Shown: piece after piece, positions 1 to 64,000 of the stretch
How the letters are laid out: the number at the start of each line of letters is the position of its first letter
How positions within the stretch are numbered: the stretch's first letter is position 1
DNA from: a virus
Reading direction: 5' to 3' (one strand)
DNA length: 64,000 nt
IMG/VR virus record: IMGVR_UViG_3300008952_001422
Span: 63,032-127,031 of that record
Translations under genes and position numbers: made by a program
The notes under the pieces: generated by a model
The model's input: the letters and a program-made list of their open reading frames with translations, nothing else
Database searches by the model: none
What the model was told of the DNA's origin: nothing

Positions 1-14
1 CTGAGTATTGGGGT

Positions 15-3000
15 ATGAAATCTACAGCAGGCATTGATGCACATTTGGCAGAAGACAATCAGCCTGAACCACGTAAGATGCAAGTAACACAAGCAGACAA
101 AGATAATAATACTGAAGCCTGGAAACGTTTTAGAGCAGGTGACCCAAGATATGAATGGAAAGATATGATACTTTCCAAAAAAGAAGGTGATGTATCAGAA
201 GCAGTTGGCGAATTTGCACAACCAATTTATGATTTAATTGATGACTTGGGTGGTGATAATGATGCACATGAAATCGTATTAAACGATATGGTTCGTTACT
301 TAGGTGGTGATACTATTCAAGATTTTGTTAAAGACTTTAGAAGTAACCATGATATGAATCATCCAGGTGAAGATGGCGATTACGGTGAAGATGATAAAAA
401 CTTTGAATCAGTAAAAGAAGCAACACATGGTGAAGCCAAACCAATTTATGATTTAGTTGGTTCATTAGGTGCAGGTGATATTGAATTAGCACAGAATCCT
501 GTATTTCAAGATTTAGTTCGTTTTTTAGATGCTGATACTATTAATAAGTTTGTAACAGACTTCCGTAGAAAGATGGCTAAAGATAAAGATTTCAAAGGTT
601 CAGTTGATTTTGGTCAATATAAAGAATCATTTAATGATGAAGAATATAATGATGAAGAAAGGGCTGGAATGGAATATACTGTATGGGTTGGTGGTACTGA
701 AGTTAATGACAAGTGGCTAAATTACGAAGAAGCCAAAGAGTTATATGACTTATGGAGAGCCAAAGGTTACGATGACGTTCAACTAGATGCTCGTTTAAAA
801 GAAGGTTCATTTTGGGGCAGAGATGATATGGTTGCTCAAATGAAAAGAGATGAACTAGCGGCAGGAATGAGAAAGTACACAAAAGATGTTGACGGCGTCC
901 ATAGCGGTTCGACTACTTCTGACCCAGAAGAATGGAAAAGATTAGAAGCAGATGGTTACGAATGGGATAAAGATTATTATAAAGATATAGAAGAATTAGA
1001 AGCAAGATGGAAAAAGAAACACGTCAAAGGAGAATCACGTACAGATGAATGGGCATTTGTGGCTCCATTAGCCGGAGTTGCCGGAACCGCGGCAAGAGTA
1101 GTTGGAAGCGGTCTCGGAAGAGCGGCAATGCGAGGAGCGGTAGGTGGAATGGTTGGTAAAGCCGTAAAAAAGGCAGCCAGTCTAGGCAGTGATAATGCAA
1201 CAAAAAGCGTTAGATATGGAACAACAAGCACTTTACCGACAAGTAGTAGCATTGAAAAATTTAATGACCTTAATGCATCTAAGAAACCAAAAAAGAATGC
1301 CAAAAAATTAAACGCAGTTAAAGAAAAACAAGAAAAGACAGATGATTTATTAAAAGGATTTGACCCTAAAACTGCAAGAGCATTAATGATGTTGAAAACA
1401 AAATATCCTCAAGCAGATAATGTTCTTTCGGCTCTATTAGCAGATGTTGAAAATAATGAAAAAGATAGTGATGTTGCCGATTTGACACAAGGTCATAATA
1501 TTGAGAAATTAAAAAAAGCAGTTGATATCTTACAAAAAGAAATCAATCTTTTGAAAGTGGATAAAAAAAGAAATGCAGTTAAAGAAAAAGCAAAGCCAGA
1601 CTTTTTAGACCTTGACAAAGATGGCAACAAGAAAGAACCAATGAAAAAAGCAGTTAAAGATAAGAAAAAAGTAAGTGAAGACTTAGATGCTGTTTCCAAA
1701 AAAATCATAAAAAAACTAAGACAGAAAGCAAAAGATGATTATGATAAAGGCCGCCCGATAGCAAAAAGAAAGTCTGATAAAGAAATCATAAAAAAACTGA
1801 GACAGGACGCAGATGATGATATCAAAGCCAGGGACAAACGTAATAGAAAAAGACATCCCGAATGGTTTGAAGCATATAATCCTGAAACAGGAAGAGACCC
1901 TAATAAGCCTACACCAGAATGGGACAATCTTATTGCAAAAGCAAAGAAAAAGCAAGGTATCAGTGACGAAGAAGAAGTATGGTTTAATTATGAAGACATT
2001 GGTGGAAACATAATTGTTAATCCTAAGTCAACTATAGAAGACCAGATTGGTGAACTGTTAAACAGATATTATGACATTAGTCCAATGGAATTTGACCCTA
2101 GTAAAATAGAAATTACAACTCCAGACCAAACAAATCAAGATGCAAATTTTGCCAAAACTCAAAATGCAAGAAATACACCAGTTCAAGAGGATAAATATTC
2201 TGACCTGAATCCTACTAATAAGTTTGGTTACTTTGGTGGACCAGGATTCTATAGTAATGATGGCAGTACTTATACTGAACCACATTATGATGATTTTGAT
2301 ATCAGACAACACAACAGAGATAATCCTGAAGATAAAATCAAACTTAATAATTGGGCTGATTTTAATCTAAAAATGAGTTATCATAAAAAGGATGGTAAAA
2401 GAGTTCAAGGATTTGGTGGAATGGGATATAATGTTTCATTTCACGGCAATCCAAAAGATGTAGAAGCCTTTGCTATGCAACATTTAGATGCAGAACGTTA
2501 CTCAGGTGATAATATTCCTGAATCAGAATCTTTACCGCAACAGGTATCACTTGCAAGTTCGTTGATAGCATCAAGACAAGCAAAAAGAAATGAAGTTAAA
2601 AAAGTTAGAGAAGATGAAGAAGCAGTAGCGGCTAGAGATGAATTTATGAAAGTTATGGATATGAAACCAAAAGGTGGTTTAAAAGATATTCCAAAAGCAA
2701 TCGACACAATTAAGAAGATTGTAGCAGACAAACAAAATCAACAAGTAAAATTTGACGATGGCAAGATGAGAGTAGATTTATACACAGCATCAGCAGTATC
2801 AAAAGTATATGATGCAGTTAAGCCAGAAACACAAGAAAAAATTGACGATATGTTAAGAACTAAAGAAGGTATGCTTAAGATGTCAAACTTTGCATTTAGC
2901 AAACTTAGTGAAGGTATCAAAGCAGGCAAACGTATTGATGAGATTTTACCTTTAGCGGCTATTGGTGCAGTTGCTGGTGGGGTTGCTAGAGCAGTTGGTG

Positions 3001-3749
3001 GAAAACTTGCAAAAGCGGCTGTAAAACATCCAATTAAAACAGCGGCAGTTGTTAGTACTGTAAAAAATAAAGACAAGACAGTAAAACAGAAAGCAACTGA
3101 CGTAGCACGAATAACATCAAGCAAATATGATTTAGATGAATTACAAGCACCTTATACTGGTCCAGATGCAGTAATAGATAAAAATGGTAAGGGGCATAAG
3201 CCTGGTAGTCCAAAAGCGAACATGATTATAAATATGAAAAAGAAGACACCAGTTGCTAAACCATTACAAAAAAAGACAGCAAACAAATCAGGTGTTAAAC
3301 CAGCACAAAGTACAGTAAAACCAGCAGGAGTAGGTAGAGGTAATGCACCTGGTTCAAAAGCGACTCAAATTCAACCTGGTGGTGGTAGTAAGGCAGGTAT
3401 GGCTAATAAGGCTACTCCATCACAAATTGCACAAGCGAAAAAAGATGTAATGAAGAATAAAGTTAGAGCAGTTGGTAAGAAAGTTTACGATATGGGCAAA
3501 TCTGCTATAGCAAAAAGTATGGACCGTACCGGAATGGGTAATCCTCTATCGGCATCTGAGTATTCTCCCGAAGATAAAGCGGTAGACATAATGAAAGGTG
3601 CTATGAAGAAAGTAGAAGAACTAAATACAAAACCTTCAGGTAAAATCACAGTTAAGAGAATCCCAGCGAAAGGACCGAAAGGACCGAAAGGTTATACGCC
3701 TGGTGACCATCATCCCCCTACTAAATTCAAGGCCTCAGTTAAATTTTAA
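15..3749 (+). CDS. large internal head/prohead-core-like protein, possibly a processed polyprotein; may start upstream of the window
   Basis: 1244 aa. Internal repeats (PIYDL...V/MVR.L..DTI..FV.DFR x2; Gly/Ala-rich segments after DE x2), a KPDFLDLDKDGNKKEPMKKA motif, many (I/L/V)xE sites. Frame is open to the window edge. Confidence 0.5.
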   Translation: MKSTAGIDAHLAEDNQPEPRKMQVTQADKDNNTEAWKRFRAGDPRYEWKDMILSKKEGDVSEAVGEFAQPIYDLIDDLGGDNDAHEIVLNDMVRYLGGDTIQDFVKDFRSNHDMNHPGEDGDYGEDDKNFESVKEATHGEAKPIYDLVGSLGAGDIELAQNPVFQDLVRFLDADTINKFVTDFRRKMAKDKDFKGSVDFGQYKESFNDEEYNDEERAGMEYTVWVGGTEVNDKWLNYEEAKELYDLWRAKGYDDVQLDARLKEGSFWGRDDMVAQMKRDELAAGMRKYTKDVDGVHSGSTTSDPEEWKRLEADGYEWDKDYYKDIEELEARWKKKHVKGESRTDEWAFVAPLAGVAGTAARVVGSGLGRAAMRGAVGGMVGKAVKKAASLGSDNATKSVRYGTTSTLPTSSSIEKFNDLNASKKPKKNAKKLNAVKEKQEKTDDLLKGFDPKTARALMMLKTKYPQADNVLSALLADVENNEKDSDVADLTQGHNIEKLKKAVDILQKEINLLKVDKKRNAVKEKAKPDFLDLDKDGNKKEPMKKAVKDKKKVSEDLDAVSKKIIKKLRQKAKDDYDKGRPIAKRKSDKEIIKKLRQDADDDIKARDKRNRKRHPEWFEAYNPETGRDPNKPTPEWDNLIAKAKKKQGISDEEEVWFNYEDIGGNIIVNPKSTIEDQIGELLNRYYDISPMEFDPSKIEITTPDQTNQDANFAKTQNARNTPVQEDKYSDLNPTNKFGYFGGPGFYSNDGSTYTEPHYDDFDIRQHNRDNPEDKIKLNNWADFNLKMSYHKKDGKRVQGFGGMGYNVSFHGNPKDVEAFAMQHLDAERYSGDNIPESESLPQQVSLASSLIASRQAKRNEVKKVREDEEAVAARDEFMKVMDMKPKGGLKDIPKAIDTIKKIVADKQNQQVKFDDGKMRVDLYTASAVSKVYDAVKPETQEKIDDMLRTKEGMLKMSNFAFSKLSEGIKAGKRIDEILPLAAIGAVAGGVARAVGGKLAKAAVKHPIKTAAVVSTVKNKDKTVKQKATDVARITSSKYDLDELQAPYTGPDAVIDKNGKGHKPGSPKANMIINMKKKTPVAKPLQKKTANKSGVKPAQSTVKPAGVGRGNAPGSKATQIQPGGGSKAGMANKATPSQIAQAKKDVMKNKVRAVGKKVYDMGKSAIAKSMDRTGMGNPLSASEYSPEDKAVDIMKGAMKKVEELNTKPSGKITVKRIPAKGPKGPKGYTPGDHHPPTKFKASVKF

Positions 3750-3761
3750 ACAAATAACCTA

Positions 3762-3790
3762 TTGACTTTTGAAGTCACCTATGTTAATAT
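3762..3790 (+). promoter_or_regulatory. sigma70-type promoter
   Basis: TTGACT-17 nt-TAATAT with TG extension, upstream of 3843 and PolB. Confidence 0.6.
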
Positions 3791-3792
3791 AT

Positions 3793-3817
3793 AAAGAGTG
3801 AGAAATCACTCTTTTTT
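3793..3817 (+). terminator. rho-independent terminator
   Basis: AAAGAGTGA-GAAA-TCACTCTTT followed by T run, downstream of the large ORF. Confidence 0.7.
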
Positions 3818-3842
3818 ATTGTCCAACTTATAGGAGATTTAT

Positions 3843-4103
3843 ATGTCAATTGACGCAATTAATGAAGAAGAAAAAGCAAAACTCATTCAATTAGTAAATG
3901 AAGGTTGTCTAGTTCTACAAGAAGTTGAAGACCTCAAAGGTGGATTACGTGATACAGTAAGAGCAATTGCTGAAGAAATCGATGTAAAACCAGCAGTTTT
4001 AAACAAGGCAATCTCGGTTGCACATAAGGCCAAACTATCTGAGATACGTGCTGACTTTGAAGATATGGAAACAATTCTGGAAACTGTAGGGCGTACTCTT
4101 TGA
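3843..4103 (+). CDS. small dsDNA-binding protein (T4 DsbA/GapR-like)
   Basis: 86 aa helical protein, SD AGGAG, immediately upstream of PolB. Confidence 0.45.
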   Translation: MSIDAINEEEKAKLIQLVNEGCLVLQEVEDLKGGLRDTVRAIAEEIDVKPAVLNKAISVAHKAKLSEIRADFEDMETILETVGRTL

Positions 4104-6907
4104 GTTATGTAGATGCATTCTACAACAAAGATAAGGACATTGTTCAAGTTGTAGAACGAATAAAAGGCAAAAGAGTTTATAATGATTATCCAGCGTGGCG
4201 CACTTTCTATGTGAAAGACCCACGCGGTGACCATATAAGTATTCATGGTGACAAAGTACGACAAATCAAATGTAAACGTCTTAAAGACTTACACAAAGAA
4301 CGAAAAATAAATACTGGTAAAACATTTTACGAAAGTGATATTAAACCAGAAGTTCGTTGTTTGAGTGAGAATTATAATGGAATTGATTCACCTACTCTAA
4401 ATACTGCCTTTTTCGATATTGAAACAGACTTCGATGCAAGTCGAGGGTTTGCTGACCCTAGTGACCCATTCATGCCAATCACGGCAATCACAGTTCATCT
4501 TCAATGGTTAGACTTACTTGTAACACTTGTTATCCCACCCAAGTCAATGAGAAGTGGTGAAGGTCTTAAAGAGGCAGAAAGAATTTGTGAGCAATTTGAG
4601 AATACTCAATTATATCTAAGTGAAGTAGATATGCTTAATGACTTTTTAGATGTCATTGAAGATGCTGATGTGTTGGCTGGTTGGAACTCTGAAGGTTATG
4701 ATATTCCATACATTGTGAATAGAATAACTGAAGTACTAAGTAAATCACATACACGCAAGTTGTGTCTATGGGAATTAGAACCTCAGAAACGTAGAATAGT
4801 AAAATATGGTAAAGAACAAGAAACATTTGACTTGTTCGGAAGAATTCACTTAGACTACCTAGAATTATATCGTAAGTACACATATCACGAAATGCACTCA
4901 TACGCACTTGATACAATTGGTGAACACGAAGTAGGTGAACAAAAAGTTGCATATGACGGCACACTAGACCAGTTATACAACAATGACTTCTATAAGTTTG
5001 TTGAATATAACAGACAAGACGTTGCACTACTTGATAAGATTGATAAGAAACTAAGATTTATCGAACTGGCAAACGAGATTGCACACGATAATACAGTAAA
5101 CATCAAAACAACAATGGGTGCAGTTGCAGTTACAGAACAAGCAATCATCAACGAAGCACATAGACGTGGTATGGTTGTTCCAGATAGAAAGAAAAAAGTT
5201 TGGTCAGATGATGATGTAGAATTATCAGATGAAGAATTACACGAAGTAGAAATGCAAAAGGCCGCTGGTGCTTTTGTGGCAGTTCCCAAAGCAGGATTAC
5301 AGAGATGGGTAGCAGGTATTGATATCAACTCTCTTTATCCATCAGTTATTCGTGCGATGAATATGTCACCAGAAACAATTGCAGGACAACTAAGACCTGA
5401 CTTGACTGAAAAGATGATTGGTGATAGAATATCAGAGGGTAGAAAAACAGGTGCTAAAACATTTGGTTCATCTCAAGCATGGGATGAAACATTTAGTACA
5501 GAAGAATTCCGTTTAGTTAATGAGAGGGACAAAGCAAGTAATATTACATTAGTACTTGAAGATGCACCATGGGAAGAAAACAAAACAACTCAAGCACTAT
5601 CAGGTCAAGAGGCATATGATTTAATATACAATAGCGAATTGAACTGGACTCTTACTGCTAATGGTACTATATTTAAACAAGATGTTCAAGGTATCATTCC
5701 TAGTTTGTTAGAACGTTGGTATGCTGAACGACAAGTAATGCAAGAGAACAAGAAACTTGCCATTAAAGATGGTGATGCTGAAGAAATAGCATTTTGGGAT
5801 AAACGACAACTTGTTAAGAAGATTAACTTAAACTCATTATATGGTGCGATTTTGAATCAAGGATGTCGTTTCTATGATAAACGTATTGGTCAGAGTACAA
5901 CTCTAACAGGTCGTTGTATAACAAGACACATGGGTGCAAAGTGTAATGAAGTAATCGTTGGCGAATATGATTATAAGGGTCCAGCAGTTATATATGGTGA
6001 CACAGACTCTATCTATTATTCAATGTATCCTGTTTACAAACAAGAGATTGATGACGGTAGTATTGAATGGGATAAAGAAAAAGTATTAATGTTATATGAT
6101 GAAGTTGCCAATCAAGTCAACGCAAGTTTTCCAGATTTTATGAAAACGTTCTTTAATGTTCCTAGAAAAGAAGGTGAGATTATTGTTGCTGGCCGTGAGA
6201 ATTGTTCGATTACAGGTATTTTTATTAAAAAGAAACGATACGCATTGCTTATGTATGATGACGATGGTGTTCGCCGTGATGTAGATGGTTCACCTGGTAA
6301 AGTCAAAGTAATGGGAATTGACATAAAGAGAAGTGATACTCCACCATATATGCAAGATTTTCTAAGTGAAGTTCTACTGAAAGTGTTAACTGATGGCACA
6401 CGTGAAGAAGTCATTGAGATGGTTAAAGAGTTTAAGAAAGAGTTTAGAACAAAACCAGGTTGGGAAAAAGGTTCTCAAACTCGTGTAAACAATCTAACTT
6501 CATACAAGAACAGAGTGAACGCCGCAAAGAAGGCAATGGCAAGAGATTTGAATAATGGTGGTGATAAATCTAAAAGAGATAAAGTCCACTTACCTGGACA
6601 TGTCGCCGCATCATTGAATTGGAATATGTTACGAGAACTTAATCAAGACCGATATGCAGTAGAAATTGTAGATGGTATGAAGACGATTGTTTGTAAACTA
6701 AAGCCAAACACGTTCAAGTTGAAAAGTGTTGCATATCCTGTAGATGCGACTAAAATACCAGAATGGTTTCAAAAACTTCCATTTGACCATGAGTTGATGG
6801 AACAAACTATTGTTGATAAGAAATTAGACAACCTAATTGGAGTATTAAATTGGGATATGAGTGATGCAAATGCATCAGAAACTTTTGATAATCTTTTCGA
6901 TTTGTAA
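4100..6907 (+). CDS. polB: family B DNA polymerase
   Basis: Exo FFDIET, GWNSEGYD; polymerase motifs DINSLYPS, KINLNSLYG, YGDTDS, KKRY; C-terminal FDNLFDL. Confidence 0.97.
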   Translation: MSYVDAFYNKDKDIVQVVERIKGKRVYNDYPAWRTFYVKDPRGDHISIHGDKVRQIKCKRLKDLHKERKINTGKTFYESDIKPEVRCLSENYNGIDSPTLNTAFFDIETDFDASRGFADPSDPFMPITAITVHLQWLDLLVTLVIPPKSMRSGEGLKEAERICEQFENTQLYLSEVDMLNDFLDVIEDADVLAGWNSEGYDIPYIVNRITEVLSKSHTRKLCLWELEPQKRRIVKYGKEQETFDLFGRIHLDYLELYRKYTYHEMHSYALDTIGEHEVGEQKVAYDGTLDQLYNNDFYKFVEYNRQDVALLDKIDKKLRFIELANEIAHDNTVNIKTTMGAVAVTEQAIINEAHRRGMVVPDRKKKVWSDDDVELSDEELHEVEMQKAAGAFVAVPKAGLQRWVAGIDINSLYPSVIRAMNMSPETIAGQLRPDLTEKMIGDRISEGRKTGAKTFGSSQAWDETFSTEEFRLVNERDKASNITLVLEDAPWEENKTTQALSGQEAYDLIYNSELNWTLTANGTIFKQDVQGIIPSLLERWYAERQVMQENKKLAIKDGDAEEIAFWDKRQLVKKINLNSLYGAILNQGCRFYDKRIGQSTTLTGRCITRHMGAKCNEVIVGEYDYKGPAVIYGDTDSIYYSMYPVYKQEIDDGSIEWDKEKVLMLYDEVANQVNASFPDFMKTFFNVPRKEGEIIVAGRENCSITGIFIKKKRYALLMYDDDGVRRDVDGSPGKVKVMGIDIKRSDTPPYMQDFLSEVLLKVLTDGTREEVIEMVKEFKKEFRTKPGWEKGSQTRVNNLTSYKNRVNAAKKAMARDLNNGGDKSKRDKVHLPGHVAASLNWNMLRELNQDRYAVEIVDGMKTIVCKLKPNTFKLKSVAYPVDATKIPEWFQKLPFDHELMEQTIVDKKLDNLIGVLNWDMSDANASETFDNLFDL

Positions 6908-7518
6908 TGACTAAGACTTACACAGATTTAGTAGGAAGACGAAGCAGTAATGCAATATCAGATGAATGCTATACTCCTTCTGACCAAGTTCTTCCATTAT
7001 TAGAATATCTAAACAAAGACAATACTTACTATGAAGCAACTAGCGGAAAGTCTAATTTAATTGTAGACGGCTTCAATAAAAATGGATATAAGATAGTGCC
7101 AAGTAATGATAAAGATTTCTTTGACTGTGGTCCAGATGATGTATATGATGGAATAATAACTAATCCACCATATAGTATTAAAGATAAGTTTATAGAACAT
7201 TGTTATTCTCTTGGTAAACCATTTGCGTTACTATTACCAGTAACAAGTTTTCAAGGTGGAAAACGAGGTAAGATGTTTATTAAACATGGTATGTCTACAC
7301 TTGTGTATAACAATCGGGTAGATTTCACAGGAACTGGTAATCCTACATTTGGAAATGCTTGGTTTATGTGGGGTATTATACCATCTAATACTATCTATTG
7401 GGTCGATAATCCAAAGAATGGTCAACTTCAATATACAACTGAAGATAAAAAGCCATGGGTACTACGAAAAAGAAAAGATAATACAGCAAAATCATTTGAT
7501 AATCTATTCGATTTATAG
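6907..7518 (+). CDS. phage DNA N6-adenine methyltransferase-like protein
   Basis: DECYTP start, motif-I-like YEATSGKS, catalytic ITNPPY, KPFALLLP. Confidence 0.75.
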   Translation: MTKTYTDLVGRRSSNAISDECYTPSDQVLPLLEYLNKDNTYYEATSGKSNLIVDGFNKNGYKIVPSNDKDFFDCGPDDVYDGIITNPPYSIKDKFIEHCYSLGKPFALLLPVTSFQGGKRGKMFIKHGMSTLVYNNRVDFTGTGNPTFGNAWFMWGIIPSNTIYWVDNPKNGQLQYTTEDKKPWVLRKRKDNTAKSFDNLFDL

Positions 7519-7519
7519 G

Positions 7520-7549
7520 TTGACAAGTGGTTCTAAATTATGTTATAAT
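7520..7549 (+). promoter_or_regulatory. sigma70-type promoter
   Basis: TTGACA-18 nt-TATAAT with TGn extension. Confidence 0.7.
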
Positions 7550-7579
7550 TAATTTAATAATTAAATAAAAGGAGTAAAA

Positions 7580-8335
7580 ATGCGTGATATTTTAAAGGAT
7601 ATTGTCAAACACACACATTCGCTAGGTATTATCCAAGCGGCTAAAGTGACAACAGATAAAGAGGGAACTACAATCGATGCAATGGACGAAGACCGTACTG
7701 TTGTATTGAGTGGTAAATTACATGCACCAGTTCCTGAATTCGAAGGCAAGTTCGGTCTAGGAAGATTAAGTGTCTTAAGTGGATTACTTGACTATACTGG
7801 CGAAGACAAAGAAGGCAATCCTATTGTAGCAGATGTTAAAGTAGGAACAGAATCACGAAATGGTGAAGATGTTACTACTGAACTTAACTTCTCTATGCCA
7901 GGTGGTTTTGATAGTTCATATCGAGTAATCGTAAGTGAATTAGTAGATGCACAAATCAAAACAGCAACTTTTAGAGGTGCGGCATGGAATGTAGAAATTA
8001 TGCCAACACAAAAAGCAATCAAAGACTTACAATACTTTGCAGGTATTCTAGGTCAATTTGACCCACTACTTACTGCGAGAACAGTGAATGGTAATTTAGT
8101 TTTCTATATCGGTGATAGTTCAACAGATAAAGTAGAACTTCCATTTGCAAACAATGTAGAGGGTGAACTAAAGACAGGTTGGAGTTTTCCATTGTCAACA
8201 GTTCTAACTATTCTTAGACTTAGTGATACAAGTACTATGAACATGAAGTTATCCGACCAAGGTGCGATGATGATTTCAGTTGATAGTGGTTTAGGTTTAT
8301 ACGAGTACATTCTACCAGCAAAAGCCGGCAACTAA
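7580..8335 (+). CDS. probable sliding clamp (gp45/PCNA-like)
   Basis: 251 aa, clamp-like size, beta/alpha pattern, C-terminal YEYILP strand, location next to PolB; fold inferred. Confidence 0.5.
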   Translation: MRDILKDIVKHTHSLGIIQAAKVTTDKEGTTIDAMDEDRTVVLSGKLHAPVPEFEGKFGLGRLSVLSGLLDYTGEDKEGNPIVADVKVGTESRNGEDVTTELNFSMPGGFDSSYRVIVSELVDAQIKTATFRGAAWNVEIMPTQKAIKDLQYFAGILGQFDPLLTARTVNGNLVFYIGDSSTDKVELPFANNVEGELKTGWSFPLSTVLTILRLSDTSTMNMKLSDQGAMMISVDSGLGLYEYILPAKAGN

Positions 8336-8359
8336 TTTATAATAATATTAGAGTTTTAT

Positions 8360-8367
8360 TATAAATA
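8360..8367 (+). promoter_or_regulatory. T4-type late promoter
   Basis: Exact TATAAATA in the intergenic region upstream of 8413. Confidence 0.55.
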
Positions 8368-8412
8368 CATCGAGGAGGTTGTAACTGGTAAGACTCATTA
8401 TAGGAGAAATGA

Positions 8413-8607
8413 ATGGGAAAAATCAACGCAGAGAAAATCAAAACACGCCTAATACACTTAAAAAAACAACACAGAGACTTAGATGATGGTATTATAACTG
8501 CATTCAAGATGCACACAGATGACCAAGTTGTCTCTAAATTAAAACTTAAAAAGTTACATCTTAAAGAAGAAATTGTTCAATTAGAAAGAGACCTAGAAGA
8601 AATCTAG
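8413..8607 (+). CDS. DUF465/YdcH-like small coiled-coil protein
   Basis: LKKQHRDLDD.I ... LKLKKLHLKEEI pattern. Confidence 0.75.
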   Translation: MGKINAEKIKTRLIHLKKQHRDLDDGIITAFKMHTDDQVVSKLKLKKLHLKEEIVQLERDLEEI

Positions 8608-9158
8608 TGAGCATACTCAAACCAACACCAAAAACAATCCAAAATTTGATAAGAGTCATTCCAGACCATCCGAGGCCTGGCGTACTCTATCAGGATATGG
8701 CAAGTGTCTTTAATGCGGCTCGAGGTATACAAGATGTCATGTCATTGTTTAATGATTATATCTCAGAGAATAATATAAAATTTAACAGAATCATTGGACT
8801 AGATGCACGTGGATTTCCAATGGCTGGATGTTTAAGTTCAGAAACTGGCATACCATTTTCAATGGCTAGAAAGAAAGGTAAACTACCAGGCGAAACAATA
8901 TTTACTGAATATGAACTAGAATACGGAACTGACGAATTGCACTTACAAGTAGATGCAATAGAGAAAGGGGACCAAGTATTGATTGTAGATGATGTTATAG
9001 CAACAGGTGGAACACTGGAGGCAGCCATTAAACTAACTGATAGATTTGAAGCCGAGGTTGTAGGTATATTAAGTATAATGGAACTTGAGTTTTTGGGTGG
9101 TGGTGAGAAATTGCGTGATGCAGGGCATGACGTGTACTCAATATTACAAGAACAGTAG
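8607..9158 (+). CDS. apt: adenine phosphoribosyltransferase
   Basis: IPDHPRPGVLYQD, DARGF, RKKGKLPG, YELEYG, PRPP motif VDDVIATGGT. Confidence 0.95.
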   Translation: MSILKPTPKTIQNLIRVIPDHPRPGVLYQDMASVFNAARGIQDVMSLFNDYISENNIKFNRIIGLDARGFPMAGCLSSETGIPFSMARKKGKLPGETIFTEYELEYGTDELHLQVDAIEKGDQVLIVDDVIATGGTLEAAIKLTDRFEAEVVGILSIMELEFLGGGEKLRDAGHDVYSILQEQ

Positions 9159-9168
9159 CATAAACCAC

Positions 9169-9197
9169 TTGACTTTTGTGTTAAAATTTTGTATAAT
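9169..9197 (+). promoter_or_regulatory. sigma70-type promoter
   Basis: TTGACT-17 nt-TATAAT directly before metK. Confidence 0.7.
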
Positions 9198-9203
9198 AGG
9201 AGT

Positions 9204-10292
9204 ATGAATAACTATATTTTTACTAGTGAGAGTGTAAGTGACGGTCATCCTGACAAGGTTGCAGACCAAATTAGTGATGCATTAGTTGATGCAGGACTTA
9301 AAAATGGTGATGAAAAGACACGGATAGCGGTCGAAACACTCGTAACTACAAATCACGTAACGTTAGCAGGTGAAGTAAAGAACTTTAACGTGAGCAAAGA
9401 AGATGTTGAGCAAATTGTTCGTAATAAAGTTAAAGATATCGGATATGAACAAGGAGGCTTTCATTGGGATAAACTAAAGATTTATAATGAGATTCACACA
9501 CAATCTGGTGATATCGCACTAGGAACCGATGATTTCGGCGCTGGAGACCAAGGATTAATGTTTGGTTATGCGTGTAACGACAACGAAGCAATGATGCCAG
9601 CACCTATATATTACGCACACGAAATACTTAAAGACCTCAAAGAAAAACGCAAAGGTGGTTATGAATATATGTTGCCAGATGCAAAATCACAAGTAAGTTT
9701 GCAATATGAAGGTGGTAAAGTAAAACGTGTTGACCAGATTGTAATATCACATCAACATACAAAAGGATTTGGACATAGTATTAAAATGCCTTGTAGAGAT
9801 TCAGCAGAAAAAATACTAAAAGGTTTGATAGATGATGAAACTGTATGGTATATCAATCCTACGGGCAAGTTTGAGATTGGTGGACCAGATGGAGATGCCG
9901 GAGTAACAGGTAGAAAGATTATTGTTGATACATACGGCGGTTATGCACCTCATGGTGGCGGTGCATTCTCAGGAAAAGACCCTACGAAAGTAGATAGAAG
10001 TGCCTCTTATATGGCACGATGGTTAGCAAAGAATGTTGTAGCAGATAACATGGCAGATTGGTGTCAAATTCAATTGAGTTATGCTATCGGTGTTAAAGAG
10101 CCAACTAGTATCTATGTAGATAGTGATGGACACAATCGTAGTATTGAAAAGTTTATTGCTGAGAATATTGATTTAACACCAAAAGGGATTATTGATAGAT
10201 TTGATTTATTCAACTTTCATCAATATAGTAAGAATTGTGTATACGGACATTTTGGTGACAAAGATGTTCCATGGGAGAAAATAGGATGGTAA
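9204..10292 (+). CDS. metK: S-adenosylmethionine synthetase
   Basis: FTSESVSDGHPDK, GAGDQG, GGGAFSGKDPTKVDRS; ATG at 9204 preferred to the TTG at 9189. Confidence 0.97.
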   Translation: MNNYIFTSESVSDGHPDKVADQISDALVDAGLKNGDEKTRIAVETLVTTNHVTLAGEVKNFNVSKEDVEQIVRNKVKDIGYEQGGFHWDKLKIYNEIHTQSGDIALGTDDFGAGDQGLMFGYACNDNEAMMPAPIYYAHEILKDLKEKRKGGYEYMLPDAKSQVSLQYEGGKVKRVDQIVISHQHTKGFGHSIKMPCRDSAEKILKGLIDDETVWYINPTGKFEIGGPDGDAGVTGRKIIVDTYGGYAPHGGGAFSGKDPTKVDRSASYMARWLAKNVVADNMADWCQIQLSYAIGVKEPTSIYVDSDGHNRSIEKFIAENIDLTPKGIIDRFDLFNFHQYSKNCVYGHFGDKDVPWEKIGW

Positions 10293-10293
10293 T

Positions 10294-10587
10294 ATGCCAG
10301 TAGTACCAAACGATTTAGAAAAATTTACAGTTCTATGGGAAGTTGATTACTATGATGCTGAAAAGAAATTCTTTGTACGAGAAGGAAATACTGCTGAAAG
10401 TTTAGATGATTTAATGGACGATTTAGGTGAGAACGCAGTCGACCATGAACCAGAAAATGAAACGCCAGTTGGATTAGGAAACTTCAACATCGAATGGATT
10501 AAAATTTTAGATAACAATGATAACGAAGTTTGGAGAGATAAAGATTACGACTTCACTGAATATGAAAGGGAAATAAATGAGCAGTAA
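10294..10587 (+). CDS. acidic hypothetical protein
   Basis: 97 aa ORF tightly packed in the operon. Confidence 0.6.
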   Translation: MPVVPNDLEKFTVLWEVDYYDAEKKFFVREGNTAESLDDLMDDLGENAVDHEPENETPVGLGNFNIEWIKILDNNDNEVWRDKDYDFTEYEREINEQ

Positions 10588-10861
10588 GATGAAAACATTT
10601 ACGTTTGAAACGTTAGATGGTGCAGAAATAGAATCAAAAGAATACAAAGGATTAAAACAAGCATTGTTTGATGTACAAAAACAAATTAAAGGCAATAAGG
10701 TTCGTGTCCAATATAAAAATAAGAAAGGCAATGCAATTGACCGATGGGCAAAGATTCCTATTGGCAGAAAAAAGAGAGGGTTTCAAATACCTAAACCTTA
10801 TATGACTAAAGCAATGCTGAGGAAACTAGAAAAACAACCAAAACAAGGAGTATATAGATGA
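10577..10861 (+). CDS. basic hypothetical protein
   Basis: 94 aa ORF overlapping its neighbours. Confidence 0.6.
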   Translation: MSSKMKTFTFETLDGAEIESKEYKGLKQALFDVQKQIKGNKVRVQYKNKKGNAIDRWAKIPIGRKKRGFQIPKPYMTKAMLRKLEKQPKQGVYR

Positions 10862-11325
10862 GCAATCCACTAAATCCATCTAATTGGTTTAGCACACCAG
10901 AAGAAAAAGAAAGAGCAATTGCTAGACGAATTGTTGACGAAAAAGAACGTGACATTGCACTTGAAAAGATTAACTTCAAGTATGGTCATATAGACCAACA
11001 TAAACACGACAAAAACATGGCAACATTAGAAGGCAAAGAATATGTCAGAGTTGTTGGCATGGAATTAGATAAAGATAAACCAGGACAAGGTTTCTTTGAA
11101 TTAGATTTCAATGATAACTTTGTAGAATATCTTGCACAGAATGGTTACGAAGGCATAGAACAAGACCAAATCGTTGATAACTGGTTTAATGATTTATGTA
11201 AGAACATTGTGTTGAATGATTTAGAAGACGAAGAAGGTGTCAGAAGAAGTGTAATGACTGATAGCAAAGAAGGTCTAATCATCAGCAAGGTTAAAACAGA
11301 CAAGAACACTTCTGAGTATTCCTAA
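10858..11325 (+). CDS. phage hypothetical protein
   Basis: 155 aa, GFFELDFND...DNWF; ATGA overlap. Confidence 0.65.
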   Translation: MSNPLNPSNWFSTPEEKERAIARRIVDEKERDIALEKINFKYGHIDQHKHDKNMATLEGKEYVRVVGMELDKDKPGQGFFELDFNDNFVEYLAQNGYEGIEQDQIVDNWFNDLCKNIVLNDLEDEEGVRRSVMTDSKEGLIISKVKTDKNTSEYS

Positions 11326-11326
11326 T

Positions 11327-12328
11327 ATGTCTACATTCATTCTAGTAGATTCATTCAATATGTATCATCGAGCAAAGCACGTAGCAATGCGTGGTGCGAA
11401 TGTTGATATGAAAATTGGTATGGCATATCATATAATGCTTAGTAGTGTTAAACTATGTTATAACAAATTCAAGGCAGACCATGCCGTATTCTGTTTAGAA
11501 GGTCGTAGTTGGCGTAGAGATTTTTATGAGCCATACAAAAAGAATAGACATGTTGCTCAAATGGCTAAGACTGTCAAAGAAAAAGAAGAAGATGAAATTA
11601 TGTTTCAATCATATGATGATATGATTACATTCTTAGATGAGAAAACAAATGTAACATTGTTACATAATCCCGAAGCCGAAGCAGATGATATGATTGCTAT
11701 ATTCATCGAGGCACATCCAAATGATAATCACATTATTGTATCAAGTGATAGTGATTATCTACAATTAATTTCAGATAATGTAACTATGTATGACGGAGTA
11801 CAAAATCGTATTATTACTAAAGATGGTTTCTTTAAAGATGATAAGAATATGACTCCTATAAAAGAAAAGAAAACTGACGAGATTAAAGAAGCACCAAATC
11901 CAGAGTGGTTGTTGTTTGAGAAATGTATTCGTGGTGACACATCAGATAATATCTTTTCAGCATATCCTGGTTGTCGTAAGAAAGGCACTAAGAATAAAGT
12001 AGGTATGTTAGAAGCATTTGCTGATAAAGAAAATGGTGGATTTAATTGGAATAATTTTATGCTCCAGGTATGGACTGACCATAATGGTGAAGAGCATACT
12101 GTCCGTGATGATTTTGAACGTAACGTAAAACTAATAGATTTGACTGCTCAACCTATGGATTTAAAAGTTAAGTTTGTAGAAACAATCGCAGAGAATAGTA
12201 TACCAAAAAGTAAAACTGGTGTTGGTATGAACTTCTTAAAGTTTTGTGGCACACACGATTTACAAAATCTTGCTAAGTCACCTGATGAACTTGCATCAAT
12301 TCTTAATCAACCGTATCCTGTTCAATGA
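11327..12328 (+). CDS. 5'-3' exonuclease / T4 RNase H-like flap nuclease
   Basis: LVDSFN, SWRRDFYEPYKKNR, EADD, SSDSDYLQL, GDTSDNI. Confidence 0.9.
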   Translation: MSTFILVDSFNMYHRAKHVAMRGANVDMKIGMAYHIMLSSVKLCYNKFKADHAVFCLEGRSWRRDFYEPYKKNRHVAQMAKTVKEKEEDEIMFQSYDDMITFLDEKTNVTLLHNPEAEADDMIAIFIEAHPNDNHIIVSSDSDYLQLISDNVTMYDGVQNRIITKDGFFKDDKNMTPIKEKKTDEIKEAPNPEWLLFEKCIRGDTSDNIFSAYPGCRKKGTKNKVGMLEAFADKENGGFNWNNFMLQVWTDHNGEEHTVRDDFERNVKLIDLTAQPMDLKVKFVETIAENSIPKSKTGVGMNFLKFCGTHDLQNLAKSPDELASILNQPYPVQ

Positions 12329-12424
12329 GAAAGAGAAAGACGACTTCATTACTTGAATCGTTATTAGTATTTGCAGTTATAACATTCGTTTATGGAATGA
12401 TTATACTGTTTTGGAATTAAATAA

Positions 12425-13171
12425 ATGAATTGTTACATATTCGATGTAGATGGTACACTTACTCCAAGTAGAGATGAAATCAATAAGGATTTTCTAAAGT
12501 GGTTTTTGGAGTTTGTTAAATGGCATCCAGTGTACCTAGTTACAGGAAGCGATAGAACTAAAACAGAAGAACAAATTGGTGAAGAACTATTTAAAAAAGT
12601 AAACTGTGTATATAATTGTTCAGGAAACACAAAACACAAAAAGGGTGTTTGTGTATTCAATACTAAAGATTTCAAATTAGAAGACAAACCACAAAAGTTC
12701 TTAGAAAGAAAATTACGTAATAGTGATTTTGATATTAAAACTGGATTTCATTTTGATTCTAGACCAGGATTATTGAACTTTAGTATTGTTGGCAGAAATG
12801 CCTCGAAGACTGAAAGAAAAAAGTATGTTAAGTATGACACATCAACTAATGAACGAGAGTTAATTTCTAACAAATTCAATAAACTGTTTTCTAAGAAATT
12901 TGGTATTGTGTCGCAAATAGCAGGTGAAACTGGATTAGATATTATAAAGATAGGAACGGATAAGGCACAAATATTAAAAGATTTCACATTCCAAGATGAA
13001 CTGATATTCTTCGGTGACAATATACAACCTGGTGGCAATGATTATGGAATTGCACAAGTAATTGAATATGGTCCCTATGACCGTACTGAGGTTCATCATG
13101 TAAAGAATTGGAAAGAAACATGGAAGATACTTAAAAAATATGATATACACGAAAGAAATAGTAAAAGATAA
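12425..13171 (+). CDS. HAD-IIB hydrolase, phosphomannomutase-like
   Basis: FDVDGTLT, VTGSD, NFSIVGRN, FFGD...GGNDY. Confidence 0.85.
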   Translation: MNCYIFDVDGTLTPSRDEINKDFLKWFLEFVKWHPVYLVTGSDRTKTEEQIGEELFKKVNCVYNCSGNTKHKKGVCVFNTKDFKLEDKPQKFLERKLRNSDFDIKTGFHFDSRPGLLNFSIVGRNASKTERKKYVKYDTSTNERELISNKFNKLFSKKFGIVSQIAGETGLDIIKIGTDKAQILKDFTFQDELIFFGDNIQPGGNDYGIAQVIEYGPYDRTEVHHVKNWKETWKILKKYDIHERNSKR

Positions 13172-13679
13172 GTTTTGGATTTTAGAAAATTCAGGTATTA
13201 AAATAGGAACATTACGTTTTTGTTCATCAGATGATTTTGTAGTCAATGTAACGAATACAGATATATCTAAGGGTATTAATAACGAACACGTTACATATTC
13301 AGAACTCATACAATGTTTTGGTGAGAAGATATTAGAATCAAAAGAAAGTCCTGTAGTTGTTGAAGAAAACAAAGTTGGACCTCGTGGTGGATGGAATACT
13401 TCTATGACTGAAATTGATGGTTATGCATCTAAACATATAGTACATAATGTAGAAACAATAGAGTTAAAAGGAAAACAAATTCCAACCTATACTAAAACTG
13501 AAACAAGTAAAGTAAGATATGTTGCTGGATATTATGGAGTAAGATTTCCAAGTGACTGGAGATGGTTTTATGGTGGCAAACTTGATACATTAAAAGATTG
13601 CGATTTCATAGGACCTTATAGAACTAAATCAGAAATGCAATCAGAAACATTACTAGCGAACAAACGAGATGGATTATAA
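13140..13679 (+). CDS. phage hypothetical protein
   Basis: 179 aa; KFWILE...KIGTL, YTKT..SK..Y.AGYY. Confidence 0.65.
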   Translation: MIYTKEIVKDKFWILENSGIKIGTLRFCSSDDFVVNVTNTDISKGINNEHVTYSELIQCFGEKILESKESPVVVEENKVGPRGGWNTSMTEIDGYASKHIVHNVETIELKGKQIPTYTKTETSKVRYVAGYYGVRFPSDWRWFYGGKLDTLKDCDFIGPYRTKSEMQSETLLANKRDGL

Positions 13680-13863
13680 AAGTTTAAAAGATTTTCTAGT
13701 GGCAATCAAACGAGCAAATCTTAGAGGTGACCACAAGGTAACACTTCCTATGAAAGAAGCAATTGATATACAAAATGACATTGCTTTACTGTTATTAGAA
13801 CTAAAGAAACGTAATACTAACGTTGAAACCACTTTGGATGGTGGTGGCTTCAATGAGGAATAA
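13669..13863 (+). CDS. hypothetical protein
   Basis: 64 aa ending LDGGGF. Confidence 0.6.
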   Translation: MDYKSLKDFLVAIKRANLRGDHKVTLPMKEAIDIQNDIALLLLELKKRNTNVETTLDGGGFNEE

Positions 13864-13931
13864 CCATTATATACGTCTATTATTCTAATAATTAGATAAA
13901 TAAGAGTAGAACCAATAATAAGGATACTCTT

Positions 13932-14219
13932 ATGGCTAGACCAAAACCTACAATAATCTTGGAACACACCGATAATCAAACATATCGTAGTGAACAAGTA
14001 CTTAAAGCAACAGCAGTATATTCCGTTTTTTACAAAGGAGTAGCGATTAATCTTCGTAGCCTTAACTCATTGGTTAATTTTCCTGGTCCAAAATACAAAA
14101 AAGTATCATTCAGTAACCCTGGACATGCAATCAACCTAGCACAACGTTTAAATAAGTTGTTTAGATGTGACGATTTTGAAGTATTTGTGCTAACAAAGGG
14201 TGAAAAATTAGAGTTGTAA
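13932..14219 (+). CDS. phage hypothetical protein
   Basis: MARPKP...PGPKYKKVSFSNPGHA; GATAAATA upstream at ~13895. Confidence 0.65.
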   Translation: MARPKPTIILEHTDNQTYRSEQVLKATAVYSVFYKGVAINLRSLNSLVNFPGPKYKKVSFSNPGHAINLAQRLNKLFRCDDFEVFVLTKGEKLEL

Positions 14220-14220
14220 A

Positions 14221-14586
14221 GTGAACAAGATTGAGTTAATAACTTATATTAACGAAAATACAACTGGAAAAATAGCAGGCAGAAAAGAAATCACTCTAAG
14301 TGATATATTCATAAGTACTCTACCCAATCAATTCAGAGTTTCAGCACTGGGTCGAAATATTCTCAAAAAACATTTCAAAATATATAATATAGAGATAAAA
14401 TCAGAAATTGCTATAGGTACAGGTAATCAAATACTTGCACTTGATAAGTATCTAAAAACTCCCTATTATCTAAGAAAGTCTAAATTAGTCTTATTTGAAG
14501 AGGTTCCAGCCGCAGAATTGCTGATGATTGACGGTGATATAGACCTCTGGACCGAAAATAAGACATTTTTTAACCCAAAAACTTGA
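14221..14586 (+). CDS. hypothetical protein
   Basis: 121 aa, GTG start, packed in the operon. Confidence 0.55.
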   Translation: MNKIELITYINENTTGKIAGRKEITLSDIFISTLPNQFRVSALGRNILKKHFKIYNIEIKSEIAIGTGNQILALDKYLKTPYYLRKSKLVLFEEVPAAELLMIDGDIDLWTENKTFFNPKT

Positions 14587-14610
14587 CAGATATCGAATAT
14601 ATGCTATAAT
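14583..14610 (+). promoter_or_regulatory. sigma70-type promoter
   Basis: TTGACA-16 nt-TATAAT with TG extension. Confidence 0.7.
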
Positions 14611-14641
14611 ACTTGTATATTCAATAAAAAGAGAGGTTATT

Positions 14642-15772
14642 ATGAATACTAAAGTATCAACAAACGATTTAGATGTAAGAGTTGTCAGACCTAGTGATGT
14701 TAGGGCTGAACTTAACTATGCATTTAACAGAAAACGACCTGTATTTATTTGGGGTCCTCCTGGTGTTGGTAAATCAGAAATTGTAGATAGTATCACACAA
14801 GAAAGGTCAGGTTTTATGATTGACCTTAGACTTGCTCTGATGGAACCAACTGACTTAAGAGGTATTCCTTATTTCAACGAAAAAAATGGTACAATGGAAT
14901 GGGCTACCCCTTCGGATTTACCTAGTCAAGAATTAGCAGACCAATATGAGTCCGTTATCTTATTTCTTGACGAAATGAACCAAGCACCGCAATCAGTCCA
15001 AGCGGCGGCTTATCAGTTAATTCTAAACAGACGATTAGGTTCGTATGTTTTACCAGACAACGTTTTAATCGTTGCGGCTGGAAACAGAGAGAGTGATAGA
15101 GGTGTTGCTTATAGAATGCCTTCACCACTTGCTAACAGATTTGTTCACTTAGAAATGGGTGTTGACTTTGAAGATTGGCAGACTTGGGCATTAGAGAATA
15201 AAATTCATTCTGATGTTGTAGGTTTCTTAACATCTAACAAGATGGACTTATTTAACTTTGACCCTAGAACGGCTTCAAGAGCCTTTGCTACTCCAAGAAG
15301 TTGGACTTTTGTTTCAGAAATGTTACCAAAAGAAGGCGAAGAAATCAGTGATAGCAGGTTACACGACCTAATTGCTGGTACAGTTGGTGACGGAGTTGCT
15401 ACCAAGTTCATGGCTCACAGAGCCATTTCTGGGAAGTTACCTGTTCCTGCTGATATTCTGAATGGTAAAGTTAAAACACTTTCTGTCGAGGCTAAAGAAA
15501 TTTCAGCAATGTTTTCATTAACAACTTCATTATGTTATGAGTTGAAAGACTTTGTTGACAGAAACGGTAAAAAGAAAATGGACGAGTTGTACAAAATGGC
15601 TGACAACTTCTTCAATTTTATGATGGAAAACTTCGATACTGAAATGACAGTATTGGGTGGAAGAACTGCTCTTAAAGTTTACAAGTTACCTCTAGAACCT
15701 AGAAAAGTACCTTGTATTGAGAAGTTCTTCAAAAAGCATGGGAAACTTATTATTGAGGCCCATAATGCATAA
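14642..15772 (+). CDS. MoxR-like AAA+ ATPase
   Basis: Walker A GPPGVGKS, Walker B LFLDE, AAGN, PLANRF, TPRSW. Confidence 0.9.
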   Translation: MNTKVSTNDLDVRVVRPSDVRAELNYAFNRKRPVFIWGPPGVGKSEIVDSITQERSGFMIDLRLALMEPTDLRGIPYFNEKNGTMEWATPSDLPSQELADQYESVILFLDEMNQAPQSVQAAAYQLILNRRLGSYVLPDNVLIVAAGNRESDRGVAYRMPSPLANRFVHLEMGVDFEDWQTWALENKIHSDVVGFLTSNKMDLFNFDPRTASRAFATPRSWTFVSEMLPKEGEEISDSRLHDLIAGTVGDGVATKFMAHRAISGKLPVPADILNGKVKTLSVEAKEISAMFSLTTSLCYELKDFVDRNGKKKMDELYKMADNFFNFMMENFDTEMTVLGGRTALKVYKLPLEPRKVPCIEKFFKKHGKLIIEAHNA

Positions 15773-15802
15773 ATCTCAATAATACATAGTAATAACCACT
15801 CG

Positions 15803-15847
15803 AAAAGAGGGATGTCTATTGACTTCCCTCTTTTTTTATGGTACAAT
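15803..15847 (+). promoter_or_regulatory. terminator hairpin overlapping a sigma70 promoter
   Basis: AAAAGAGGGA...TCCCTCTTTTTTT hairpin; TTGACT (15819)-17 nt-TACAAT (15842) with TG. Confidence 0.65.
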
Positions 15848-15853
15848 GATACT

Positions 15854-17233
15854 ATGATATTTGATACCATAAAGCAGATGGCTCGGGACCACGGGTCAAA
15901 GACGGCTCTTGTCTGCAAGGATAAGCAATATACCTATTCTGAACTTATAAAAAGTGTAGAAAAACTGTCTGCCATTTTATCAACTGCTATAAAACCTGGT
16001 GAAAAAGTTCTGTTTGCAAGTGAAAAAGAATATCACTATGTGAGAATGGTACTTGCTTGTGATATCTTAGGTATAACATTCATTCCAACTCATCCTAATC
16101 TACCAGAAGATTACTTATTTGATATTGTCGAAGCCTGTAAACCAGACCATGTTATAATGAATGAGAAAGATGCATTAGAACTAAAACCCCACAATAAAGG
16201 TCTAGTGTATTCTAAAAACGAGAACTCTATCTATACGGTATTATTCACAAGTGGCACAAGTGGTACTCCATCTGCGGTTACTCACTCCGCCGCCGCCTGT
16301 ATGTTTGGATGTTTAAATAGTATTTCAATACACGATTTATCATCTGATGATGTAATATTATCACAACTTCCTCCATCAACGATTGCAGGACTATACTTAT
16401 ATGCACTCCCAGGATTACTTAAAGGTGCTACTGTAATTATTGAAAAGTTCGAACCAAGACGATATATAGAATTATGTAACAAATGGAAGCCTACTATCGG
16501 CACAATGGTACCAGCAATGATACTTGCTTTACAAAAAGTTCGTAAATGGAAAGATTATAGTATGTCACATTATCGACAGTTGAGTATTGGCAGTACCGCA
16601 ATTACTAATGAAGTAATTGACTTATTGTTTGATAAGGGAGTTCCACTTGTTAGACATCTTTATGGATGTACAGAAACACACGTACCTGCACTTACATATC
16701 TTATTGAACCCGATACTAAACACAAATTGCAACTGTCAGTATCACAATTTTATGAGCATAAATTAGATAGATTTGGTGTATTGTGGTTGAAAGGACCAAC
16801 AGTAACAAAACGATACTTGAATAGTGAAGCAACCGTTATTGATGCCGAAGGATATTGGTGTACTGGTGATGTATTTGAGAGAGAACATAACGAGTTAGTA
16901 TTTAAGACACGAGAGAAAGATTTGATTAACGTAAATAGTTTCAATGTGTCACCGGTAGCAGTAGAGAACGCCATCCTTGCTTGTGATGGAGTAGATGAAG
17001 TATGTGTTACATATAGAGAACGAGGTCTTGGAGAGAATGAATTAGTAGCCGTCATACGAAGTACTGATAAAAGAATGAATAAATACTACATAACAGAACA
17101 AATAAAGACAAAGTTAATGCACTACGAATTGCCTAAAGATATCATTATTGTGACAGAAGATTTGCCACGAAATGCAATGGGTAAAATTAAAAGACACACA
17201 GTAAAGAAGACATTTTGTGAGAAGGAGGATTAA
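15854..17233 (+). CDS. ANL-superfamily adenylating enzyme (acyl-CoA/acyl-AMP ligase)
   Basis: LFTSGTSGTP, YGCTE, TGD, LPRNAMGKI; ATG at 15854 lies after the promoter. Confidence 0.9.
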   Translation: MIFDTIKQMARDHGSKTALVCKDKQYTYSELIKSVEKLSAILSTAIKPGEKVLFASEKEYHYVRMVLACDILGITFIPTHPNLPEDYLFDIVEACKPDHVIMNEKDALELKPHNKGLVYSKNENSIYTVLFTSGTSGTPSAVTHSAAACMFGCLNSISIHDLSSDDVILSQLPPSTIAGLYLYALPGLLKGATVIIEKFEPRRYIELCNKWKPTIGTMVPAMILALQKVRKWKDYSMSHYRQLSIGSTAITNEVIDLLFDKGVPLVRHLYGCTETHVPALTYLIEPDTKHKLQLSVSQFYEHKLDRFGVLWLKGPTVTKRYLNSEATVIDAEGYWCTGDVFEREHNELVFKTREKDLINVNSFNVSPVAVENAILACDGVDEVCVTYRERGLGENELVAVIRSTDKRMNKYYITEQIKTKLMHYELPKDIIIVTEDLPRNAMGKIKRHTVKKTFCEKED

Positions 17234-18979
17234 ATGAAATCTAAAGTTAAAAGTATTGTCGTAGTTGGTGGCGGTGTAGGTGGCTGGTTCTCAGCGGCTT
17301 GGATGGCAGTGAAACATCCTAATATCAAAGTAACCCTTATTGAAAGTGATAAAGTTGGAATTATAGGAGTAGGCGAAAGTACGTTGCCTCAACTGGGTAC
17401 AATGATGAAAGAGATTGGATTAGAAGAAAGAGATTGGATGACCCACACAAATTCTATTTACAAACTAGGTAATAAATTTGTTGGTTGGAACATCGAAGGC
17501 AAACGTGACCATGCAACTAATCATTTTTGGTGTTCACGATGGGACGAACAATATTATGGTTTCTCTTATGCACTACCTGAAAAGAAAATTACATCAGGTC
17601 TATATCATCCATTAGAAAAGGAAGACCTATTTAGAAATTCTAAAGGGCAACCTGGCGTTGATGATAAATGGAACGATTATTGGTTACAGTTATTACGTGA
17701 CGGTCGTAAGAACCAGTGGGAAATGGCACAAGATATGCAAGAAGGAACATATCTTATGGATTATAATAAGGCGCCGTATGATTGGGATGATAATTTATTA
17801 GTTGGCACTTGGCAAGGTGTTACATATCATGTTGATGCAAATAGATTTCCAGAAATAATCAGAGAAAAGGTTGCAATTCCTCACGGTGTTAATCACATAC
17901 ATGGTCATATCAATGATATTAAGAAAGACGATGATGGTTATATTACCTCAGTTGTTACCGAAGAAGGTGAAGAGTTTGAGGCTGATTTATTCCTTGATTG
18001 TACTGGTTTCGCCCGAGTACTAACAAAAACAATGAATGTAGAATGGATACCGATGCCAGAAATAACAACTACAAGTTTAGTTGTTGCACCAATAAAATAC
18101 AAGGATGTAAAAAAAGAATTTCGTCCATACACTATGAGTAATGCAATGGATGAGGGATGGTTATTTGTTATACCATTGTATAATCGAATGGGCTCTGGAT
18201 ACGTATATGATAGTAGCGAGATATCTAAAGAAGATGCAATGAAGAAATATAAAAAGTATTGGGAAGGTTACGAATTTATCCAAGAACCACAACATATGTC
18301 CTGGGATGCAGGAAAGTATAAAACTCAATGGAATAAAAATCTTGTATCAATTGGCATGTGTGGTTCTATGATTGAACCGATGGAAGCAAACATTCTTGGC
18401 ATTGCTCAAGCAGGATTTCAATTATGTAGTAATTTAATTTCTCGTGCAGAGGAAAAAGACGAAGTTATTGGTAGAGGTTCACTCCACGCATACAACAGGA
18501 ACATAGATTGGTTAGTTGAAACAATTAAACGATTTATTTTATTTCATTATACATTAACTGAAAGAGAAGATACTCCATTCTGGAAGAAAATGAAACAAAT
18601 GGGTATTGACGAAAAACATAAAGAAGCATGTTGGAGAGAATATAGGATACCTGCCAACAATGCTGAATCAGGAGTTCCAGATTTTATGTGGGCGATGATG
18701 GCGGTTGCTATGAATAAGTTCGATGATGATATTAAACTAAACACAAAACCACATCTAATGGAACAAGCAAATGAAAAATTCTCTTGGCTTCGAACATCAA
18801 GCAAACGAAATGGTGTGAATGCACCAAATGCCTATGAGTGGCATAAGAAGGTACTCTTTAGCAACAAGACACATGATGAAGTCCTTCAGGAGAATCTTAA
18901 AAAATATTCAAAGATTGTTAAAACTAAGGGAAAGGTAAAGTCATCCTCCAGCGGAACAATTACCTCACCTGGAAATTAA
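17234..18979 (+). CDS. tryptophan-halogenase-like flavin-dependent enzyme
   Basis: VVVGGGVGG, IGVGEST, YKLGNKFVGW (catalytic-Lys region), DCTGF, GWLFVIP, IEPMEA. Confidence 0.85.
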   Translation: MKSKVKSIVVVGGGVGGWFSAAWMAVKHPNIKVTLIESDKVGIIGVGESTLPQLGTMMKEIGLEERDWMTHTNSIYKLGNKFVGWNIEGKRDHATNHFWCSRWDEQYYGFSYALPEKKITSGLYHPLEKEDLFRNSKGQPGVDDKWNDYWLQLLRDGRKNQWEMAQDMQEGTYLMDYNKAPYDWDDNLLVGTWQGVTYHVDANRFPEIIREKVAIPHGVNHIHGHINDIKKDDDGYITSVVTEEGEEFEADLFLDCTGFARVLTKTMNVEWIPMPEITTTSLVVAPIKYKDVKKEFRPYTMSNAMDEGWLFVIPLYNRMGSGYVYDSSEISKEDAMKKYKKYWEGYEFIQEPQHMSWDAGKYKTQWNKNLVSIGMCGSMIEPMEANILGIAQAGFQLCSNLISRAEEKDEVIGRGSLHAYNRNIDWLVETIKRFILFHYTLTEREDTPFWKKMKQMGIDEKHKEACWREYRIPANNAESGVPDFMWAMMAVAMNKFDDDIKLNTKPHLMEQANEKFSWLRTSSKRNGVNAPNAYEWHKKVLFSNKTHDEVLQENLKKYSKIVKTKGKVKSSSSGTITSPGN

Positions 18980-19596
18980 TGAACGTTTTAGAAACCTGGA
19001 TAGGTGCTGACAATTTAGAATTCAAGTTAGTTGAATATACTCCTAGCATACTGGGTGATGTTCAGGCATTTTGTGAAGCCTGTGCGGCAGAAGGTATTGA
19101 AAATAACTCCAGTTTACAAGAAATGAAGTTTGGTAAATGGGGTGACTTAGAACAATGGCACATGGTATATCATGGTGATAAAATTATTAGCATAAGTGGG
19201 TCGCATTATTATCCACATTTTCATAAAGATTGTTATAGAATAATGTATCGAATGGCTACATTGAAAGCATATCGTGGGATGGCAAGTGAGAAGATATCCC
19301 TTAGAAAAATGCAACACAACTTTTGCTTTAGAGCAATTATGCCAGCACAAGTTGATTGGTGTTTAACAAAAGGAGCAACTGAAATTATCGCAACTACTAA
19401 TTCGCCAGATAATATCGATTATGGTGGGACGATGCATAAGGTTCATAATCACGGACGTAGACGCAGACCAAATACTAAATCTGATAATATGACATTAATT
19501 CAGAAAGATGCTGATGTTTACAATACAAAACAAGATATTTGGAGAGTAAATGTTAGAGATTTTGCAACAGGTAAAAAGATTAAATTTAAGAAATGA
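18979..19596 (+). CDS. GNAT-fold acyltransferase-like protein
   Basis: W..VYHGDKIISISG strand pair and RMATLKAYRG resembling GNAT motif A. Confidence 0.45.
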   Translation: MNVLETWIGADNLEFKLVEYTPSILGDVQAFCEACAAEGIENNSSLQEMKFGKWGDLEQWHMVYHGDKIISISGSHYYPHFHKDCYRIMYRMATLKAYRGMASEKISLRKMQHNFCFRAIMPAQVDWCLTKGATEIIATTNSPDNIDYGGTMHKVHNHGRRRRPNTKSDNMTLIQKDADVYNTKQDIWRVNVRDFATGKKIKFKK

Positions 19597-20744
19597 CAGT
19601 ATATATTAACGCAATCAGTGGATTAACTCCCTTTGGTAATTTAGACCAAACATGGAAAGGCATAACAGATAATAAAGTATGTTATAGTGAACTAAGAAAG
19701 TTTCCATGGGACAAATATACTAGGTCTAAAGTTGCAGGTGAAGTGAAATTTAATGCCGAAGATTATTCTAGTATATCTGAAAGAGACCGTGAGAAGATGC
19801 CAGAGTATATGCAATGGGCATTAGCATCAGCACAGGAACTATTAGATGGTAAAGAGTTAAACAAAGAAAGAACTGGTGTAATGGTTTCATCAGCATTAAG
19901 TATGCACCTTGAGACTTTAAGGGCTAATGAAAAAGATGCAGGTAACACTTTCACTTTTACACCAAACATGATATCTAATAATATTAACATTCAATATGGA
20001 TTTACTGGTCCTAGTACTATGACTTCTAGTGCCTGTTCTACAGGAATGTATAGTGTTATTATTGGATGTATGTTAATAGAAACTGGACAAGCAGATAATA
20101 TAATTGCTGGTGCATTTGATGATTCCGTATCACCAGATTCCTATAAACAGTTCGGAAAACTTAGGGCATTATCTACAAAATTCAATAATACTCCAGAAAA
20201 GGCATCTCGACCTTGGGACACAAAACGTGATGGATTGGTACTTAGTGAGGGTGGAGCAATGTTCTTATTATCTAATGAGAAGACATCAGAGACATTGGCA
20301 GAGATATCTGGTTACTCCATGAACAATGATGCTTATCAAGTCGTGGCACCTCATCCTGAGGGGATTATGATAGAGAAATGCATGAAAGATACGTTAAATG
20401 GACGTATTCCAGACTTAATTAATGCTCATGCCACATCTACTCCTATGGGCGATTATATTGAAATAGACGCACTTAATCGGCTTGGACTACAAGATGTATG
20501 GGTAACTGCAAATAAGTCGCAAATAGGGCATCTCATGGGGGCGGCCGGGGCTATGGAGTTGGCTTTAAGTGTACTATCATTGAAACATGGTGCAATAACT
20601 CCGTCATTAAATATAGATTACTTAGAAGATGGCTACAACATAAAGTATACTCCAACCACCAAGAACTATATGGTAGATTCAGTTCTATGTAATAGTTTCG
20701 GATTTGGTGGTGCAAATGCAAGTATTTTACTGTCTAAAACTTGA
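19593..20744 (+). CDS. fabF: beta-ketoacyl-ACP synthase (FabF-like)
   Basis: SACSTG catalytic Cys, INAHATST and KSQIGHLMGAAG His pair, NSFGFGG. Confidence 0.9.
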   Translation: MTVYINAISGLTPFGNLDQTWKGITDNKVCYSELRKFPWDKYTRSKVAGEVKFNAEDYSSISERDREKMPEYMQWALASAQELLDGKELNKERTGVMVSSALSMHLETLRANEKDAGNTFTFTPNMISNNINIQYGFTGPSTMTSSACSTGMYSVIIGCMLIETGQADNIIAGAFDDSVSPDSYKQFGKLRALSTKFNNTPEKASRPWDTKRDGLVLSEGGAMFLLSNEKTSETLAEISGYSMNNDAYQVVAPHPEGIMIEKCMKDTLNGRIPDLINAHATSTPMGDYIEIDALNRLGLQDVWVTANKSQIGHLMGAAGAMELALSVLSLKHGAITPSLNIDYLEDGYNIKYTPTTKNYMVDSVLCNSFGFGGANASILLSKT

Positions 20745-20768
20745 CAGGATTAACATTTGTGTTATAAT
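20741..20768 (+). promoter_or_regulatory. sigma70-type promoter
   Basis: TTGACA-16 nt-TATAAT. Confidence 0.65.
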
Positions 20769-20791
20769 TATATCATAATTCAATAAAAGTA

Positions 20792-21598
20792 ATGGATATG
20801 ATAGATAAATCAAAAAAACACACTTATATAGACTTTGAGGACTCAAAAGTAGTCTTATACTTTAGTAAGTATAATTTTACTGGTTCTGAAAAAACACTCA
20901 AAGATATGCAGGACAAGGATTCTCCTCACGTTTTTACTAAAACTGAGGTATTAAGTGCATCGATAATTGCAGATAAATTCAATGATAAGTATGTGAAATC
21001 TTCTGGTGCATTTGATATAGTTGAGGGCGAGTTTATGAAGACTGCTTTCAGTAATAAAGATATTTTGATAGGAATTCTGACCAATTATCGTCATTTGATT
21101 ACAAATAAAACATATCAGGAAGCAAAAGAGATAATGGCATATCTTGAGGATAAGTTTGCATTTAAAATTCTTGCTGATAATTTAACTGATTTTGAACATG
21201 GAATTGCTAAATTTCTGGCTGATGATAATTCATTGAGTAGTCACACATTGGGAATTGCCGCATATATTCCTACTTATTATGCAACCCATACAAAAAGTGA
21301 TGAACTTAAAGATAGAAGTACACAATCTGGTCACTTAGGTAAGATAGGTGAAAAAATTACTACTGAAATTGAGATACTATCATCAAAATATCTAGCAGAA
21401 ACTCAATTTGGTGGGTCAGGTTATATGGTTAATGCTATCACAAGTGATAATCATAGATTATCTTTTTTCACTGCAAATGAAGATATAGCAAACAGTAAAA
21501 AGAATGTTAAGGTTTCTTGTAAGATAAAATCTAAAGGAACCGCTTGGAAAGACGATAGTGTCAACGAAACCAGGGTAAATTATGTTAAATTTGCTTAA
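20792..21598 (+). CDS. hypothetical protein with probable C-terminal OB-fold
   Basis: SGHLGKIGEKI...ETRVNYVK pattern. Confidence 0.55.
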   Translation: MDMIDKSKKHTYIDFEDSKVVLYFSKYNFTGSEKTLKDMQDKDSPHVFTKTEVLSASIIADKFNDKYVKSSGAFDIVEGEFMKTAFSNKDILIGILTNYRHLITNKTYQEAKEIMAYLEDKFAFKILADNLTDFEHGIAKFLADDNSLSSHTLGIAAYIPTYYATHTKSDELKDRSTQSGHLGKIGEKITTEIEILSSKYLAETQFGGSGYMVNAITSDNHRLSFFTANEDIANSKKNVKVSCKIKSKGTAWKDDSVNETRVNYVKFA

Positions 21599-21601
21599 AA
21601 T

Positions 21602-21629
21602 TTGACAAAATGCGGTTTTATGCTATAAT
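21602..21629 (+). promoter_or_regulatory. sigma70-type promoter
   Basis: TTGACA-16 nt-TATAAT with TG extension. Confidence 0.7.
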
Positions 21630-21662
21630 AGTAGTATATTTAATGATAAAAGAGGTTAAAAA

Positions 21663-22025
21663 ATGAGTACAGATTATATCTTAAACAATACAGAGGGTTT
21701 AGTCAGCGAATGTTGTGGCGAGATTATGTGGGAAGACGGAGACCGTTGTCCTGCTTGTTTTGATAACTGTCTGGGAATTACTCCTGCAGAGGCATTCGGT
21801 ACTCCTAAAGAAATTATGCTAGAAAAGTTAAAAGAATTTGCAAGTCCTTCTTCTGAAACAAGTCTAGCAAAAGGTCTTCCTATGGAAATGCTTGATAAGA
21901 TTAAAGCAATTTTTCCAGGTGAATTTTTATACAGATACAGAGGACCTTCAACTAAAACATTCACAAGGTCTCCGTTTAATACGGTTCTTGAACATGCAAC
22001 TAGTTTTGCAATATATTATAAGTAA
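21663..22025 (+). CDS. hypothetical protein with Cys-rich N-terminus
   Basis: SECC...CPACFDNC; C-terminal RYRGP. Confidence 0.6.
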   Translation: MSTDYILNNTEGLVSECCGEIMWEDGDRCPACFDNCLGITPAEAFGTPKEIMLEKLKEFASPSSETSLAKGLPMEMLDKIKAIFPGEFLYRYRGPSTKTFTRSPFNTVLEHATSFAIYYK

Positions 22026-22033
22026 GGAAAAAT

Positions 22034-23353
22034 ATGACAACTGTTACGAATGAAAAAGAATTAGACAAAGCATTAGACGATGTTTTGTCTGCTAACGGTG
22101 TTGAGATAGATAATACTCTTCCTGCTCCAGTAGTATTCGATTATACTGATGAAGAAGTTAAAGAGATGATTGTAAGTAGTCGAGTTAGACTTCTTATTAG
22201 ACATCCATTTTTTGGTACACTTGCTACTAGACTTAAAATGGTCGAGGCAGAATGGTGTCCAACTGCCGCAACTGACGGTAGACATTTTTATTATAATTCA
22301 GATTTCTTTAGAACTTTAACTCCTGAAGAAATTGATTTTGTTGTTGGTCACGAAGTTATGCATTGTGTTTATGAACATTGTGGTGAGTTCGGTAGATTAA
22401 TGGACAAAAAAGAAGAAGACCGAGATATGAAACTTTGGAATATTGCGGCTGACTATAAAGTTAACCAAGCATTAGTTGAGTCCGGTGTCGGTACTATGCC
22501 GAAACAAGCATTACACGATAGAAAATATTACAGAAGTTATACAGAAGAAATTTACGAACATCTTAAAGAATCTGGTGAGGCTGAGGATAAACAAACATTA
22601 GACGTTCATATGTTTGGTGATGGTGATGAAAAAGGTAAAGAAGGTGAGGGTAATGACCCAACTGGAAGAAAAGCACCTATTAAAGTTTCACCTCAAGAAG
22701 CCCAAGCGATTAAAGACCAGATGAAACAAGCAGTATTACAAGCGGCTCAATCAACCGATGCAGGAACTCTTCCTGGCGATATCAAAAGAATTATAAGTGG
22801 TATGACTAATCCTAAAATGGATTGGAGAGAACTTCTTAATATCTCTATTCAGAGTTTAGTAAAAAGTGATTTCACATTTATGAGACAATCTCGTAAATCA
22901 AAGTCAATGGGAATTTATCTTCCAGGTCAAAAGAATGAAGATAAGATTGATGTTGCAATTGGTCTTGATGTTTCAGGTTCTATTTCATCTTCAATGATTG
23001 AAGAATTTCTTGGTGAAGTTCACGGAATTATGCAACAGTTTCAAGATTTTAAGATTAGAATTTGGACATTTGATACACAAGTAAACAAAGAAGGTTATAA
23101 AGAATTTGACCCATATAATGCTGACGAACTTAAGAACTACGAGATTGTCGGCGGTGGTGGTACTGATTTTGAATGTAACTATAACTTTATGAAGGAAAAC
23201 GATATTACTCCTGATAAGTTTATTATGTTTACAGATGGTATGCCTTGGGATTCCTGGGGTGATGAAAGTTATTGTGATAGTTTATTTGTTATTCACGGTA
23301 CTGACCAAATTGTTCCACCTTTCGGTGAACACGCCTATTACAGCCAAGCATAA
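22034..23353 (+). CDS. metallopeptidase-like + VWA domain protein (MoxR partner)
   Basis: TAATDG, HEVMH, WNIAADY; MIDAS DVSGS, GGGGTDF, FTDG. Confidence 0.9.
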   Translation: MTTVTNEKELDKALDDVLSANGVEIDNTLPAPVVFDYTDEEVKEMIVSSRVRLLIRHPFFGTLATRLKMVEAEWCPTAATDGRHFYYNSDFFRTLTPEEIDFVVGHEVMHCVYEHCGEFGRLMDKKEEDRDMKLWNIAADYKVNQALVESGVGTMPKQALHDRKYYRSYTEEIYEHLKESGEAEDKQTLDVHMFGDGDEKGKEGEGNDPTGRKAPIKVSPQEAQAIKDQMKQAVLQAAQSTDAGTLPGDIKRIISGMTNPKMDWRELLNISIQSLVKSDFTFMRQSRKSKSMGIYLPGQKNEDKIDVAIGLDVSGSISSSMIEEFLGEVHGIMQQFQDFKIRIWTFDTQVNKEGYKEFDPYNADELKNYEIVGGGGTDFECNYNFMKENDITPDKFIMFTDGMPWDSWGDESYCDSLFVIHGTDQIVPPFGEHAYYSQA

Positions 23354-23354
23354 T

Positions 23355-23696
23355 ATGAGTGATAAAAATAAAAATTGGATATTAGCAATCGCAATTACAC
23401 TTGCATTTATAACAAGTTCAGCATTTGCCGATACGCCATCTAAATATGGTTCAGAGTTTGACCTCTATCAATCAGGTTATGACGAAGAAGGCATATGGTG
23501 GGGAGTAAGTGGTTTAACATATAAAAACATTGATACACCGATAGATTATTCAATTTGTGTAGGATATAAAGTAAATGAATGGACTTTATGTAAAGAAATT
23601 CTCAAGTCACGAGGATATAGATTTCATAATACACTTAATGATATTGATGTATCAGAAACGTATGAAATTGATTTCGAACTAGCAAAACTCAAATAA
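23355..23696 (+). CDS. secreted/periplasmic hypothetical protein
   Basis: ATG 23355 gives signal-peptide-like KNWILAIAITLAFITSSAFA. Confidence 0.55.
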   Translation: MSDKNKNWILAIAITLAFITSSAFADTPSKYGSEFDLYQSGYDEEGIWWGVSGLTYKNIDTPIDYSICVGYKVNEWTLCKEILKSRGYRFHNTLNDIDVSETYEIDFELAKLK

Positions 23697-23719
23697 ATTA
23701 AAACTAGGTCATAGTTCTC

Positions 23720-23743
23720 AAACCCCTCTTCGGAGGGGTTTTT
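23720..23743 (+). terminator. rho-independent terminator
   Basis: AAACCCCTC-TTCG-GAGGGGTTT-TT. Confidence 0.85.
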
Positions 23744-23776
23744 GATAAATATTTACTATTAATATTGATATGACCT

Positions 23777-24307
23777 ATGAGAGATACCCTCCTTTTGAAC
23801 GCAGACGGCAATCCTTTAAGTGCCGCACCACTTTCAACACTCACCTGGCAAGAGAGCATTAAACTCGTATGGCTTGATAGAATTAACGTCCTGGAATGGC
23901 ACGAGGATTGGCAGGTTCATAGTCCTAACATAACAATGACAGTTCCTAGTGTTATGATGGTTCGAGAATATGTCAAACGAAGAACAAACACATCATTTAG
24001 TAGAAGTAATGTTTATCTAAGAGATAATTATATTTGTCAGTATTGTAAACAGATGTGTAGTTATAAAGAATTAACCATAGACCATGTTATCCCAAAATCA
24101 AAAGGTGGTAAAACAGAATGGACAAATGTCGTTTCTGCCTGTAAAAAGTGTAACAATAATAAGGGAAGTTATACTCACATCAAACCCTATAAAGAACCTA
24201 GAAAGCCAGATTTCCTACAATTAGTCAATGGAGTCAATGGTAAACACATCGACCATGAGATTTGGTTGAAGTATATTAACACTAATTCAAAGAAAAAAAG
24301 AGCATAA
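23777..24307 (+). CDS. HNH endonuclease
   Basis: RDNYICQYC, TIDHVIP.SKGG, NVVSACKKCNNNK. Confidence 0.9.
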   Translation: MRDTLLLNADGNPLSAAPLSTLTWQESIKLVWLDRINVLEWHEDWQVHSPNITMTVPSVMMVREYVKRRTNTSFSRSNVYLRDNYICQYCKQMCSYKELTIDHVIPKSKGGKTEWTNVVSACKKCNNNKGSYTHIKPYKEPRKPDFLQLVNGVNGKHIDHEIWLKYINTNSKKKRA

Positions 24308-24322
24308 ATTAGTAAAAAATGC

Positions 24323-24351
24323 TTGACTTTCAATAGTAAACCAAGTAGAAT
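24323..24351 (+). promoter_or_regulatory. sigma70-type promoter
   Basis: TTGACT-17 nt-TAGAAT. Confidence 0.55.
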
Positions 24352-24418
24352 AGACTAGTGAATTGTAAAAATTCATATTATATAATATAAATTTAACAAA
24401 TGTCAAAGGAGAAATTTT

Positions 24419-24685
24419 ATGGCAGACAAACAAAAAACAGCGGCACCAGAGCAAACTGCTCCTAGTGTAACAGTAAATGACCTGGTTAATATCTACAATA
24501 TTATTGACCTGGCGTCAAAGCGTGGTGCCTTTCAAGCGAATGAACTTTCGTCTGTAGGTGCTGTTGCAAATAAAGTCAAGGAATTTGTAGACCATGTCCA
24601 AGCGGCGCAAAAAGCGGCAGCCGAAGCGGCAGAAGGTAAAAACGCAGATGTTAAACCTGACGATAAGAAAGAGGGAGCAGAATAA
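24419..24685 (+). CDS. phage hypothetical protein
   Basis: IIDLASKRGAF.A.EL..VG motif; strong SD. Confidence 0.7.
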   Translation: MADKQKTAAPEQTAPSVTVNDLVNIYNIIDLASKRGAFQANELSSVGAVANKVKEFVDHVQAAQKAAAEAAEGKNADVKPDDKKEGAE

Positions 24686-25350
24686 TGGCTGCCTTTATTA
24701 AACACGTAGGAACACACAAAGGCACTAACACTCGTTTGAGTGTAGTATTTTTGCGCCTACCTGACGACAAAGAGAATGCTTTAGCAGTATACAGTGATTC
24801 ATTGCCAGATAAGTATCATGAAGATTTCATGAAGGCAGTTGAGTCTAAGGAAGGACAAGCCGCAAAAGAGTTATATGAGGTTCTTTCTCGCAAAGTATTT
24901 TGGAACGGTAACAATATGCTAGAGACTTTACATAAAGAAGGTCTGCTAGTTAAAATACCAGTCGATGCAATTATTATGACACCTAACACCAACACTTCAT
25001 TACCTTTGCCTGATTTACTAACGCAGATGGATGAAATTACTGGTGGTAAAGCAACTAGAACACCTGAAGCAACAAGCCAAACTGTTCAAGAAGCCGTTGC
25101 TGACCAGGTCGATAGAAGTTTGGGTGATGATAATAAAAAGATTGCTCAAAACTTACTAGTTCAGGCAGTAATGTTAGAACAAGAGGCTGAAAGAAAACGT
25201 GCAGAAGCGGTTAAGTATGACCCATCTCTTGCTGAGAAGGCAGAAAAACCAGCGAAACGTGGCAGAGGCAGACCTGCAGGTACAACTGCTAAAGCCATGA
25301 AGGCGAGAGCAGAAGCCGCCGCTCCAGCAGACGCCGTCCCAACGGAATAA
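24685..25350 (+). CDS. phage hypothetical protein with AT-hook-like tail
   Basis: 221 aa; KRGRGRP near the C-terminus. Confidence 0.65.
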   Translation: MAAFIKHVGTHKGTNTRLSVVFLRLPDDKENALAVYSDSLPDKYHEDFMKAVESKEGQAAKELYEVLSRKVFWNGNNMLETLHKEGLLVKIPVDAIIMTPNTNTSLPLPDLLTQMDEITGGKATRTPEATSQTVQEAVADQVDRSLGDDNKKIAQNLLVQAVMLEQEAERKRAEAVKYDPSLAEKAEKPAKRGRGRPAGTTAKAMKARAEAAAPADAVPTE

Positions 25351-25386
25351 GCCTGCTAGTATATTAACTTTTAAGAGGAATCTGAA

Positions 25387-25749
25387 ATGATGAATGACCC
25401 AGACTTTGATAAGTTAATGGATGAAATATTTCCAATGAGTATTCCAACAGAATACGTAGAAAAAATACTAGTAACATTAGCAAGTGGTCAAATGATTGAA
25501 ATGTCAGGTGATGAATTATTACATCCACTGCCACTTGCTGATGATTTAAATTGGGAAAGACTCGTACACAGATTTGATAAGATTGCTGATGTTCAAGTAA
25601 AGATAAATGTTACAAAGATTAAATCTGATGTTTCTAAAAATGTAAAAACAATTCTAGGCGCCCATTTTAAAAGTAATAATACAGATACCGGAACTGTCAA
25701 TGGAGAAATAGAAGATGAGAACAAGGACATATTGACCGGCAATGATTAA
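25387..25749 (+). CDS. hypothetical protein
   Basis: 120 aa with SD. Confidence 0.6.
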   Translation: MMNDPDFDKLMDEIFPMSIPTEYVEKILVTLASGQMIEMSGDELLHPLPLADDLNWERLVHRFDKIADVQVKINVTKIKSDVSKNVKTILGAHFKSNNTDTGTVNGEIEDENKDILTGND

Positions 25750-26305
25750 CATGATACTGGCTGCCGATGAATTGGGCAGTATCGGATTCAAAAACGGCCT
25801 TCCCTGGCCAAAACTCAAAGAAGACTTACACTGGTTTAAACAACTCACTGAAATGAATGTAGTAGTTATGGGTTCCAATACTTGGAAAAGTCTTGGTGTA
25901 CACGCACCATTAACATCCAGATACAATTACGTAATAACTTCATCACATAAGAAAGATGATTTTCCTGGTTGTTTTGGAGTTTGTAATCCAAGTGAAGACT
26001 CAGTTGAGATTATTCTTAAGTCTTTAGACTTTGGTCATCCTGACAGAGATATATTTGTTATTGGTGGAAAGACTTTATTTGATGAAGCCTATGAGTATTG
26101 CGATGCTATATTTTTGACTAGAGTACACGACCAATATCCCTCAGATACTAAAGTTGATATAGAAAAGTACATTGACGATTTTGTTATACTCAATCAATTG
26201 TATAGTCAAGGCACCCAACATATTCCTGATATAACGTTTGAAACCTATTTAAGAGCAGGTGAAGAAAACGAGGAAATTGAATGGGATGACGATATACCAT
26301 TCTAA
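25742..26305 (+). CDS. folA: dihydrofolate reductase
   Basis: IGFKNGLPW..LKEDL.WFK, VVMG, FVIGG, LTRV; acidic tail DDDIPF. Confidence 0.9.
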   Translation: MINMILAADELGSIGFKNGLPWPKLKEDLHWFKQLTEMNVVVMGSNTWKSLGVHAPLTSRYNYVITSSHKKDDFPGCFGVCNPSEDSVEIILKSLDFGHPDRDIFVIGGKTLFDEAYEYCDAIFLTRVHDQYPSDTKVDIEKYIDDFVILNQLYSQGTQHIPDITFETYLRAGEENEEIEWDDDIPF

Positions 26306-26361
26306 ATTAGATAAATAAGTATAGTAATTACTATAACCTTTTAACACCGGAGTACTAAATT

Positions 26362-26670
26362 ATGATAAAAGAAACTACTATCCTGCAAGGATTGGATGAT
26401 GAACAGACTTACGAATCAGTTGATGCATTCTTCACTGCACATGGACTTGATGAGTGGAGAGCGAAAGAACTAAAATGTTTTACTGATGCTGGTTTTGATG
26501 TTACTGACTCCACTAAACAGATGGCTGAAATGAGTTCAGATGGCAAACGTGTAATCATTACAGTTGCTTATGCTGACCAAGCCGAAAAAGATGCTGTATT
26601 CGCCAATGCAGATGCAGGCGAAGGTCCAGCAGGACTTACACAATATATAACTGAAGACCACTTATTCTAA
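26362..26670 (+). CDS. acidic hypothetical protein
   Basis: 102 aa; GATAAATA at ~26310; last gene of the + block. Confidence 0.6.
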   Translation: MIKETTILQGLDDEQTYESVDAFFTAHGLDEWRAKELKCFTDAGFDVTDSTKQMAEMSSDGKRVIITVAYADQAEKDAVFANADAGEGPAGLTQYITEDHLF

Positions 26671-27267
26671 ATCAAGTTCTAATTGATTTTTAGTCCTACC
26701 GTCTTTAGGCGGTAGGCAAAACACTATATGGAATCTCAAATGTCTTCCTGCATTTATGGCAGTATGCTTTTTGGTGGTGTCAACGTGATACGTAACTCCT
26801 TCGTGTAACTTTTCTACCTTCTCATCTATAATCATAAAACAATTTTCATTTGCTACTAATGGTAAATGAATTCTGGATGTTTTATCGTTGTGATATGTTA
26901 GACATGTTTTCCAGTTCATCATCATATATCTACCACGAACTGCTCCATATTTTTCATTAAAGATATTAATAACTTCTTCTGTATATGTTCCCTTTAGAAA
27001 ATCACAAACCTCTGTAAAATCTATCTCATCTAAAATAACATCTCGCATCTTTGGCTTTGAATTTGGGTCAGTAGAATCATGGTTGTCCCAATCATAATGA
27101 AGACTAAGTGTACCTGAATTTGGTTGGTCTTCTACAGGAGTGCCAGAAATGGTTTGTATTGACATTTGACCATTGTTCTCAATAAGAAACTGGTCAACGT
27201 TCAAATCATACATCTCCTTTCGAAGTCTATCGTAATCAATGTCTATGTCTATTTTAGTTACGTTCAT
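26662..27267 (-). CDS. Asp/Asn beta-hydroxylase-like 2OG-Fe(II) oxygenase
   Basis: HxD (YHND), RIHLPL, HTAIN, R.HIV. Confidence 0.75.
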   Translation of the reverse strand: MNVTKIDIDIDYDRLRKEMYDLNVDQFLIENNGQMSIQTISGTPVEDQPNSGTLSLHYDWDNHDSTDPNSKPKMRDVILDEIDFTEVCDFLKGTYTEEVINIFNEKYGAVRGRYMMMNWKTCLTYHNDKTSRIHLPLVANENCFMIIDEKVEKLHEGVTYHVDTTKKHTAINAGRHLRFHIVFCLPPKDGRTKNQLELDLE

Positions 27268-27279
27268 TTGTTTTATCCT

Positions 27280-28041
27280 TTAAATTATTCCCATGTCATA
27301 AAAGTATTTTATCATCATTGCAAATGATACAACAACAATCAGTACTCTAATGACGGCAGGATTTGCTTTGATGAGATAATGGGCGCCTAATATTGACCCA
27401 ATTATTTGACTAATCATCATAAGTAATGCGAGTTCCCAAACGATATGTCCATACGATACGAATACAATTACGGATGCGATATTAGTTGAGAAATTTAATG
27501 GTTTTGCTATGATACTTGCTGTTATTAAGCCGAGTCGTTTGTAAACGGTAGTTGCCATTACAAAAAAGGACCCAGTACCAGGACCGAACATACCGTCATA
27601 AAATCCAATGGCAGGCACAACTACATCACGATAACTTAATACACGTGATGTCTTAAATTTTCGCAATTTGGGTGCGACTAAGAAATAAACACCAGTAATA
27701 ACAAGTACAATTGGAACAATGATAGATAAAGTATCAGTATCAATATATTGTACTATAAACGCCCCGACCAGGGCACCAAGAAATGCTGTAATTACAATGG
27801 GTCGAATTTCTCTCCAGTCAAACTTCTTCTTTTTAAGTAATAATAATGTTGCAGAACCAACACCAACAGTTGTTTGTAGTTTGTGAGTGCCAAGGGCAAA
27901 TATTGGTGAGATACCGCTCATTAATAATGCTGGAATAGTTAATAATCCTCCACATCCGCCTAATGTATTTAAAAATCCTGCTAAACCTCCAATAGCAAAT
28001 AGGAATATTAGCATTTCTATTGAATAATTAATTAATTCCAT
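27280..28041 (-). CDS. TauE/SafE (TSUP) family sulfite/anion transporter
   Basis: Multi-TM; GG.GGLLTIP, GFYDGMFGPGTGSF. Confidence 0.9.
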   Translation of the reverse strand: MELINYSIEMLIFLFAIGGLAGFLNTLGGCGGLLTIPALLMSGISPIFALGTHKLQTTVGVGSATLLLLKKKKFDWREIRPIVITAFLGALVGAFIVQYIDTDTLSIIVPIVLVITGVYFLVAPKLRKFKTSRVLSYRDVVVPAIGFYDGMFGPGTGSFFVMATTVYKRLGLITASIIAKPLNFSTNIASVIVFVSYGHIVWELALLMMISQIIGSILGAHYLIKANPAVIRVLIVVVSFAMMIKYFYDMGII

Positions 28042-28047
28042 TTAATC

Positions 28048-28962
28048 TCATCCTGGTAAATCTTCCTCATTATGACCTTGAAAAGGGTCATCATCATCAT
28101 AATAGTTATCTTCTTTCTGGTTTAACAATGATTGGATATCACTTTCTAATTCATCTGTTATACAAATCTTATTGCCTTTTTCATCGAGTACCCACATCCA
28201 TATTTCTAGTGCGGTGTATTCCGGATGATTCTTTACATATTCTTCTTGTAGTTTCTTTCCGTGTTCAGTAATATATAGAGGTCCAAACTTTGGTAAGATA
28301 GCATTTGCTACTGTCACTGCGTTAATATTGTAGTAGTTATAATTCATTAGTTTACTTATAGGAATAGTTAGACTTGGTGCTAAATCGTTTCCAAATAATA
28401 TTCCTGCTCTTATTCCACCCAATAGAAAACTTTTACTAAGACTAAATGCAGTACAATCTATAACTGAATCTTCAACATTCATTGTTTCTAAACTTGTTCC
28501 ATAGAATGCACAGTCTAAAAATATCTTACTATTTGTCTTTTTACATTGCTTTTTTAGTTTGGGAAACCAAGTAGAAATACTACCTGTGTGGTTAGGTTGA
28601 CTAACGATAATGTAACTATTTTCCTCTATCGTGTCTAGGTCCGCATGGTGGACGCACTCAGCCGTATATGGTGATAACAATGATTCATAGAATCTATAGT
28701 CATCTTCAAAGTAATAAAACTTATTAACAGTCTTTGACCTATAAGCAACTTGATTAACTATTGCATCGTGTATTCCATTACATATTGCCCAGTCAGAAAA
28801 CTTATCTACTCCAGTAAATCTAGATGTCCAGTTAATCCAATTAGTTCTATATTCCTCTAGTTCTACTTGTGTTCCTTTGTTTTTAAACTTAAGGTCATCT
28901 AGTACTTTTCGAACTTGTCTTGGACAAAAACAATGAACTGCATCTTCTGGTGAATTTTTCAT
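28048..28962 (-). CDS. PLP-dependent transferase-fold protein
   Basis: SQPN, IFLDCAFYG, FSLSKSF (Schiff-base Lys), R.G; likely start ATG 28962. Confidence 0.6.
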   Translation of the reverse strand: MKNSPEDAVHCFCPRQVRKVLDDLKFKNKGTQVELEEYRTNWINWTSRFTGVDKFSDWAICNGIHDAIVNQVAYRSKTVNKFYYFEDDYRFYESLLSPYTAECVHHADLDTIEENSYIIVSQPNHTGSISTWFPKLKKQCKKTNSKIFLDCAFYGTSLETMNVEDSVIDCTAFSLSKSFLLGGIRAGILFGNDLAPSLTIPISKLMNYNYYNINAVTVANAILPKFGPLYITEHGKKLQEEYVKNHPEYTALEIWMWVLDEKGNKICITDELESDIQSLLNQKEDNYYDDDDPFQGHNEEDLPG

Positions 28963-29063
28963 TACTTGCCTTTTAATACTAGTATTGTTAATAATATACC
29001 CACTGATAATCCCACTGCAAACCCACAAAGAGTGTACATCATAATGAACAACTTAATAGTCAT
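28962..29063 (-). CDS. small membrane peptide
   Basis: Hand translation [33 protein letters not shown]; overlaps both neighbours. Confidence 0.45.
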
Positions 29064-29215
29064 TTCTTAATCTTTTTCTCATTGTACACTACATGCTTAC
29101 GTACAAATGGGTCATACATATTCAACTTCATCTTTTCTGGATGTAGTCGTTGATTCTTATGTCGTGTATAAAAGTGTGCTGACTCTGATGATTGCATTCT
29201 AATTTTTGTTCTCAT
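29060..29215 (-). CDS. rpmG: 50S ribosomal protein bL33 (Zn-free type)
   Basis: Not in ORF track. Hand translation [51 protein letters not shown] matches the L33 pattern HFYT..KN....PEK.....YDP.VRKHV.Y.E. Confidence 0.9.
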
Positions 29216-29216
29216 A

Positions 29217-29456
29217 TTAACCTCTTATCTTTTTAGTAATCCAAAGAACTGCGGCATAAACCGCAAGTCCATACAATGTTGCAAATGCTAATTCAGGTAA
29301 ATAATTATAAATCTTCTCAATAAATTCTATTGTTGCGGCTACATCTCCTGTAGTTGAAGAACCAGTAGCATTACCTGAGTCTACAACTATCGTTTTACTA
29401 TAGTCGCCCGAAACATCTCCAACACTTTGTTGGATATCTAATGTATTATCTGCCAT
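29217..29456 (-). CDS. small membrane protein
   Basis: 79 aa with C-terminal TM segment. Confidence 0.55.
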
Positions 29457-29458
29457 GT

Positions 29459-29581
29459 TTATCTCCTTCGTACTTTTTCATGAAACTCAACAATACTCTC
29501 CAATTTCTCTATACGTTTGGTCAGAGTATTTATGAGTTCTTCCAGTGCCTCAATCTTTTCTTTCATCTCATCTAGTGTCAT
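29459..29581 (-). CDS. small coiled-coil protein
   Basis: Hand translation MTLDEMKEKIEALEELINTLTKRIEKLESIVEFHEKVRRR. Confidence 0.45.
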   Translation of the reverse strand: MTLDEMKEKIEALEELINTLTKRIEKLESIVEFHEKVRRR

Positions 29582-29586
29582 TGGCG

Positions 29587-29835
29587 TTAACTCTTTTTTG
29601 TTTTTATCACCTTCTTTGGTTTCTCAGCAGTTTTTCCAGTCAGCATTGCTGATGGCTTTTCAGCAGTTATAGCCTTCTTTTTTGCAGTTGGCTTTTTCGC
29701 TGTCATGGCTTTGCTTTTGGCAGGTGCTTTCTTACTTTTACCTGACAAATATGATGGTGTATATCCCGCCGGGCTTACTCCTTTGCCAAAGAATAGTTCT
29801 GTTAATGTTGGCCACTCACTTATTGGTTTCCACAT
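29587..29835 (-). CDS. Lys/Ala-rich histone-H1-like protein
   Basis: TAKKP/TAEKP repeats; ATG 29835 with AGGAG SD. Confidence 0.55.
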   Translation of the reverse strand: MWKPISEWPTLTELFFGKGVSPAGYTPSYLSGKSKKAPAKSKAMTAKKPTAKKKAITAEKPSAMLTGKTAEKPKKVIKTKKS

Positions 29836-29836
29836 T

Positions 29837-31012
29837 TTATTTCTCCTTATTAAATGATGTATCACCTGGATAAATTGGTATCATTGCACCAGGTTTACGT
29901 TTTGGTATTTTACTGTCTGCACTACTGACACAACTGTCACTAATACAAACTTTAGGGGCATCAAATAACTTGAACCCACTCTCTACATACCCAAGTGGCT
30001 TATCCGCACAACTGTACGAACGTTTTATTGAACCATCTGGCTCCCTAATAATGATACCTTTGAACCCACTAGTACATTCCCATCCCTTAAACTTATTAAA
30101 GTTAAAGGCATTAAAACGTTCTGCTTGGTCCATGTACCATTTCTTTCCTTTACTATCTTGAAATTCTACTTGCATAATTGGTGGAACAGACTTGTCATCT
30201 CCGTTATCTATATCCATTTTCCACATACCTACTTTAGGTTTTGGTCTCGTAACTTTTATGCCAGTTTCTTTCTGTAATTCTGTAGTGTAGTCACGTTGCG
30301 GCATGCCATTACGCATTGTTTCTAATTGTTTATCAGTGTACCCAGACACAACAAACGAAGCAGTTGGGTCACTCTGAGGTTTTAGTGTAACATTTATCCC
30401 ACGGTTATGAAAGTACATTGCATTATCCCAATCTCTATCAAACCAGTCAGGTACTAAAACCATATTGATTGTTACTTGTACATCATGTTCCATACAGAAC
30501 AATAACTTGTCTGCAAAGACTACCTTCTCTGCGTATTCAGTATGAAATGATGCAGTAATACTTGCTCTATGCATCTTAGCAACAGTATCACAATATGTCT
30601 GATGCCATTTCATATTACGTGACATATTAGTTGTCATATGTACTGATGTATAATTTGTATTCTCTACATCATTTGCTATGTGATTGAGTATGTCCAGATA
30701 TCCAGGATGGAATGTTGGTTCACCACCCGACAAACTGAAATGAAATGAATTGAAACCATTGCCTCTTGCTTGTCTTTTAATCTCGTCAATTGTTGCTAGA
30801 CATAGTTCAGTCGGTCTATGGTCTTTTCTATCACTTCTAGCATACGGCCAACAATAAGAACACTTATAGTTACAGAATCTTCCCAGTAACCAACTTACTG
30901 AAAACAAATCTCTATATAATAGTGTTCGTTGTCCTACACTAACAAGGTCATCATATGGTATCTTAGTGAAATCATATTGTGACCAATATAATTCATCTTT
31001 TTCTTTATTCAT
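29837..31012 (-). CDS. radical SAM protein with C-terminal Cys cluster
   Basis: CNYKCSYC, SGGEPT, C-terminal C...C...C...C. Confidence 0.9.
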   Translation of the reverse strand: MNKEKDELYWSQYDFTKIPYDDLVSVGQRTLLYRDLFSVSWLLGRFCNYKCSYCWPYARSDRKDHRPTELCLATIDEIKRQARGNGFNSFHFSLSGGEPTFHPGYLDILNHIANDVENTNYTSVHMTTNMSRNMKWHQTYCDTVAKMHRASITASFHTEYAEKVVFADKLLFCMEHDVQVTINMVLVPDWFDRDWDNAMYFHNRGINVTLKPQSDPTASFVVSGYTDKQLETMRNGMPQRDYTTELQKETGIKVTRPKPKVGMWKMDIDNGDDKSVPPIMQVEFQDSKGKKWYMDQAERFNAFNFNKFKGWECTSGFKGIIIREPDGSIKRSYSCADKPLGYVESGFKLFDAPKVCISDSCVSSADSKIPKRKPGAMIPIYPGDTSFNKEK

Positions 31013-31389
31013 TTACGACTCATTCCACATGGCTCATTAAACGTAACATTAAAGAATCGTTGTTTCGTTTCATATGCCTGTTCAATTCTCTTATAATCTA
31101 TTCCAACTGCACTTAAAATGTGGCGCATATCTTCTCTGTCTTCATCATTCATTTGCTCTCGTACTTGGTCTTTTACATCTTGTGAAATCATATCATAGAT
31201 ACTACCATAACACCATTCACAAAATGTAACTGGTATTACACCAAAGTATCCTTGCATTCCACCACGGTCTTCGTCATATTCACTATTACAAACACTACAC
31301 GTTGATGGTGGTGTAAATGTTAAAGTATCATTGTCCTGTATAGTCTTTACATTCGTCTTTTTCATTTGCTCTCCTGTTACGTTCAACAA
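31009..31389 (-). CDS. Zn-finger-like hypothetical protein
   Basis: CSVC...CEWC. Confidence 0.5.
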   Translation of the reverse strand: MLNVTGEQMKKTNVKTIQDNDTLTFTPPSTCSVCNSEYDEDRGGMQGYFGVIPVTFCEWCYGSIYDMISQDVKDQVREQMNDEDREDMRHILSAVGIDYKRIEQAYETKQRFFNVTFNEPCGMSRK

Positions 31390-31497
31390 TATATCTATAC
31401 CATTTCATTAACCAAAGCACTCTTTGAGGATAGTGGTCAGGATTAGGTATATTTTCTTCTCCAAAATAATCAATAAATCCTTGTATTTCTTCGTCAC

Positions 31498-31815
31498 TCA
31501 TAGTGGTTTATCTCTTTCTTCTTTTGCACAGTTTGTTTGACAAACTTCTAAGCCTGTCATATTATTTTCAATCCATTCAAAGATTGGACCTTCTATAATC
31601 TCTTCCATAGAATAATGATGTATATTATGATACTTCTTATCTATGCCTGATTCATTCCATAACCCAGTCATTCTTCTTGCAATGCCAAACCAACAACAAG
31701 GTAATACATATCCCTTTGATGTGATGTAAAGATTTCCCATTGTCTTATGGAATGTTCCTTTGCCATTTCCAATCGTTGCTTTACATTTAGGTTCTATTTC
31801 AAAAGTCTTGGTCAT
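31498..31815 (-). CDS. stand-alone SPASM/Twitch Fe-S domain
   Basis: PKC...YITSKGYVLPCCW...C.TNC; no CxxxCxxC. Confidence 0.7.
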   Translation of the reverse strand: MTKTFEIEPKCKATIGNGKGTFHKTMGNLYITSKGYVLPCCWFGIARRMTGLWNESGIDKKYHNIHHYSMEEIIEGPIFEWIENNMTGLEVCQTNCAKEERDKPL

Positions 31816-32522
31816 GCAGTTACTCCTTCATAACCTGCCGGCAAAACGATTTCATCTATTTCATTCTCAGGATTAGTATTTCTAAAAGACTTGATAACTA
31901 CAAATCTTTCAAATTTCTCTGCTTCTGATAACTTTTTAATGTCTGCTATCTGATGCTGATTCCATTTGAATACAATAAATTGCCAACCTGCCCTACCACC
32001 TGAAGAGATATATGCTCTCCAGTTCTTCTGTAAAGTTTTCCAATCAACATTCTTTCTATAGAGATGATTAGTTTCTTCATCTCCATCTATTCCAAAAACA
32101 ACGGTCAGACGATTATTCAATTCTTTAGACAGTTTCCCTAATTCACTCCAGAAACTTTCATTTCTTGACCCACCGTTAACATGAACCCAAATGTTTTTCT
32201 CTTTATTATCTAAGTAATAAAAATATTTTATAATTTCTATTACATCTGGATTTATTACAGGTTCATCAACATTACCACACAAAACTATTTCATCTAAGTG
32301 TGTCCATTTATTTGGTAAAAAAGTCTTCTTTATATCTGCTATTGATAGAAAAGTATTGTTTAGTTCAATATCATAATCTAATGTAAAATCTTTTCGTTCT
32401 TCAGATGTTTCATTCTGAAGTTCAATCATATAGTTTCTTTCACATTGTGAACAGAAAGCATTACAGTAGTTGGTTATTTCTAACTGTAACCGTCCTATAT
32501 TACCTTCTTTTGCCCAAATCAT
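31812..32522 (-). CDS. radical SAM core (no SPASM)
   Basis: EITNYCNAFCSQC, CGNVDEP, FGIDG. Confidence 0.85.
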   Translation of the reverse strand: MIWAKEGNIGRLQLEITNYCNAFCSQCERNYMIELQNETSEERKDFTLDYDIELNNTFLSIADIKKTFLPNKWTHLDEIVLCGNVDEPVINPDVIEIIKYFYYLDNKEKNIWVHVNGGSRNESFWSELGKLSKELNNRLTVVFGIDGDEETNHLYRKNVDWKTLQKNWRAYISSGGRAGWQFIVFKWNQHQIADIKKLSEAEKFERFVVIKSFRNTNPENEIDEIVLPAGYEGVTA

Positions 32523-32525
32523 CTA

Positions 32526-33329
32526 TCACTCTATGTCCAGTTCTTTCCAGTCTTTAAGAGAATCTATTGCTGAATAGTTGTATATCTCTGCTGTTGCCCA
32601 TTCTTTCTCAATACACCACCAACATCCGTTACATGGTTCTGTAAAGTAATTAGTTTCTTCAATCCAACCTTCACAAGACCTAGTTAATGAACCAAGGTCA
32701 AGAAGTTTGCCATATTTTTTATAAAAGGCCAATACTATTCTTTTGTCTGAATGAATAAATGGTAAGTATTCTGTGTGGCGGTCGCATTTAGATTCTGCTC
32801 TTTCATCAATCCACCATTGACGATTAGTCCAATCTCTACGTTCTGCACGTCTGGGCCATCTCTTTCTCCAAACTGGCTTACCAATTTCTTCAGGTGGATT
32901 AACAGTTACACCATTGAATAATGCTGTTATGTTATACTTCTTAACCATATCCCATGATAATCTAGTTCCATTATCGATATAGTCTTTTGCTGTTGTAGGT
33001 CTAATCATATGCTCACCAAATTTGACATTTGGAAATTCTTCTTTAACAAAAGCAAGTGCTTTTTTGGCATGATGATGTTGCCATGGCTTTTCTTCGTGAA
33101 TACATGACCAGATGTAGATAGTAACATCTAAATTGTTCTTATCAATGTGATATGCTAATAGCCATAACAATATTGATGAATCCATACCACCTGACATTCC
33201 AATGCCAATGTTTTTGTGAAAGCCCCATTCTTTTGATTCGAATGGCAACTTTATTTTGTATTCTTCGGGATGTACTTCTTCACAATCGTTCCCTCTTTTA
33301 TATACGATTGCTGTGTCTTCTACTATCAT
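32526..33329 (-). CDS. QueC-like PP-loop ATPase
   Basis: SGGMDS; TRSCE...CNGCWWC. Confidence 0.75.
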   Translation of the reverse strand: MIVEDTAIVYKRGNDCEEVHPEEYKIKLPFESKEWGFHKNIGIGMSGGMDSSILLWLLAYHIDKNNLDVTIYIWSCIHEEKPWQHHHAKKALAFVKEEFPNVKFGEHMIRPTTAKDYIDNGTRLSWDMVKKYNITALFNGVTVNPPEEIGKPVWRKRWPRRAERRDWTNRQWWIDERAESKCDRHTEYLPFIHSDKRIVLAFYKKYGKLLDLGSLTRSCEGWIEETNYFTEPCNGCWWCIEKEWATAEIYNYSAIDSLKDWKELDIE

Positions 33330-33330
33330 T

Positions 33331-34536
33331 TTAATATATTCCTTTTTTGGTTAGTTTTATGTTCAAATCGGAGCACCTCGTTGTGCATACTTTTAGTTTT
33401 GGATTATTTTCATCGCCATATTCATTAGAAAAACTGTCTTCTAAATCTTTAGTAAAGAAGTCATGACTTATTATATCATGAAATGAATGCGAATGCAAGT
33501 TGTTCCATCCTTCATTGTACTTTTTAGTGAATCTGAGCCAGTTTTCTCGTTCTCCAGCATCAAATTCGGTTTTATATTGATAATTTGAATTCATCCAACA
33601 GCATCTCCATACAGAACCATCATGAGATATTTGATATCTATTATTGGCTCCCCATATACACGTAATGCCTGCAGTTTCTCTTATTTTCTCTAAGTTCTGA
33701 TGTGCATCAAGTTTTGTGTCAATTGGAATATCCTTGATGACTTCTTTTGCCTTCTTTAAGTTTTCATTAACTAATTCTTCACTAATGTTCAGCAAATCTT
33801 CATCTTCTTCTTTCATCTTATCGAGTTCATTCAATTTTTCACTCAAAGCAATCTGTACTGCTTTTTGTTCAACTCTTTGAATTCTGTTTCTTTGAAATTT
33901 TTGAAATCCATGTTTTGCGGCTAGTATCTTTGCCTGTTCCTCTAGTTCGTCATTGAAATCAAAAGGAATCATTTTCCATACAGCCTGACCACCACCACTA
34001 ATAAATGCTTCTGCATTTTCTATTATTTTATCAAAGTCTGTGGAAATTCTGTACATATTCTGTGTTTTGTTATCTATGCCATCTAAGTCAAACATTACAT
34101 GATGTCTATTTGGTAGATGTTCGTTTAATATTTCACCAAGTTTTTTCCAAAAGGCTGGTGTCTTATATGAACCGTTTGTTGAAATAGTCATATCGTGTAA
34201 TCCATTAAACTCAGGACTTAATTGTCCTATCTTCTCGTCACCAAATGGCTCAACGTCACCTTTTAGTTTTGAGGCTGAATATTCTATCATTTCTAAAAAG
34301 TCTGGATGAAAAGGACTATCACCAAAACTTCCATCGTATGTCATATACTTCACTTTAGATTTCTCAGCAAGGTCATCAATAAGTTTATTGTGTACTTCTA
34401 AAGGCAAGTTCCAGTTCTTAGGTGGAGCAGATACTAAATCTGTATTTGGATTAAATACTTTATGTCTAATACAGCCAGGACATTTTGCTTGGCAGTTAGA
34501 CGTTACCTCAATCGTTATTTCCATATCTCTAATCAT
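33331..34536 (-). CDS. radical SAM protein with C-terminal SPASM/Twitch
   Basis: CQAKCPGC; C...DGSVWRCCW...CTTRC. Confidence 0.9.
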   Translation of the reverse strand: MIRDMEITIEVTSNCQAKCPGCIRHKVFNPNTDLVSAPPKNWNLPLEVHNKLIDDLAEKSKVKYMTYDGSFGDSPFHPDFLEMIEYSASKLKGDVEPFGDEKIGQLSPEFNGLHDMTISTNGSYKTPAFWKKLGEILNEHLPNRHHVMFDLDGIDNKTQNMYRISTDFDKIIENAEAFISGGGQAVWKMIPFDFNDELEEQAKILAAKHGFQKFQRNRIQRVEQKAVQIALSEKLNELDKMKEEDEDLLNISEELVNENLKKAKEVIKDIPIDTKLDAHQNLEKIRETAGITCIWGANNRYQISHDGSVWRCCWMNSNYQYKTEFDAGERENWLRFTKKYNEGWNNLHSHSFHDIISHDFFTKDLEDSFSNEYGDENNPKLKVCTTRCSDLNIKLTKKGIY

Positions 34537-35698
34537 TTATATAATTCCATACTTTTGGTGCCATTGTTTCACATGATACATTATATAGTTCATCCTGTAG
34601 TCGAACTAGTTCTTTAAATTTGTTACTATCAGTTGTTCTTTTACCTTTCAATCGTTGGGCAAATTCAGCAGTGAAATCATTCATAATTAAATCATCTAGT
34701 ATTTCATCTTTCGTTTCTTCTTCTAAATTTACAATATCCAATGCTTGTGGCCAATGAACAAATGTTGTTCTTATATTTACTTTTTTTGTTGGTATAGTTG
34801 CCTTAATGTCCAAGAAATCATTGTATATTTGGTTCATATAAAATGCATGATACGCCGTTGTAGTACACACAAATAAGAAATTGTGAACAAGTGGTGCTAC
34901 TTCCTTAATGTTATTTAGAACTGTCTGATAGTCTCCGTCTGTTCTAAAGTAGTTAAATAAGTCACCTGTTCCGTCTAATGATACTGTAACACTTACTCTT
35001 TTGAAATGAGGCCATAATGTTTTAACTGTCCAACCTTTATATTCTAGTATACTCATGTTAGTATTATAGACCAGAGATATCTTTTTCGTATCAATTCTCG
35101 GGTCATCAATCATTCTTTGTAATGTCTTATACATATCTCTTGTATAGAATGGTTCACCACCAGAAAACTCAATGTTCTCTACTGTAGGTAATACATTTTC
35201 AAATAGGTCATCCATAACTCGGTCGTCTGGAATCTCTATCTTGTTTGTAGGAAAAGAGATATGACTAAAATTGAAATCTTTTCTTAACTTTAATTCTATT
35301 GTTGGATTATCTTTACCAGTCTGTTCAAATCTAGAGTTTGATGATGTATCACAATGTCTACATTTATAGTTACAGGCACGTGTCATCTTCAGTTGTAAAT
35401 CTCTTATATGAATTGTATCTGAATCATAATCTGGCTCTGAATGAATAGTATTCTCTAGTGACCTAGTTCTATACGAAGATAATCCAGACTCTTCCTGTAT
35501 CTGACAATCAATACAACCTGCAGGCCATTCATCGTTTCTTAACTGCTGTCGAACTTTAATAAAGTCGCTGTTGTTAATCACTTGTGATGGTAGTTTATCT
35601 AAATCAGATTCTACTAAATCATTTCGTTTGAATCTAAAGCAAGGAGCATATCCACCAGACTTTAAATCTAAATGTGACCATGCATATTTACATTTCAT
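34529..35698 (-). CDS. N-terminal Twitch radical SAM protein
   Basis: N-terminal C..PC..CIDC; CNYKCRHC; GGEP; SLDG. Confidence 0.9.
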   Translation of the reverse strand: MKCKYAWSHLDLKSGGYAPCFRFKRNDLVESDLDKLPSQVINNSDFIKVRQQLRNDEWPAGCIDCQIQEESGLSSYRTRSLENTIHSEPDYDSDTIHIRDLQLKMTRACNYKCRHCDTSSNSRFEQTGKDNPTIELKLRKDFNFSHISFPTNKIEIPDDRVMDDLFENVLPTVENIEFSGGEPFYTRDMYKTLQRMIDDPRIDTKKISLVYNTNMSILEYKGWTVKTLWPHFKRVSVTVSLDGTGDLFNYFRTDGDYQTVLNNIKEVAPLVHNFLFVCTTTAYHAFYMNQIYNDFLDIKATIPTKKVNIRTTFVHWPQALDIVNLEEETKDEILDDLIMNDFTAEFAQRLKGKRTTDSNKFKELVRLQDELYNVSCETMAPKVWNYIND

Positions 35699-36987
35699 TG
35701 TAGTTCTCCTGCTTCGTATCTCTGTTGTATATATTTAAGTGAGAAATCTGGGTCTTTCATCATCTTATCTACTTCAGTATATCCCTCTAATTCAGTACAT
35801 AATTTATAAAGAATATCTTTTTCTTTCATTGCTTGTACTAACTCAGGATTATAATCTTCTATATTAGAATCATAATATTCTGTATCTAATAGATGAGTTT
35901 TTCTCAAAAATAAATACCATGCATATTCTTTTTCTTCTTGTGGTACTCTATTCTTTTTTAGTATTTTAATAGCCCTATCTATTTTTACTTGTGCGGCTGG
36001 TAAACGTTCTTTGCTTTTCCATTCATCTAATATCCATTGCTCGTACCAATCAGGTGCTAAGTGTGGACAATACTCGCCAGACTCTACCATCTTAAAAGAC
36101 ACAGACCAACTTGGATGGTTCTTAGCATAGTAATCCATATCATCTGCAAATCCATTTAGATTTAATGTACTGTATGTCGAATGTATATGTCCCTTTTCTA
36201 TATTCTTTAATTGTGATAGATATTCTTCATAGATGTCTAATGATTCTTTCCAACCTGGTGAACCCCAACGTTGATATGAATTATAATCATTACATCCATC
36301 CACTGAACCAGTCAATATGATTTTTCTGAAACGATTTAGTTTCTCAATCATTACATCATCTAATCTCTTTGTAGTGTTTGTAATTATTTCTAGTAACACA
36401 TCTTCTACTTTACATTTTTCAATCAACCAATCTATCAACTTTGGAAAGTTTGGTGAGAAGAATGGTTCTCCACCTAATACTTTAATCTTTGTTAGATGTT
36501 GCCAATCTACATTCAATGATTTTAGATATTCAATTCTTTGTTTTGGTATTGTTGTAGGTTGTCTACCTCGCATTCCTTTTTCATTTAATAGAAAGTCATC
36601 TCGATAATATAACTTACTTGAAAACAAAGAGTCACACATCTTACATTGTAGATTACATAGGTTGTCTAAACTCAATTCTATAGAACGTAACTTGTCAAAG
36701 TCTTCAGTTAATTTTGCTTGTTCTAATTTAAAATGTACATTATTGGCAGCCCATCGCATTGACTCATTACCTTCAGAATAACATAGAGAACATTCTTTCG
36801 ATTTCTTTCCCTCTAACATGTTCTTTCTTAGCCATCTATACTTATCATCGAATGGCTTCATTGCATCTTCTTCTATATGGTCTTCATCATTGCCTACTGT
36901 AAATCTACAGCAAGGTCTGGCAACATTCTTCATAGAAACTGCCATATGATTCCATGCTAACATACATACTACACCGTTATCTTTCAT
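35695..36987 (-). CDS. N-terminal Twitch radical SAM protein
   Basis: PCC...CSLC; CNLQCKMC; GGEP; SVDG. Confidence 0.9.
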   Translation of the reverse strand: MKDNGVVCMLAWNHMAVSMKNVARPCCRFTVGNDEDHIEEDAMKPFDDKYRWLRKNMLEGKKSKECSLCYSEGNESMRWAANNVHFKLEQAKLTEDFDKLRSIELSLDNLCNLQCKMCDSLFSSKLYYRDDFLLNEKGMRGRQPTTIPKQRIEYLKSLNVDWQHLTKIKVLGGEPFFSPNFPKLIDWLIEKCKVEDVLLEIITNTTKRLDDVMIEKLNRFRKIILTGSVDGCNDYNSYQRWGSPGWKESLDIYEEYLSQLKNIEKGHIHSTYSTLNLNGFADDMDYYAKNHPSWSVSFKMVESGEYCPHLAPDWYEQWILDEWKSKERLPAAQVKIDRAIKILKKNRVPQEEKEYAWYLFLRKTHLLDTEYYDSNIEDYNPELVQAMKEKDILYKLCTELEGYTEVDKMMKDPDFSLKYIQQRYEAGELQ

Positions 36988-38162
36988 ATCATCATTACCT
37001 TAAATCGGTCATCTAAATCTCTAACGTTTTCACTTCTATAATTGTCATATTTATTTTGCAATGCAACAAATTCCTTTCGGGCATATTCAGTATAAGGAGT
37101 ATCTCTTAAAATTTTTATTCCATTTTCGGCAGTATTAACTTTACTTCTTGTTGCCCAGTCATCTCTAGATTTGGGTAGTTCTTTGATATAGTTTTCTAAG
37201 TATTTTATTGACTTCTGTTTCAAGTCATTGGGTATACAAGCAATTGACATTCCAGTTGGCACCCATACTTGATTAATAATTACCTCTATACCAATATCCA
37301 TAAGTTCATTCCACCATTTGTCTAGTGTTACCATATTAATAGCAGTAGCAGTACATTGAATAGTAACACCACAATTAGTTGTAGGGTCATCTGATATTTT
37401 CTTATATACTAACATGTTTTGTTTAACGGTATTCCATTTGATACTGCTTTTTCTTTGAAACTCTTGTGTTGGTCCTGATGCATCTACTGATAGAATAACC
37501 TGTAGGCCTGCACCGCTACAAAATTTCATTAAAGTTTTTATCCATTTGTCAGAGGCGTTAGTTGCATTAGTTGTTACAAGAATTGGGATATTTGAATAAG
37601 TATCAGCAACATAGTTCATAAATTTTCTTATTTTTAAATCAATTGATGGCTCGCCACCTAGAATAGATATTTCTTCACAATGAGTCAAATCTAAATCATA
37701 TGCATCTGATGTATCTAAGTGTTTTATAAAGCCTTCCTCATGTGTTTTGATATGTTTTCCAAATTGTGCCCCAGCGGCTACAATTTCTTCTTCAAGTAGT
37801 GATGAAGATTGTGGACCACACATTCTACACATCATGTTGCATTTATTACCTGCTCTATAGTCTAATCGTATTATTTTATTTAAACCAGGTGCTTCATAAT
37901 CAACATCGTTATCCCATTGTTCGTAATACTTTCTTCTAGAGTGTCCACCAATTTTCTCGTTGTGTATACATTCTATACAACCTGGGTCAGTTCTGTCACG
38001 ATACATCATCTCTTTGAATCTTTTTAAGTAATCAGATTTAATATATTCTTCATATGTCCCCCAAAATGTATCATTTTTCCACTCACAACAAGGCTGACAT
38101 CCTTGAGTGGCTTCATATGCTAATCCTAACCATGGAGCATTACAGTAAGGTTTATCACGCAT
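36984..38162 (-). CDS. N-terminal Twitch radical SAM protein
   Basis: PCC...CIEC; CNMMCRMC; GGEP. Confidence 0.9.
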   Translation of the reverse strand: MRDKPYCNAPWLGLAYEATQGCQPCCEWKNDTFWGTYEEYIKSDYLKRFKEMMYRDRTDPGCIECIHNEKIGGHSRRKYYEQWDNDVDYEAPGLNKIIRLDYRAGNKCNMMCRMCGPQSSSLLEEEIVAAGAQFGKHIKTHEEGFIKHLDTSDAYDLDLTHCEEISILGGEPSIDLKIRKFMNYVADTYSNIPILVTTNATNASDKWIKTLMKFCSGAGLQVILSVDASGPTQEFQRKSSIKWNTVKQNMLVYKKISDDPTTNCGVTIQCTATAINMVTLDKWWNELMDIGIEVIINQVWVPTGMSIACIPNDLKQKSIKYLENYIKELPKSRDDWATRSKVNTAENGIKILRDTPYTEYARKEFVALQNKYDNYRSENVRDLDDRFKVMMI

Positions 38163-39261
38163 TTAGTATCTCCTCAAATCTGTAATCTAAGTCATTTATA
38201 TTTTCATTTCTCCAGTCGTCCATTTTCTTAACTTCTCTTTTGAAACTTTCATTATACTTCTTGTCATATCTATTCATTTTAAGCAATTTAATTGCTTCTT
38301 TTGCCTCCATCTTTTGTCTGAAGATTTTGGATTCTTTTGATATCCAATCCTCTAGCCATTGTATTTGGACATCTTTATATTTGTCTGGAATTGCTTTAAG
38401 ACTATATGAGATTGGATATACAACAGCAGAAGAAGTCAGAGGTATATCTAACTCCATAAGTTCTTCCCACCATGTATCTAACATAGTGAAATTTATTGAC
38501 GATGCTGTGATTTGAATTTTTATTTGATTTTCAAACTCTTTTTTATACTTTATTATATTCTTTTTTAATTCTTTCCAATCACTTCCTTTTCGTTGAAAGT
38601 CATTAGCATCTCCAGTAGCATCAATTGATAACCAAATGGTCAGTTTCTTTAACTGCTTTAATGAATCAAACCATTTATCAGAAGCATTTGTTCCATTGGT
38701 TGTTACAAATACGTGAGTATCAAAGTCTTTAACATGGTCTATCCATCTTCTCACTTCTAAATCGATAGATGGTTCTCCACCTAATATTGAAAGTTCTTCA
38801 CATTTAGATAAATCAATGTCGTATGCATCACTCATATCTTCTACTCTGAATATTGGATTTGCATTGTTGAATTTAATTTCTTCTTCTTCACGCATAGATG
38901 AAGCCTCAGGATGACACATTCTACACATTAGATTGCACTTGTTTCCTGCTCTGAAATCAAACTTGACTAATTTGTTATCGTTTGATTTATAATTAACCTT
39001 ATGTCTTAGCATTCTTAATCTTGTTGAGTCGTTGTTTATTTTTTCGCCATCAATACATACTTTACAACCTTTACTCATATCATCTTCGTACATCATCTCT
39101 TTAAAATTCTTCAAGTAATCAGATTTTATATAATCTGTATATCTACCCTTAAATGTGGAATCATAAGTGGCATCATTATATTCACAACATGGCTTACATC
39201 CTACTGAACTTTCATATGCTAATCCTATCCATGGTGCATTGCAATATGGCTTATCACGCAT
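38155..39261 (-). CDS. N-terminal Twitch radical SAM protein
   Basis: PCC...CKVC; CNLMCRMC; GGEP. Confidence 0.9.
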   Translation of the reverse strand: MRDKPYCNAPWIGLAYESSVGCKPCCEYNDATYDSTFKGRYTDYIKSDYLKNFKEMMYEDDMSKGCKVCIDGEKINNDSTRLRMLRHKVNYKSNDNKLVKFDFRAGNKCNLMCRMCHPEASSMREEEEIKFNNANPIFRVEDMSDAYDIDLSKCEELSILGGEPSIDLEVRRWIDHVKDFDTHVFVTTNGTNASDKWFDSLKQLKKLTIWLSIDATGDANDFQRKGSDWKELKKNIIKYKKEFENQIKIQITASSINFTMLDTWWEELMELDIPLTSSAVVYPISYSLKAIPDKYKDVQIQWLEDWISKESKIFRQKMEAKEAIKLLKMNRYDKKYNESFKREVKKMDDWRNENINDLDYRFEEILNA

Positions 39262-40618
39262 CGAATAGGTCCTTATACTGAGGAACGATATCTAATATGT
39301 TTTGGTCTCTTACTTCGTCAAGTTTTTTTGTTATCTTAACAAATTCGTTTAGCCAGTCTTTAGAGTAATCTTCACTTAACATAAATCTAACAGTTGAATC
39401 TAAAACAGTACAGAAATGCTTCTTCGTTTTCTCTGGATGGTCACTAGCATTTACCCAGTCTTTGTATTCTTCATACAATGCAACTACTTCTTGCTTGTTC
39501 TTTTCTGGTAACACTTTAATGTTATAGTATTTTGGTGAGTGACACATATGTTGTGTTATTGTTGGTCGTGGACTATGATGAGGATTAAACTTATCTAATC
39601 CAGACTCTTCTAATTTCCATTTCATAAATTCTGGCATATGATATACATTCATTGGTGTAACTGTAAAGGCAAACCATGCTTTCAAGTTGATAGTTGGATT
39701 GTCATTTAACGTTTTCATATGTTTATATACTGCCGGGAACTTTGCTGGTGTTCTTTGATAATCAAAAACATTATTACATCCATCAATACTAACACCGATA
39801 CGAATTTGTTTAAACTGTTCCCATAAATGTACCAGTCTATTTGGAACCATAGTAAGATTTGTGTTATATTCTAATTGTATTTCGCCTGCGTTACCACTTG
39901 CAACTAGTTTCTCTAAACTCTCTTGGTGTTCAGCAATGATTAATGGTTCACCACCAACGATGTATAATTTCTTAGCAGTAGTACAATATTTGTCAAACTG
40001 TTCCCAGTAATGGTCAGCATTCTTAAACCAATCATATTGGTCAGTAGCCCATTTACCTTTGTTATTTTGTACTAATTCAATTCTATCATGGGTATCTTTG
40101 TAGGTAGTTCTTCCAGTTATCTTTACAAAATCATCATACCACTTATGAGAATCTGTGGGTCCGCACATTCTACATTTTAGATTACAGAAATTACCATAAC
40201 GAATATCAAAGAAGTCGATGTTCTGTTTTTCAACATCAAGTGTTCCGTCTTCTTCTGTGACTTCGTGAATTCGTTCTTCAGAAAGTCCCCAATCTTCAGT
40301 TTCATATTCTCGTCTTGACCTGATTCCATTTATTTCTTCTTGTCTGCAACGTTCACATTCTGGATGCCACTCACCTTTCATCATAGTCTTGCGAACATCT
40401 TTCAATAGCACAGCATTTCTGGCTACATTAAAATCATCACGTCCAGCATTATAAGGGGTGCCATCCTCTTTCTTCATTATGCCACGTTGAGGTGAATACG
40501 AATTCGTATTACAACATATTCTCAAATCACCATTATTTCTAAGATTGATTGAGTTCCATGGCATTGGACAAAGTGTGTTTCCTTTTGATTTTGGTACGTT
40601 ATCGAAATCTTTACTCAT
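39254..40618 (-). CDS. N-terminal Twitch radical SAM protein
   Basis: CPMPW, ICC...CERC; CNLKCRMC; GGEP; SIDG. Confidence 0.9.
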   Translation of the reverse strand: MSKDFDNVPKSKGNTLCPMPWNSINLRNNGDLRICCNTNSYSPQRGIMKKEDGTPYNAGRDDFNVARNAVLLKDVRKTMMKGEWHPECERCRQEEINGIRSRREYETEDWGLSEERIHEVTEEDGTLDVEKQNIDFFDIRYGNFCNLKCRMCGPTDSHKWYDDFVKITGRTTYKDTHDRIELVQNNKGKWATDQYDWFKNADHYWEQFDKYCTTAKKLYIVGGEPLIIAEHQESLEKLVASGNAGEIQLEYNTNLTMVPNRLVHLWEQFKQIRIGVSIDGCNNVFDYQRTPAKFPAVYKHMKTLNDNPTINLKAWFAFTVTPMNVYHMPEFMKWKLEESGLDKFNPHHSPRPTITQHMCHSPKYYNIKVLPEKNKQEVVALYEEYKDWVNASDHPEKTKKHFCTVLDSTVRFMLSEDYSKDWLNEFVKITKKLDEVRDQNILDIVPQYKDLFDA

Positions 40619-40627
40619 AATATATCC

Positions 40628-41290
40628 TTAATTAAATCCCCATTCTCGTTCTTTACACCACCAGCATTCACCACAATGTTCCAGTCCAGGGTCTTTTATA
40701 TTGTCAAAATATTCGCAAGTTGGGTCATACTCACAACTTCTTGTTATTGGCAATAAACTATCTATTAATTTTTCTTTTCTATACATACTTGCAATGTCTT
40801 TTTTATTAGTGTTAGCCCATGGCATGTAGAACTTATCATCATTATATAACATAATATTATTACCAGTGTCACTTCTTGATGAATCAAATCCTAATATTGG
40901 AGTGAATTGACTCGCAATATCATGTGGTGGATTCATCGTTGTTCCATCGTACACTATATTTATTTCTTGTTTGTCTATATCTTTTTGTGGTGCATTACAT
41001 GGTGAACTCTCTGTTGCGGCCTCATCATAATGTATATGATGTATTACGTTATTATTTTCTGTTAGTTCTATGCATTTCTCTACCACTCTTGGCGCAATAA
41101 TTGAATTCCTTCTATACTTTAAATTACTTCCAGTTGTATAGATATGGATAGTGTCTTTAATGTGTTTCATTAGATAGTATAATAATATAGCACTATCAAC
41201 ACCACCACTAACCATTATTCCTATTGGTCCGTCATATATTTTAACACTAACTTCCTCTGTAAGTAGAATAACTCCTGAACATTTAGCCAT
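40628..41290 (-). CDS. QueC-like PP-loop ATPase
   Basis: SGGVDS; TRSCE...CGECWWCKER.WGF. Confidence 0.75.
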   Translation of the reverse strand: MAKCSGVILLTEEVSVKIYDGPIGIMVSGGVDSAILLYYLMKHIKDTIHIYTTGSNLKYRRNSIIAPRVVEKCIELTENNNVIHHIHYDEAATESSPCNAPQKDIDKQEINIVYDGTTMNPPHDIASQFTPILGFDSSRSDTGNNIMLYNDDKFYMPWANTNKKDIASMYRKEKLIDSLLPITRSCEYDPTCEYFDNIKDPGLEHCGECWWCKEREWGFN

Positions 41291-41975
41291 TAATTAAATC
41301 TCCTGCAAGTGGAAATATATCTGCAATAACTTTGGCACAGGCATGTGCAATTTCCATATGTTCTTTTTGTGTGCCATTGGCACCACGTAATTCAATATAA
41401 TGTACCCAACTACGAATTGTACCATTCATATATAATCTTGTTTTTGTTAAGCCCTCTGGCAAAACAACTCTTGCTTGTTCTTTAGCAATACCATTTTCAA
41501 TTGCCCATTCATAAACTTCTGTTGCGGCTTTAATAATACCATGTTGTCTTCTCTGCCAATCTGTAATCAATTCTACAGTCTTTGGGTCTCCTTGAGTTGC
41601 TGGGTCATGTTCAATATCAATAGAATTTTGTCTATTCTTGTGGTCTTGTAAGCGACATTCACGTGTAGTGAATGCATCACCCATTTTGCCTGGCTCTGCA
41701 TAACGTTGACTGAACTCCTGAAATGAGAAACTACGATGACGCACCATTTGGTGTGCAATGTCACGTGTTGTTTCAATTTCTAAACATGCACTAACCATTT
41801 CAAGTGGACTCCAATGTTGATGTTCAATCAAATACGTAATCAGTTTTTCACTAGTTTTTTTATTGATTTGATTAGTTGGGTTACTTACTTTAGCACAATA
41901 GGCAATTAGTTCTTGTACGTTATCTAATTCTGAATCTGCTGGTGCTGTGCTGTGCGATATTAATTTTACTCTCAT
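41283..41975 (-). CDS. thyX: FAD-dependent thymidylate synthase
   Basis: HWSPLE, RHRSFSFQEFSQRY, EQAR.VLP, TQKEH. Confidence 0.95.
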   Translation of the reverse strand: MRVKLISHSTAPADSELDNVQELIAYCAKVSNPTNQINKKTSEKLITYLIEHQHWSPLEMVSACLEIETTRDIAHQMVRHRSFSFQEFSQRYAEPGKMGDAFTTRECRLQDHKNRQNSIDIEHDPATQGDPKTVELITDWQRRQHGIIKAATEVYEWAIENGIAKEQARVVLPEGLTKTRLYMNGTIRSWVHYIELRGANGTQKEHMEIAHACAKVIADIFPLAGDLING

Positions 41976-43511
41976 TTATTCTCCATCTCTGTATAGTTCT
42001 GCTTGATTAACATGAAATCCATCATCTTCTAGTTCTCTTAATAGTCTGTCATCAAACTCACCATCCCAGTCATCTCCATCTTCTGGTGTCCAATCTAGTA
42101 ATGGTGCCATTTCAGGAAATACATCTCTGAAATTTGTATCTCGTATTCCATCCATCTTGTTGATATACTCAATGAATTCTGGCATACGTTCTCTGCTCCA
42201 ATCTCCACTCTCTGAGAATGATAACATACCTTGTAGTCTTTTAATACCATAATTTGCTTGTCGCCATTCTTCGTAACTTGCTTCAGAGCCTCGTGTACAT
42301 AACTCCCAGTTTTCTTCCAACCATGCAATAAACGTATCGAACTTTGCGTGTGTCATTTCTTTAAACCAGTTAGGTAAAACTTTTACATTAAGATGAGGCG
42401 GATGATAAACAAAATGATAGTTAATCATACCTGCACCAAAAGGCCACATATTAATTTTCTTAAAATTCTGTTCTAGTTTCCACTTAACAAAGTCAGGTAA
42501 GTAATATATGTTCAAAGCCTGAACTGCACAAGCAACTGTTACTTCTACATTGGGTCCAGTATTATCAAGTAAATGAAATTGCTTTACTGTGTGTTCCCAT
42601 TCACTTGGATAACGAATATAATCGTTCATTTCACCAATACTATCGACACTATAATGAAAACGTACACGTTTAAACTTATCCCACAAGTCAAATAAACGTT
42701 GTGGCATTTCTACTCCATTAGAATTATATCTTAACTCGATTCCTGATGCGTATCCTGCCTTAACAACTTCTTCAAGCAATGTGTAATGTTCTTCAATAAT
42801 TGTTGCTTCACCACCAGCAAAGTATAATTGTTTCATATGTGGAATTTGCTCGTATAATTGTTCCCAGAACTTATCATTCTTTTTATGCCAATTATATGAT
42901 GCGCCGTCAATCTGTCCTTTATTGCCCCATTGCATAGTTTCTTTAAGGGATTCGTTTTCAATCGTTGGATGTAATTTAATCCAGTCAGGAACCCATAATG
43001 AACTATCATGTGGTGAACACATAATACATTTCAGATTACACTTAGAACCCAGTCGTAAATCTAAGTAACGAATCTTTGGTGGTATTTCTCCCTCTACGGA
43101 AGTTTCTTCGAGTATTTCTTTTAAGTCTACACGTCTTGCCCAATATTCTGTTTCCCAGAAACGCTTGGACATATGACCTGCATCTTCTTCAGCATAACAC
43201 TTCAGACATGACGCTGGTTTTTCTCCATTGAGCATTTGCTTTCTGACATTTTTCATGTAGTCATTATTCCAACTACTCATCAAGTCAGTTACATTTAGAT
43301 TGGCTGGTTTGCCATCTGATTGTTTAAGAACGCCTACTTCACCACCATGTTCTTTATCGTTTGTTGGTCCAACACTTGAGGCATTTGCTGTACAGCACAC
43401 TCGCATATGACCATTTGGTCGTGTACTTAAGTGTATCCAAGGTAATAAACAAAAGGTATCTGTTGGTGCTTTAGTTCTCTTACGCCATTCTTCGGTGTTT
43501 TTGTTGGTCAT
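41976..43511 (-). CDS. N-terminal Twitch radical SAM protein
   Basis: CLLPW, VCC...CLKC; CNLKCIMC; AGGE. Confidence 0.9.
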   Translation of the reverse strand: MTNKNTEEWRKRTKAPTDTFCLLPWIHLSTRPNGHMRVCCTANASSVGPTNDKEHGGEVGVLKQSDGKPANLNVTDLMSSWNNDYMKNVRKQMLNGEKPASCLKCYAEEDAGHMSKRFWETEYWARRVDLKEILEETSVEGEIPPKIRYLDLRLGSKCNLKCIMCSPHDSSLWVPDWIKLHPTIENESLKETMQWGNKGQIDGASYNWHKKNDKFWEQLYEQIPHMKQLYFAGGEATIIEEHYTLLEEVVKAGYASGIELRYNSNGVEMPQRLFDLWDKFKRVRFHYSVDSIGEMNDYIRYPSEWEHTVKQFHLLDNTGPNVEVTVACAVQALNIYYLPDFVKWKLEQNFKKINMWPFGAGMINYHFVYHPPHLNVKVLPNWFKEMTHAKFDTFIAWLEENWELCTRGSEASYEEWRQANYGIKRLQGMLSFSESGDWSRERMPEFIEYINKMDGIRDTNFRDVFPEMAPLLDWTPEDGDDWDGEFDDRLLRELEDDGFHVNQAELYRDGE

Positions 43512-43539
43512 TTGTTACCTTCTGATATTATTATATCAG

Positions 43540-43547
43540 TATTTATC
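43540..43547 (-). promoter_or_regulatory. late-type promoter candidate
   Basis: GATAAATA on - strand in the 45-nt gap upstream of 43511. Confidence 0.45.
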
Positions 43548-43556
43548 TGTTGAATT

Positions 43557-44648
43557 TTAGTCAAATTGTGCCTTAAAGGCATCAAATTCTTCACCACATT
43601 TCTGGGCACATACCATTGGTTTTCCTAGATGAGTGTTAGGTTTACTCCAGGCGTCTACTAGTCTACCAGTGAAATATTCATTATTAAGTACTGCTTTTAC
43701 GCCATGTGTTTTTGCATCAAATACATCTTTACCACCAGATTCTTGTAAGAGTTCCCATACTTGATTCTCGCCTGGCTTTTGCCAGAACTTGTACATACTT
43801 CCTGCAACCCAACAGCACGGTAAGATTAATCCTTCTGCACTGAGATACATACTCTTTTCTGCGGCCACTTTGCATTTTATTTTTACATTGTCAAAGTATT
43901 TTTCTAAAGAACCATGCTTCTCTTCTAATTTTATAATATCTTTAGTAGCAGTATTTTGGTATTTTACTTCTTTTGGTTTCTTTAGAAGTTGTTGCTCTTC
44001 ACCTTTTCGATTCATTGCTTGATGTTCTTCTTTGCCAGTCTTTCTAATTGTAGAGAAAAATCTACCAGTCTTTTTAGATATGAATTTGGTAAAGCCCTTT
44101 TCTTTTGATAGTGCTTCTGCTTCTTCTACTTGGTGTTCATTATGTGCGAATATTAAATAATCCCAGTGTGCTTTACCACCAGCATCAATAAAAGCCATTG
44201 CATTTTCCCATGCGATATCCCAATTGACACCTTGGCGATATAAATGATTTGTGTCACCTAATCCATCAAATCCAAACTTAACATAACTCCAGTTGCCTAG
44301 AACTCCTGCTAATTCTCTCCACCATTCTGGCTTTTGTGCGCCTGCATTAGTATTCATACCTAGAGTAAGTTCTTTCTTCTGTTCTCTAAAGTATTTGAAT
44401 ACTTCTAATGTATCAGTTGCTATAATAGGGTCACCAAAATTGCCACATAGATAAATTTTATCAAGTTGCTTGACAAATTCTGGTGGTAGTATTCTTTGAA
44501 TATCTGCTAACTTCAATTCATGCAATCTTAAATTAGGATTAAGGGCGCCACCTTTAATATTCCGGTCACACATCGGACAAGATGCTTGACACTTCTCTGT
44601 GATTTCTAAGTGAACTACTCTAATATCTTCGTACTTATATAGATTCAT
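43557..44648 (-). CDS. radical SAM protein with C-terminal SPASM/Twitch
   Basis: CQASCPMC, CGNFGDP, FGFDG; PCCW...CAQKC. Confidence 0.9.
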   Translation of the reverse strand: MNLYKYEDIRVVHLEITEKCQASCPMCDRNIKGGALNPNLRLHELKLADIQRILPPEFVKQLDKIYLCGNFGDPIIATDTLEVFKYFREQKKELTLGMNTNAGAQKPEWWRELAGVLGNWSYVKFGFDGLGDTNHLYRQGVNWDIAWENAMAFIDAGGKAHWDYLIFAHNEHQVEEAEALSKEKGFTKFISKKTGRFFSTIRKTGKEEHQAMNRKGEEQQLLKKPKEVKYQNTATKDIIKLEEKHGSLEKYFDNVKIKCKVAAEKSMYLSAEGLILPCCWVAGSMYKFWQKPGENQVWELLQESGGKDVFDAKTHGVKAVLNNEYFTGRLVDAWSKPNTHLGKPMVCAQKCGEEFDAFKAQFD

Positions 44649-45823
44649 TACTTTCTACCTATAACCATATAACGATTATATTCATCTAGTGCTAGTGTGC
44701 CCTCATATAATGTTTCAGATACATTTAATCTCTTAGAGAATTCTTCTAAACTAGATACTGTGTCTTCTGCATGTTCATGGTCTTCATCATCAAAATCATT
44801 GTTCTGCATTATAACTAACATGCCTTTTGGAATACCAGCCCACCATTTATCAAAGTTTTCAATGTGTTCACAACTAGTATTGATTACACATGTTGGAGCA
44901 CCGTCAGTTATCATTTCTTTATCGCCATTATACTTAAATGTTTCGTACATAAACTCACCAGTGTATATCAAGTTGTTTACATCCATTGTACTTGCTTTGA
45001 ACTGCCAATCATTTTGTGTATAACTTCTATTCAATGTTTCTGCTGGTAATGAACAACTCGCATCTATATCAAAACTTCGAATATTAGTAATCTTATTTCG
45101 TTCAAATAATATCGCTGGCAATACTCCATACCATCCAGCACATACATAAACCATATCACCTAACTCAATGTCTAAGTCTTTAATTGTATCACTTACCCAT
45201 ATCTTACTTCTTAATTGGCCTCTACTAAATGAATCTGTAAGTACTTTACCTTCAAAATTCTTAATCATATTTTTTAGATTTAACGGAATAGTGTATTTTT
45301 CTTCAGTCAATTTGTGTGCTAACTTCAGTATATTAGTTTTATATATTGTCACACTCTTTAGTGTTCCAATCCATTCATTTTCAGTATCGATTGCTTGTAA
45401 CACTTTGAACAACAGAAACATATCTGGTTCTGCGGTATTAGATATTAAATTCTTTATAGCACTTATAACTTCTTCATCTCTATTATCTAAGTTAATAATC
45501 AACTTGAATAGTAATTCAGTTTGTAGAGTTACAAAATTAGAATCACTAACTACATTTCGTAACGCATGTAATGCCTCATTATCATTAGCAATAGGCTCAA
45601 TAACTTTAAACAATACAAATATATTGTCTTCTGGTTTGCGTTCATATACTAGATTCTTTAACGCACTAACTGTTTCTCTATGTTCTTTGCCCAAGAGATA
45701 CGATGATAAAACAAATATATCACTTAATACTTCGGTATTTGCTACTCGCTCAAGACTATTCATTATAGGATATTTGTTACCATATAATATTGTTAATCTA
45801 TCTACTATTTCATGTGGTTTCAT
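44648..45823 (-). CDS. class I SAM-methyltransferase-like protein with N-terminal helical repeats
   Basis: AGWYG, SFDID, INTSCEH; repeated ALKNL..LFK helices. Confidence 0.6.
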   Translation of the reverse strand: MKPHEIVDRLTILYGNKYPIMNSLERVANTEVLSDIFVLSSYLLGKEHRETVSALKNLVYERKPEDNIFVLFKVIEPIANDNEALHALRNVVSDSNFVTLQTELLFKLIINLDNRDEEVISAIKNLISNTAEPDMFLLFKVLQAIDTENEWIGTLKSVTIYKTNILKLAHKLTEEKYTIPLNLKNMIKNFEGKVLTDSFSRGQLRSKIWVSDTIKDLDIELGDMVYVCAGWYGVLPAILFERNKITNIRSFDIDASCSLPAETLNRSYTQNDWQFKASTMDVNNLIYTGEFMYETFKYNGDKEMITDGAPTCVINTSCEHIENFDKWWAGIPKGMLVIMQNNDFDDEDHEHAEDTVSSLEEFSKRLNVSETLYEGTLALDEYNRYMVIGRK

Positions 45824-46815
45824 TATTTTAATCCTATCTTCATAAAGTATTGTTTCTTACCGATTGTTATAACACCAGTGTATTGTTCAAACGTCATAGG
45901 AAATGCCTTATTGAATGCCTGTGAACTACTGAATGGGCGATGAATATCTATATGGCCTGCTTCACCTATTAAAACAATCTTTCTTGTGTCTGGTAACATA
46001 TCATACCAATCATCTTGATTTTGTAACAAACTGACATTAGTATTAATAACTAATCCAGGAATTTCTTTGAATGCCTTAGATGTTGAACCATTTGGTAATG
46101 TAATCTCTAGATTGTTTTTTATATAATCAACATTAAACATATCTTGTGTTGATGCTTTGAATTTCCAATCATCTAGTACTTCTTTTTTCATCATTTCGTC
46201 TGCTAGAAACTTACATGTTCCATTTATATCTAAGTTTCTTATATTCTCTATTCGCAATGTAGTGTCAAGCAACATGGCTCCTATTAGTCCAATTCCACCA
46301 CCTAAAGTATAAACAGTTCCTAGATACTTTTCGCCAAATACTTTAACCATGTTTTGAATCATCCACGAATATACAATTGCATGTTCTTTATTAACAAATG
46401 AACTGATATCTACATTGGGATAACTATAAATCAAGTCTTTGAGTCTATCAACTATTCTATCATTGTCATCATTTGCTGGAAGAGTTACATGGGCAAGAAA
46501 TTCCATTGCTTGTCTATAATTTCCTAATTGCTGTGCTACATTTCTTTCAGAATACTTTTCTGCCATTTGTTTGTAATCATATTCAGCACCAATAAGTGGT
46601 CGAAATCTTTTTCTTTCAACAGTCTTTATTTGTATCTGCTCAACATATTCTGGAGTTTCATCTGGAAGTACAAATACTTCTTCAGTTAATGAACTATATA
46701 ACTCATCATTTGAAGTTATCTTTGATTTGTTTCTTCTCTGTCTTCTCTTATCTTTTATTGTTGATTTAGTCATTAGTATCTTCCTCGAACTTCTTATGCA
46801 ACCAGTCGTAATCAT
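45823..46815 (-). CDS. methyltransferase-like paralog
   Basis: LGGGIG, NLDIN, WKFKAST.D, VINT; similar to the downstream gene. Confidence 0.55.
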   Translation of the reverse strand: MITTGCIRSSRKILMTKSTIKDKRRQRRNKSKITSNDELYSSLTEEVFVLPDETPEYVEQIQIKTVERKRFRPLIGAEYDYKQMAEKYSERNVAQQLGNYRQAMEFLAHVTLPANDDNDRIVDRLKDLIYSYPNVDISSFVNKEHAIVYSWMIQNMVKVFGEKYLGTVYTLGGGIGLIGAMLLDTTLRIENIRNLDINGTCKFLADEMMKKEVLDDWKFKASTQDMFNVDYIKNNLEITLPNGSTSKAFKEIPGLVINTNVSLLQNQDDWYDMLPDTRKIVLIGEAGHIDIHRPFSSSQAFNKAFPMTFEQYTGVITIGKKQYFMKIGLK

Positions 46816-49528
46816 TAATTTTACTTAATGCATCTTCATCACCTGCATGTTTAGTCCCATAATCTCTTCCTGAGTTTGCTCCTTTGATTGAATATTCTCC
46901 GTACTTCGCACCATTATTTATTGTACACCACGTTTCTAAACGTTCATCTGTTTCATCTTTCTTAGACTTTTGAATAACACTTGATGATAGTTTGGTACAT
47001 TCTCTGAATGCTGACTTCCATGTGTCGTATGGATTAGTATTGAATGCTGTATAGTTTGCTGTACCTGGCATTGCTTTAAACTTATCAGAAATTGATGTTG
47101 TAAAGTCAACTTTCCATTCTTTTGCATCACGCACCAACTGTGTTGGAAATAGTTTCAATCCACCAAAACCATACACTAATCCGTTAATTGGATTTTTAGA
47201 TTTCCATACGTGAACTGTATCTTCATCCCATACTGTTGGAAAGTAATCAAACTCAAACTCATCAAGTAGAATAGCATCGGCATCAATTACATAAAACATC
47301 TTTGTGTCTGCTATTTCAGATGCTCGTTGATGTGCATTGAAGATACCCTTGACTCCGTGAACCCTCTTAGCATTTGGAACTCTTTCTAACAACTTGGCAT
47401 AGTTTGCATCTGCTTCTGGTTCTTTATAACTTAACATAACAACATCATACGGAATATCTTCTGTTCTTATATCTTCTGACTTAATTGGTTTCTTATTCTT
47501 AAAAGACATCTTTCTTAATTTGGCAGTATTTGGTTTAAGATGTTTTATTGCCTCTGCTGGAATTAATTTTAGTCCACCATATTGATGAATATATCCAGTA
47601 GATGGATTTACCTTCGGCCAAACATGGAAGTGTGATGCGTGATGTCTATCAACATAGAAACGTCTATCAAATTCATCCAAAACTGTTACATCATTATCGA
47701 TTGCCCAGAAATATCCAGTGTTTGTAAGTTTAGCGGCTTTCATATAACATTCTTCAAGTGTTCCAGTTAGCACCTCAACAGTCTTATCTTTTTTATATTT
47801 CTTAGTATTAGATGAATACATTCCCTCATCAAAATAGAATACTGGATGTCCAGTAACTTTCGATACTACCTCATCAACTCTAATAATATTCTTAAATCTG
47901 TCAAATGAGAAGTCATCTTTAGATGGTTTAAAACTAGCAAGATGTGGGCGATGAACTAGATATACACCAGCACCGGCATCTCCCTCAGATTTAAATGCGA
48001 ATACATTTTCAATTGAGAATATATCTGGATAGAAATCAAAACTAAAAGTATCTAATAGTTCTACAACAGTATCAACTACCCAATAGAAAATATGTTTCTT
48101 TGCTTTTTGATATGCACTATAAGGGTCACGAGTATGATATGTAGGAAAGTTATGTTTATCTGGAACACGTGATGCATATTCATCATGGAATATTATATTC
48201 TCTGAATGATAATCTATATTACTAAATGCTATACCACCATATCCTAAATCTTTCTCACCATCTCTTGTACTAAACTTCCAAAGATGTGTCGGACCAGTTT
48301 CATATAAGTCTGGATAAAAAGAATTAGAAACAGTTGAAGTTTCAGTCAAGTCTGGATTAATCATCCAAAAATTATATCCAGTTGCTTTGGGAATTGCTTC
48401 TTCAATTGTTCTTGCACTTATCTTTTGTATCTCTGGAATTCTACCGAGTACAACATCTACATCTTTCATTTTATCTTTAGTAGCATTTACTGTAGGTACT
48501 AATCGTACACCATTACGTACGACTTTGCCACTAGCAAGTTTGACATTAAAATTGTGAATGAACTCACGGTCATAACTCATTGGATAAAAACTTGTTCTAA
48601 AGTCTTCAACATCTTCGTGGACAAGCCAATACATATCACTATCAACCTTATGGTCAAAGTTGTGAAGGTCTTTAGTTCTTATAACTTCAAATTCTAAGTC
48701 ACTACACGCAGGGTCTTTTTCATAGACTGCTTTTCTTTTGAAGTTAAATATATCATATTCTTTTTCAGTAAACATAGGAGCATTCTTTGGAAACAATCCA
48801 ACGCCATGATACTCACGTGATAATTTCGTTACTGGATTCTCTTTTTGCCAGACTACCACTTTTTGTTTTTCTTTATCCAATCCAAATGCGAATGAATAAT
48901 CAAACTTAAATGAATCGTATATACTGGTGTTTGGCATGATTAGATAGTAAAAGTCAGTTCTTGCTTTTGCTCTACACTTCTCGTGTACCTCTAAACTATG
49001 TTCGCCATCTATCAAATTGATTGTGTAATTCTCTTGTAATCTCTTTAACTCTTTATATCCATATCCTTTATCCCAAAAGAATATATCATATGTTTCAGTT
49101 GTTGGTTTATAAATTACATTAGAGTCATGGTCTTTATATTCACCTGTTAGAAAATAGGCATCTCGTATATATGAGTCGTCATTTTTTATAACTTCTTTTG
49201 TTTTAAACAACTTGACACCCACAACACGCCGAAATACATTTCGTTCATCACAACTCCATAGATGTGTGATGTTATCATCATAACTATCAGTTTCAAAAGA
49301 AAAATCAAAGCCGTCATTAACCTTAACATCTGGGTCAACAACCCAAAAATGTTTGGTATTGGCTATAGAGGCAATCTTATTAATCGCTTCTTCCATCTTA
49401 GGATTCTCAAAATCCTCTAGATTTATCTTAACCATACGAAAAGACGGATACTTTTTCTGTATCTTGTCGAATCTTTCGTTAGTTTCTTTGTCTGCTTTGT
49501 ATGTTAAATAGTAACCATCGTATGCCAT
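46766..49528 (-). CDS. multi-repeat glycosyltransferase (GT-A)-like protein
   Basis: About 7 repeats of a F/Y-W/Y-V-V-D-x-D-like module; last has intact YVIDAD, GFGGLKL, WKSAFREC. Confidence 0.6.
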   Translation of the reverse strand: MAYDGYYLTYKADKETNERFDKIQKKYPSFRMVKINLEDFENPKMEEAINKIASIANTKHFWVVDPDVKVNDGFDFSFETDSYDDNITHLWSCDERNVFRRVVGVKLFKTKEVIKNDDSYIRDAYFLTGEYKDHDSNVIYKPTTETYDIFFWDKGYGYKELKRLQENYTINLIDGEHSLEVHEKCRAKARTDFYYLIMPNTSIYDSFKFDYSFAFGLDKEKQKVVVWQKENPVTKLSREYHGVGLFPKNAPMFTEKEYDIFNFKRKAVYEKDPACSDLEFEVIRTKDLHNFDHKVDSDMYWLVHEDVEDFRTSFYPMSYDREFIHNFNVKLASGKVVRNGVRLVPTVNATKDKMKDVDVVLGRIPEIQKISARTIEEAIPKATGYNFWMINPDLTETSTVSNSFYPDLYETGPTHLWKFSTRDGEKDLGYGGIAFSNIDYHSENIIFHDEYASRVPDKHNFPTYHTRDPYSAYQKAKKHIFYWVVDTVVELLDTFSFDFYPDIFSIENVFAFKSEGDAGAGVYLVHRPHLASFKPSKDDFSFDRFKNIIRVDEVVSKVTGHPVFYFDEGMYSSNTKKYKKDKTVEVLTGTLEECYMKAAKLTNTGYFWAIDNDVTVLDEFDRRFYVDRHHASHFHVWPKVNPSTGYIHQYGGLKLIPAEAIKHLKPNTAKLRKMSFKNKKPIKSEDIRTEDIPYDVVMLSYKEPEADANYAKLLERVPNAKRVHGVKGIFNAHQRASEIADTKMFYVIDADAILLDEFEFDYFPTVWDEDTVHVWKSKNPINGLVYGFGGLKLFPTQLVRDAKEWKVDFTTSISDKFKAMPGTANYTAFNTNPYDTWKSAFRECTKLSSSVIQKSKKDETDERLETWCTINNGAKYGEYSIKGANSGRDYGTKHAGDEDALSKINDYDWLHKKFEEDTND

Positions 49529-49577
49529 TAAGTTCTCATTCCAAAATCAGTAATCATCTTTGTATTATAACAGATTT

Positions 49578-51134
49578 TTAGTCGGATGTAAAGACTTTTA
49601 CACCATAATGTTTAGAGAAATCAATAGCATCTTGTTCATCGTTTACTATTGGTTTCCCTTTTATATTTAGTGAGGTGTTAACTAGCATTGGGCAGCCAGT
49701 TTCTTCTTTAAATCTAGATAACAACTGATATAACTCTGGATGTTGTAGTTGATTGACAGTCTGTACTCTACTGGTATTATCTACGTGTATAATAGCAGGA
49801 AACTCTTTAGGAAACTTACATTTTGCGACAAATTGCATGTATGGAGACTGTGTTATATTCTTAGGCATTTCAAAGTATTCGTGTACATCTTCTTCTAAAA
49901 TCATTGGTGCGAATGGTCTAAACTTCTGTCTGCGTTTAATTTCATTCATTTTATCTTTAATTAGTGGTCCTCTTGGGTCTGCCGCCAGCGTACGATTACC
50001 TAACGCTCTTGGACCAAACTCTGCTCGACCATTTGCAATACCTACTATCTCACCTTTTAATAGGGTTTTTAGTGTTTTTTCAACTGGATAATCACCCTCA
50101 ATATTGTAACCAAGATATGGTGTTTTCCAATTAAGATTCCAATCTGCTTTATTAAATTTTTGTGCAACTCCTATACAACTTCCTGCATCACCAGGATTTG
50201 GCATAATCCAAATATCTTTGAAACCATATTTTGATGTTATCATACTATTGGCTACACAATTTAATGCACATCCACCCATCAATACTAGATTTGTGCTAAA
50301 TGATACTGTTCGGTGTGCTAACTTTATTACTCTATCGAACATTATCTCATATATCTTTTGTGTTGCGGCAGCCAAATCAAACAAGTCTTGTTCTGATGTT
50401 AAGTCTGGAAAAATCCAGTTACATCCTCTATGTAGATTTTGTTTAAATGTATGTAGTTTATGATTGTGTGTTGTTATACCCAATTCGTTCATAAGTTGAT
50501 GTTTTAATGATGTGCCCTTGTATTTTCTATCTGCATTTCCATAGGCTGCCATTCCCATAAGAATATACTCATCTTCGTTTGCTTTTAATCCTAATCTCTG
50601 CGTCATTGCACTATAAAATAATCCAAAACTATGTGGATATCTTTGTGAATATACCTTAGACAATTTACCACCAGAACCTTGCCAGATTGTTAATGTCTCC
50701 CATTCACCAATACTGTCTATCACAACAACTGCGGCATTAACAAATCCACTCGTGTGATATCCACTTGAGGCATGAGTATAATGATGGTCTTGATAAACTA
50801 TCGGTAAATCTTTCAATTCTGGAATTTGTTGTAAGTATCTTTTAGGTAACTCATCCATATCAAATGCTGTTTCATATTGACCTGCATATAATTGTCGAGT
50901 CTTCTTTTTGTATGGATTTTCATACCAAGCAATGACATCTGGTGTGCCATATTCTAGTGCGTTTTGAATTATCTCAGAGTTGAGAAGAGGGTCGTTTTTG
51001 ATTTTAGAGTAACGTTCTGAATGGGCCGCAAATAGAATTTCATTTCCTTTGACTATGCTAACCGAAGCATCGTGATTTAATGCTCCTGCTATTCCTAGAA
51101 CTGTTTTGTGATTATTTGTATATGAACGGGTCAC
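49578..51134 (-). CDS. carbamoyltransferase (NodU/CmcH/TobZ family)
   Basis: HDAS, HHYTHA, DSIGE, GGCALN, EFGPRALGNR, FRPFAP, NTSLN. Confidence 0.95.
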   Translation of the reverse strand: MTRSYTNNHKTVLGIAGALNHDASVSIVKGNEILFAAHSERYSKIKNDPLLNSEIIQNALEYGTPDVIAWYENPYKKKTRQLYAGQYETAFDMDELPKRYLQQIPELKDLPIVYQDHHYTHASSGYHTSGFVNAAVVVIDSIGEWETLTIWQGSGGKLSKVYSQRYPHSFGLFYSAMTQRLGLKANEDEYILMGMAAYGNADRKYKGTSLKHQLMNELGITTHNHKLHTFKQNLHRGCNWIFPDLTSEQDLFDLAAATQKIYEIMFDRVIKLAHRTVSFSTNLVLMGGCALNCVANSMITSKYGFKDIWIMPNPGDAGSCIGVAQKFNKADWNLNWKTPYLGYNIEGDYPVEKTLKTLLKGEIVGIANGRAEFGPRALGNRTLAADPRGPLIKDKMNEIKRRQKFRPFAPMILEEDVHEYFEMPKNITQSPYMQFVAKCKFPKEFPAIIHVDNTSRVQTVNQLQHPELYQLLSRFKEETGCPMLVNTSLNIKGKPIVNDEQDAIDFSKHYGVKVFTSD

Positions 51135-51228
51135 GTTTCTTTAGTTCCGCTAAACGTTTCTTCATTGCACGTTCTTGTTTAAACCATGTCCATGGATAGA
51201 TTAGAGTACGCCATATCTTCTTTATCAT
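51112..51228 (-). CDS. small basic protein upstream of the carbamoyltransferase
   Basis: Hand translation MIKKIWRTLIYPWTWFKQERAMKKRLAELKKRDPFIYK; ATGA overlap with 51225. Confidence 0.6.
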   Translation of the reverse strand: MIKKIWRTLIYPWTWFKQERAMKKRLAELKKRDPFIYK

Positions 51229-51956
51229 TTTTTCATTCCTCGTGTATTTTCAATATCAGCAAACAAAATATCAGCCCAATCCTTATGAGCCTCTTCGTTT
51301 GGATGCATGTATCGTTCATCTCCTTCTACTGGAAAGAACATTTTCTTATCGTACATGTAAGTAAAGAATGTTTGGTCTTCATATATACGAGTCATATCTA
51401 ATTGAGCCAATACATCTTTCATATCCGCTTGTTCGCATAACTCTGTAAAGTTTGTTGGTTCAAGTAGATTTGGTGTCAAGTTAAGACTGTTGAATATAAT
51501 ATATTCTAAATCATTAGCAACACAAAAGTTTTGTAGTGTTAATACTTGAATAAGATAATTGTGAAAGTCATAAACAGGTGACCAGAAATGTTTCATATAC
51601 AATTTGTTAAACTTATCTAAATCAGTATTTGTTTTTTCATCTAGTCTGATATTGCCGTGATATTCGTGTGATGGTATATTATGAATTAATATATTTTTAC
51701 TTTCAATGAAATGTTCTCTGCGATTTGGTGCAGATAAGCCAATTGCTACAAATGGTTTCTTTCCATTTGAAACATACTCTGAAACTTTTGTTATAGTTTG
51801 TCTAACAATGTATTGATTGCTAATTCCTCGTTCTGCGTCAGTTACTACATCTTCTTTGCTTATTTCGAGTCTCTCAGCCAACATAAAAGGCCATGCTTTG
51901 TCCTTATGTGCTAGTCCAGTACCATATGTGAAACTACATCCGTTTGCGTATAACAT
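51225..51956 (-). CDS. SGNH/GDSL-hydrolase-like protein
   Basis: ANGCSFT, G.SN, HPNEEAH. Confidence 0.7.
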   Translation of the reverse strand: MLYANGCSFTYGTGLAHKDKAWPFMLAERLEISKEDVVTDAERGISNQYIVRQTITKVSEYVSNGKKPFVAIGLSAPNRREHFIESKNILIHNIPSHEYHGNIRLDEKTNTDLDKFNKLYMKHFWSPVYDFHNYLIQVLTLQNFCVANDLEYIIFNSLNLTPNLLEPTNFTELCEQADMKDVLAQLDMTRIYEDQTFFTYMYDKKMFFPVEGDERYMHPNEEAHKDWADILFADIENTRGMKK

Positions 51957-51966
51957 TATTATACTC

Positions 51967-52293
51967 CTATTCTTTCATAGTGAATGATTCACCACATCCA
52001 CAAGTAGAGCCCTCAAGTGGATTATTAAATGAAAATCCACTGTTTATTCCTTCTGTTTGATAATCTAGTTCTGTGCCGTCAACCATTAGTAATGATTTAC
52101 TATCAACAACAATAGTTACTCCGTTTGATTCAAATACAGTATCATCGTCATTAGTTTCATCAGCAAATTCTATTCCGTATGCATATCCTGAGCAACCAGT
52201 AGTTGTTATTTTAACTCTGATACCTATTCCAGATTCTCTGTTTTCTAAGAAATGATTTACTCTTTTTGCACCCTCATCAGTTATTGTAATCAT
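51967..52293 (-). CDS. iscA: A-type Fe-S carrier IscA
   Basis: TTGCSG, F.NP....CGCGESF. Confidence 0.95.
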   Translation of the reverse strand: MITITDEGAKRVNHFLENRESGIGIRVKITTTGCSGYAYGIEFADETNDDDTVFESNGVTIVVDSKSLLMVDGTELDYQTEGINSGFSFNNPLEGSTCGCGESFTMKE

Positions 52294-52674
52294 TTAGTTT
52301 AATTGCTTCTTTCTATAATCAGCAATTGCGGCTTTAATTGAGTCTTCCGCAAGTACACTACAATGGATTTTAACTGGTGGTAAAGAAAGTGCTTCTACAA
52401 TTGTTGTATTTTTAACTTCTTTTGCTTCTTCTAAAGTCATGCCTTTAATCATTTCAGTAACCATACTTGAACTAGCAATAGCACTACCACATCCATATGC
52501 TTTAAACTTTGCATCAGTGATAATTCCATCTTCAACTTGTATCTGGAGTTTCATAACATCTCCACATGCTGGAGCACCAACCATTCCAGTTCCAATTGAA
52601 TCGATTTTAGGGTCAAACTTACCTACATTACGAGGATTCTCGTAGTGGTCTAAAACTTCTTTTGAATATGCCAT
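52294..52674 (-). CDS. iscU: Fe-S scaffold IscU
   Basis: DHYENPRNVG, APACGD, GCGSAIAS, LPPVKIHC. Confidence 0.97.
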   Translation of the reverse strand: MAYSKEVLDHYENPRNVGKFDPKIDSIGTGMVGAPACGDVMKLQIQVEDGIITDAKFKAYGCGSAIASSSMVTEMIKGMTLEEAKEVKNTTIVEALSLPPVKIHCSVLAEDSIKAAIADYRKKQLN

Positions 52675-52741
52675 TTATTTCTCCTAATTTAACTATTTAT
52701 TCTTTATATTATAACAGATTTTATACTAAAAGTCTACCACT

Positions 52742-53482
52742 TTAAAATATTATTAATAATGCTTTAGAAGATGGACTGTCTGTAATTACAAGTCTACCTG
52801 CACTATCTCCTTTAGATGGAGATTTACCATAAATTTTAGGTATATTATTCTTATATTTTGCTTCTGGATTAAATGTTTGGTCATTACGTCTAGCACGTAA
52901 TCTAAAATATAAATCTTTATTTTCTGCATAGTGTTTTGATGTATATAAAGAACCATTAACTGTTACTGTATCACCATTTTGTTCATGTGTGACATCCATT
53001 GGACCAATATACATAAAATCAATAGGACCGCCCATTGCTGTTGTTCCAACAACAAGCAACATTTTATCTTTATCGTTTAGTTTTCCTACTGTATCGGGAA
53101 TCTTATCTCCTGCTTTATAACCCTTATCTAATAGATTATTATAAGCCGCAGTAAAAAAGTTTTCACCAATATCTGGAATAATCGCTTGAATACCACGAAG
53201 TCCACCACCTGCTAATGAGGGTGCTGATGGACCTTTCATTGAAAGATTTAAATCACCATTAGTTGTTTTAAGTACAATATCTGTATATGGTTCTGAACCC
53301 GAGTCTTGTCTACCCATATACTTTACTACATCAGTTACACCATTAATAGTTGTATTGCCTGCTATTAAATTAACAGGTTTGCCGTCATTATTAGCAATGG
53401 CATTTGTAATTGATTTTACAAAACCATTCTCTTGTCTTTCTGCATTTATACCTGCTTCGTGTAAAAATTCGTATGCTCTCAC
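52742..53482 (-). CDS. putative virion-internal protein, PD-(D/E)xK-like
   Basis: MRAYEFLHEA leader; EPYTDIV...LSMK. Confidence 0.5.
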   Translation of the reverse strand: MRAYEFLHEAGINAERQENGFVKSITNAIANNDGKPVNLIAGNTTINGVTDVVKYMGRQDSGSEPYTDIVLKTTNGDLNLSMKGPSAPSLAGGGLRGIQAIIPDIGENFFTAAYNNLLDKGYKAGDKIPDTVGKLNDKDKMLLVVGTTAMGGPIDFMYIGPMDVTHEQNGDTVTVNGSLYTSKHYAENKDLYFRLRARRNDQTFNPEAKYKNNIPKIYGKSPSKGDSAGRLVITDSPSSKALLIIF

Positions 53483-53490
53483 GTTTTCTC

Positions 53491-54810
53491 CTATCCAACT
53501 AATTTAAAATTGGCTTTGCCTTTAATGCCAGTTGCGTAATAATTTTTCTGTGTCCATAAAACAATTTCACCTTTATAAACTATTGGAAATTTAGTAGAGT
53601 ATGATAATTTAAGGTCTTTTGTTCCCCATAATTGACCATTAGTTAATAACTGAATATATGAATTGTTATTGAGTGCGGCTAATACAGCCTTACCAAATTC
53701 TTTTCCGGAGTTAACAATTGCTGATAACTGATTAGTAATTCCCATCATTAAGTGAAAGAATACACGATAGCCAGATGATTGTGTTGTACTGGCTTGATTA
53801 CTTAGTATTTCTTTAAGACGAGAAGATAACTGCGAAACTTCAAGAGATTTTCCTGTTTCCATTATGACTTTATCTTCCTCTTTGATAATTCCAAGTTCTA
53901 CTGCAAGTGTTAATGGACCTAGTATTGCTGACTTCTCTACTAGTGTTTTAATAATATGTGTACCGGATGGATATGCCTTTTCAATTTCTGGTGTTATTTT
54001 TAAACCCGATAAGGCACTAGCCGCTCCACCACCAGTTTTTTGCTTACTACTTATTTTCATTTCAATACCGTTTGGAAATTGAACAATACTATCTATAAGT
54101 GTTTGAGTTGTGCTACGTGGAAACATTATTTTACTACCAGTAAATGACGTTTGATTATGAGCCTTCAGTGCCGATGTAACATCACTATCTGTTATGTTAT
54201 TGGCTATTAGTGCTAATGGTCCAAGATATTCGCCTGCATATTTTTGTATAATACCGAGATGTTCACCGCCGTCTTTAATAGGTTGATTAATGTTGTTAGA
54301 TTGTGCTATATTAACTGCTTGTATAATAGGATTGGCAAGTGATTTAGGAATTCCAGGTTGTTTCATGCCATTAATAATCATTGTTGCTACTTCATTAGCA
54401 TTACGATAATTTTCATCAGGAATTAGATTCGAAGGTTTAATTGGAATAGTTTCACTTTCTTGTCCGCCACCAGCAAAATCATTTGTTTTTTGTAATTTGC
54501 TTAGAAGAATCCATTCTTTTGCCGTCGGGTCAAACTTATCTGTTTCGTCATCATTAGATACATCAGTGTCATCATTAGCAATTGGAAATGCAATCCAGTT
54601 CGGATGTTGCGGATGTACAGGCCATTTCGGTGTTGAAAGACCCAAGTCTGATATTATTTTAGGATTATTGTCCAATACCACAGTACCACCAGAAACTAAT
54701 TCAAATTTGTCACCACTCTTTATCTTTGAAATAAAGCGTTGTAAATTATCACGTTTACTTAGTTCTTCTGGTTTTAGTGATTTCTCATATAAGAATTCGT
54801 AGGCTCTCAT
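53491..54810 (-). CDS. putative virion-internal protein, PD-(D/E)xK-like
   Basis: MRAYEFLYEK leader; GEYLGP, LIDS...ISSK. Confidence 0.5.
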   Translation of the reverse strand: MRAYEFLYEKSLKPEELSKRDNLQRFISKIKSGDKFELVSGGTVVLDNNPKIISDLGLSTPKWPVHPQHPNWIAFPIANDDTDVSNDDETDKFDPTAKEWILLSKLQKTNDFAGGGQESETIPIKPSNLIPDENYRNANEVATMIINGMKQPGIPKSLANPIIQAVNIAQSNNINQPIKDGGEHLGIIQKYAGEYLGPLALIANNITDSDVTSALKAHNQTSFTGSKIMFPRSTTQTLIDSIVQFPNGIEMKISSKQKTGGGAASALSGLKITPEIEKAYPSGTHIIKTLVEKSAILGPLTLAVELGIIKEEDKVIMETGKSLEVSQLSSRLKEILSNQASTTQSSGYRVFFHLMMGITNQLSAIVNSGKEFGKAVLAALNNNSYIQLLTNGQLWGTKDLKLSYSTKFPIVYKGEIVLWTQKNYYATGIKGKANFKLVG

Positions 54811-54844
54811 TTGTTCTCCTGATTAAATAATGATTGCTATACTC

Positions 54845-54852
54845 TATTTATC
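54845..54852 (-). promoter_or_regulatory. late-type promoter candidate
   Basis: GATAAATA on - strand ~35 nt upstream of 54810. Confidence 0.5.
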
Positions 54853-54855
54853 AGG

Positions 54856-54978
54856 CTATTTCTTATAATTGGGTGGATAATTAGTGGGCAACATATTACT
54901 CTTCCGACTAGGAACTCTTGCGAATTTACGCACTGGTTTTGGTTTAGGTTTACAGAATAATCTTTTTAGCCACTTCAT
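54856..54978 (-). CDS. small basic peptide
   Basis: Hand translation MKWLKRLFCKPKPKPVRKFARVPSRKSNMLPTNYPPNYKK; GATAAATA 6 nt upstream. Confidence 0.35.
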   Translation of the reverse strand: MKWLKRLFCKPKPKPVRKFARVPSRKSNMLPTNYPPNYKK

Positions 54979-55049
54979 GTACAATATTTATCGACTATTT
55001 CTCAATATATCAGTGTCTATTTCTTGAAGGATACACTATAAATAATAGT

Positions 55050-55607
55050 ATGAGAGAGGTTTATGCAATACAATACAGTTCGTATTTGACCAATGCTGGA
55101 GAATTCCTCTCGTCATTTATCAGCAAACATTCAGGCTTTGACGATACAAAAACTCTATTAACTACACATACTTTGTTGCAAGACCATGGCAATCAGTCTC
55201 AATCCCACACAACTACAATTATTGTTCCTTTTATTCATCTACATTTCCGTGAAAGAATGATAAAGAGTTGGGAGCAGTTAGAAGGTTTTGATGTGAAAGT
55301 TGCTACTTATGAATTCGACAAACAATATAGAATGATAAACGATTACTTATATGATACTGGTCATAAACATGGAAATCCATATAAAGACTTTAGAGATGAA
55401 CGATTGAACAGCAGACATTGTAGTTGTAATTTAGAGTTTATTGACGTTGGAAGATTACTTATGTACAATGATTCTGAATATGATAAACTAGTTAAGACTT
55501 TAAACACGGAGCCATTATCTAGAAAAGATACTCCTTGTTGTAATAGTTGGAAAGAATATATTGAACAATATATTAATAATAAACTAATTATTGATATGGG
55601 ACTATAA
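55050..55607 (+). CDS. hypothetical protein, inverted relative to neighbours
   Basis: 185 aa; TATAAATA at 55037-55044. Confidence 0.55.
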   Translation: MREVYAIQYSSYLTNAGEFLSSFISKHSGFDDTKTLLTTHTLLQDHGNQSQSHTTTIIVPFIHLHFRERMIKSWEQLEGFDVKVATYEFDKQYRMINDYLYDTGHKHGNPYKDFRDERLNSRHCSCNLEFIDVGRLLMYNDSEYDKLVKTLNTEPLSRKDTPCCNSWKEYIEQYINNKLIIDMGL

Positions 55608-55612
55608 GAGTT

Positions 55613-55831
55613 TTATTTTCTTTTAAATCCAGCGTAACGATTTTTAAATTTCTCAACTCGTCCAGCAGTATCCATAACCCTAGATTTTCCTGTAAAGAAC
55701 GGATGACATTTAGAACATACATCTAAATTCATTTTTTCTGTTGTGAGAGTCGACCGTGTTATCCAGGTGTTGCCGCAACTACATACAACCTCAATAGTCT
55801 TATAAGTAGGATGTATGTTCTTCTTTGGCAA
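55613..55831 (-). CDS. rpmE: 50S ribosomal protein bL31 (Zn-binding type)
   Basis: [32 protein letters not shown]. Confidence 0.95.
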
Positions 55832-55843
55832 CGTCCTTTCCGG

Positions 55844-56050
55844 TTAATAACCTGCTTTGTAAATATTGTTTTGGTATTCCCTTGCTTCTTCCAAAGTTTT
55901 AATTTCTTTTTGTTTACGTTTTATTGGTTTGTCAGGTGTAAACGGACTTAAAGGAGGCATAGGACTAGGTCTTATACTTTGGTCTTTTTGTTTTTGAGAT
56001 TTTTGTTTTACTCTCTTAAGTAATTCTTTTATTTCTTTGATTGTTGGCAT
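55844..56050 (-). CDS. basic hypothetical protein
   Basis: 68 aa ORF. Confidence 0.5.
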   Translation of the reverse strand: MPTIKEIKELLKRVKQKSQKQKDQSIRPSPMPPLSPFTPDKPIKRKQKEIKTLEEAREYQNNIYKAGY

Positions 56051-56221
56051 TTTGATTCTAAAATGTCTCCTCTAAACCCGTCTTTTAAAAACTGAGCAAG
56101 AGTGGGAAGTCCCACGCTTTTTTATGCGGTCGTTTGGTTCACCCGCCTTCTCGTCTAGTTGTAACTACTTTTATTTATCAATCTTTTAATTAACTTCTTA
56201 CTTATCGTTCATAATGAGCGA

Positions 56222-56371
56222 TTACTTCTGTCTTGCATCTTTATTCTCTTTCTTTACAAACCCATAATCAATTAAATATTTGTGTCCACAATTAATACAA
56301 GGACCAGGCATTGGTGTAATATATCTACATCCACATTGTAAACATTTCATATCGTGTTCTATTTGTTTCAT
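56222..56371 (-). CDS. small Zn-ribbon-like protein
   Basis: Hand translation MKQIEHDMKCLQCGCRYITPMPGPCINCGHKYL...; start overlaps the upstream stop. Confidence 0.5.
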   Translation of the reverse strand: MKQIEHDMKCLQCGCRYITPMPGPCINCGHKYLIDYGFVKKENKDARQK

Positions 56372-57138
56372 TAAAAGAATTCCTTTAATATTAAGTCAGC
56401 AAATGCTCTATGTGTTTTTGGACCTGAATGTCGACCATCTATTGCACTGTCTTTTTGAATATCGTCATGTCGTAACATCTTACTAACAAATGAAATATCA
56501 CTTTCAAAGTTTGGGTCTTTAAGAAAATCATACTCATGCCAAGATTTCATATTGATTAATGATTTATTATTATTATATTGTGAGTTCATTAATGGTGGAC
56601 AATGAATTGATTTAACGCCTTGTGCTTTTAAAGTTAGATGAGCATAATTCATATACCATCTTATAACTATAATAGCATCACTATCTGAATGAATATACTT
56701 GTAATATTGTTTAGCAATTTTTTCAGTATCGGTTGGTATTATATTATATAAATCAGGCCAGTGCGATGTTATATTAAGGGAACCAAATGTTTTATCACCT
56801 GTTTTTCTACCCTCTGATATTCCTCTTTCATCAATATGACAGGTAAATATAGCATGTCTTTCTATATAAGTCCAGTGTATAATAACTATATCATCTTTAT
56901 TAATTTCAGACTGATTTAGTTTTATTTGTTGGAGTATATGTTTATTACTAGCACCTGGTCGAGATAAATTAATTACTTCTTTACCCACTGTATCGCCAAT
57001 TAATTGTGGATAAGCAAACTTTGAGGGTTCTTTTCCTGGGGCATAGAAGCCATCTTTTTTTATATAACAATCTTCTAAGCCATGACCAAATGTCTCACTA
57101 CATCCAAATGCCCATATTCTTGGATTCCATTCTATCAT
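56371..57138 (-). CDS. SGNH-hydrolase-like protein
   Basis: FGCSETFG, PGASN, DGRHSG. Confidence 0.65.
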   Translation of the reverse strand: MIEWNPRIWAFGCSETFGHGLEDCYIKKDGFYAPGKEPSKFAYPQLIGDTVGKEVINLSRPGASNKHILQQIKLNQSEINKDDIVIIHWTYIERHAIFTCHIDERGISEGRKTGDKTFGSLNITSHWPDLYNIIPTDTEKIAKQYYKYIHSDSDAIIVIRWYMNYAHLTLKAQGVKSIHCPPLMNSQYNNNKSLINMKSWHEYDFLKDPNFESDISFVSKMLRHDDIQKDSAIDGRHSGPKTHRAFADLILKEFF

Positions 57139-57605
57139 AGTCCATACCTTTTAATCACATCTTCGTTAAAATGCAAGTCAGGATATGCTTCTATCATCTT
57201 TTCAATAACACTTAAAATAGTATTAGCATCGTCTCCCCACTTTGTAATGCGATAATTATAATCAAATGCTGTTAGAGGTTCAAACATTGCATTAGTATCA
57301 TCGAATCTTCCTTTCTTAATTGTATCCATCCATACAGTGAAGTCTGCATCAAACTCTTTTCTTGTTTCTTTTGTAGGACAAATGAAATCAGCAACTACAG
57401 TTTGTCCTGCTTTGACTACAACATCGGCTAAGAACTTCATTCTGTCTGCTTGTCGCATTCTACCTTCTTTGCTGAAATCGAAATCGTTATAGTCACTTCT
57501 TACTACATCAGCATTTAGCCAATAAGCACCAAGTCCTTCTGCTATAGGTTTTGCTAGTGTTGTTTTACCACTTCCAGGTAATCCACATATTAGTATTTTA
57601 ATCAT
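57135..57605 (-). CDS. cysC: adenylylsulfate kinase-like protein
   Basis: GLPGSGKTT, LNADVVR, DFSKEGR.RQA, DFICP. Confidence 0.75.
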   Translation of the reverse strand: MIKILICGLPGSGKTTLAKPIAEGLGAYWLNADVVRSDYNDFDFSKEGRMRQADRMKFLADVVVKAGQTVVADFICPTKETRKEFDADFTVWMDTIKKGRFDDTNAMFEPLTAFDYNYRITKWGDDANTILSVIEKMIEAYPDLHFNEDVIKRYGL

Positions 57606-58375
57606 TATCTTTTCTTTATTAAGTTAGTGAAATTATTTATGTCTGTGATAACTCCATCAGTAATCTTCATGGACCATTGATGTGTTGAATAAAATTTGAT
57701 TGCATACTCATACAACTCATCGTAGTTCGCTATAGTAATTTTCTTAGATTTAGCCTGCTTCACACTAGATTTAATATCATGAATAGGAGCAAGTCCAGTC
57801 AACCTTGCGTCTGTTGAATCAAATGCCAAGTCTTCGTAATATATAATTTTATCACATTGTATATCTTTCTGTGCAAACATTACTTCGTATATGGCGAGAA
57901 CTTTATAGCAGTATTCTACGAAATCATCCATTGGTATAGTAACAGTAGTATTCTTATAGGGTGGACGAAACGAGCCAATTTCACTTGGGTCAAGACGCCA
58001 ATTATGAAATGCTAACGCAAAACTCAACGCAACCTCTACTATGTTTAATCTAATTAGTCCTATTGTGTAATCAGCCACTTGTGTGAATTGTTGAACTAAT
58101 GGCAACATATCATCATTTGGCACATTACAGTATTTGAATTGTTTAACTGACGTATCAATTGGATAAAGCCAATTTGGATGCGTCTTAAACACCATAGAGT
58201 CTATTGCACTAAATTCATTTATATTATCAATTAATTCTTGCGAACCTGGACTGTTTTCATCATCACGTTCTTCAAACGGAGACGGTACAATAGGTATGCC
58301 TCGCATACCACTAATTAATGATTCTAGATAATGTGTACCACTTCTAGCGGTAGAAAATATGTGAATTTTATTCAT
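57605..58375 (-). CDS. sulfotransferase-like protein
   Basis: 5'-PSB-like ARSGTHYL, R.N....ALS, YYEDL, NYDEL. Confidence 0.65.
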   Translation of the reverse strand: MNKIHIFSTARSGTHYLESLISGMRGIPIVPSPFEERDDENSPGSQELIDNINEFSAIDSMVFKTHPNWLYPIDTSVKQFKYCNVPNDDMLPLVQQFTQVADYTIGLIRLNIVEVALSFALAFHNWRLDPSEIGSFRPPYKNTTVTIPMDDFVEYCYKVLAIYEVMFAQKDIQCDKIIYYEDLAFDSTDARLTGLAPIHDIKSSVKQAKSKKITIANYDELYEYAIKFYSTHQWSMKITDGVITDINNFTNLIKKR

Positions 58376-59259
58376 ATTAATTTTACAAAATAATTTTCAA
58401 CAAGCCAATACCAAATTTCTTTGTTTAGATGAACACCGTCAAAACATAGTGACTGATTTAAATTTAATTTTTTGCCTCTGTTAAATTGTTTTGCTAATAA
58501 ATTTGAAGATAAAGGTTTCTTATAAGGAATTACTTTTAAAAACTCTTTTACTCTTTTATTTTTTAAGACAATAGGAGGAACATGTGGGCCGTAATCTATG
58601 TTAAACCAACAAACATTATATCCTAAGTTTGTTAAATAACCATGTATAGACATACAACATAATAAAATTTCTTCCTCTGGCACTACACTGTTTAGTGAAT
58701 TCATAACATTTTGAAATCCAATATAGTCTTCCTTAAAAGATGGTGAAAGTTTCATCTCTCTTGCTTTGAACTTCTCACTCGTTATCTTCCAAAAATCTTT
58801 ATCTCGAATATCCATATTGATTGGTATAGAATTATTATAAAATTCATTAGATGGCAAGTCTTGCCAATCACGTCCATTAAAGTAATCTTTTTTTAAAAAT
58901 GTTTTAAAGAACTTATATGAAGGAGTTTCATATGTTGCGGTTATTCTATTACTACAAGGGATTTCAATTAAAAAAGTTAAATCAATGTCTGGGTCCTTCT
59001 CAAGACAATTCATAATTCTATGATGATACGTTGATATTCCGTGTCCACCCATACCACAGTTTTCTACAATCCATGTTTCGTCTGGTCTTTCATTCAATTT
59101 GTTTTCTAAACGTTGGGTCCATCTTTCTGATTTTGTTTCAGCATAATGTCCTCTTACATAATCTGGATGATGGCAAATCTCTTTAAATGTACCATGAATA
59201 TCATTGACATGACTAGTCCCCAATACTATAAGTTTTTGTAGGACCTTGCCTTTTTTCAT
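58372..59259 (-). CDS. SGNH-hydrolase-like protein
   Basis: LGTSH, N.GMGG.G, FDGVH. Confidence 0.55.
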   Translation of the reverse strand: MKKGKVLQKLIVLGTSHVNDIHGTFKEICHHPDYVRGHYAETKSERWTQRLENKLNERPDETWIVENCGMGGHGISTYHHRIMNCLEKDPDIDLTFLIEIPCSNRITATYETPSYKFFKTFLKKDYFNGRDWQDLPSNEFYNNSIPINMDIRDKDFWKITSEKFKAREMKLSPSFKEDYIGFQNVMNSLNSVVPEEEILLCCMSIHGYLTNLGYNVCWFNIDYGPHVPPIVLKNKRVKEFLKVIPYKKPLSSNLLAKQFNRGKKLNLNQSLCFDGVHLNKEIWYWLVENYFVKLI

Positions 59260-59508
59260 CTTAAACCCTCTCTATGTTACCTATTTGCCATGCTTTGAAT
59301 TGTCTAAGATAAACTTTATGGTCTTCTAAGATAACTTCGTCTATTTGTTTTCCTTTATATCGTTCTACCCATTCGGCATACGACATTAAATGTTTGTTGT
59401 GTATATTGTATTTATAAGACAAAGGAATGTAAAGCGGCTAAAGTGAAAAGCCCTATGGAGATTGCTATACACATCTCAAGAAAATAATCAGTAAATGTTT
59501 TTTTCATA

Positions 59509-59778
59509 TTATGCTCCTAATTTTGCTATTATTAAACTGTCTTCTGGACCTAAAAAATCTATCTCATCTGGATTAATATCATCTGCATCAATTGGTTCTG
59601 GTCTTGCGTCTAATAAACAAACCAATGCGGCTTGTCCTGTATCATCTTGGGCTACTCTTGTTAATTCTTCCAATTGTGTTTGACATATTTCTTCTGTTTC
59701 ATATGATTCTATAGGAATAGTCATAATCTTTGGATTATCTGCACCAATGAATACTAATATTAATAGCCACTCTATCAT
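59509..59778 (-). CDS. small secreted/membrane protein
   Basis: N-terminal hydrophobic segment, Cys pair. Confidence 0.5.
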   Translation of the reverse strand: MIEWLLILVFIGADNPKIMTIPIESYETEEICQTQLEELTRVAQDDTGQAALVCLLDARPEPIDADDINPDEIDFLGPEDSLIIAKLGA

Positions 59779-59931
59779 AATTTCTTCTTCTTAGGTTTCT
59801 TTTTTTCTTTCTTAGGTTTATCACGATTTCCACCCTCAATCGCATCTGATAATGGTGCAACCGCTACTTTTGTAAGAATTTTTAATCCTTCAACTATTGC
59901 ATTAAAGGCTTCATCTAACGATGGTTCTTTT

Positions 59932-60219
59932 TTACTCATTTTCGTCTCCTTTCTGTCTGTCTACTGGAATGTTTTGTTTCTCATCAATACCACTAAAGAT
60001 ACCAACCTTAGAGTTTCTTTCCCAACATTCAATAATATCATCACGAATATATTCCAATGGAGTACCATCTGGATATTCATATTTCCAATTATGAGCCATC
60101 TTCATAGCATTGTCACGTATAGTTTGAATCCTACGTTTCTCATAGTATTCTTTTCTTCTAAATTCTATTCGTTCCATAAACTTCTTCGAATAGCCTTGAT
60201 TAAATAACGCTTTAAGCAT
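59932..60219 (-). CDS. hypothetical protein
   Basis: 95 aa, packed in the operon. Confidence 0.55.
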   Translation of the reverse strand: MLKALFNQGYSKKFMERIEFRRKEYYEKRRIQTIRDNAMKMAHNWKYEYPDGTPLEYIRDDIIECWERNSKVGIFSGIDEKQNIPVDRQKGDENE

Positions 60220-60401
60220 TATAGTTTCTCCTTTTTTTTGGGTACTTTATTGTCTTTTAAGAATTCAGTTCTTTTATTTTCTGGTATTTTTTGATATCTT
60301 GCATACATATCTATAAAACCTACGTCAGTAAGTCTATGCCAACCTATGCACTTACCAGTCGGTGAACGTCCGCAAGGACATCCAAACTTTTTACTTGTCA
60401 T
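60219..60401 (-). CDS. CDGSH-like 2Fe-2S protein
   Basis: CPCGRSPTGKCIGWH resembles the CDGSH 3Cys-1His motif. Confidence 0.6.
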   Translation of the reverse strand: MTSKKFGCPCGRSPTGKCIGWHRLTDVGFIDMYARYQKIPENKRTEFLKDNKVPKKKEKL

Positions 60402-60536
60402 TGTTTACTGTTGCTCTTGATTGGGCTCTACTTCCTTCTTCGGTATGCTTATATCTTCCGTATGTATTCGCACCATACCACACACCTCCGCCGAATGTTA
60501 ATCCCAATACTCCAATAATCATTATTAAATCCATCA

Positions 60537-61073
60537 TTATAGTTCCTTAAGTACATTCTCTGGTGTTGTTTCGCCGTATGGGTCTAAATCTTCAGGTGTA
60601 CTATCGGGTTCAATAAACATTTTTGTAATTAAACCATCATCAACAATCATTGCGTAACGTTTACTACGCATATTAAAGCCTACAGCGGACATATCAGTTA
60701 ACATACCCATTTCTGTAGTAAATAAACCGTTACCATCTGGTAATACTTTAACATTCTTAAGATTATTAGCATCACGCCACGCATTCATAACAAATGAATC
60801 ATTTACCGAACAACAATAGATATCATCTACTCCCTTGTCATAAAACTTCTGTGCGTTTTCTTCAAATCCAGGTAGTTGATGCGTTGAACAGGTGGGCGTA
60901 AATGCTCCTGGTAAACTAAACACTACCACTTTTTTATTTGAGAAGATTTCATCAGTAGATATTTCTCCCCATATTGATGGGTTTATTTCACAAGCATTTG
61001 GTTGTCCCAAATCACTTTCAACCCTTACTTTAAATGCAACTGTTGGAATAACAGTCTTTTCTAACCATGTCAT
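60537..61073 (-). CDS. peroxiredoxin (Prx5-type)
   Basis: PGAFTPTCS, SVND.FVM.AW, DGNG, RS.RYAM. Confidence 0.95.
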   Translation of the reverse strand: MTWLEKTVIPTVAFKVRVESDLGQPNACEINPSIWGEISTDEIFSNKKVVVFSLPGAFTPTCSTHQLPGFEENAQKFYDKGVDDIYCCSVNDSFVMNAWRDANNLKNVKVLPDGNGLFTTEMGMLTDMSAVGFNMRSKRYAMIVDDGLITKMFIEPDSTPEDLDPYGETTPENVLKEL

Positions 61074-61076
61074 ATT

Positions 61077-61520
61077 TTATCCTCCAAAATCTGTTGAGTA
61101 TTTTCTCAACAATGCTTTATCTTCGCCAACTATATCCATCTTCTTTATTACATTAGGTTGGTTCATGGGTATAGCAAGTCTTTCACCGCCACCTTTTAAT
61201 TTAACTGTATTATATGTAAAGCCTTTCTTCACTTTCCATATTGCGGCTTCATTTAAATACTCACAAGGTGCTTGTACGATTACAAAGTAGTCAGCATTTA
61301 AACATTTATTTAATTGATTTCTTCTAATTGTAAATGATTTATCTAAACAATAGGGTACTTGAGTTTTTACTTCTAAGTTCTTTCCATTTACTATCATATC
61401 TTTTTCACTATCGAATGGGTCAGTGGACATTTCTACTGTTCGTCCAATCTTACTCATATAATTACTGACAATCTTCTCGCCGATATCACCAAGTACTTTT
61501 TGTTCAGTTATTTTAATCAC
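61077..61520 (-). CDS. PD-(D/E)xK nuclease-like protein
   Basis: G.IGE...D....N.EVKTQ. Confidence 0.5.
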
Positions 61521-61687
61521 ACTTCCACCATCTCAAAATCTTCTTTACTAGCACCACAATCAGGACAAAACCAATCATCTGGTACATTTGCCCAAAGTGT
61601 TCCTGGTTCAAGACCAGAATCTGGGTCACCTACGGCTTCGTCATAAATCCAACCACACATCATACATTCTAATTTTTTATATTTCAT
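61517..61687 (-). CDS. rubredoxin
   Basis: Not in ORF track. Hand translation [56 protein letters not shown]. Confidence 0.95.
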
Positions 61688-61968
61688 ACTATTTCTAATT
61701 TACCTTTATATAAACCTGAATTAGTGCAATTTAAATCATAAGCCTTTAAATCACCTGATTGTAATGACCTAATAACTAAACTCACATCATCAATTGAGAT
61801 TAATGGACCGATGTCGTAATCAAAATCTACATCGTTCATAGTTCCCACACGAATTATTTTACCAATATTGCCCTCAATATCAGCAGTCTTTCTTAATTTA
61901 ACATTATCTTCGACTAAAAAGGGTTCGCCTGTTTTAATTACTCCAGATAAGTACCAATCTTTTGTCAT
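61684..61968 (-). CDS. hypothetical protein
   Basis: 94 aa ORF, overlaps the rubredoxin start. Confidence 0.5.
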
Positions 61969-62370
61969 AGCATCACTCCTATTTGAATGCCGACATATAA
62001 AACGATTAATCCCATCATTATATGATAACTTCTTTGAATACTAACAAATGATTCACGAATACTTTTCATATTCTCCTCGTGTTTTTCTTCTATTTCCGCC
62101 CAATTATATTCCATATCAACTCCTGTCTGAATGATTTAAAACTCTGTCAACTTTATGTCTAATTAATCCTATTGGATTATCTTTATCTTGTACTTTGTGA
62201 TTAAATTCACTATCTAACGTTTGAATTATAAAAACTAGTAATTCTCGCATTTGTTCTTCTTTACTCATATCTGCTCCTTTTATTCGAGGGGAGATGGCTA
62301 CGGCTCATATAGAGAAACGTATAAACTCCTCTCCCCTCATTATCCAACCTATCATTCGGTTGAAATTCTT

Positions 62371-62952
62371 TTATATCCATGTTCCTAATGTCGATTTATT
62401 ATTATCCTGGGTCATAAGTAGTGTTTCTAAATGCTGAAAGAACATATTATTTAATTGAGTCATTGGAACAAATTCTGCTATTGACAAACTATCTAAATCA
62501 ATAAATTTAAGTTCTCTCGTATCATCATTCCATATTGCATTACCTAACCATGGGTCTCCATGATATAAAAATCCATTACCACGAAAAAGAGGATTATATC
62601 TGTTTTCCATCGATATATCATAGAACTCTTTCCAAATATAATCCATTGCTATCTTCATTTCTAGTATCATCTTCTGGCTTACTTTCATACCGCCATCAAC
62701 TTGTTCTTTTATCGTTTTACCTTCAACAAATTCATATCTATAACCTTTATCATTATATTCTACAATCTTAGGCAAGAAATCCAACTTATACTTCTCAATG
62801 AGAGGTAATAGTTTCAGCATAATAGAAATATCTTGTCTTCTGAACTTCTCATTTGCATTAAATTCTTTAAATACGGTACCATCACTATCAATGGGAACCT
62901 TTGTTCTAATTTGTATATATTGGTCTTTAGTCATAATATATTTGTCCATCAC
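62371..62952 (-). CDS. protein-kinase-like/phosphotransferase fold protein
   Basis: VFK, YEFVEG, HGD...N, FIDLD. Confidence 0.65.
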   Translation of the reverse strand: MMDKYIMTKDQYIQIRTKVPIDSDGTVFKEFNANEKFRRQDISIMLKLLPLIEKYKLDFLPKIVEYNDKGYRYEFVEGKTIKEQVDGGMKVSQKMILEMKIAMDYIWKEFYDISMENRYNPLFRGNGFLYHGDPWLGNAIWNDDTRELKFIDLDSLSIAEFVPMTQLNNMFFQHLETLLMTQDNNKSTLGTWI

Positions 62953-63178
62953 CTACCTTGCACGAGAAGGTTCTATACTTAGTTAATCCTTTAAATTGAC
63001 TAATGGGTTCTAAATCTGCTTGTATTACATTTAATACCTGACTATGATAATATGTTGTATCACTCAAGTATTTAATTTCACTATTTAATTTATATCCCAC
63101 AAAAAGCAACAGTAAAGTCCATACAACCAGCATAAAGGTCACTGACATTACTATCATTGTTTCCATTGCTCTAGTCAT
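62927..63178 (-). CDS. small membrane protein
   Basis: N-terminal TM segment. Confidence 0.5.
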   Translation of the reverse strand: MTRAMETMIVMSVTFMLVVWTLLLLFVGYKLNSEIKYLSDTTYYHSQVLNVIQADLEPISQFKGLTKYRTFSCKVGDGQIYYD

Positions 63179-63431
63179 ATTGAGGTCTTTTTATTGCGGT
63201 AACATCTTCTTTATCTAAGAATATACCACCATGATGACAGACAGCCTCATACTCTCTAAACAGCCGTTCAAACTTCCTCTGATACATATATTCCATGCCA
63301 ATTAATATATTAGACAACTCATCTTCAGACATAGGTGTCGGAGAATCTAAATATTCCTCATAGACAACTTTGATATCAGATGTAACCTGCCAACATTCCA
63401 TAATTAAGTCTTCTAAATTAAAACCTTTCAT
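63171..63431 (-). CDS. phage hypothetical protein
   Basis: LEDLIMECWQV..D...N.LIG....Y..KF..L. Confidence 0.6.
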   Translation of the reverse strand: MKGFNLEDLIMECWQVTSDIKVVYEEYLDSPTPMSEDELSNILIGMEYMYQRKFERLFREYEAVCHHGGIFLDKEDVTAIKRPQYD

Positions 63432-63589
63432 ACATTCTTTCCTCTTGGTATCTATTCCATTTGTATCTATATTATACAGTTTAATTTTTTAAGTCTTTTC
63501 CTTTCCGACGCCAAATTTTTGCAAGAACAACCACACTAGATTACCACCTAAAATACACCCACATATAATCAAAAACATTTCATATGAAA

Positions 63590-63784
63590 TCACTTCTTTC
63601 TCCTATTCTTAATACCAAAATCTCTGTCAAATCCGAAGTCAACTCCCTTGAAGTATCTAATCGCCATTCTTGTCAAGCCAATCAATAATATGATAAGCCA
63701 TCCCAATCCCACTAAGATATAAAACCCTATCAGAAACAAGAGTATAATGGGTATGAATAAAATTGCTAATATGTTTTCACGCAT
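63590..63784 (-). CDS. small membrane protein
   Basis: Long hydrophobic segment. Confidence 0.5.
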   Translation of the reverse strand: MRENILAILFIPIILLFLIGFYILVGLGWLIILLIGLTRMAIRYFKGVDFGFDRDFGIKNRRKK

Positions 63785-63815
63785 CGTTAAATCCTCTGAA
63801 TTTATCAGTACTGTT

Positions 63816-63844
63816 ATTATACACCCTTATCTATTAAAAGTCAA
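63816..63844 (-). promoter_or_regulatory. sigma70-type promoter
   Basis: TTGACT-17 nt-TATAAT on - strand upstream of 63784. Confidence 0.65.
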
Positions 63845-64000
63845 CCAAACAAACACCTGTCGCCAATTTTTTTTGACACGCATTATATACTATGTTTTAG
63901 GCATTGCTAGGCATAGCCATCTCATTGCCCTGGCATTGTAATCTCACACGATAAAGAACGGTTAAAACGGCACCACCTTACACTCCACTTTGTTATTCCT

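Follow-up and report, generated by a model that had tools for sequence, protein, structure and literature searches.

A small phage methyltransferase ends in the tail peptide of its polymerase neighbour and is a likely client of the sliding clamp

Why should a small phage methyltransferase end in the same peptide as the DNA polymerase encoded immediately upstream of it? The question arises in a window of 64,000 nucleotides, the whole stretch of viral DNA analysed here and part of a 127,031-bp contig. A preliminary description, made from the sequence alone, proposed that the enzyme rides the sliding clamp and methylates nascent DNA. Our analysis supports this proposal, and the comparative checks requested with it all came out favourably, with qualifications: clamp binding and methylation are both inferred, many homologues lack the tail, and in the window the tail-coding DNA takes part in recombination with the DNA encoding the polymerase tail. 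The features concerned are listed below.

4100..6907, + strand: PolB, family B DNA polymerase (T4 gp43-like), 935 aa (Pfam, phrog)
6884..6907, + strand: PolB C-terminal peptide FDNLFDL with TAA stop, presumed clamp-binding tail
6907..7413, + strand: methyltransferase catalytic core, aa 1–169, Rossmann SAM-methyltransferase (phrog_799, AF2, Foldseek)
7414..7488, + strand: linker, aa 170–194, predicted disordered (AF2, alignments)
7489..7518, + strand: methyltransferase C-terminal peptide KSFDNLFDL with TAG stop, putative clamp-interaction motif
7520..7549, + strand: sigma-70-type promoter for the clamp gene (TTGACA, 18 nt, TATAAT, with TG)
7580..8335, + strand: PCNA-like sliding clamp, 251 aa, two domains, interdomain loop at about aa 126–135

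The polymerase, the methyltransferase and the clamp

PolB matches DNA_pol_B (4e-33) and DNA_pol_B_exo1 (6e-20) in Pfam and the DNA polymerase family phrog_262 (6e-189), and its stop codon overlaps the methyltransferase ATG (TAATG). The preliminary description gave the two C termini as ETFDNLFDL and KSFDNLFDL and held that their DNA differs only synonymously. Both statements were confirmed: PolB ends in ASETFDNLFDL (codons TTT GAT AAT CTT TTC GAT TTG TAA) and the methyltransferase (6907–7518, 203 aa) in AKSFDNLFDL (codons TTT GAT AAT CTA TTC GAT TTA TAG), so that the two 24-nt tails differ at three positions, two synonymous leucine changes and TAA versus TAG. The 127,031-bp contig has 1,017 stop-to-stop ORFs of 40 aa or more; FDNLFDL-type ends were found in just these two of them, and a looser scan revealed no third copy. 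A stricter C-terminal pattern, applied to distinct ORF ends across all retrieved DNA, matched 39 of 1,218 ends (25 PolB, 14 methyltransferase and 0 other). The PolB tail of close relatives, ETFDNLF[DE]L, was alike in 35 of 35. Clamp binding by the PolB tail is an inference from the analogous tail of T4 gp43 (PMC2988020). The clamp promoter begins 2 nt past the methyltransferase stop, with 12 of 12 consensus matches, and is the sole perfect site within 3700–8700; in relatives without the methyltransferase, the end of PolB carries an identical TAG-GTTGACA junction.

The methyltransferase core matches phrog_799, annotated 'DNA methyltransferase' (1.7e-30), whereas a Pfam search returned no match and no curated family claims the protein. 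AlphaFold2 predicted a SAM-dependent Rossmann fold for the core, with pLDDT mostly >90 (blocks 79–97). The best Foldseek matches were the N6-adenine enzymes type I HsdM, M.TaqI and PacII (E 6e-5 to 1e-3), with BseCI as a further match (all four together, E 6e-5 to 2e-3). Weak sequence matches were obtained to HsdM and PacII with a profile and to an hsdM model with the single sequence. DECYTP and TNPPYS are invariant in the family core among aligned relatives, the latter being the catalytic motif IV, (D/N)PP(Y/F), and invariant in alignments of 28 and of 18 sequences. There were also weak matches to HemK and tRNA m6A enzymes, including a weak fold match to TrmM, and NPPY is common to those enzymes too. 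A target-recognition domain is absent, as the protein consists only of a core of ~165 aa and a linker; the structural matches align just on the catalytic domains of proteins of ~190–900 aa, and the interval from PolB to the clamp shows no specificity-subunit gene. We take the 203-aa product to be a small DNA methyltransferase of the NPPY type, most likely of the N6-adenine kind, with both its methylation and its DNA substrate remaining inferences. The clamp tail argues, by inference only, for DNA rather than RNA or protein as the substrate. RNA has been suggested as the possible substrate of certain very small Dam-like enzymes of phages (PMC7824862), which may or may not belong to the family of the window methyltransferase.

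The placement of the motif on a linker after the catalytic domain also held. The family core ends around WVDNPK (aa 165–170 in the alignments), residues 174–201 have an AlphaFold2 pLDDT <50, and the linker is hypervariable among relatives in both length (6–25 residues) and sequence, to the point of being unalignable.

The next gene had been called a probable clamp, which held by fold, though sequence profiles from Pfam and the PDB miss it. Its product has a PCNA-like sliding clamp fold, as predicted by an AlphaFold2 model of the monomer only (pLDDT 96.4, pTM 0.91). All listed Foldseek PDB matches (ranks 1–47) were PCNA (E 1.2e-11, TM 0.62–0.69, about 0.67 for the top matches), and the order of secondary structure in the model gives two repeated domains and an interdomain loop per monomer. 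Neither the clamp nor 69 of its homologues had a Pfam or NCBIfam match, including the gp45 families PF02916 and PF09116 and the PCNA Pfam families; a PDB sequence-profile search with the clamp returned nothing relevant, and its phrog match, phrog_12062, is of unknown function. The clamp has 584 homologues at E ≤ 0.001. A clamp-loader-like ORF (AAA+/DNA_pol3_delta2; PF13177/PF00004) lies at G000:C1:16512-17438.

When the clamp was modelled with methyltransferase residues 164–203, the tail was placed in the canonical clamp pocket with a score of 0.77, versus 0.00 for the best of three controls. Residues 189–203 contact clamp residues 38–42, 127–134 (the interdomain loop), 227–229 and 244–250, a predicted contact zone formed by the interdomain loop and the C terminus. 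Runs agreed in at least 81% of contacts, and partner pLDDT was at least 53. As a rough guide only, because own alignments were used, the same mark is attained in 58 of 80 solved complexes and in 2 of 110 mismatched pairs. Solved PCNA–peptide complexes are abundant, and the score may reflect likeness to these rather than binding by this pair.

The tail peptide is under purifying selection

Selection on the peptide, as suggested in the preliminary description, is supported by two observations. Across 14 tail-bearing clade-A genes, pN/pS was 0.150 for the six motif codons versus 0.153 for the 151-codon core, calculated from 78 pairs among 13 sequences of equal core length; the pairs are non-independent, and the motif comprises only six codons. 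In addition, the motifs of the window and of locus L046 differ by six synonymous and no nonsynonymous changes over six codons, with an unalignable linker. More generally, in relatives that are ~70% identical the terminal motif persists though the linker cannot be aligned. L046, L047 and L049 combine a PolB ending in ETFEDLFSF with a methyltransferase ending in KSFDNLFDL. The synonymous-only changes relative to L046, together with the different PolB end there (FEDLFSF), argue against a neutral or recent copy. The methyltransferase tail also differs from the tail of its own PolB in L053, L059, L062, L063, L065, L074, L079 and L081, and a tail unlike that of the resident PolB occurs in at least 12 loci. 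Because it differs in several genomes, the tail is not a neutral remnant of a duplication. Nor is it tied to the clamp promoter, since the clamp gene lies ~1.1–2.9 kb further on in L063, L068–70, L074, L079 and L081. Thus, the tail peptide is under purifying selection, independently of the neighbouring linker.

Many homologous methyltransferases elsewhere lack the tail. Among 36 loci retrieved through the clamp, 20 have no methyltransferase and 16 have one; in 14 of these 16 close relatives the motif is missing and the protein ends in QSKKRIGQI or QSKKTKSIIG, and NNLFDL survives in L029 and L030 alone. The tail is therefore dispensable. In 80 loci retrieved through the methyltransferase, the motif was present in 25 and absent from 51, with 4 cut by the contig end; some tails look degenerate (KKTFDIDV, KKTIDIGNE, KKGIDIDSK). 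Among the best 120 database homologues, the extension past the core is shorter than 10 aa in 64, longer with the motif in 19 and longer without it in 20; the core-end anchor was not found in the other 17. The small-family homologues of the cultured relatives P-SSM2 (ending AVLPL) and P-TIM68 (AKLLL) do not carry the motif, and the tail is likewise absent from Dam of S-PM2, P-HM1, Syn33, S-SSM4 and T4.

The tail recurs in unrelated methyltransferase families

The clade-B clamp at L078:2894-3565 matches PF09116. In T4-like loci that encode a canonical gp45 (PF09116, 2.7e-14) and gp44, the small NPPY-family methyltransferase is not adjacent to PolB and ends in SDLSAFFS, SDLTAFFS, SNLTAFFS, NTLDDFID or xDLxEFME, and the tail form of the T4-like relatives is (T/N)LEDFF. 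The L078 contig holds both a PolB ending in TTLEDFFG and a clade-B methyltransferase with the tail SDLSAFFS. The methyltransferase tails of this clade (SDLSAFFS) are thus similar to its PolB tail (TLEDFFG). Tail type covaries with clade, following the kind of clamp and polymerase that the phages encode.

The tail also recurs in unrelated methyltransferase families, and Dam-type and PF01555-type enzymes of the T4-like phages frequently have such ends. A D12/Dam enzyme in L108 (PF02086, 4e-27) ends in NTLEDFMI; of the 100 homologues whose extension is 7 aa or longer (120 homologues listed, 118 with a recognisable core end), 67 carry L-x-x-F-hydrophobic within the last nine residues. A PF01555 methyltransferase in L077 ends in NNLKEFI, with a similar end in 32 of 120 homologues. 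Phage C48C1, whose genome is complete, has a PolB ending in ATLEDFFG and, encoded immediately downstream, a Dam ending in STLDAFFG.

Similar ends are not confined to methyltransferases: related loci also encode other proteins with such ends, for example the 113-aa proteins of L113 and L116 (EVTLEDFF).

Clamp-tethered methylation, its rivals and its precedents

In the mechanism that we propose, a disordered linker of ~25 residues would join the catalytic core to a C-terminal clamp-interaction peptide of the PolB-tail type, KSFDNLFDL, which would dock beneath the interdomain connecting loop, in the pocket of a presumably trimeric PCNA-like clamp (7580–8335). Docking would hold the enzyme at loaded clamps on DNA that is being replicated, newly made DNA would be methylated at or just behind the fork, and the presumed benefit would be replication-coupled protection from restriction. 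An in-frame fusion or duplication probably supplied the tail from the 3′ end of PolB, and the two tail-coding repeats now also permit gain and loss of the methyltransferase by recombination. The peptide is kept by selection in relatives, and therefore the enzyme is probably carried by the clamp and acts on DNA during replication. We regard such clamp-tethered methylation, a phage analogue of DNMT1–PCNA, as likely in the absence of binding data; four of its elements are inferences, namely clamp binding by the PolB tail, clamp binding in vivo by the methyltransferase tail, DNA as the substrate, and protection from restriction, coupled to replication, as the benefit.

The tail could instead be a neutral scar, a functionless leftover of PolB 3′-end duplication or fusion when the gene was inserted. 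In favour of this, the methyltransferase 3′ end and promoter are identical to the PolB 3′ end and promoter of methyltransferase-less relatives, the gene directly follows PolB with a TAATG overlap in the window clade, the unrelated Dam of Phage C48C1 likewise directly follows PolB, and many relatives have lost the tail. However, the motif is retained across ~30% protein divergence with synonymous change only and a scrambled adjacent linker, is unlike the resident PolB tail in the loci counted above, is present in methyltransferases encoded away from PolB and turns up in three families of these enzymes that are unrelated to one another. A remnant that relatives do not conserve, which would have refuted the original proposal, is thus strongly disfavoured, the tail being conserved in more distant relatives, and we consider a neutral scar very unlikely. 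A second rival is a role at the DNA level, with the direct repeats acting as recombination handles for precise excision or acquisition of a cassette and the shared peptide as a by-product. CTA TTC GAT TTA TAG GTTGACA, the 3′ end of the methyltransferase, equals the PolB 3′ end of methyltransferase-less relatives base for base, so recombination between the two repeats does occur and could help to keep the window tails identical. The partition is perfect: PolB ends in TAA(TG) in 17 of 17 methyltransferase-bearing genomes and in TAG followed by GTTGACA, the methyltransferase-type 3′ end, in 20 of 20 without the gene. Methyltransferase presence and absence are scattered on the PolB tree, which pairs the tailed window with methyltransferase-less L016 (support 100/99) and tail-bearing L029/30 with methyltransferase-less L028 (100/100). 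By contrast, recombination repeats should conserve DNA, and from one clade to another the motif DNA has changed at almost all synonymous sites; tails also persist where PolB is kilobases away or differently tailed. This role is compatible with clamp binding and may hold alongside it; as a replacement it is unlikely.

Similarly unlikely is a regulatory reading, in which the tail does bind the clamp, or some other partner that it has in common with PolB, but for purposes other than targeting methylation, such as competing with PolB for clamp sites, timing clamp use or non-catalytic recruitment. Such a regulatory role fits the evidence for a functional shared peptide equally well, the non-replicative T4 proteins gp33 and gp55 use the same epitope (PMC2988020), and the non-methyltransferase ORFs of L113 and L116 carry similar ends. 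Against it, DECYTP and TNPPYS are also invariant among tail-bearing methyltransferases. Because three different methyltransferase families acquired the tail, methylation itself appears to be the recruited activity.

A bolder reading extends clamp-tethered methylation to a widespread convergent phage strategy in which DNA-modifying enzymes capture the clamp peptide of the polymerase. It would encompass at least three unrelated families (small NPPY, Dam/D12 and PF01555) in jumbo and T4-like marine phages, with tails that fit their own clamps; nascent DNA would be protected before host restriction, and the repeats would make the methyltransferase a precisely excisable cassette beside PolB. Taken jointly, these elements could as readily prove wrong as right.

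Phage clamp clients known so far serve replication and T4 late transcription; if clamp-tethered methylation is correct, epigenetic self-protection would join the clamp 'tool-belt', with an explanation for how a minimal, domain-poor methyltransferase modifies a rapidly replicating genome. It would also constitute an independent, convergent parallel to DNMT1–PCNA. A C-terminal peptide matching the resident PolB tail offers a sequence rule for clamp clients in uncultured phages, and peptide, clamp and an SMRT or nanopore methylome make an easy experimental system. In the open-access literature searched, no paper was found that links sliding clamps to DNA methyltransferases of phages or bacteria; subscription journals were outside the scope.

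Several known systems share parts of this arrangement. The precedent invoked in the preliminary description held: T4 gp43, gp55 and gp33 bind gp45 through interchangeable hydrophobic, acidic C-terminal epitopes (PMC2988020, PMC9690074), and that of gp55 sits on a divergent linker of variable length (PMC2988020). The window resembles T4 and RB69 in placing such a peptide at the extreme C terminus of the polymerase and of another client, here too on a variable linker. It differs in that the client is a methyltransferase, a kind of enzyme that the relevant sections of PMC2988020 do not name as a T4 clamp client; T4 Dam has no tail, the window clamp is PCNA-like without a gp45 Pfam signature, and the motif is F-D-N-L-F-D-L rather than the L-D-F-L of T4, whose gp43 ends in ASLDFLFG. 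The gamma-class N6-adenine enzymes HsdM, M.TaqI and PacII M share the Rossmann core and NPPY motif IV and are the best structural matches, but these are weak (E 6e-5 at best), and the ~165-aa core lacks their target-recognition domain or specificity subunit. Tail-less phrog_799 proteins, from Thermus phages phiYS40 and TMA, Podophage Lau218 and the Prochlorococcus phages P-SSM2 and P-TIM68, have a homologous core that aligns to query residues ~13–166 at 27–51% identity, whereas in 40 of 40 listed records the match stops by residue 173, short of the tail. In DNMT1, a PCNA-binding motif raises action on newly replicated, clamp-marked DNA (PMC9690074), and the proposed logic of a short clamp-binding motif on a DNA methyltransferase is the same. 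Unlike DNMT1, a large enzyme of the C5-cytosine type that has its motif at the N terminus and serves epigenetic inheritance, the non-homologous 203-aa NPPY enzyme of the window carries its motif at the C terminus, and its presumed purpose, by inference, is evasion of restriction.

The PolB–methyltransferase–clamp locus

The source contig is viral (127,031 bp, 34% G+C; completeness estimated at 35% by CheckV), has the window as its right half and probably comes from a large marine phage related to T4. Of interest are three genes in the same orientation, which encode a family B DNA polymerase (PolB), a small methyltransferase and a clamp.

4100-6907: PolB (Pfam DNA_pol_B 4e-33; phrog_262 6e-189), C-terminus ...ASETFDNLFDL
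6907-7518: small methyltransferase, 203 aa, start inside the PolB stop (TAATG), C-terminus ...AKSFDNLFDL
7520-7549: sigma-70-type promoter, perfect (12/12 matches), between the methyltransferase and clamp genes
7580-8335: clamp ORF, 251 aa, identified by its PCNA-like fold
Elsewhere on the same contig: clamp-loader-like AAA+ ORF (G000:C1:16512-17438)

The preliminary description had claimed that the DNA encoding the two tails differs only at synonymous positions and that the methyltransferase motif sits on a linker after the catalytic domain. Both claims held: three positions differ (CTT/CTA, TTG/TTA and TAA/TAG), WVDNPK (aa 165-170) marks the end of the family core, which places the motif on a linker, and residues 174-201 are predicted to be disordered. 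Among 1017 ORFs of the 127-kb contig, only PolB and the methyltransferase have the motif at their C-terminus, and a looser scan added no other; given the estimated completeness, other motif-bearing clients may lie outside the contig.

The clamp and 69 of its homologues have no Pfam, NCBIfam or PDB sequence-profile match. Its identity is a model prediction that comes from fold alone, not from sequence-family searches: the model (pLDDT 96.4) has two repeated domains, and every one of its top PDB matches is a PCNA (E ~1e-11, TM 0.62-0.69). The methyltransferase matches phrog_799, 'DNA methyltransferase' (1.7e-30), remains unnamed by Pfam and NCBIfam, and gave only marginal matches in a PDB profile search. 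DECYTP and TNPPYS are invariant in alignments of the family, the Rossmann core is closest, weakly (E 6e-5 to 1e-3), to the type I HsdM and M.TaqI N6-adenine methyltransferases, and a target-recognition domain is absent.

When the clamp was modelled together with methyltransferase residues 164-203, the complex scored 0.77, compared with 0.00 for the best of three controls. For calibration, 58 of 80 solved complexes attained this mark, as did 2 of 110 mismatched pairs; these counts are only approximate because we used our own alignments. Runs shared at least 81% of contacts, with a partner pLDDT of at least 53. Methyltransferase residues 189-203 are predicted to contact the interdomain loop of the clamp (residues 127-134) as well as its residues 38-42, 227-229 and 244-250, the region where PIP-box peptides bind on PCNA. 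Because many PCNA–peptide structures have already been solved, the score indicates likeness and is not proof.

Neighbouring ORFs included an 86-aa protein just upstream of PolB (3843-4103) that resembles the T4 late-transcription regulator DsbA (PF11126, 3e-4, below cut-off; phrog_639 'transcriptional regulator', 3e-6; phrog_12534, 9e-19). Downstream of the clamp (8607-10292) lie an adenine/xanthine-type phosphoribosyltransferase (PF00156, 1e-17) and then a 367-aa ORF that may resemble S-adenosylmethionine synthetase, a suggestion made by eye with no search behind it; phage-encoded SAM supply, if real, would fit heavy methylation. Another ORF, at 25736-26305, ends in an SSB-like acidic tail (...EEIEWDDDIPF) and could, judging from the tail alone, be a second borrowed C-terminal docking peptide in this phage.

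Origin and retention of the tail

Among 36 IMG/VR loci fetched through the clamp (L001-L036), PolB ended ETFDNLF(D/E)L in each of the 35 close relatives, and the methyltransferase gene was present in 16 of 36. Comparing L001-L036 with window 6884-7549 shows a presence/absence polymorphism of the gene, even between phages that are nearly identical. Fourteen of the 16 methyltransferases lack the motif, ending QSKKRIGQI or QSKKTKSIIG, and the remaining two end PLNNLFDL. In each of the 20 loci without a methyltransferase, PolB ends ...TTA TAG and is followed directly by the GTTGACA promoter, so that its 3' end is that of the window's methyltransferase; in all 17 methyltransferase-bearing genomes, the PolB stop TAA overlaps the ATG. 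Precise excision or acquisition of the gene via the two tail-coding repeats would fit this partition of stop codons. Presence and absence are scattered in the PolB tree: methyltransferase-less L016 is the sister of the tailed window (100/99), and methyltransferase-less L028 that of tail-bearing L029/30 (100/100). Together, the shared 3' ends and the scattered distribution show that the tail repeats take part in recombination by which the gene is acquired or lost, and the PolB 3' end is very likely the source of the methyltransferase tail.

The tail could therefore be a mere scar, left over from the PolB 3' end, and on the close-relative data alone this explanation survives. A wider sample of 80 loci, fetched through the methyltransferase alignment, bears on it. 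In more distant members of the same clade, PolB, methyltransferase and clamp are all ~65-81% identical to those of the window and the methyltransferase again follows PolB. Its ends there are KSFDNLFDL, KSFDKLFKL, KAFDNFFDL, KSFDKLFEV, SVFDDLFE, SQFDILFE, SQFNILFE and CIFNDLFE, after linkers that cannot be aligned. PolB in those genomes ends differently (ETFEDLFSF, EQFENLFEF, EQFESLFDF and others), so the methyltransferase tail is not a copy of the PolB tail of the same genome. Between the window and the relative locus L046, six of the seven FDNLFDL codons differ, and the six differences across the six scored motif codons are all synonymous; motif pN/pS was 0.150, compared with 0.153 for the catalytic core (78 non-independent pairs).

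We rejected an alternative role for the tail DNA, conservation as a clamp-promoter UP-element, because of this synonymous variation and because several genomes have no clamp directly downstream. The clamp gene lies ~1.1-2.9 kb further on in L063, L068-70, L074, L079 and L081, so the tail DNA is not conserved as part of that promoter. Returning to the tail as a functional peptide, the 80 loci comprised 25 with the motif, 51 without and 4 cut by the contig end, and some lineages carry decayed tails (KKTFDIDV, KKTIDIGNE). As many relatives do without it, the tail is accessory.

Tails in T4-like phages and on unrelated enzymes

Six of the 80 methyltransferase-fetched loci are classical T4-like phages, whose neighbouring genes include the gp45 clamp (PF09116, 2.7e-14) and the gp44 clamp loader. 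There the methyltransferase lies away from PolB and ends SDLSAFFS, SDLTAFFS, SNLTAFFS, NTLDDFID, ADLLEFME or VDLSEFME, and the fetched T4-like PolBs terminate in (T/N)LEDFF(G/T/V). Comparison of the clades thus pairs F-x-x-L-F with the PCNA-like clamp and L-x-x-F-F with gp45, each matching its own polymerase. A same-genome search for the T4-like methyltransferases found PolB in 3 of 10 records, of which only the contig of L078 (G006), with a PolB ending TTLEDFFG, held a clearly tailed methyltransferase; no PolB was found on the contigs of L075, L076, L098, L099 or L102.

Screening every ORF end in the fetched DNA recovered two unrelated methyltransferases (L108 and L077) with the tail type of the T4-like clade. 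They are listed here with the Dam of Phage C48C1 and with other ORFs that have PolB-like tails.

L108:1210-2100: D12/Dam methyltransferase (PF02086, 4e-27) of a T4-like marine phage, end NTLEDFMI
L077:6557-7324: N6_N4_Mtase methyltransferase (PF01555, 8e-28) of a T4-like marine phage, end NNLKEFI
L129:295-1179: Dam of the T4-like marine Phage C48C1, end STLDAFFG
L113:6774-7115 and L116:6770-7111: 113-aa protein, weak DNA-ligase Nlig-Ia match, end EVTLEDFF
L080:7158-7712: 184-aa protein of unknown function, end GNLNAFL
L048:5616-6176: 186-aa ORF between methyltransferase and clamp, end TIDTLFEV
L051:6370-7914 and L079:7390-9015: 514-541-aa ORFs directly after the clamp, ends TVEDLFA and SVDALFG
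L093:2845-3753: TET-associated glycosyltransferase, end TIDDYWE, a doubtful match

The last five entries are possible further clamp clients. The loose motif pattern is too permissive on its own: 55 of 1152 'other' ORF ends match, including unrecognised PolB fragments, antisense ORFs and one baseplate protein.

Of the best 120 homologues of the L108 Dam, 118 had a recognisable core end and 100 extended at least 7 aa beyond it; 67 of these 100 end L-x-x-F-hydrophobic, typically STLEDFFG. For the L077 enzyme, 32 of the best 120 homologues end likewise (for example, NNLEEFFSS and TNLNEFFY). Many of its PF01555 homologues (P0422-P0513) show a different recurrent ending (NNPLLSAMK, SNPLADLL, QNPLLEALY, NPLLNAL), which is unexplained and might serve for docking to a different type of clamp or to some other partner.

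Phage C48C1, whose genome is complete, has a PolB with the ending ATLEDFFG and, directly downstream, the tailed Dam; this was the only named phage genome checked that has a tailed enzyme. The cultured cyanophages checked, P-SSM2 and P-TIM68 for the small family and S-PM2, P-HM1, Syn33 and S-SSM4 for Dam, had none. In T4, gp43 ends ASLDFLFG, yet Dam is tail-less. The tail-less Dam enzymes of T4 and the latter four cyanophages may explain why the pattern went unremarked.

Probable clamp-tethered methylation and its precedents

On the best-supported reading, the tail is likely to be a clamp-interaction motif, although there are no binding data. In this model, the peptide would dock on loaded clamps and tether the methyltransferase to them, thereby coupling methylation to replication, while the tail-coding repeat doubles as a recombination site. 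We infer that the substrate is DNA rather than RNA and that the benefit is escape from restriction; RNA has been raised as a possible substrate of some very small phage Dam-like enzymes (PMC7824862), whose membership of the same family is not established. We found no link between a phage or bacterial DNA methyltransferase and a sliding clamp in the literature searched (subscription-only papers and supplementary files were outside its scope), and the tailed methyltransferase would represent a new class of clamp client. By analogy, its tail is proposed to work as do the epitopes of T4 gp43, gp55 and gp33, which are interchangeable hydrophobic, acidic C-termini, carried in gp55 on a variable linker (PMC2988020). 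In its logic, the arrangement resembles that of Dnmt1 and PCNA (PMC9690074).

What the first reader, a model, noticed from the sequence alone, without database searches (positions are those of the whole stretch)
15803..20744. Mini biosynthetic operon: acyl-adenylating enzyme, halogenase-like, GNAT-like, FabF
Seen: four abutting or overlapping genes with their own promoter, bounded by an upstream terminator and the next promoter. FabF keeps its Cys-His-His triad. The halogenase keeps GxGxxG and the catalytic-Lys region, but has WxFxIP instead of WxWxIP. No ACP was seen in the window. Inference: a phage pathway for a halogenated or oxidised acyl chain that is activated, extended and transferred to an amine (lipid, signal molecule or protein), probably using host ACP. 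Single viral halogenases are known, but this arrangement looks like a small-molecule cluster.
Basis: partly seen in the sequence, partly recalled or inferred. Interest (0 to 1): 0.8.

Follow-up and report, generated by a model that had tools for sequence, protein, structure and literature searches.

The report
Jumbo-phage ligase-halogenase-GNAT-ketosynthase operon
An uncultured giant marine phage carries a tightly packed, conserved four-enzyme operon that looks like a small virus-owned pathway for a modified, possibly halogenated, acyl compound whose product is still unknown.

Summary
The four genes are real, and the stated motifs are present. They are an ANL ligase, a Trp-halogenase-family flavoprotein (Lys and Glu kept, WxFxIP), a 205-aa protein now shown to be GNAT-fold, and a Cys-His-His ketosynthase.

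They abut or overlap. A sigma-70-like promoter sits at 15819-15847, which implies a ligase start at 15854. A perfect promoter follows at 20741. No upstream terminator was found.

The gene order is kept in 18 other IMG/VR contigs plus one metagenome contig, down to 46-60% identity, always between the MoxR and VWA genes. Some sister lineages have one or two membrane desaturases spliced in.

The "host ACP" idea is weakened. The same 127-kb record encodes an AcpP-like ACP and an AcpS, and ACP was found in 6 of 6 module-bearing records against 0 of 5 module-less relatives. However, the ACP sits next to IscA, which shows the same pattern.

More distant phages pair a mini-ligase, a GNAT and a short halogenase without any ketosynthase.

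Best reading (about 0.5): one pathway that activates, extends, tailors and N-transfers an acyl group. Halogenation and the product are unproven.

This scan already found the same cassette in at least six other genomes. My literature searches found no description of it.

The parts
15819..15847 (+). Sigma-70-like promoter of the operon (TTGACT-17 nt-TACAAT with TG). Its -10 element ends 6 nt before ATG 15854, so the mRNA would be leaderless or nearly so.
   Evidence: The same element at 11 of 12 lies directly before the ligase start in L011, L016 and L008, and in the same region in L003 and L009.
15854..17233 (+). ANL-superfamily acyl/aryl-adenylating ligase. It is 459 aa from ATG 15854; the ORF as called from 15812 gives 473 aa. 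The P-loop reads TSGTSGTPS, with Ser in place of Lys in this lineage only. The YGCTE, TGD, R-x-KD and A10 GKIKR motifs are kept.
   Evidence: Pfam PF00501 1.1e-42 and PF13193 2.1e-6. Best NCBIfam hit is PRK06187, 192 bits, below the 476 cutoff. Best PDB hits are fatty-acyl/feruloyl-CoA synthetases at 1.9e-27. Motifs. It belongs to a phage-only clade at >=51% identity; the next cellular relatives are <=29%.
17234..18979 (+). Trp-halogenase-family flavoprotein, 581 aa. It keeps GxGxxG, GVGEST, the Lys of YKLGNKF and the Glu of EPMEAN. The second motif is WxFxIP. The Ser after the Glu is Ala. The Lys/Ser-rich C-terminal tail varies between strains.
   Evidence: PF04820 2.6e-85. 30 solved chains at 3.8e-59 to 2.4e-35, named tryptophan halogenase, LooH or VirX1 (6qgm, 4e-55). 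Motifs across 7 module lineages. A 64-65-nt tail indel appears in contigs from RNA libraries.
18979..19596 (+). GNAT-fold protein, 205 aa, of a divergent family seen here almost only in viral and metagenome data. It is the presumed N-acyltransferase.
   Evidence: No Pfam, NCBIfam or PHROG hit on its own. 127 family representatives at E<=1e-3 among 1.84e9 proteins. 4 of 76 relatives hit PF00583. Profile against PDB GNAT 3t9y gave 5.6e-5. AF2 pLDDT 87.4. Foldseek and VIA hits are all GNATs.
19593..20744 (+). FabF/FabB-type elongating beta-ketoacyl synthase, 383 aa. This is about 30 aa shorter than cellular FabF. The Cys-His-His triad, the Lys and the NSFGFGG motif are kept.
   Evidence: PF00109 and PF02801. 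TIGR03150 fabF scores 269 bits, below the 493.75 cutoff. Best PDB FabF hit 8.3e-61, with the triad aligned. Triad present in 6 of 6 lineages. It belongs to a phage clade at >=53% identity; cellular FabF is <=37% identical and 409-428 aa long.
20741..20768 (+). Perfect sigma-70 consensus promoter of the next gene (20792-21598). It marks the 3' boundary of the operon.
   Evidence: The window has 5 perfect matches against 0.13 expected.

Best explanation
The four genes form one early operon, probably read by the host sigma-70 polymerase, in an uncultured marine jumbo phage. I propose they work as a single small pathway.

Proposed steps:
1. The ANL ligase adenylates a carboxylic acid, most likely a fatty or other acyl acid. 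It loads the acid as a thioester, most plausibly onto the phage's own AcpP-like ACP, which the phage AcpS would have made holo.
2. The shortened FabF-type ketosynthase extends the acyl chain by one or more malonyl units, giving a beta-ketoacyl intermediate.
3. The Trp-halogenase-family flavoprotein tailors the intermediate or the product. It would halogenate an activated carbon or an aromatic ring, using host-supplied reduced flavin.
4. The GNAT-fold protein transfers the acyl group to an amine acceptor.

In sister lineages, membrane desaturases built into the same operon add unsaturation.

Shown: enzyme families, catalytic residues, operon structure, conservation, purifying selection, and the presence of ACP and AcpS.

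Inferred: the substrate, the use of the phage ACP, the order of the steps, halogenation, the acceptor and the product.
For: Families and catalytic residues:
- All four proteins belong to the stated families and keep their catalytic residues.
- The third protein is GNAT-fold.

Operon structure:
- Stop and start codons abut or overlap.
- A conserved promoter lies directly before the ligase and a perfect promoter follows the KS.

Conservation:
- The order ligase-Hal-GNAT-KS is kept in 5 of 5 close loci.
- It is also kept in 14 of 14 further module-bearing loci in three more lineages. KS is cut by the contig end in L010 and L014.
- Identity to the window over the representatives compared is: ligase 57-84%, Hal 56-90%, GNAT 46-91%, KS 59-85%.
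- The module always sits between the MoxR-like and DUF2201/VWA genes.
- Desaturase genes (PF00487 2.3e-14) are inserted inside the operon with overlapping reading frames in L008, L010-L016 and L009.

Carrier protein:
- The phage has its own ACP (PF00550 2.8e-11; TIGR00517 61 bits) and AcpS (TIGR00516 94 bits, above the 59.8 cutoff).
- ACP is present in this record and in 5 of 5 other module-bearing records, although those five are only 18-28% complete. It is absent from 0 of 5 module-less relatives that are 25-72% complete.

Function and expression:
- Omega is 0.09-0.22 for all four genes, similar to the flanking core genes.
- The ligase and KS each form phage-only clades far from cellular enzymes.
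- Contigs from four seawater RNA libraries of three studies cover parts of all four genes. They span the Hal/GNAT and GNAT/KS junctions.
Against: - The ACP lies 31 kb from the operon. Its conserved neighbour is IscA/HscB-like, both here and in G001. The module-less relatives also lack IscA (0 of 5), so the ACP pattern does not single out this module.
- AcpS was found in 0 of 5 other module records, all of which are fragments.
- The 127-kb record shows no FabD, flavin reductase or desaturase. No search was made for a ketoreductase, dehydratase or thioesterase.
- All 30 solved relatives of the flavoprotein at E<=1e-5 are named tryptophan halogenase, LooH or VirX1. None is named as one of the carrier-protein-dependent or aliphatic halogenases that I recall (PltA, CndH, CmlS).
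- The best solved relatives of the ligase include aromatic-acid CoA ligases.
- The WxWxIP motif is altered to WxFxI[P/S] in all 7 module sequences, and the Ser after the catalytic Glu is Ala or Gly.
- More distant phages carry the ligase-like/GNAT/halogenase-like trio without KS or ACP nearby. The KS may therefore be an add-on.
- Contigs from RNA libraries cannot exclude contaminating DNA.
Confidence: 0.5

Rival explanations
1. The conserved core is the ligase-like/GNAT/flavoprotein trio, acting without a carrier protein. The ligase would activate an acid, possibly an aromatic one. The GNAT would couple it to an amine on a small molecule, peptide or protein. The flavoprotein would halogenate or oxidise an aromatic ring. 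The ketosynthase, the ACP and the desaturases would be lineage-specific additions.
For: - A ligase-like ORF lies directly upstream of, and overlapping, an ORF3-family GNAT in 11 further loci outside the module clade: L032, L034-L043.
- In 6 of them (L035, L037-L041) a short halogenase-like gene is convergent. No KS is nearby.
- Overall, 25 of the 35 loci pair the GNAT with an ANL-like gene.
- Solved relatives of the flavoprotein are all named tryptophan halogenase, LooH or VirX1.
- The best solved relatives of the ligase include feruloyl- and 4-coumarate-CoA ligases.
Against: - The mini-ligases (213-307 aa) lack the N-terminal region. The two aligned (L035, L038) also lack the whole C-terminal domain with the A10 Lys, so they may not be autonomous enzymes.
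- In the module clade the KS is present wherever the contig reaches it. It keeps its triad and is under purifying selection.
- The membrane desaturases inside the operon point to aliphatic chains.
Confidence: 0.2
2. The genes are independent auxiliary metabolic genes that each adjust host membrane-lipid metabolism. The KS would boost elongation, the ligase would recycle free fatty acids, and the desaturases would tune fluidity. The GNAT and the flavoprotein would do unrelated jobs. There would be no joint product.
For: - fabF, fabG, fabZ and desC have been listed as single viral AMGs in marine viromes (PMC10653327, passages read).
- Cyanophage desaturases are known AMGs (PMC5776448, listing and start of abstract only).
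- The site between the MoxR and VWA genes takes up variable cargo.
- Group E phages carry the GNAT alone.
Against: - The KS and ligase are not recent host copies. They form phage-only clades with <=37% and <=29% identity to the nearest cellular proteins, and the KS is about 30 aa shorter.
- The KS scores below the FabF equivalog cutoff.
- The same order and overlapping reading frames are kept across four lineages. The desaturases are inserted between module genes, not beside them.
Confidence: 0.15
3. The GNAT is a Pat/AcuA-like protein acyltransferase. It would switch the neighbouring ligase off or on by acylating its catalytic A10 lysine, and would not be a biosynthetic transferase.
For: - Protein acetyltransferases are among the top structural matches. 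These include the S. lividans PAT GNAT domain in complex with the acetyl-CoA synthetase C-terminal domain: 4u5y, Z 11.8, TM 0.56/0.67.
- The ligase keeps the A10 Lys.
- The Pat/Acs regulation itself is recalled from my own knowledge.
Against: - Z-scores of all 50 GNAT rows lie within 1.7 units of one another, so the match does not discriminate.
- The two mini-ligases aligned, which are paired with the same GNAT family in distant phages, lack the C-terminal domain and its A10 Lys.
Confidence: 0.05

Closest known systems
JamA-JamB-JamC starter cassette (with halogenase JamD) of jamaicamide biosynthesis in cyanobacteria
   Same: It combines an ANL acyl-ACP ligase, a membrane-bound desaturase that works on the ACP-bound chain, and a dedicated ACP (10.1101/291195; I saw the search listing and the start of the abstract). 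Sister lineages of this phage module carry ligase, membrane desaturase(s) and a phage ACP.
   Different: This phage record has no desaturase. Its ACP is 31 kb away, next to IscA. The phage module adds a discrete FabF-type KS and a GNAT. Its halogenase-like protein is of the Trp-halogenase family. No sequence comparison with the Jam proteins was possible here.
cmlK/cmlS pair of chloramphenicol biosynthesis (AMP-ligase plus the flavin-dependent halogenase CmlS, which makes the dichloroacetyl group later found as an amide)
   Same: An adenylating ligase is adjacent to a flavin-dependent halogenase, with halogenation proposed on an enolisable acyl thioester and an N-acyl end product. For CmlS I read passages of review PMC8407142.
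   Different: The phage protein scores 19 bits against the CmlS equivalog model, whose cutoff is 900. It resembles Trp halogenases far more closely. The cml pair includes no KS.
Carrier-protein-dependent GNAT acyltransferases: SbzI (altemicidin), FeeM-type N-acyl amino acid synthases and the GNATs of ribosomal lipopeptides
   Same: These are GNAT-fold enzymes that take an acyl group from a carrier protein rather than from CoA and form an amide (PMC11685415 and PMC8784127; listings and starts of abstracts only). FeeM (2g0b) matched the first ORF3 model at Z 8.8.
   Different: The resemblance is at fold level only, with 5-17% identity across the listed GNAT rows. FeeM is not among the 50 listed rows for the better model. 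The donor used by ORF3 is unknown.
VirX1 and the other single 'tryptophan halogenase' genes of cyanophages and Pelagibacter phage HTVC008M
   Same: They belong to the same Pfam family and are carried by viruses. VirX1 (6qgm) matches at 4e-55. Cultured-phage homologues are <=29.5% identical.
   Different: In HTVC008M the gene stands beside 2OG-Fe(II) oxygenase genes and in Syn10 beside hypothetical genes. Neither has a ligase, GNAT or KS nearby. The phage module protein has WxFxI[P/S] instead of WxWxIP.
Bacterial FabF (KAS II)
   Same: The fold, the Cys-His-His triad and the Lys and Phe gate motifs are shared.
   Different: It has <=37% identity to cellular FabF and is about 30 aa shorter. It scores 269 bits against the 493.75 cutoff of the FabF equivalog model.

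Membership tests
ANL superfamily (AMP-binding adenylating ligases) | AMP-binding N-terminal domain plus the small C-terminal domain | tested here: met
   PF00501 1.1e-42 (above cutoff) and PF13193 2.1e-6 (29 bits against 24.5).
ANL superfamily (AMP-binding adenylating ligases) | Core motifs: P-loop TSG(T/S)TGxPK, YGxTE, TGD, RxKD and the A10 catalytic Lys | tested here: met
   YGCTE, TGD, REKD and GKIKR are present. The P-loop is TSGTSGTPS: Lys is replaced by Ser in the window and L003 only, and is Lys in the 5 other module lineages.
Acyl-ACP synthetase (loads ACP rather than CoA) | Demonstrated transfer to holo-ACP | not testable with these tools
   No equivalog model was reached; the best is PRK06187 at 192 bits against a 476 cutoff.
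FabF / KAS II | Thiolase-fold KS N- and C-terminal domains with the Cys-His-His triad | tested here: met
   PF00109 and PF02801. The triad aligns to FabF 4jga and is present in 6 of 6 lineages.
FabF / KAS II | Score above NCBIfam's FabF equivalog cutoff (orthology to housekeeping FabF) | tested here: not met
   TIGR03150 scores 269 bits against a 493.75 cutoff. The nearest cellular FabF proteins are <=37% identical.
Flavin-dependent halogenase (Trp-halogenase family PF04820) | Family domain, the GxGxxG flavin motif, the catalytic Lys and the Glu | tested here: met
   PF04820 2.6e-85. GGGVGG, YKLGNKF and EPMEAN align to solved halogenases and are conserved in 7 of 7 module lineages.
Flavin-dependent halogenase (Trp-halogenase family PF04820) | WxWxIP motif | tested here: not met
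   The motif is GWLFVIP here and WxFxI[P/S] in 7 of 7 module sequences. The review PMC8407142 says the motif or its variants are absent from a number of active FDHs such as Bmp5 (passage read). This therefore weakens the assignment but does not exclude halogenase activity.
Flavin-dependent halogenase (Trp-halogenase family PF04820) | Halide-dependent C-H halogenation with a reduced-flavin supply | not testable with these tools
   No flavin reductase (PF01613) is present in the 127-kb record. The host could supply one.
GNAT superfamily | GNAT fold | tested here: met
   The model has pLDDT 87.4 and pTM 0.84. Foldseek gave 164 matches at E<=1e-3, and all listed rows are GNATs (best 1.4e-5). VIA gave 50 of 50 listed rows as GNATs, Z 10.3-12.0, rmsd 3.0-4.1 over 124-166 residues.
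GNAT superfamily | Sequence match to a GNAT family model | tested here: inconclusive
   The protein itself matches 0 Pfam or NCBIfam families. 4 of 76 relatives hit PF00583, best 2.1e-5. The family profile hits PDB GNAT 3t9y at 5.6e-5.
GNAT superfamily | Q/R-x-x-G-x-G/A CoA pyrophosphate loop after strand 4 | tested here: inconclusive
   The sequence after strand 4 is LKAYRGMAS. By my own reading this is only a partial match to the recalled motif. This loop has lower confidence in the model.
JamABC-type acyl-ACP ligase / desaturase / ACP cassette | Ligase, membrane desaturase and dedicated ACP encoded together | tested here: inconclusive
   A ligase is present. There is no desaturase in this record, but there are 1-2 inside the operon in L008-L016. 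An ACP is present but lies 31 kb away beside IscA.

The most novel reading that the evidence does not exclude
A whole clade of giant marine phages makes its own natural product during infection. The product would be a halogenated, in some lineages unsaturated, N-acyl compound. It would be assembled on a virus-encoded carrier protein by a virus-specific ligase, ketosynthase and Trp-halogenase-type enzyme acting on an enolisable acyl thioester, and released by a new acyl-ACP-dependent GNAT family. It might serve as a signal, a membrane modifier or a weapon against competitors.
Probability: 0.25. Interest if true: 0.85.

Novelty: new variant of a known kind. Interest (0 to 1): 0.62.

Why it matters
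Phage auxiliary genes are usually single enzymes that boost a host pathway. Here a multi-enzyme, self-promoted operon is conserved and under selection in uncultured marine jumbo phages. Every component forms a phage-specific clade, and the phage has its own carrier-protein genes.

If it makes a discrete compound, viruses would be a source of natural-product chemistry and of new enzymes. These would include a shortened KS, a Trp-type halogenase with an altered motif, and a new GNAT family.

Infected cells in the sea would then release a virus-specified, possibly organohalogen, metabolite.

The operon is small enough to be tested directly by heterologous expression.

Tried and rejected
I used the search for related loci instead.
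- Searching with P0006 found nothing in viral contigs or metagenome contigs.
- The ORF3-family GNAT from locus L038 (group F) had no tblastn match in cultured phages.
- A blastn search of the whole region found only a 129-nt MoxR match in Bacillus phage G.
- A genome-contig scan with the ORF3 alignment A4 found 0 relatives among one genome per prokaryote species. That search is limited to its patterns.
- KS hits in the cultured-phage collection were <=39% identical. They fell mostly in unannotated records, so I did not count them as phage KS genes.
- Complex prediction of the ligase (alignment A5) with ORF3 (alignment A2) gave 'no answer' (score 0.00 against a mark of 0.32; controls were not run). 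This is no evidence either way.
- The first ORF3 model, built from 7 sequences, was poor (pLDDT 62) and was replaced.
- The idea that the ACP pattern proves a link to the module was dropped after IscA showed the same presence/absence pattern.
- Parts of the ligase (about 15700-16400 and 16840-17120) had no cover in the four RNA-library runs. Contigs cannot show absence.
- Literature searches found no description of this cassette.

Full report
WHAT IS THERE

The window is the second half of a 127,031-bp linear IMG/VR virus record. Its GC content is 34%, and CheckV estimates completeness at 35, so the complete genome is probably a jumbo phage. Its DNA polymerase is 42-48% identical to those of the jumbo phages Phosso, Atu_ph07, SE_PL/Munch and CBB.

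Four co-directional ORFs lie at 15812-17233, 17234-18979, 18979-19596 and 19593-20744. They abut or overlap by 1 and 4 nt.

- Ligase: an ANL ligase (PF00501 1.1e-42, PF13193).
- Flavoprotein: a Trp-halogenase-family protein (PF04820 2.6e-85).
- Third protein: 205 aa, with no family hit in Pfam, NCBIfam or PHROGs.
- Ketosynthase: has both KS domains. It scores 269 bits against the FabF equivalog model, below the 493.75 cutoff.

RESIDUES

The KS Cys, His and His align to FabF structures.

The flavoprotein aligns to 30 solved chains (3.8e-59 to 2.4e-35) named tryptophan halogenase, LooH or VirX1. The GxGxxG motif, the Lys (YKLGNKF) and the Glu (EPMEAN) are in place. GWLFVIP sits where the solved enzymes have GWxWxIP, and Ala sits where they have the Ser after the Glu. 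None of the 30 is named as one of the carrier-protein-dependent or aliphatic halogenases that I recall. CmlS reaches only 19 bits.

A review states that WxWxIP or its variants are missing from some active halogenases such as Bmp5 (PMC8407142, passages read). The change therefore lowers confidence in halogenase activity but does not exclude it.

The ligase keeps the YGCTE, TGD, RxKD and A10 Lys motifs. Its P-loop Lys is Ser in this lineage only.

THE THIRD PROTEIN

Only 8 clusters were found by the word-based search. A profile search over 1.84 billion representatives found 127 at E<=1e-3.

With a 76-sequence alignment, AlphaFold gave pLDDT 87.4.
- Foldseek returned 164 PDB matches at E<=1e-3, and every listed row is a GNAT.
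- VIA-align returned 50 of 50 listed rows as GNATs, with Z 10.3-12.0.
- 4 of 76 relatives hit PF00583.
- The family profile hits a PDB GNAT at 5.6e-5.

The Z-scores do not single out any GNAT subtype.

SIGNALS

The window has 5 perfect TTGACA-N16-18-TATAAT sites, against 0.13 expected. They include 14583 (before the MoxR-like gene), 20741 (right after the KS) and 21602.

Between the MoxR gene and the ligase gene there is no perfect site. There is a TTGACT-17-TACAAT site at 15819-15847, inside the ORF as called. The same element at 11 of 12 lies 6-10 nt before the ligase ATG in L011, L016 and L008, and in the same region in L003 and L009. Those ligases start at the residue equivalent to Met15. 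I therefore place the start at 15854, with a leaderless or nearly leaderless transcript.

No + strand terminator was found.

CONSERVATION

The order ligase-Hal-GNAT-KS is kept in 5 of 5 close IMG/VR loci. It is also kept in 14 of 14 further module-bearing loci. One of those is the same contig as L003, which gives 18 distinct contigs. Metagenome contig L008 adds one more.

The module always sits between the MoxR-like and DUF2201/VWA genes.

Identities to the window fall to 57% (ligase), 56% (Hal), 46% (GNAT) and 59% (KS).

Lineage variants:
- L009 adds a desaturase after the KS.
- L008 and L010-L016 have one desaturase between Hal and GNAT and another between GNAT and KS, with overlapping frames.

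Omega is 0.09-0.22 for all four genes.

The ligase and KS form phage-only clades (>=51% and >=53% identity). These are separated by a gap from cellular proteins (<=29% and <=37%).

RNA-library contigs from four seawater runs of three studies cover parts of all four genes and bridge two gene junctions. They cannot exclude DNA carry-over.

CARRIER PROTEIN

Outside the window, the record encodes an AcpP-like ACP (C1:47400-47636) and an AcpS (C1:9197-9577).

ACP was found in 5 of 5 other module-bearing records and in 0 of 5 module-less relatives. Those relatives also lack the KS and halogenase families.

There are three caveats.
- The ACP's conserved neighbour is IscA/HscB-like.
- IscA is also 0 of 5 in the module-less set.
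- AcpS was 0 of 5 in the other module records, all of which are fragments.

The ACP link is therefore plausible but not shown.

WIDER ASSOCIATION

Of the 35 loci found with the GNAT alignment:
- 14 carry the full module.
- 10 carry the GNAT alone, in another context.
- 11 carry a 213-307-aa ligase-like ORF directly upstream of the GNAT site. In the nine where the GNAT ORF is held whole it overlaps the ligase-like ORF, and in L042 and L043 the locus ends inside the GNAT. In 6 of the 11 a short halogenase-like gene is convergent, and none has a KS.

The ligase/GNAT/flavoprotein association is therefore older and wider than the KS.

MECHANISM

My best reading (0.5) is one pathway: acid activation, loading onto the phage ACP, KS extension, flavoprotein tailoring and GNAT transfer to an amine. 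Only the families, residues, operon structure and conservation are shown. The rest is inferred.

The rivals are:
- a carrier-free ligase-GNAT-flavoprotein core acting on an aromatic or amine substrate (0.2);
- unrelated lipid AMGs (0.15);
- a Pat-like regulatory GNAT (0.05).

KNOWN RELATIVES AND NOVELTY

The closest analogies are:
- JamABC plus JamD;
- cmlK/cmlS;
- the carrier-protein-dependent GNATs (SbzI, FeeM, lipopeptide GNATs);
- VirX1-type phage halogenases.

All of these are analogies of layout or fold, not of orthology.

Searches of the paper library found no description of this cassette. Single viral fabF and desC genes are listed as AMGs (PMC10653327).

This scan has already reported the same cassette in at least six other genomes, with similar conclusions. 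What I add:
- the mini-ligase/GNAT/halogenase trio in distant phages;
- the IscA confound for the ACP;
- the corrected ligase start and its promoter;
- the P-loop change;
- the RNA-library cover.

LIMITS

- Supplementary files of papers were closed.
- No structure was predicted for the other three proteins.

Noticed in passing
window 33331-44648, minus strand: This is a run of tandem genes. 8 of the 10 ORFs scanned (33331-46815) match Radical_SAM (E 9e-12 to 1.7e-5), and one of them also has a weak SPASM match. No link to the operon was tested.
   Followed up: partly
record C1:46513-47636 (outside the window; locus L001 593-1716) and L051 1130-1728: The phage ACP gene follows directly after an IscA-type Fe-S assembly gene, both here and in another module-bearing record. 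In this record an HscB-like co-chaperone gene also lies just upstream. The ACP may serve Fe-S cluster assembly rather than, or as well as, the operon.
   Followed up: partly
window 7520, 14583, 20741, 21602 (+ strand) and 24406-24377 (- strand): There are five perfect TTGACA-N16-18-TATAAT promoters, against 0.13 expected by chance. This suggests early genes read by a host sigma-70-type polymerase.
   Followed up: partly
L035 7748-10141; L038 9301-11543; also L032, L034, L036: Other uncultured phages carry a mini AMP-binding-like ORF of 213-307 aa. Those of L035 and L038 begin at the P-loop and lack the C-terminal domain. The ORF overlaps an ORF3-family GNAT. In L035 and L037-L041 there is also a convergent short halogenase-like gene (366-415 aa where complete) with WxWxI[A/Y]. 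In L035 and L038 these sit among many conserved ORFs of unknown function.
   Followed up: partly
window 18913-18978: The Lys/Ser-rich C-terminal tail of the halogenase-like protein varies between strains. RNA-library contigs from three runs replace 64-65 nt with 4-14 other letters. Relatives L004-L007 align only to residue 555 of 581.
   Followed up: no
window 16247-16273 (ligase P-loop); L008 ligase: The ligase P-loop Lys is Ser in the window and L003 only. The L008 ligase has TDD in place of the TGD motif.
   Followed up: no
L024 6299-12453: In module-less relatives the ORF3-family GNAT sits among other genes: large membrane and exported-protein ORFs that looked TctA/TctC-like to me by eye, a Cys-rich ORF that may be radical-SAM, and a possible ATP-grasp ORF. 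None of these was scanned against a family library.
   Followed up: no
record C1:8372-9130 (L002 667-1425) and C1:45980-46465 (L001 60-545): A short UDP-glucose/GDP-mannose dehydrogenase-like gene (252 aa) lies just upstream of AcpS. A RyR-domain protein lies upstream of the HscB-like gene.
   Followed up: no

Follow-up and report, generated by a model that had tools for sequence, protein, structure and literature searches.

What would a phage build with ten radical SAM (rSAM) genes gathered in a single island, next to genes for methyltransferase-like, glycosyltransferase-like and carbamoyltransferase proteins? The locus resides in a window of 64,000 nucleotides from a fragment of an uncultured marine jumbo myovirus (giant phage), and our analysis points to a soluble pathway which edits and transfers unusual sugars, a reading to which we assign a probability of about 0.6. 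The island had been placed at 29837-51956 by an earlier note on this DNA; the one-strand block to which it belongs is wider and extends, entirely on the minus strand, from 54810 down to 26662 (~28 kb), with a divergent plus-strand gene starting at 55050 beyond its head. Most adjacent genes overlap or lie at most 12 bases apart. From the head of the block, the features are:

52742..54810, minus strand: W (246 aa) and X (439 aa), the first two genes of the block, with gaps of 67 and 8 bases
51967..52674, minus strand: U, IscA-type carrier (108 aa, PF01521 70.6 bits), and V, IscU scaffold (126 aa, PF01592 174 bits), Fe-S cluster assembly
51225..51956, minus strand: T, DUF6071 protein, 243 aa (PF19547)
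49578..51134, minus strand: S, NodU/CmcH-type carbamoyltransferase, 518 aa
46766..49528, minus strand: R, tandem GT-A-like modules, 920 aa; the last module and a helical tail (~690-920) form a conserved unit
45823..46815, minus strand: Q, paralogue of the methyltransferase-fold domain of P, 330 aa as listed; homologues start ~14 residues later
44648..45823, minus strand: P, helical-repeat N-domain and class I methyltransferase-fold C-domain, 391 aa, core
43557..44648, minus strand: O, rSAM, 363 aa, core (PF04055 25.5 bits, E 1.8e-5)
41976..43511, minus strand: N, N-twitch rSAM, 511 aa, core anchor (NF033640 429 bits)
41283..41975, minus strand: M, ThyX flavin-dependent thymidylate synthase (TIGR02170 152.9 bits vs 87.9), inside the island
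40628..41290, minus strand: L, PP-loop ATPase with C-terminal CxxCWWC, 220 aa
39254-40618, minus strand: K, N-twitch rSAM, 454 aa (NF033640 345 bits)
38155-39261, minus strand: J, N-twitch rSAM, 368 aa (204 bits)
36984-38162, minus strand: I, N-twitch rSAM, 392 aa (211 bits)
35695-36987, minus strand: H, N-twitch rSAM, 430 aa (186 bits)
34529-35698, minus strand: G, N-twitch rSAM, 389 aa (219 bits)
33331..34536, minus strand: F, O-type rSAM with C-terminal SPASM-like domain, 401 aa (PF04055 35 bits)
32526..33329, minus strand: E, PP-loop ATPase, 267 aa (SGGMDS; PF01171 17.5 bits, under cut-off)
31812-32522, minus strand: D, rSAM core, 236 aa (CNAFCSQC; aligns to O residues 8-196)
31498-31815, minus strand: C, SPASM part, 105 aa (PF13186 26.7 bits; aligns to O 266-312)
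31009..31389, minus strand: B, Cys-containing protein, 126 aa
29837..31012, minus strand: A, rSAM of another type with C-terminal Cys cluster, 391 aa (CNYKCSYC; PF04055 48.3 bits)
28048..29028, minus strand: aminotransferase-like protein (fold-type I PLP), 326 aa (PF00155 23 bits, cut-off 19.7, the match spanning residues 156-226 only)
27280..28041, minus strand: TauE/SafE-type membrane anion transporter, 253 aa (PF01925 152 bits)
26662..27267, minus strand: cupin/2OG-oxygenase-like protein (Asp_Arg_Hydrox), 201 aa (PF05118 37.1 bits), the last gene of the block

The ten co-oriented CxxxCxxC genes described before are present as such, the motif being found in all ten minus-strand translations within 29837-44648, and the proposed three architectures likewise hold: six enzymes with an N-terminal twitch, three O-type rSAM/SPASM enzymes (one of them split) and one other. 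Six of the ten exceed the 29.5-bit cut-off of Pfam Radical_SAM, while I, N and O fall below it at E<=2e-5; D has no Pfam match, yet shares 35% identity with O. The six N-twitch enzymes all exceed the cut-off of NCBIfam NF033640 (170 bits), and a seventh is located just beyond the window edge. Pairwise identities among these paralogues are 20-28%, except for I/J (43%) and K/N (32%), and the start and stop codons of the five genes G-K (34529..40618) overlap. D, F and O constitute the EIT/EVT subfamily with a mutual identity of 26-35%; F is 26% identical to O across 388 aa and its SPASM score (17.3 bits) is under the cut-off, whereas O carries GNFGDP as well as C-terminal PCCW/SPASM-like Cys motifs. 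Judged by their alignments, D and C are one split O-type rSAM/SPASM gene; the split is retained in two relatives (L004 and L005, 238+107 aa), and a fused 347-aa form occurs in L024 and L028. B has relatives at 54-59% in L003-L005 and is without a Pfam, NCBIfam or PHROG match. For N, O and A no characterised relative was found, the best equivalog scores lying far under the cut-offs; the N profile has no PDB sequence match, and A has zero matches in 50,697 phage records and none among PDB sequences.

An indication of a common function comes from a core consisting of N, O and A together with a methyltransferase domain like that of P and a GT-A-like unit of ~240 aa, which corresponds to the last module of R. 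N is the most conserved N-twitch rSAM, with 4085 homologues, the best 120 of which are 63-93% identical, and the core recurs around it in 131 loci, of which 53 are phage contigs and 78 are bacterial; co-occurrence among relatives, which had been named as a check, is thus conserved. The order P-O-N...A is preserved in the viral loci, where the paralogues that separate N from A vary in number. In the bacterial loci, where N is 55-70% identical, O is found within 10 kb of N in 52, A in 51, a P-like protein in 31 and a stand-alone homologue of the R C-terminus in 28 loci. Among the viral loci, 50 have an O orthologue and 25 one of A; the A orthologues of bacteria and viruses are 50-84% identical to A. 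As the orientations of the core genes vary between bacterial loci, functional linkage is favoured over shared descent of one operon. The bacterial loci belong mostly to Bdellovibrionota and include complete chromosomes; contigs of up to 2.2-3.0 Mb with rpoD and dnaG as neighbours indicate that these are genuine chromosomal loci. At the locus of one Bdellovibrio isolate (L094), five of ten scanned neighbour proteins exceed the cut-off for GT2 (PF00535) and a sixth matches only Glyco_transf_7C, and other GT2 clusters lie near the core in 14, 11, 6 and 4 of the bacterial loci. Two bacterial genomes were checked for the genes of Wzx, the initiating phosphoglycosyl transferase and Wzy/ligase; in both, these lie hundreds of kb away from the rSAM island, which gives no indication of a classical O-antigen or capsule route.

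The proteins encoded next to the rSAMs fit this picture to different degrees. Two methyltransferase-like proteins had been proposed: P is one at the level of fold (AF2 pLDDT 80.7; Foldseek against PDB, E ~1e-5 and probability 1.0, to SAM methyltransferases such as TehB, NodS, CmoA and BioC), and Q is one through its homology to P (28% identity across 148 aa, E 3e-16). The P/Q family is present in 42 viral and 32 bacterial loci, with close relatives of Q in viral loci only (17). R, which had been described as a glycosyltransferase-like protein of seven repeats, has no Pfam, PHROG or PDB sequence match; against a profile of its stand-alone homologues, segments 3-131, 179-253, 294-356 (weak), 475-515, 574-663 and 694-919 were detected. 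Five modules are supported at i-E<=7e-5 and a sixth at 0.028, and the last has a GT-A fold (residues 691-835, Z 9.4-7 to GT-A-fold proteins in the VIA fold comparison), but the seventh is recognised by eye only. The overall model of R is poor (pLDDT 56) and Foldseek returned no match at E<=1e-3; the weak matches are nearly all GT-A proteins, including the PBCV-1 capsid glycosyltransferase A64R, and DxD-like motifs are retained in the translation of modules 1, 6 and 7. The GT-A fold is also that of nucleotidyltransferases. Stand-alone ~240-aa homologues of the last module are neighbours of N in 28 loci each of bacteria and viruses. The carbamoyltransferase assignment of S is firm (PF16861 186 bits, PF02543 139 bits), and its family occurs in 23 viral and 9 bacterial loci. 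The SGNH assignment of T could not be confirmed, as the protein matches DUF6071 only (50.6 bits) and the PDB sequence search gave no informative match; with an N-terminal NGCSFT and a C-terminal HPNEEAH in its translation, T is possibly an SGNH-like esterase or acyltransferase. The aminotransferase-like family is found in 18 viral and 12 bacterial loci, 12 viral and 2 bacterial loci carry a relative of the 201-aa cupin protein downstream of A, and a related 268-aa Asp_Arg_Hydrox family occurs in 14 and 4, respectively. U and V are directly upstream of the previously noted island; W and X have no Pfam or PHROG match. Promoter and terminator scans of the island gave nothing exceeding chance, and TATAAATA was absent from it.

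The two genes earlier called QueC-like, E and L, encode PP-loop ATPases with SGGxDS that are 26% identical, but they are not QueC equivalogs (TIGR00364 17 bits, cut-off 150). L exceeds the Pfam cut-offs of both Asn_synthase (25.7 bits) and QueC (24.9 bits), matches phrog_1550 'QueC-like' at 35 bits and has family members in 22 viral and 5 bacterial loci. This weak resemblance bears on an alternative in which the island builds a bulky glycosyl, carbamoyl or amido group on a base of the phage genome for escape from host nucleases, the rSAMs and PP-loop enzymes acting on a nucleotide or DNA and R being a DNA glycosyltransferase. Enzymes of the radical SAM, kinase and PLP types take part in the thymidine and 7-deazaguanine hypermodification pathways of phages, and DNA glycosylation is known from T4-like phages. 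In this contig the flanks of the island are replication and nucleotide genes (PolB, DHFR, ThyX), not fibre genes, a point against the sugar reading. Also in favour of a DNA target, ThyX lies within the island with DHFR adjoining. However, ThyX adjoins N in only 7 of the 53 viral loci and is thus probably outside the pathway, neither TGT/DpdA nor a ThyA-type hydroxymethylase was found in 127 kb (~35% of the genome), and the same core stands among GT2 genes in bacterial chromosomes. Together with the low QueC equivalog score, this makes DNA an unlikely target.

The same enzyme set, with twitch rSAMs, aminotransferase-like, carbamoyltransferase and methyltransferase-fold proteins, amide-forming PP-loop and GT-A-like enzymes and a transporter, resembles aminoglycoside clusters, with TobZ carbamoyltransferase and BtrN/AprD4 as examples. 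Accordingly, the island might be a phage-borne cluster for a diffusible aminoglycoside-like or nucleoside-like pseudo-oligosaccharide directed against the host, competing phages or other microbes, with the TauE-type protein as a candidate exporter. The distance from the Wzx/Wzy machinery in the two bacterial genomes agrees with such a product, as does the speculation on 'antibiotic synthesis genes' for a cyanophage trio of rSAM, aminotransferase and amidinotransferase in PMC12801897. We consider it improbable: the TauE transporter is missing from the recurrent clusters, which makes even its membership in the pathway uncertain, no enzyme for a cyclitol or nucleoside scaffold was seen, and the 920 aa of R with up to seven GT-A-like modules point to an oligomer or scaffold and not to just one or two glycosylations.

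With respect to the chemistry, sugars or aminoglycosides are the substrates of twitch/SPASM rSAMs such as BtrN, DesII, AprD4, NeoN, HygY, SpeY and BlsE. Enzymes of the SPASM/twitch type are peptide maturases no less often, which counts against the sugar reading and raises the question of whether the ten rSAMs cross-link, epimerise or methylate a ribosomal peptide or phage protein in a RiPP-like manner, the transferases decorating it later. The best partial NCBIfam matches do include many maturases (PapB, SkfB, CefB, HxsB), although all are far below cut-off, and several small minus-strand ORFs are present at 29060-29865 and 31328-31501. These ORFs are, however, neither Cys-rich nor similar to repeated core peptides nor among the recurrent clusters, a PqqD/RRE-type domain was reported by Pfam in none of the ten rSAMs, and the core is surrounded by GT2 genes in bacteria. 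The conservation of N between phages and Bdellovibrionota (60-70% identity) is more in keeping with a small conserved substrate than with a peptide that evolves fast, and we regard peptide maturation as unlikely.

We therefore return to the tailoring and transfer of sugars. The idea of a multi-step pathway for a modified glycan is supported in part, by the linkage of the core rSAMs to GT-A-like and methyltransferase-fold proteins in 131 loci and by the GT2 neighbours in Bdellovibrio; what the data establish is the family or fold of each protein, the gene order and the conserved co-occurrence in phages and bacteria, while the sugar substrate, each reaction and the acceptor are our inferences. 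It might be hypothesized that the engine consists of the three distinct rSAMs N, O and A, the methyltransferase-fold protein P and the last GT-A-like module of R. Each rSAM would cleave SAM at its CxxxCxxC cluster and abstract hydrogen from a carbon of a nucleotide-sugar or of a sugar already attached, with the auxiliary cluster accepting or giving back an electron, and the outcome could be oxidation, epimerisation, dehydration/deoxygenation, or C-C/C-methyl chemistry. P and Q may then methylate the product and R transfer it, while the deeply diverged additional paralogues G-K, F and D/C might introduce lineage-specific edits. E and L may activate carboxylates for amidation, S may place a carbamoyl group on a hydroxyl, and the aminotransferase-like and cupin proteins could provide amino and hydroxyl groups, respectively; IscU and IscA would supply the approximately twenty Fe-S clusters required. 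A point against this pathway is that no enzyme making or activating nucleotide-sugars was identified within 26662-54810. As acceptor, our guesses are, in this order, a virion protein, the host envelope, a small molecule and DNA.

In the literature searched, radical SAM cassettes in marine T4-like phages are only mentioned, and no characterised pathway of this composition was found, in agreement with the earlier note. What is new here is the conserved core around N that is shared by phage contigs and bacterial loci. Its presence among sugar-transferase genes in predatory Bdellovibrio-type bacteria is what leads us to suggest that the phage island would serve an unusual, edited sugar decoration.

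All ten rSAM genes of the island (A, D, F, G to K, N and O) encode a CxxxCxxC motif in translation, in agreement with the count in the earlier note. Six of the ten products exceed the gathering cut-off of PF04055 (29.5 bits); I, N and O reach 27.2, 28.8 and 25.5 bits, all at E<=2e-5, and D has no Pfam match, yet is 35% identical to O. The proteins G, H, I, J, K and N, which had been described as having an N-terminal twitch domain, all pass the curated cut-off of NF033640 (170 bits) with 219, 186, 211, 204, 345 and 429 bits, respectively; the matches span nearly the whole 398-position model, and the Cys-rich domain lies N-terminal to the CxxxCxxC motif. Identity among these paralogues is 20-28%, except for I/J (43%) and K/N (32%). 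A, D and O score just 37-42 bits against the same model and are thus non-members. A further member (195 bits; positions 61432-62664 of the whole record) is encoded just upstream of the window. Literature searches found no paper naming NF033640 or a characterised member, and since the family is known only as a catalogue entry, membership denotes architecture rather than reaction. Searches of PDB sequences with A and with a profile of N gave nothing usable, and none of 50,697 phage records was matched when the 22-kb island was compared with them by megablast.

D, F and O form a second rSAM subfamily with mutual identities of 26-35%, and A is a third type. The SPASM family PF13186 (cut-off 21.5 bits) is matched by the small protein C with 26.7 bits, by F with 17.3 bits, which is below the cut-off, and not by O, although C aligns to O residues 266-312. 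C and D appear as two halves of an O-type enzyme:

Window 31498-32522, minus strand: split O-type rSAM/SPASM, D (236 aa) and C (105 aa), the ORFs overlapping by 4 bases

The split is kept in two related contigs (L004 and L005) at 85-89% identity, and more distant orthologues are fused to 347 aa. It might reflect either a two-subunit enzyme or a programmed frameshift. Several small ORFs lie close to A and to B, a 126-aa Cys-containing protein:

Window 29060-29865, minus strand: small ORFs of 51, 79, 40 and 92 aa between an aminotransferase-like gene and A
Window 31328-31501, minus strand: 57-aa ORF overlapping the listed TTG start of B

The 51-aa ORF had been put forward as a bL33 candidate at first reading, and the 79-aa ORF has a Ser/Thr/Gly-rich N-terminal part and a hydrophobic C-terminal helix. 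Because of the overlapping 57-aa ORF, the start of B may lie downstream of the listed TTG. That the island serves to mature a peptide is very unlikely in our estimate: Pfam searches revealed an RRE or PqqD-like domain in none of the ten rSAM proteins, a result to be read with the reservation that distant RREs can escape Pfam, and the small neighbouring ORFs include no conserved precursor, those near A and B not recurring as conserved partners in the loci around N homologues.

The rSAM genes are accompanied by enzymes of several further types. E and L share an SGGxDS motif and a common CxxCWWC tail and are predicted to be PP-loop ATPases. The label 'QueC-like' holds for this pair only to that extent, as against the QueC equivalog TIGR00364 (cut-off 150.3 bits) L scores 17.1 bits and E has no match. 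L passes only the whole-protein thresholds of Pfam (QueC 24.9 bits, Asn_synthase 25.7 bits), with no single stretch over threshold against QueC PF06508. Three other companions are assigned as follows:

Head of the block, minus strand: IscA and IscU (Fe-S_biosyn 70.6 bits, NifU_N 174 bits, both over cut-off)
Inside the island, minus strand: ThyX (gene M; TIGR02170 152.9 bits, cut-off 87.9)

Both the ThyX/DHFR neighbourhood and the QueC-like PP-loop proteins would be in keeping with a pathway that hypermodifies the phage DNA. We nevertheless regard this as unlikely: TGT/DpdA-type transglycosylases (PF01702) had no match and ThyA-type genes were absent in the 127,031 bases examined, about 35% of the genome, ThyX lies beside N in just 7 of 53 viral loci, and the bacterial context of the island is one of glycosyltransferases.

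The carbamoyltransferase named in the earlier note is well matched by S, which scores 139.1 bits with PF02543 and 186.3 bits with PF16861, both over cut-off, as would be expected of a two-domain enzyme of the NodU/CmcH type; with 139 bits against the 1000 bits of the NodU equivalog NF041651, S is not NodU itself. The proposal of two methyltransferase-like proteins likewise agrees with the predicted fold of P and with the 28% identity of Q, a paralogue, to the methyltransferase-fold domain of P. In the model of P (pLDDT 80.7) a helical-repeat domain precedes a domain with the class I methyltransferase fold, and Foldseek returned at least 460 PDB matches at E<=0.001; the 37 listed are nearly all SAM methyltransferases, with target-normalised TM values of up to 0.65 among the matches listed. 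In alignment A1 the position of the SAM motif (GxGxG) reads AGWYG in P and GGGIG in Q, and neither protein matches a Pfam methyltransferase family. The start of Q deserves a remark:

Window 45823-46815, minus strand: Q, whose listed ATG overlaps R by 50 bases

Homologues of Q start about 14 residues later in alignment A1, which would shrink the overlap to 8 bases. The SGNH protein of the earlier note corresponds to T, for which SGNH is a candidate label at most: DUF6071 is the only match (50.6 bits); the motifs NGCSFT and HPNEEAH were read in its translation, and its profile gave chance-level matches only against PDB sequences. PHROGs provided no function for B, P, R, T and the first two genes of the block, W and X.

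The 920-aa protein R had been described as a glycosyltransferase-like protein of seven repeats. Stand-alone proteins of ~240 aa, encoded beside N in other genomes, share 38% identity (E 7e-55) with its last ~230 residues, and a profile built from 34 distinct stand-alone proteins matches R six times:

Matches of the stand-alone module profile to R (residues, i-E)
3-131, 3.5e-14
179-253, 3.7e-14
294-356, 0.028
475-515, 7e-5
574-663, 1.3e-13
694-919, 2e-97

Thus, six repeats are retained, one of them weak (i-E 0.028), together with a predicted GT-A-like character of the last module, whereas the seventh, at about residues 385-440, is discerned by eye only. Self-BLAST of R gave no repeats; the modules appeared only with the profile of the stand-alone homologues. 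The full-length model of R is poor (mean pLDDT 56). Its best-modelled part, residues 691-835, aligns with GT-A-fold proteins over ~130-140 residues (Z 9.4-7, rmsd 3-4 A), and these comprise both glycosyltransferases and nucleotidyltransferases. Foldseek matches of R are weak and nearly all to GT-A proteins, including a capsid glycosyltransferase of PBCV-1. DxD-like motifs read DAD, DND and DPD in modules 7, 6 and 1, respectively. R matches no Pfam or CAZy-type family, sequence libraries including PHROG gave no match, and its profile found nothing useful among PDB sequences. The family of the last module comprises 3555 homologues; none has a name, and hardly any carries a precomputed Pfam domain. 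Taken together, the profile matches and the alignment of residues 691-835 point to R being a tandem expansion of a new, predicted GT-A-like family. A GT2 lead for residues 560-920 (0.86 to a cluster with 32% GT2 members) was discarded, as the score is too low to count; the protein-atlas features of this segment otherwise led to unnamed viral clusters only. R would resemble the proteins of giant-virus capsid glycosylation, which are soluble virus-encoded proteins of GT-A type, some of them multi-domain; its structural matches include PBCV-1 A64R and Mimivirus R699 and R655, weak as they are (Foldseek E 2e-3 to 6e-3, Z 7.2-8.2). To our knowledge, those systems contain no radical SAM enzymes.

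N is exceptionally well conserved: it has 4085 homologues, and twelve diverse sequences show a mean column identity of 66%. The arrangement P-O-N...A recurs around N in 53 viral contigs, the largest of 342 kb, a synteny of the sort that the earlier note had named as a check; the paralogues between N and A vary in number and kind, and it is mostly in closer viral relatives that S, R, Q and the PP-loop genes are present. A scan of one genome per prokaryotic species yielded 78 bacterial loci, mostly from Bdellovibrionota and including complete chromosomes of 2.2-3.0 Mb and one isolate.

Occurrence of core genes within +/-10 kb around N at orthologue-level thresholds
N: bacterial loci 65/78, viral loci 53/53
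O: bacterial loci 52/78, viral loci 50/53
A: bacterial loci 51/78, viral loci 25/53
P-like: bacterial loci 31/78, viral loci 40/53

With looser clustering, the family of the R C-terminus is present in 28 bacterial and 28 viral loci, an aminotransferase-like family in 12 and 18, and a PP-loop family in 5 and 22, respectively. All these counts are lower bounds because many loci are cut by contig ends. A five-protein core can now be defined from these gene families, consisting of N, O, A, the P-like methyltransferase domain and the GT-A-like unit. Gene orientation around N varies among the bacterial loci, which points to selection for linkage, and neighbours such as rpoD and dnaG indicate that these loci are chromosomal. 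Strict orthologues of N (E<=1e-100) occur in eight of the 201 genomes sampled from the phylum of the isolate, two of the eight having been added to the sample deliberately; N is patchy in this phylum and not a core gene. Where present, bacterial N sits in large islands, and the Bdellovibrio isolate has eight N-twitch genes above cut-off, seven of them within ~36 kb; its island (locus L094) spans roughly 1,858-1,895 kb of C1. A Haliscomenobacter MAG (G003; loci L127 and L128) carries two N-twitch arrays with 12 genes above cut-off in total, each with a carbamoyltransferase 47% identical to S and without a strict N orthologue.

A FastTree phylogeny of N was calculated from 112 rows after identical proteins and alignments shorter than 400 aa (380 aa for K) had been dropped; it was midpoint-rooted, and the root fell on the K-paralogue branch. 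All 38 viral rows are in one clade of 47 rows (support 87) together with nine MAG contigs labelled as other phyla, and the other 56 bacterial rows, almost all labelled Bdellovibrionota, are outside and basal to it. Given their position inside the viral clade, the MAG contigs are probably mis-binned phage contigs. MAG contigs with phage-like arrays (L108, L110, L113, L114, L115, L054 and L091-L093) are labelled Rickettsiales, Gammaproteobacteria, Acidimicrobiaceae, Chloroflexota, Verrucomicrobiales, Planctomycetota, Bacteroidota and Neisseriaceae, and the arrays in L108, L110, L113 and L114 hold 9-12 rSAMs. None of the 50,697 deposited phage records searched carries the core, and A had no match among them. 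Relatives of N are found there only at 23% identity, in the Vibrio phages K566/K567 and the Ralstonia phage RsoM2USA; for O, tblastn matched only the Campylobacter phages CP220/F379 and the Pelagibacter phage Mosig, at 23-24% over half of the protein, and the core is absent from these phages as well.

In the Bdellovibrio isolate, ten neighbour proteins of the island were scanned; five are GT2 enzymes above cut-off, and a sixth passes Glyco_transf_7C only. GT2 clusters recur in other bacterial loci. In view of these neighbours and of the known sugar chemistry of twitch rSAM enzymes, and with R being GT-A-like, P having a predicted methyltransferase fold and S being a carbamoyltransferase, we favour, with a probability of about 60%, that the island encodes a pathway which radically edits sugars and then transfers them. 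In such a pathway N, O and A would provide the invariant chemistry and the remaining rSAM paralogues lineage-specific variation, and IscU and IscA would match the demand for some twenty Fe-S clusters. The glycan-building pathway suggested in the earlier note is thereby upheld in part: the core recurs among glycosyltransferases and R and P fit, whereas virion proteins, DNA and the host surface all stay candidate targets.

The genes for Wzx, Wzy and the initiating transferase are distant from the island in two bacterial genomes, which argues against a classical O-antigen or capsule route; the candidates that remain are a small molecule, a polymer of the synthase type or the glycosylation of proteins. 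The distance from the Wzx/Wzy genes and the list of enzymes would also suit a diffusible, aminoglycoside-like product; such a product fits poorly with a multi-module transferase, and we consider it improbable. Next to the island of the Bdellovibrio isolate, a fibre-like protein is encoded:

L094 (Bdellovibrio isolate) 17248-21315: fibre-like protein of 1355 aa ending in a Peptidase_S74 chaperone domain (62.6 bits), adjoining the rSAM/GT2 island

Its comparison with the phage contig gave short repeat-like matches only. Our data do not support a general link between island and fibres, as relatives of the S74 protein lie beside the island in just 3 of 131 loci (L094, L095 and L121).

CheckV estimates the completeness of the 127,031-bp record at 35%. 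The best relatives of its PolB are those of Sinorhizobium phage Phosso (48%), Agrobacterium phage Atu_ph07 (46%) and Rak2/CBB-like phages (42%), and genes for a tail-fibre-like protein of 1535 aa and a Lon-like protease lie upstream of the window; by this kinship and gene content the record appears to be a fragment of a jumbo T4-core myovirus, the full genome of which is probably well over 300 kb. Near-identical DNA is present in marine metagenomes from at least five further studies. From 54810 to 26662 every gene of the window is on the minus strand, with the sign of the GC skew flipping at both ends, and adjacent genes mostly overlap by 1-8 bases or are separated by gaps of <=12 bases. Sigma-70-like and terminator-like sites show no excess in the window, being at or below shuffle expectation, and TATAAATA occurs four times in the window compared to 10.2 expected copies, and not in the island. 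RNA-library contigs of 150-630 bases (four runs, two studies) cover K/L, ThyX, N, O, P, Q, R, S and IscU; mostly 90-99% alike, they stem largely from relatives and possibly from DNA and are no proof of transcription in this phage, and uncovered bins carry no meaning. The metabolic gene set of this phage is unusually rich. Outside the island and upstream of the window we observed:

Window 17234-20744, strand opposite to the block: tryptophan-halogenase-like protein (287 bits) and beta-ketoacyl synthase
Window 25742-26305, strand opposite to the block: DHFR
Window 57135-57605, minus strand, beyond the island: APS-kinase-like P-loop protein (44.7 bits)
Window 60537-61073, minus strand, beyond the island: peroxiredoxin (Redoxin, 102 bits)
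G000:C1 (whole record) 53712-62673, plus strand, just upstream of the window: second small gene set

The second set comprises a protein of 1240 aa whose N-terminus is cytidylyltransferase-like (phrog_395, 34.6 bits), an 834-aa protein without assigned function and a seventh N-twitch rSAM (G000:C1:61423-62673, 195 bits). It may represent a separate sugar-activation or tailoring module.

Similar genes have been noted in other phages. Passages of Nishimura et al. 2017 (PMC5332604) report 12 rSAM genes and a gene for an A-type Fe-S carrier in an environmental T4-like genome of 183 kb, and name IscU/ATC as phage auxiliary genes. According to passages of Zaragoza-Solas et al. 2020 (PMC7029224), pelagimyophages have a variable 'host recognition cluster' that includes glycosyltransferases, and close genomes differ there by rSAM cassettes. 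In those passages the genes are listed without subfamilies, conserved core, bacterial counterparts or function. Unlike the T4-like cassettes described there, the present island belongs to an Atu_ph07/Rak2-like jumbo lineage and lies apart from the fibre genes, adjoining replication and nucleotide genes. A cyanophage trio of rSAM, aminotransferase and amidinotransferase is termed 'antibiotic synthesis genes' in a 2025 paper (PMC12801897). Our literature searches found mentions in print, and no paper on the function of N-twitch rSAMs or on this island, in line with the earlier statement that no characterised pathway has this composition.

The known cases of radical SAM chemistry on sugars come from a small number of antibiotic pathways. 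BtrN, DesII, AprD4, NeoN and HygY combine an rSAM core with an auxiliary Fe-S domain and act on sugar carbons, and the partners of sugar and aminoglycoside rSAMs include aminotransferases, methyltransferases, glycosyltransferases and a carbamoyltransferase (TobZ). The auxiliary domain of these enzymes is C-terminal, whereas it is N-terminal in N and G to K, and the island rSAMs show no sequence relation to them above family cut-offs. The island is best read as kin to known sugar-tailoring gene clusters, centred on an unstudied rSAM family.

More tentatively, and with greater doubt than confidence, it might be speculated that in phages and predatory Bdellovibrionota a dedicated three-rSAM pathway makes a new class of sugar, that the GT-A family installs it on predator surfaces and that the paralogues diversify the decoration. 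C-branched, deoxygenated or cross-linked sugars that subsequently receive methyl, amide and carbamoyl groups would be examples of such products; the site would be the predator's own surface structures, i.e. virion or cell fibres. The diverged N-twitch array would then act as a diversity generator in an arms race that concerns how prey is recognised or immunity evaded.

An array of uncharacterised rSAMs thus forms the chief component of this type of island, which is widespread among uncultured jumbo phages of aquatic habitats. The presence of the core in a cultured Bdellovibrio isolate makes the system experimentally approachable, and as no deposited phage searched carries it, work on the system is most practically begun in the bacterium. 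Should the product be a surface decoration, it would matter for how hosts are recognised and for what infection costs in iron and SAM in the ocean; a small molecule or a modified DNA base would instead represent a new kind of phage-encoded chemistry.
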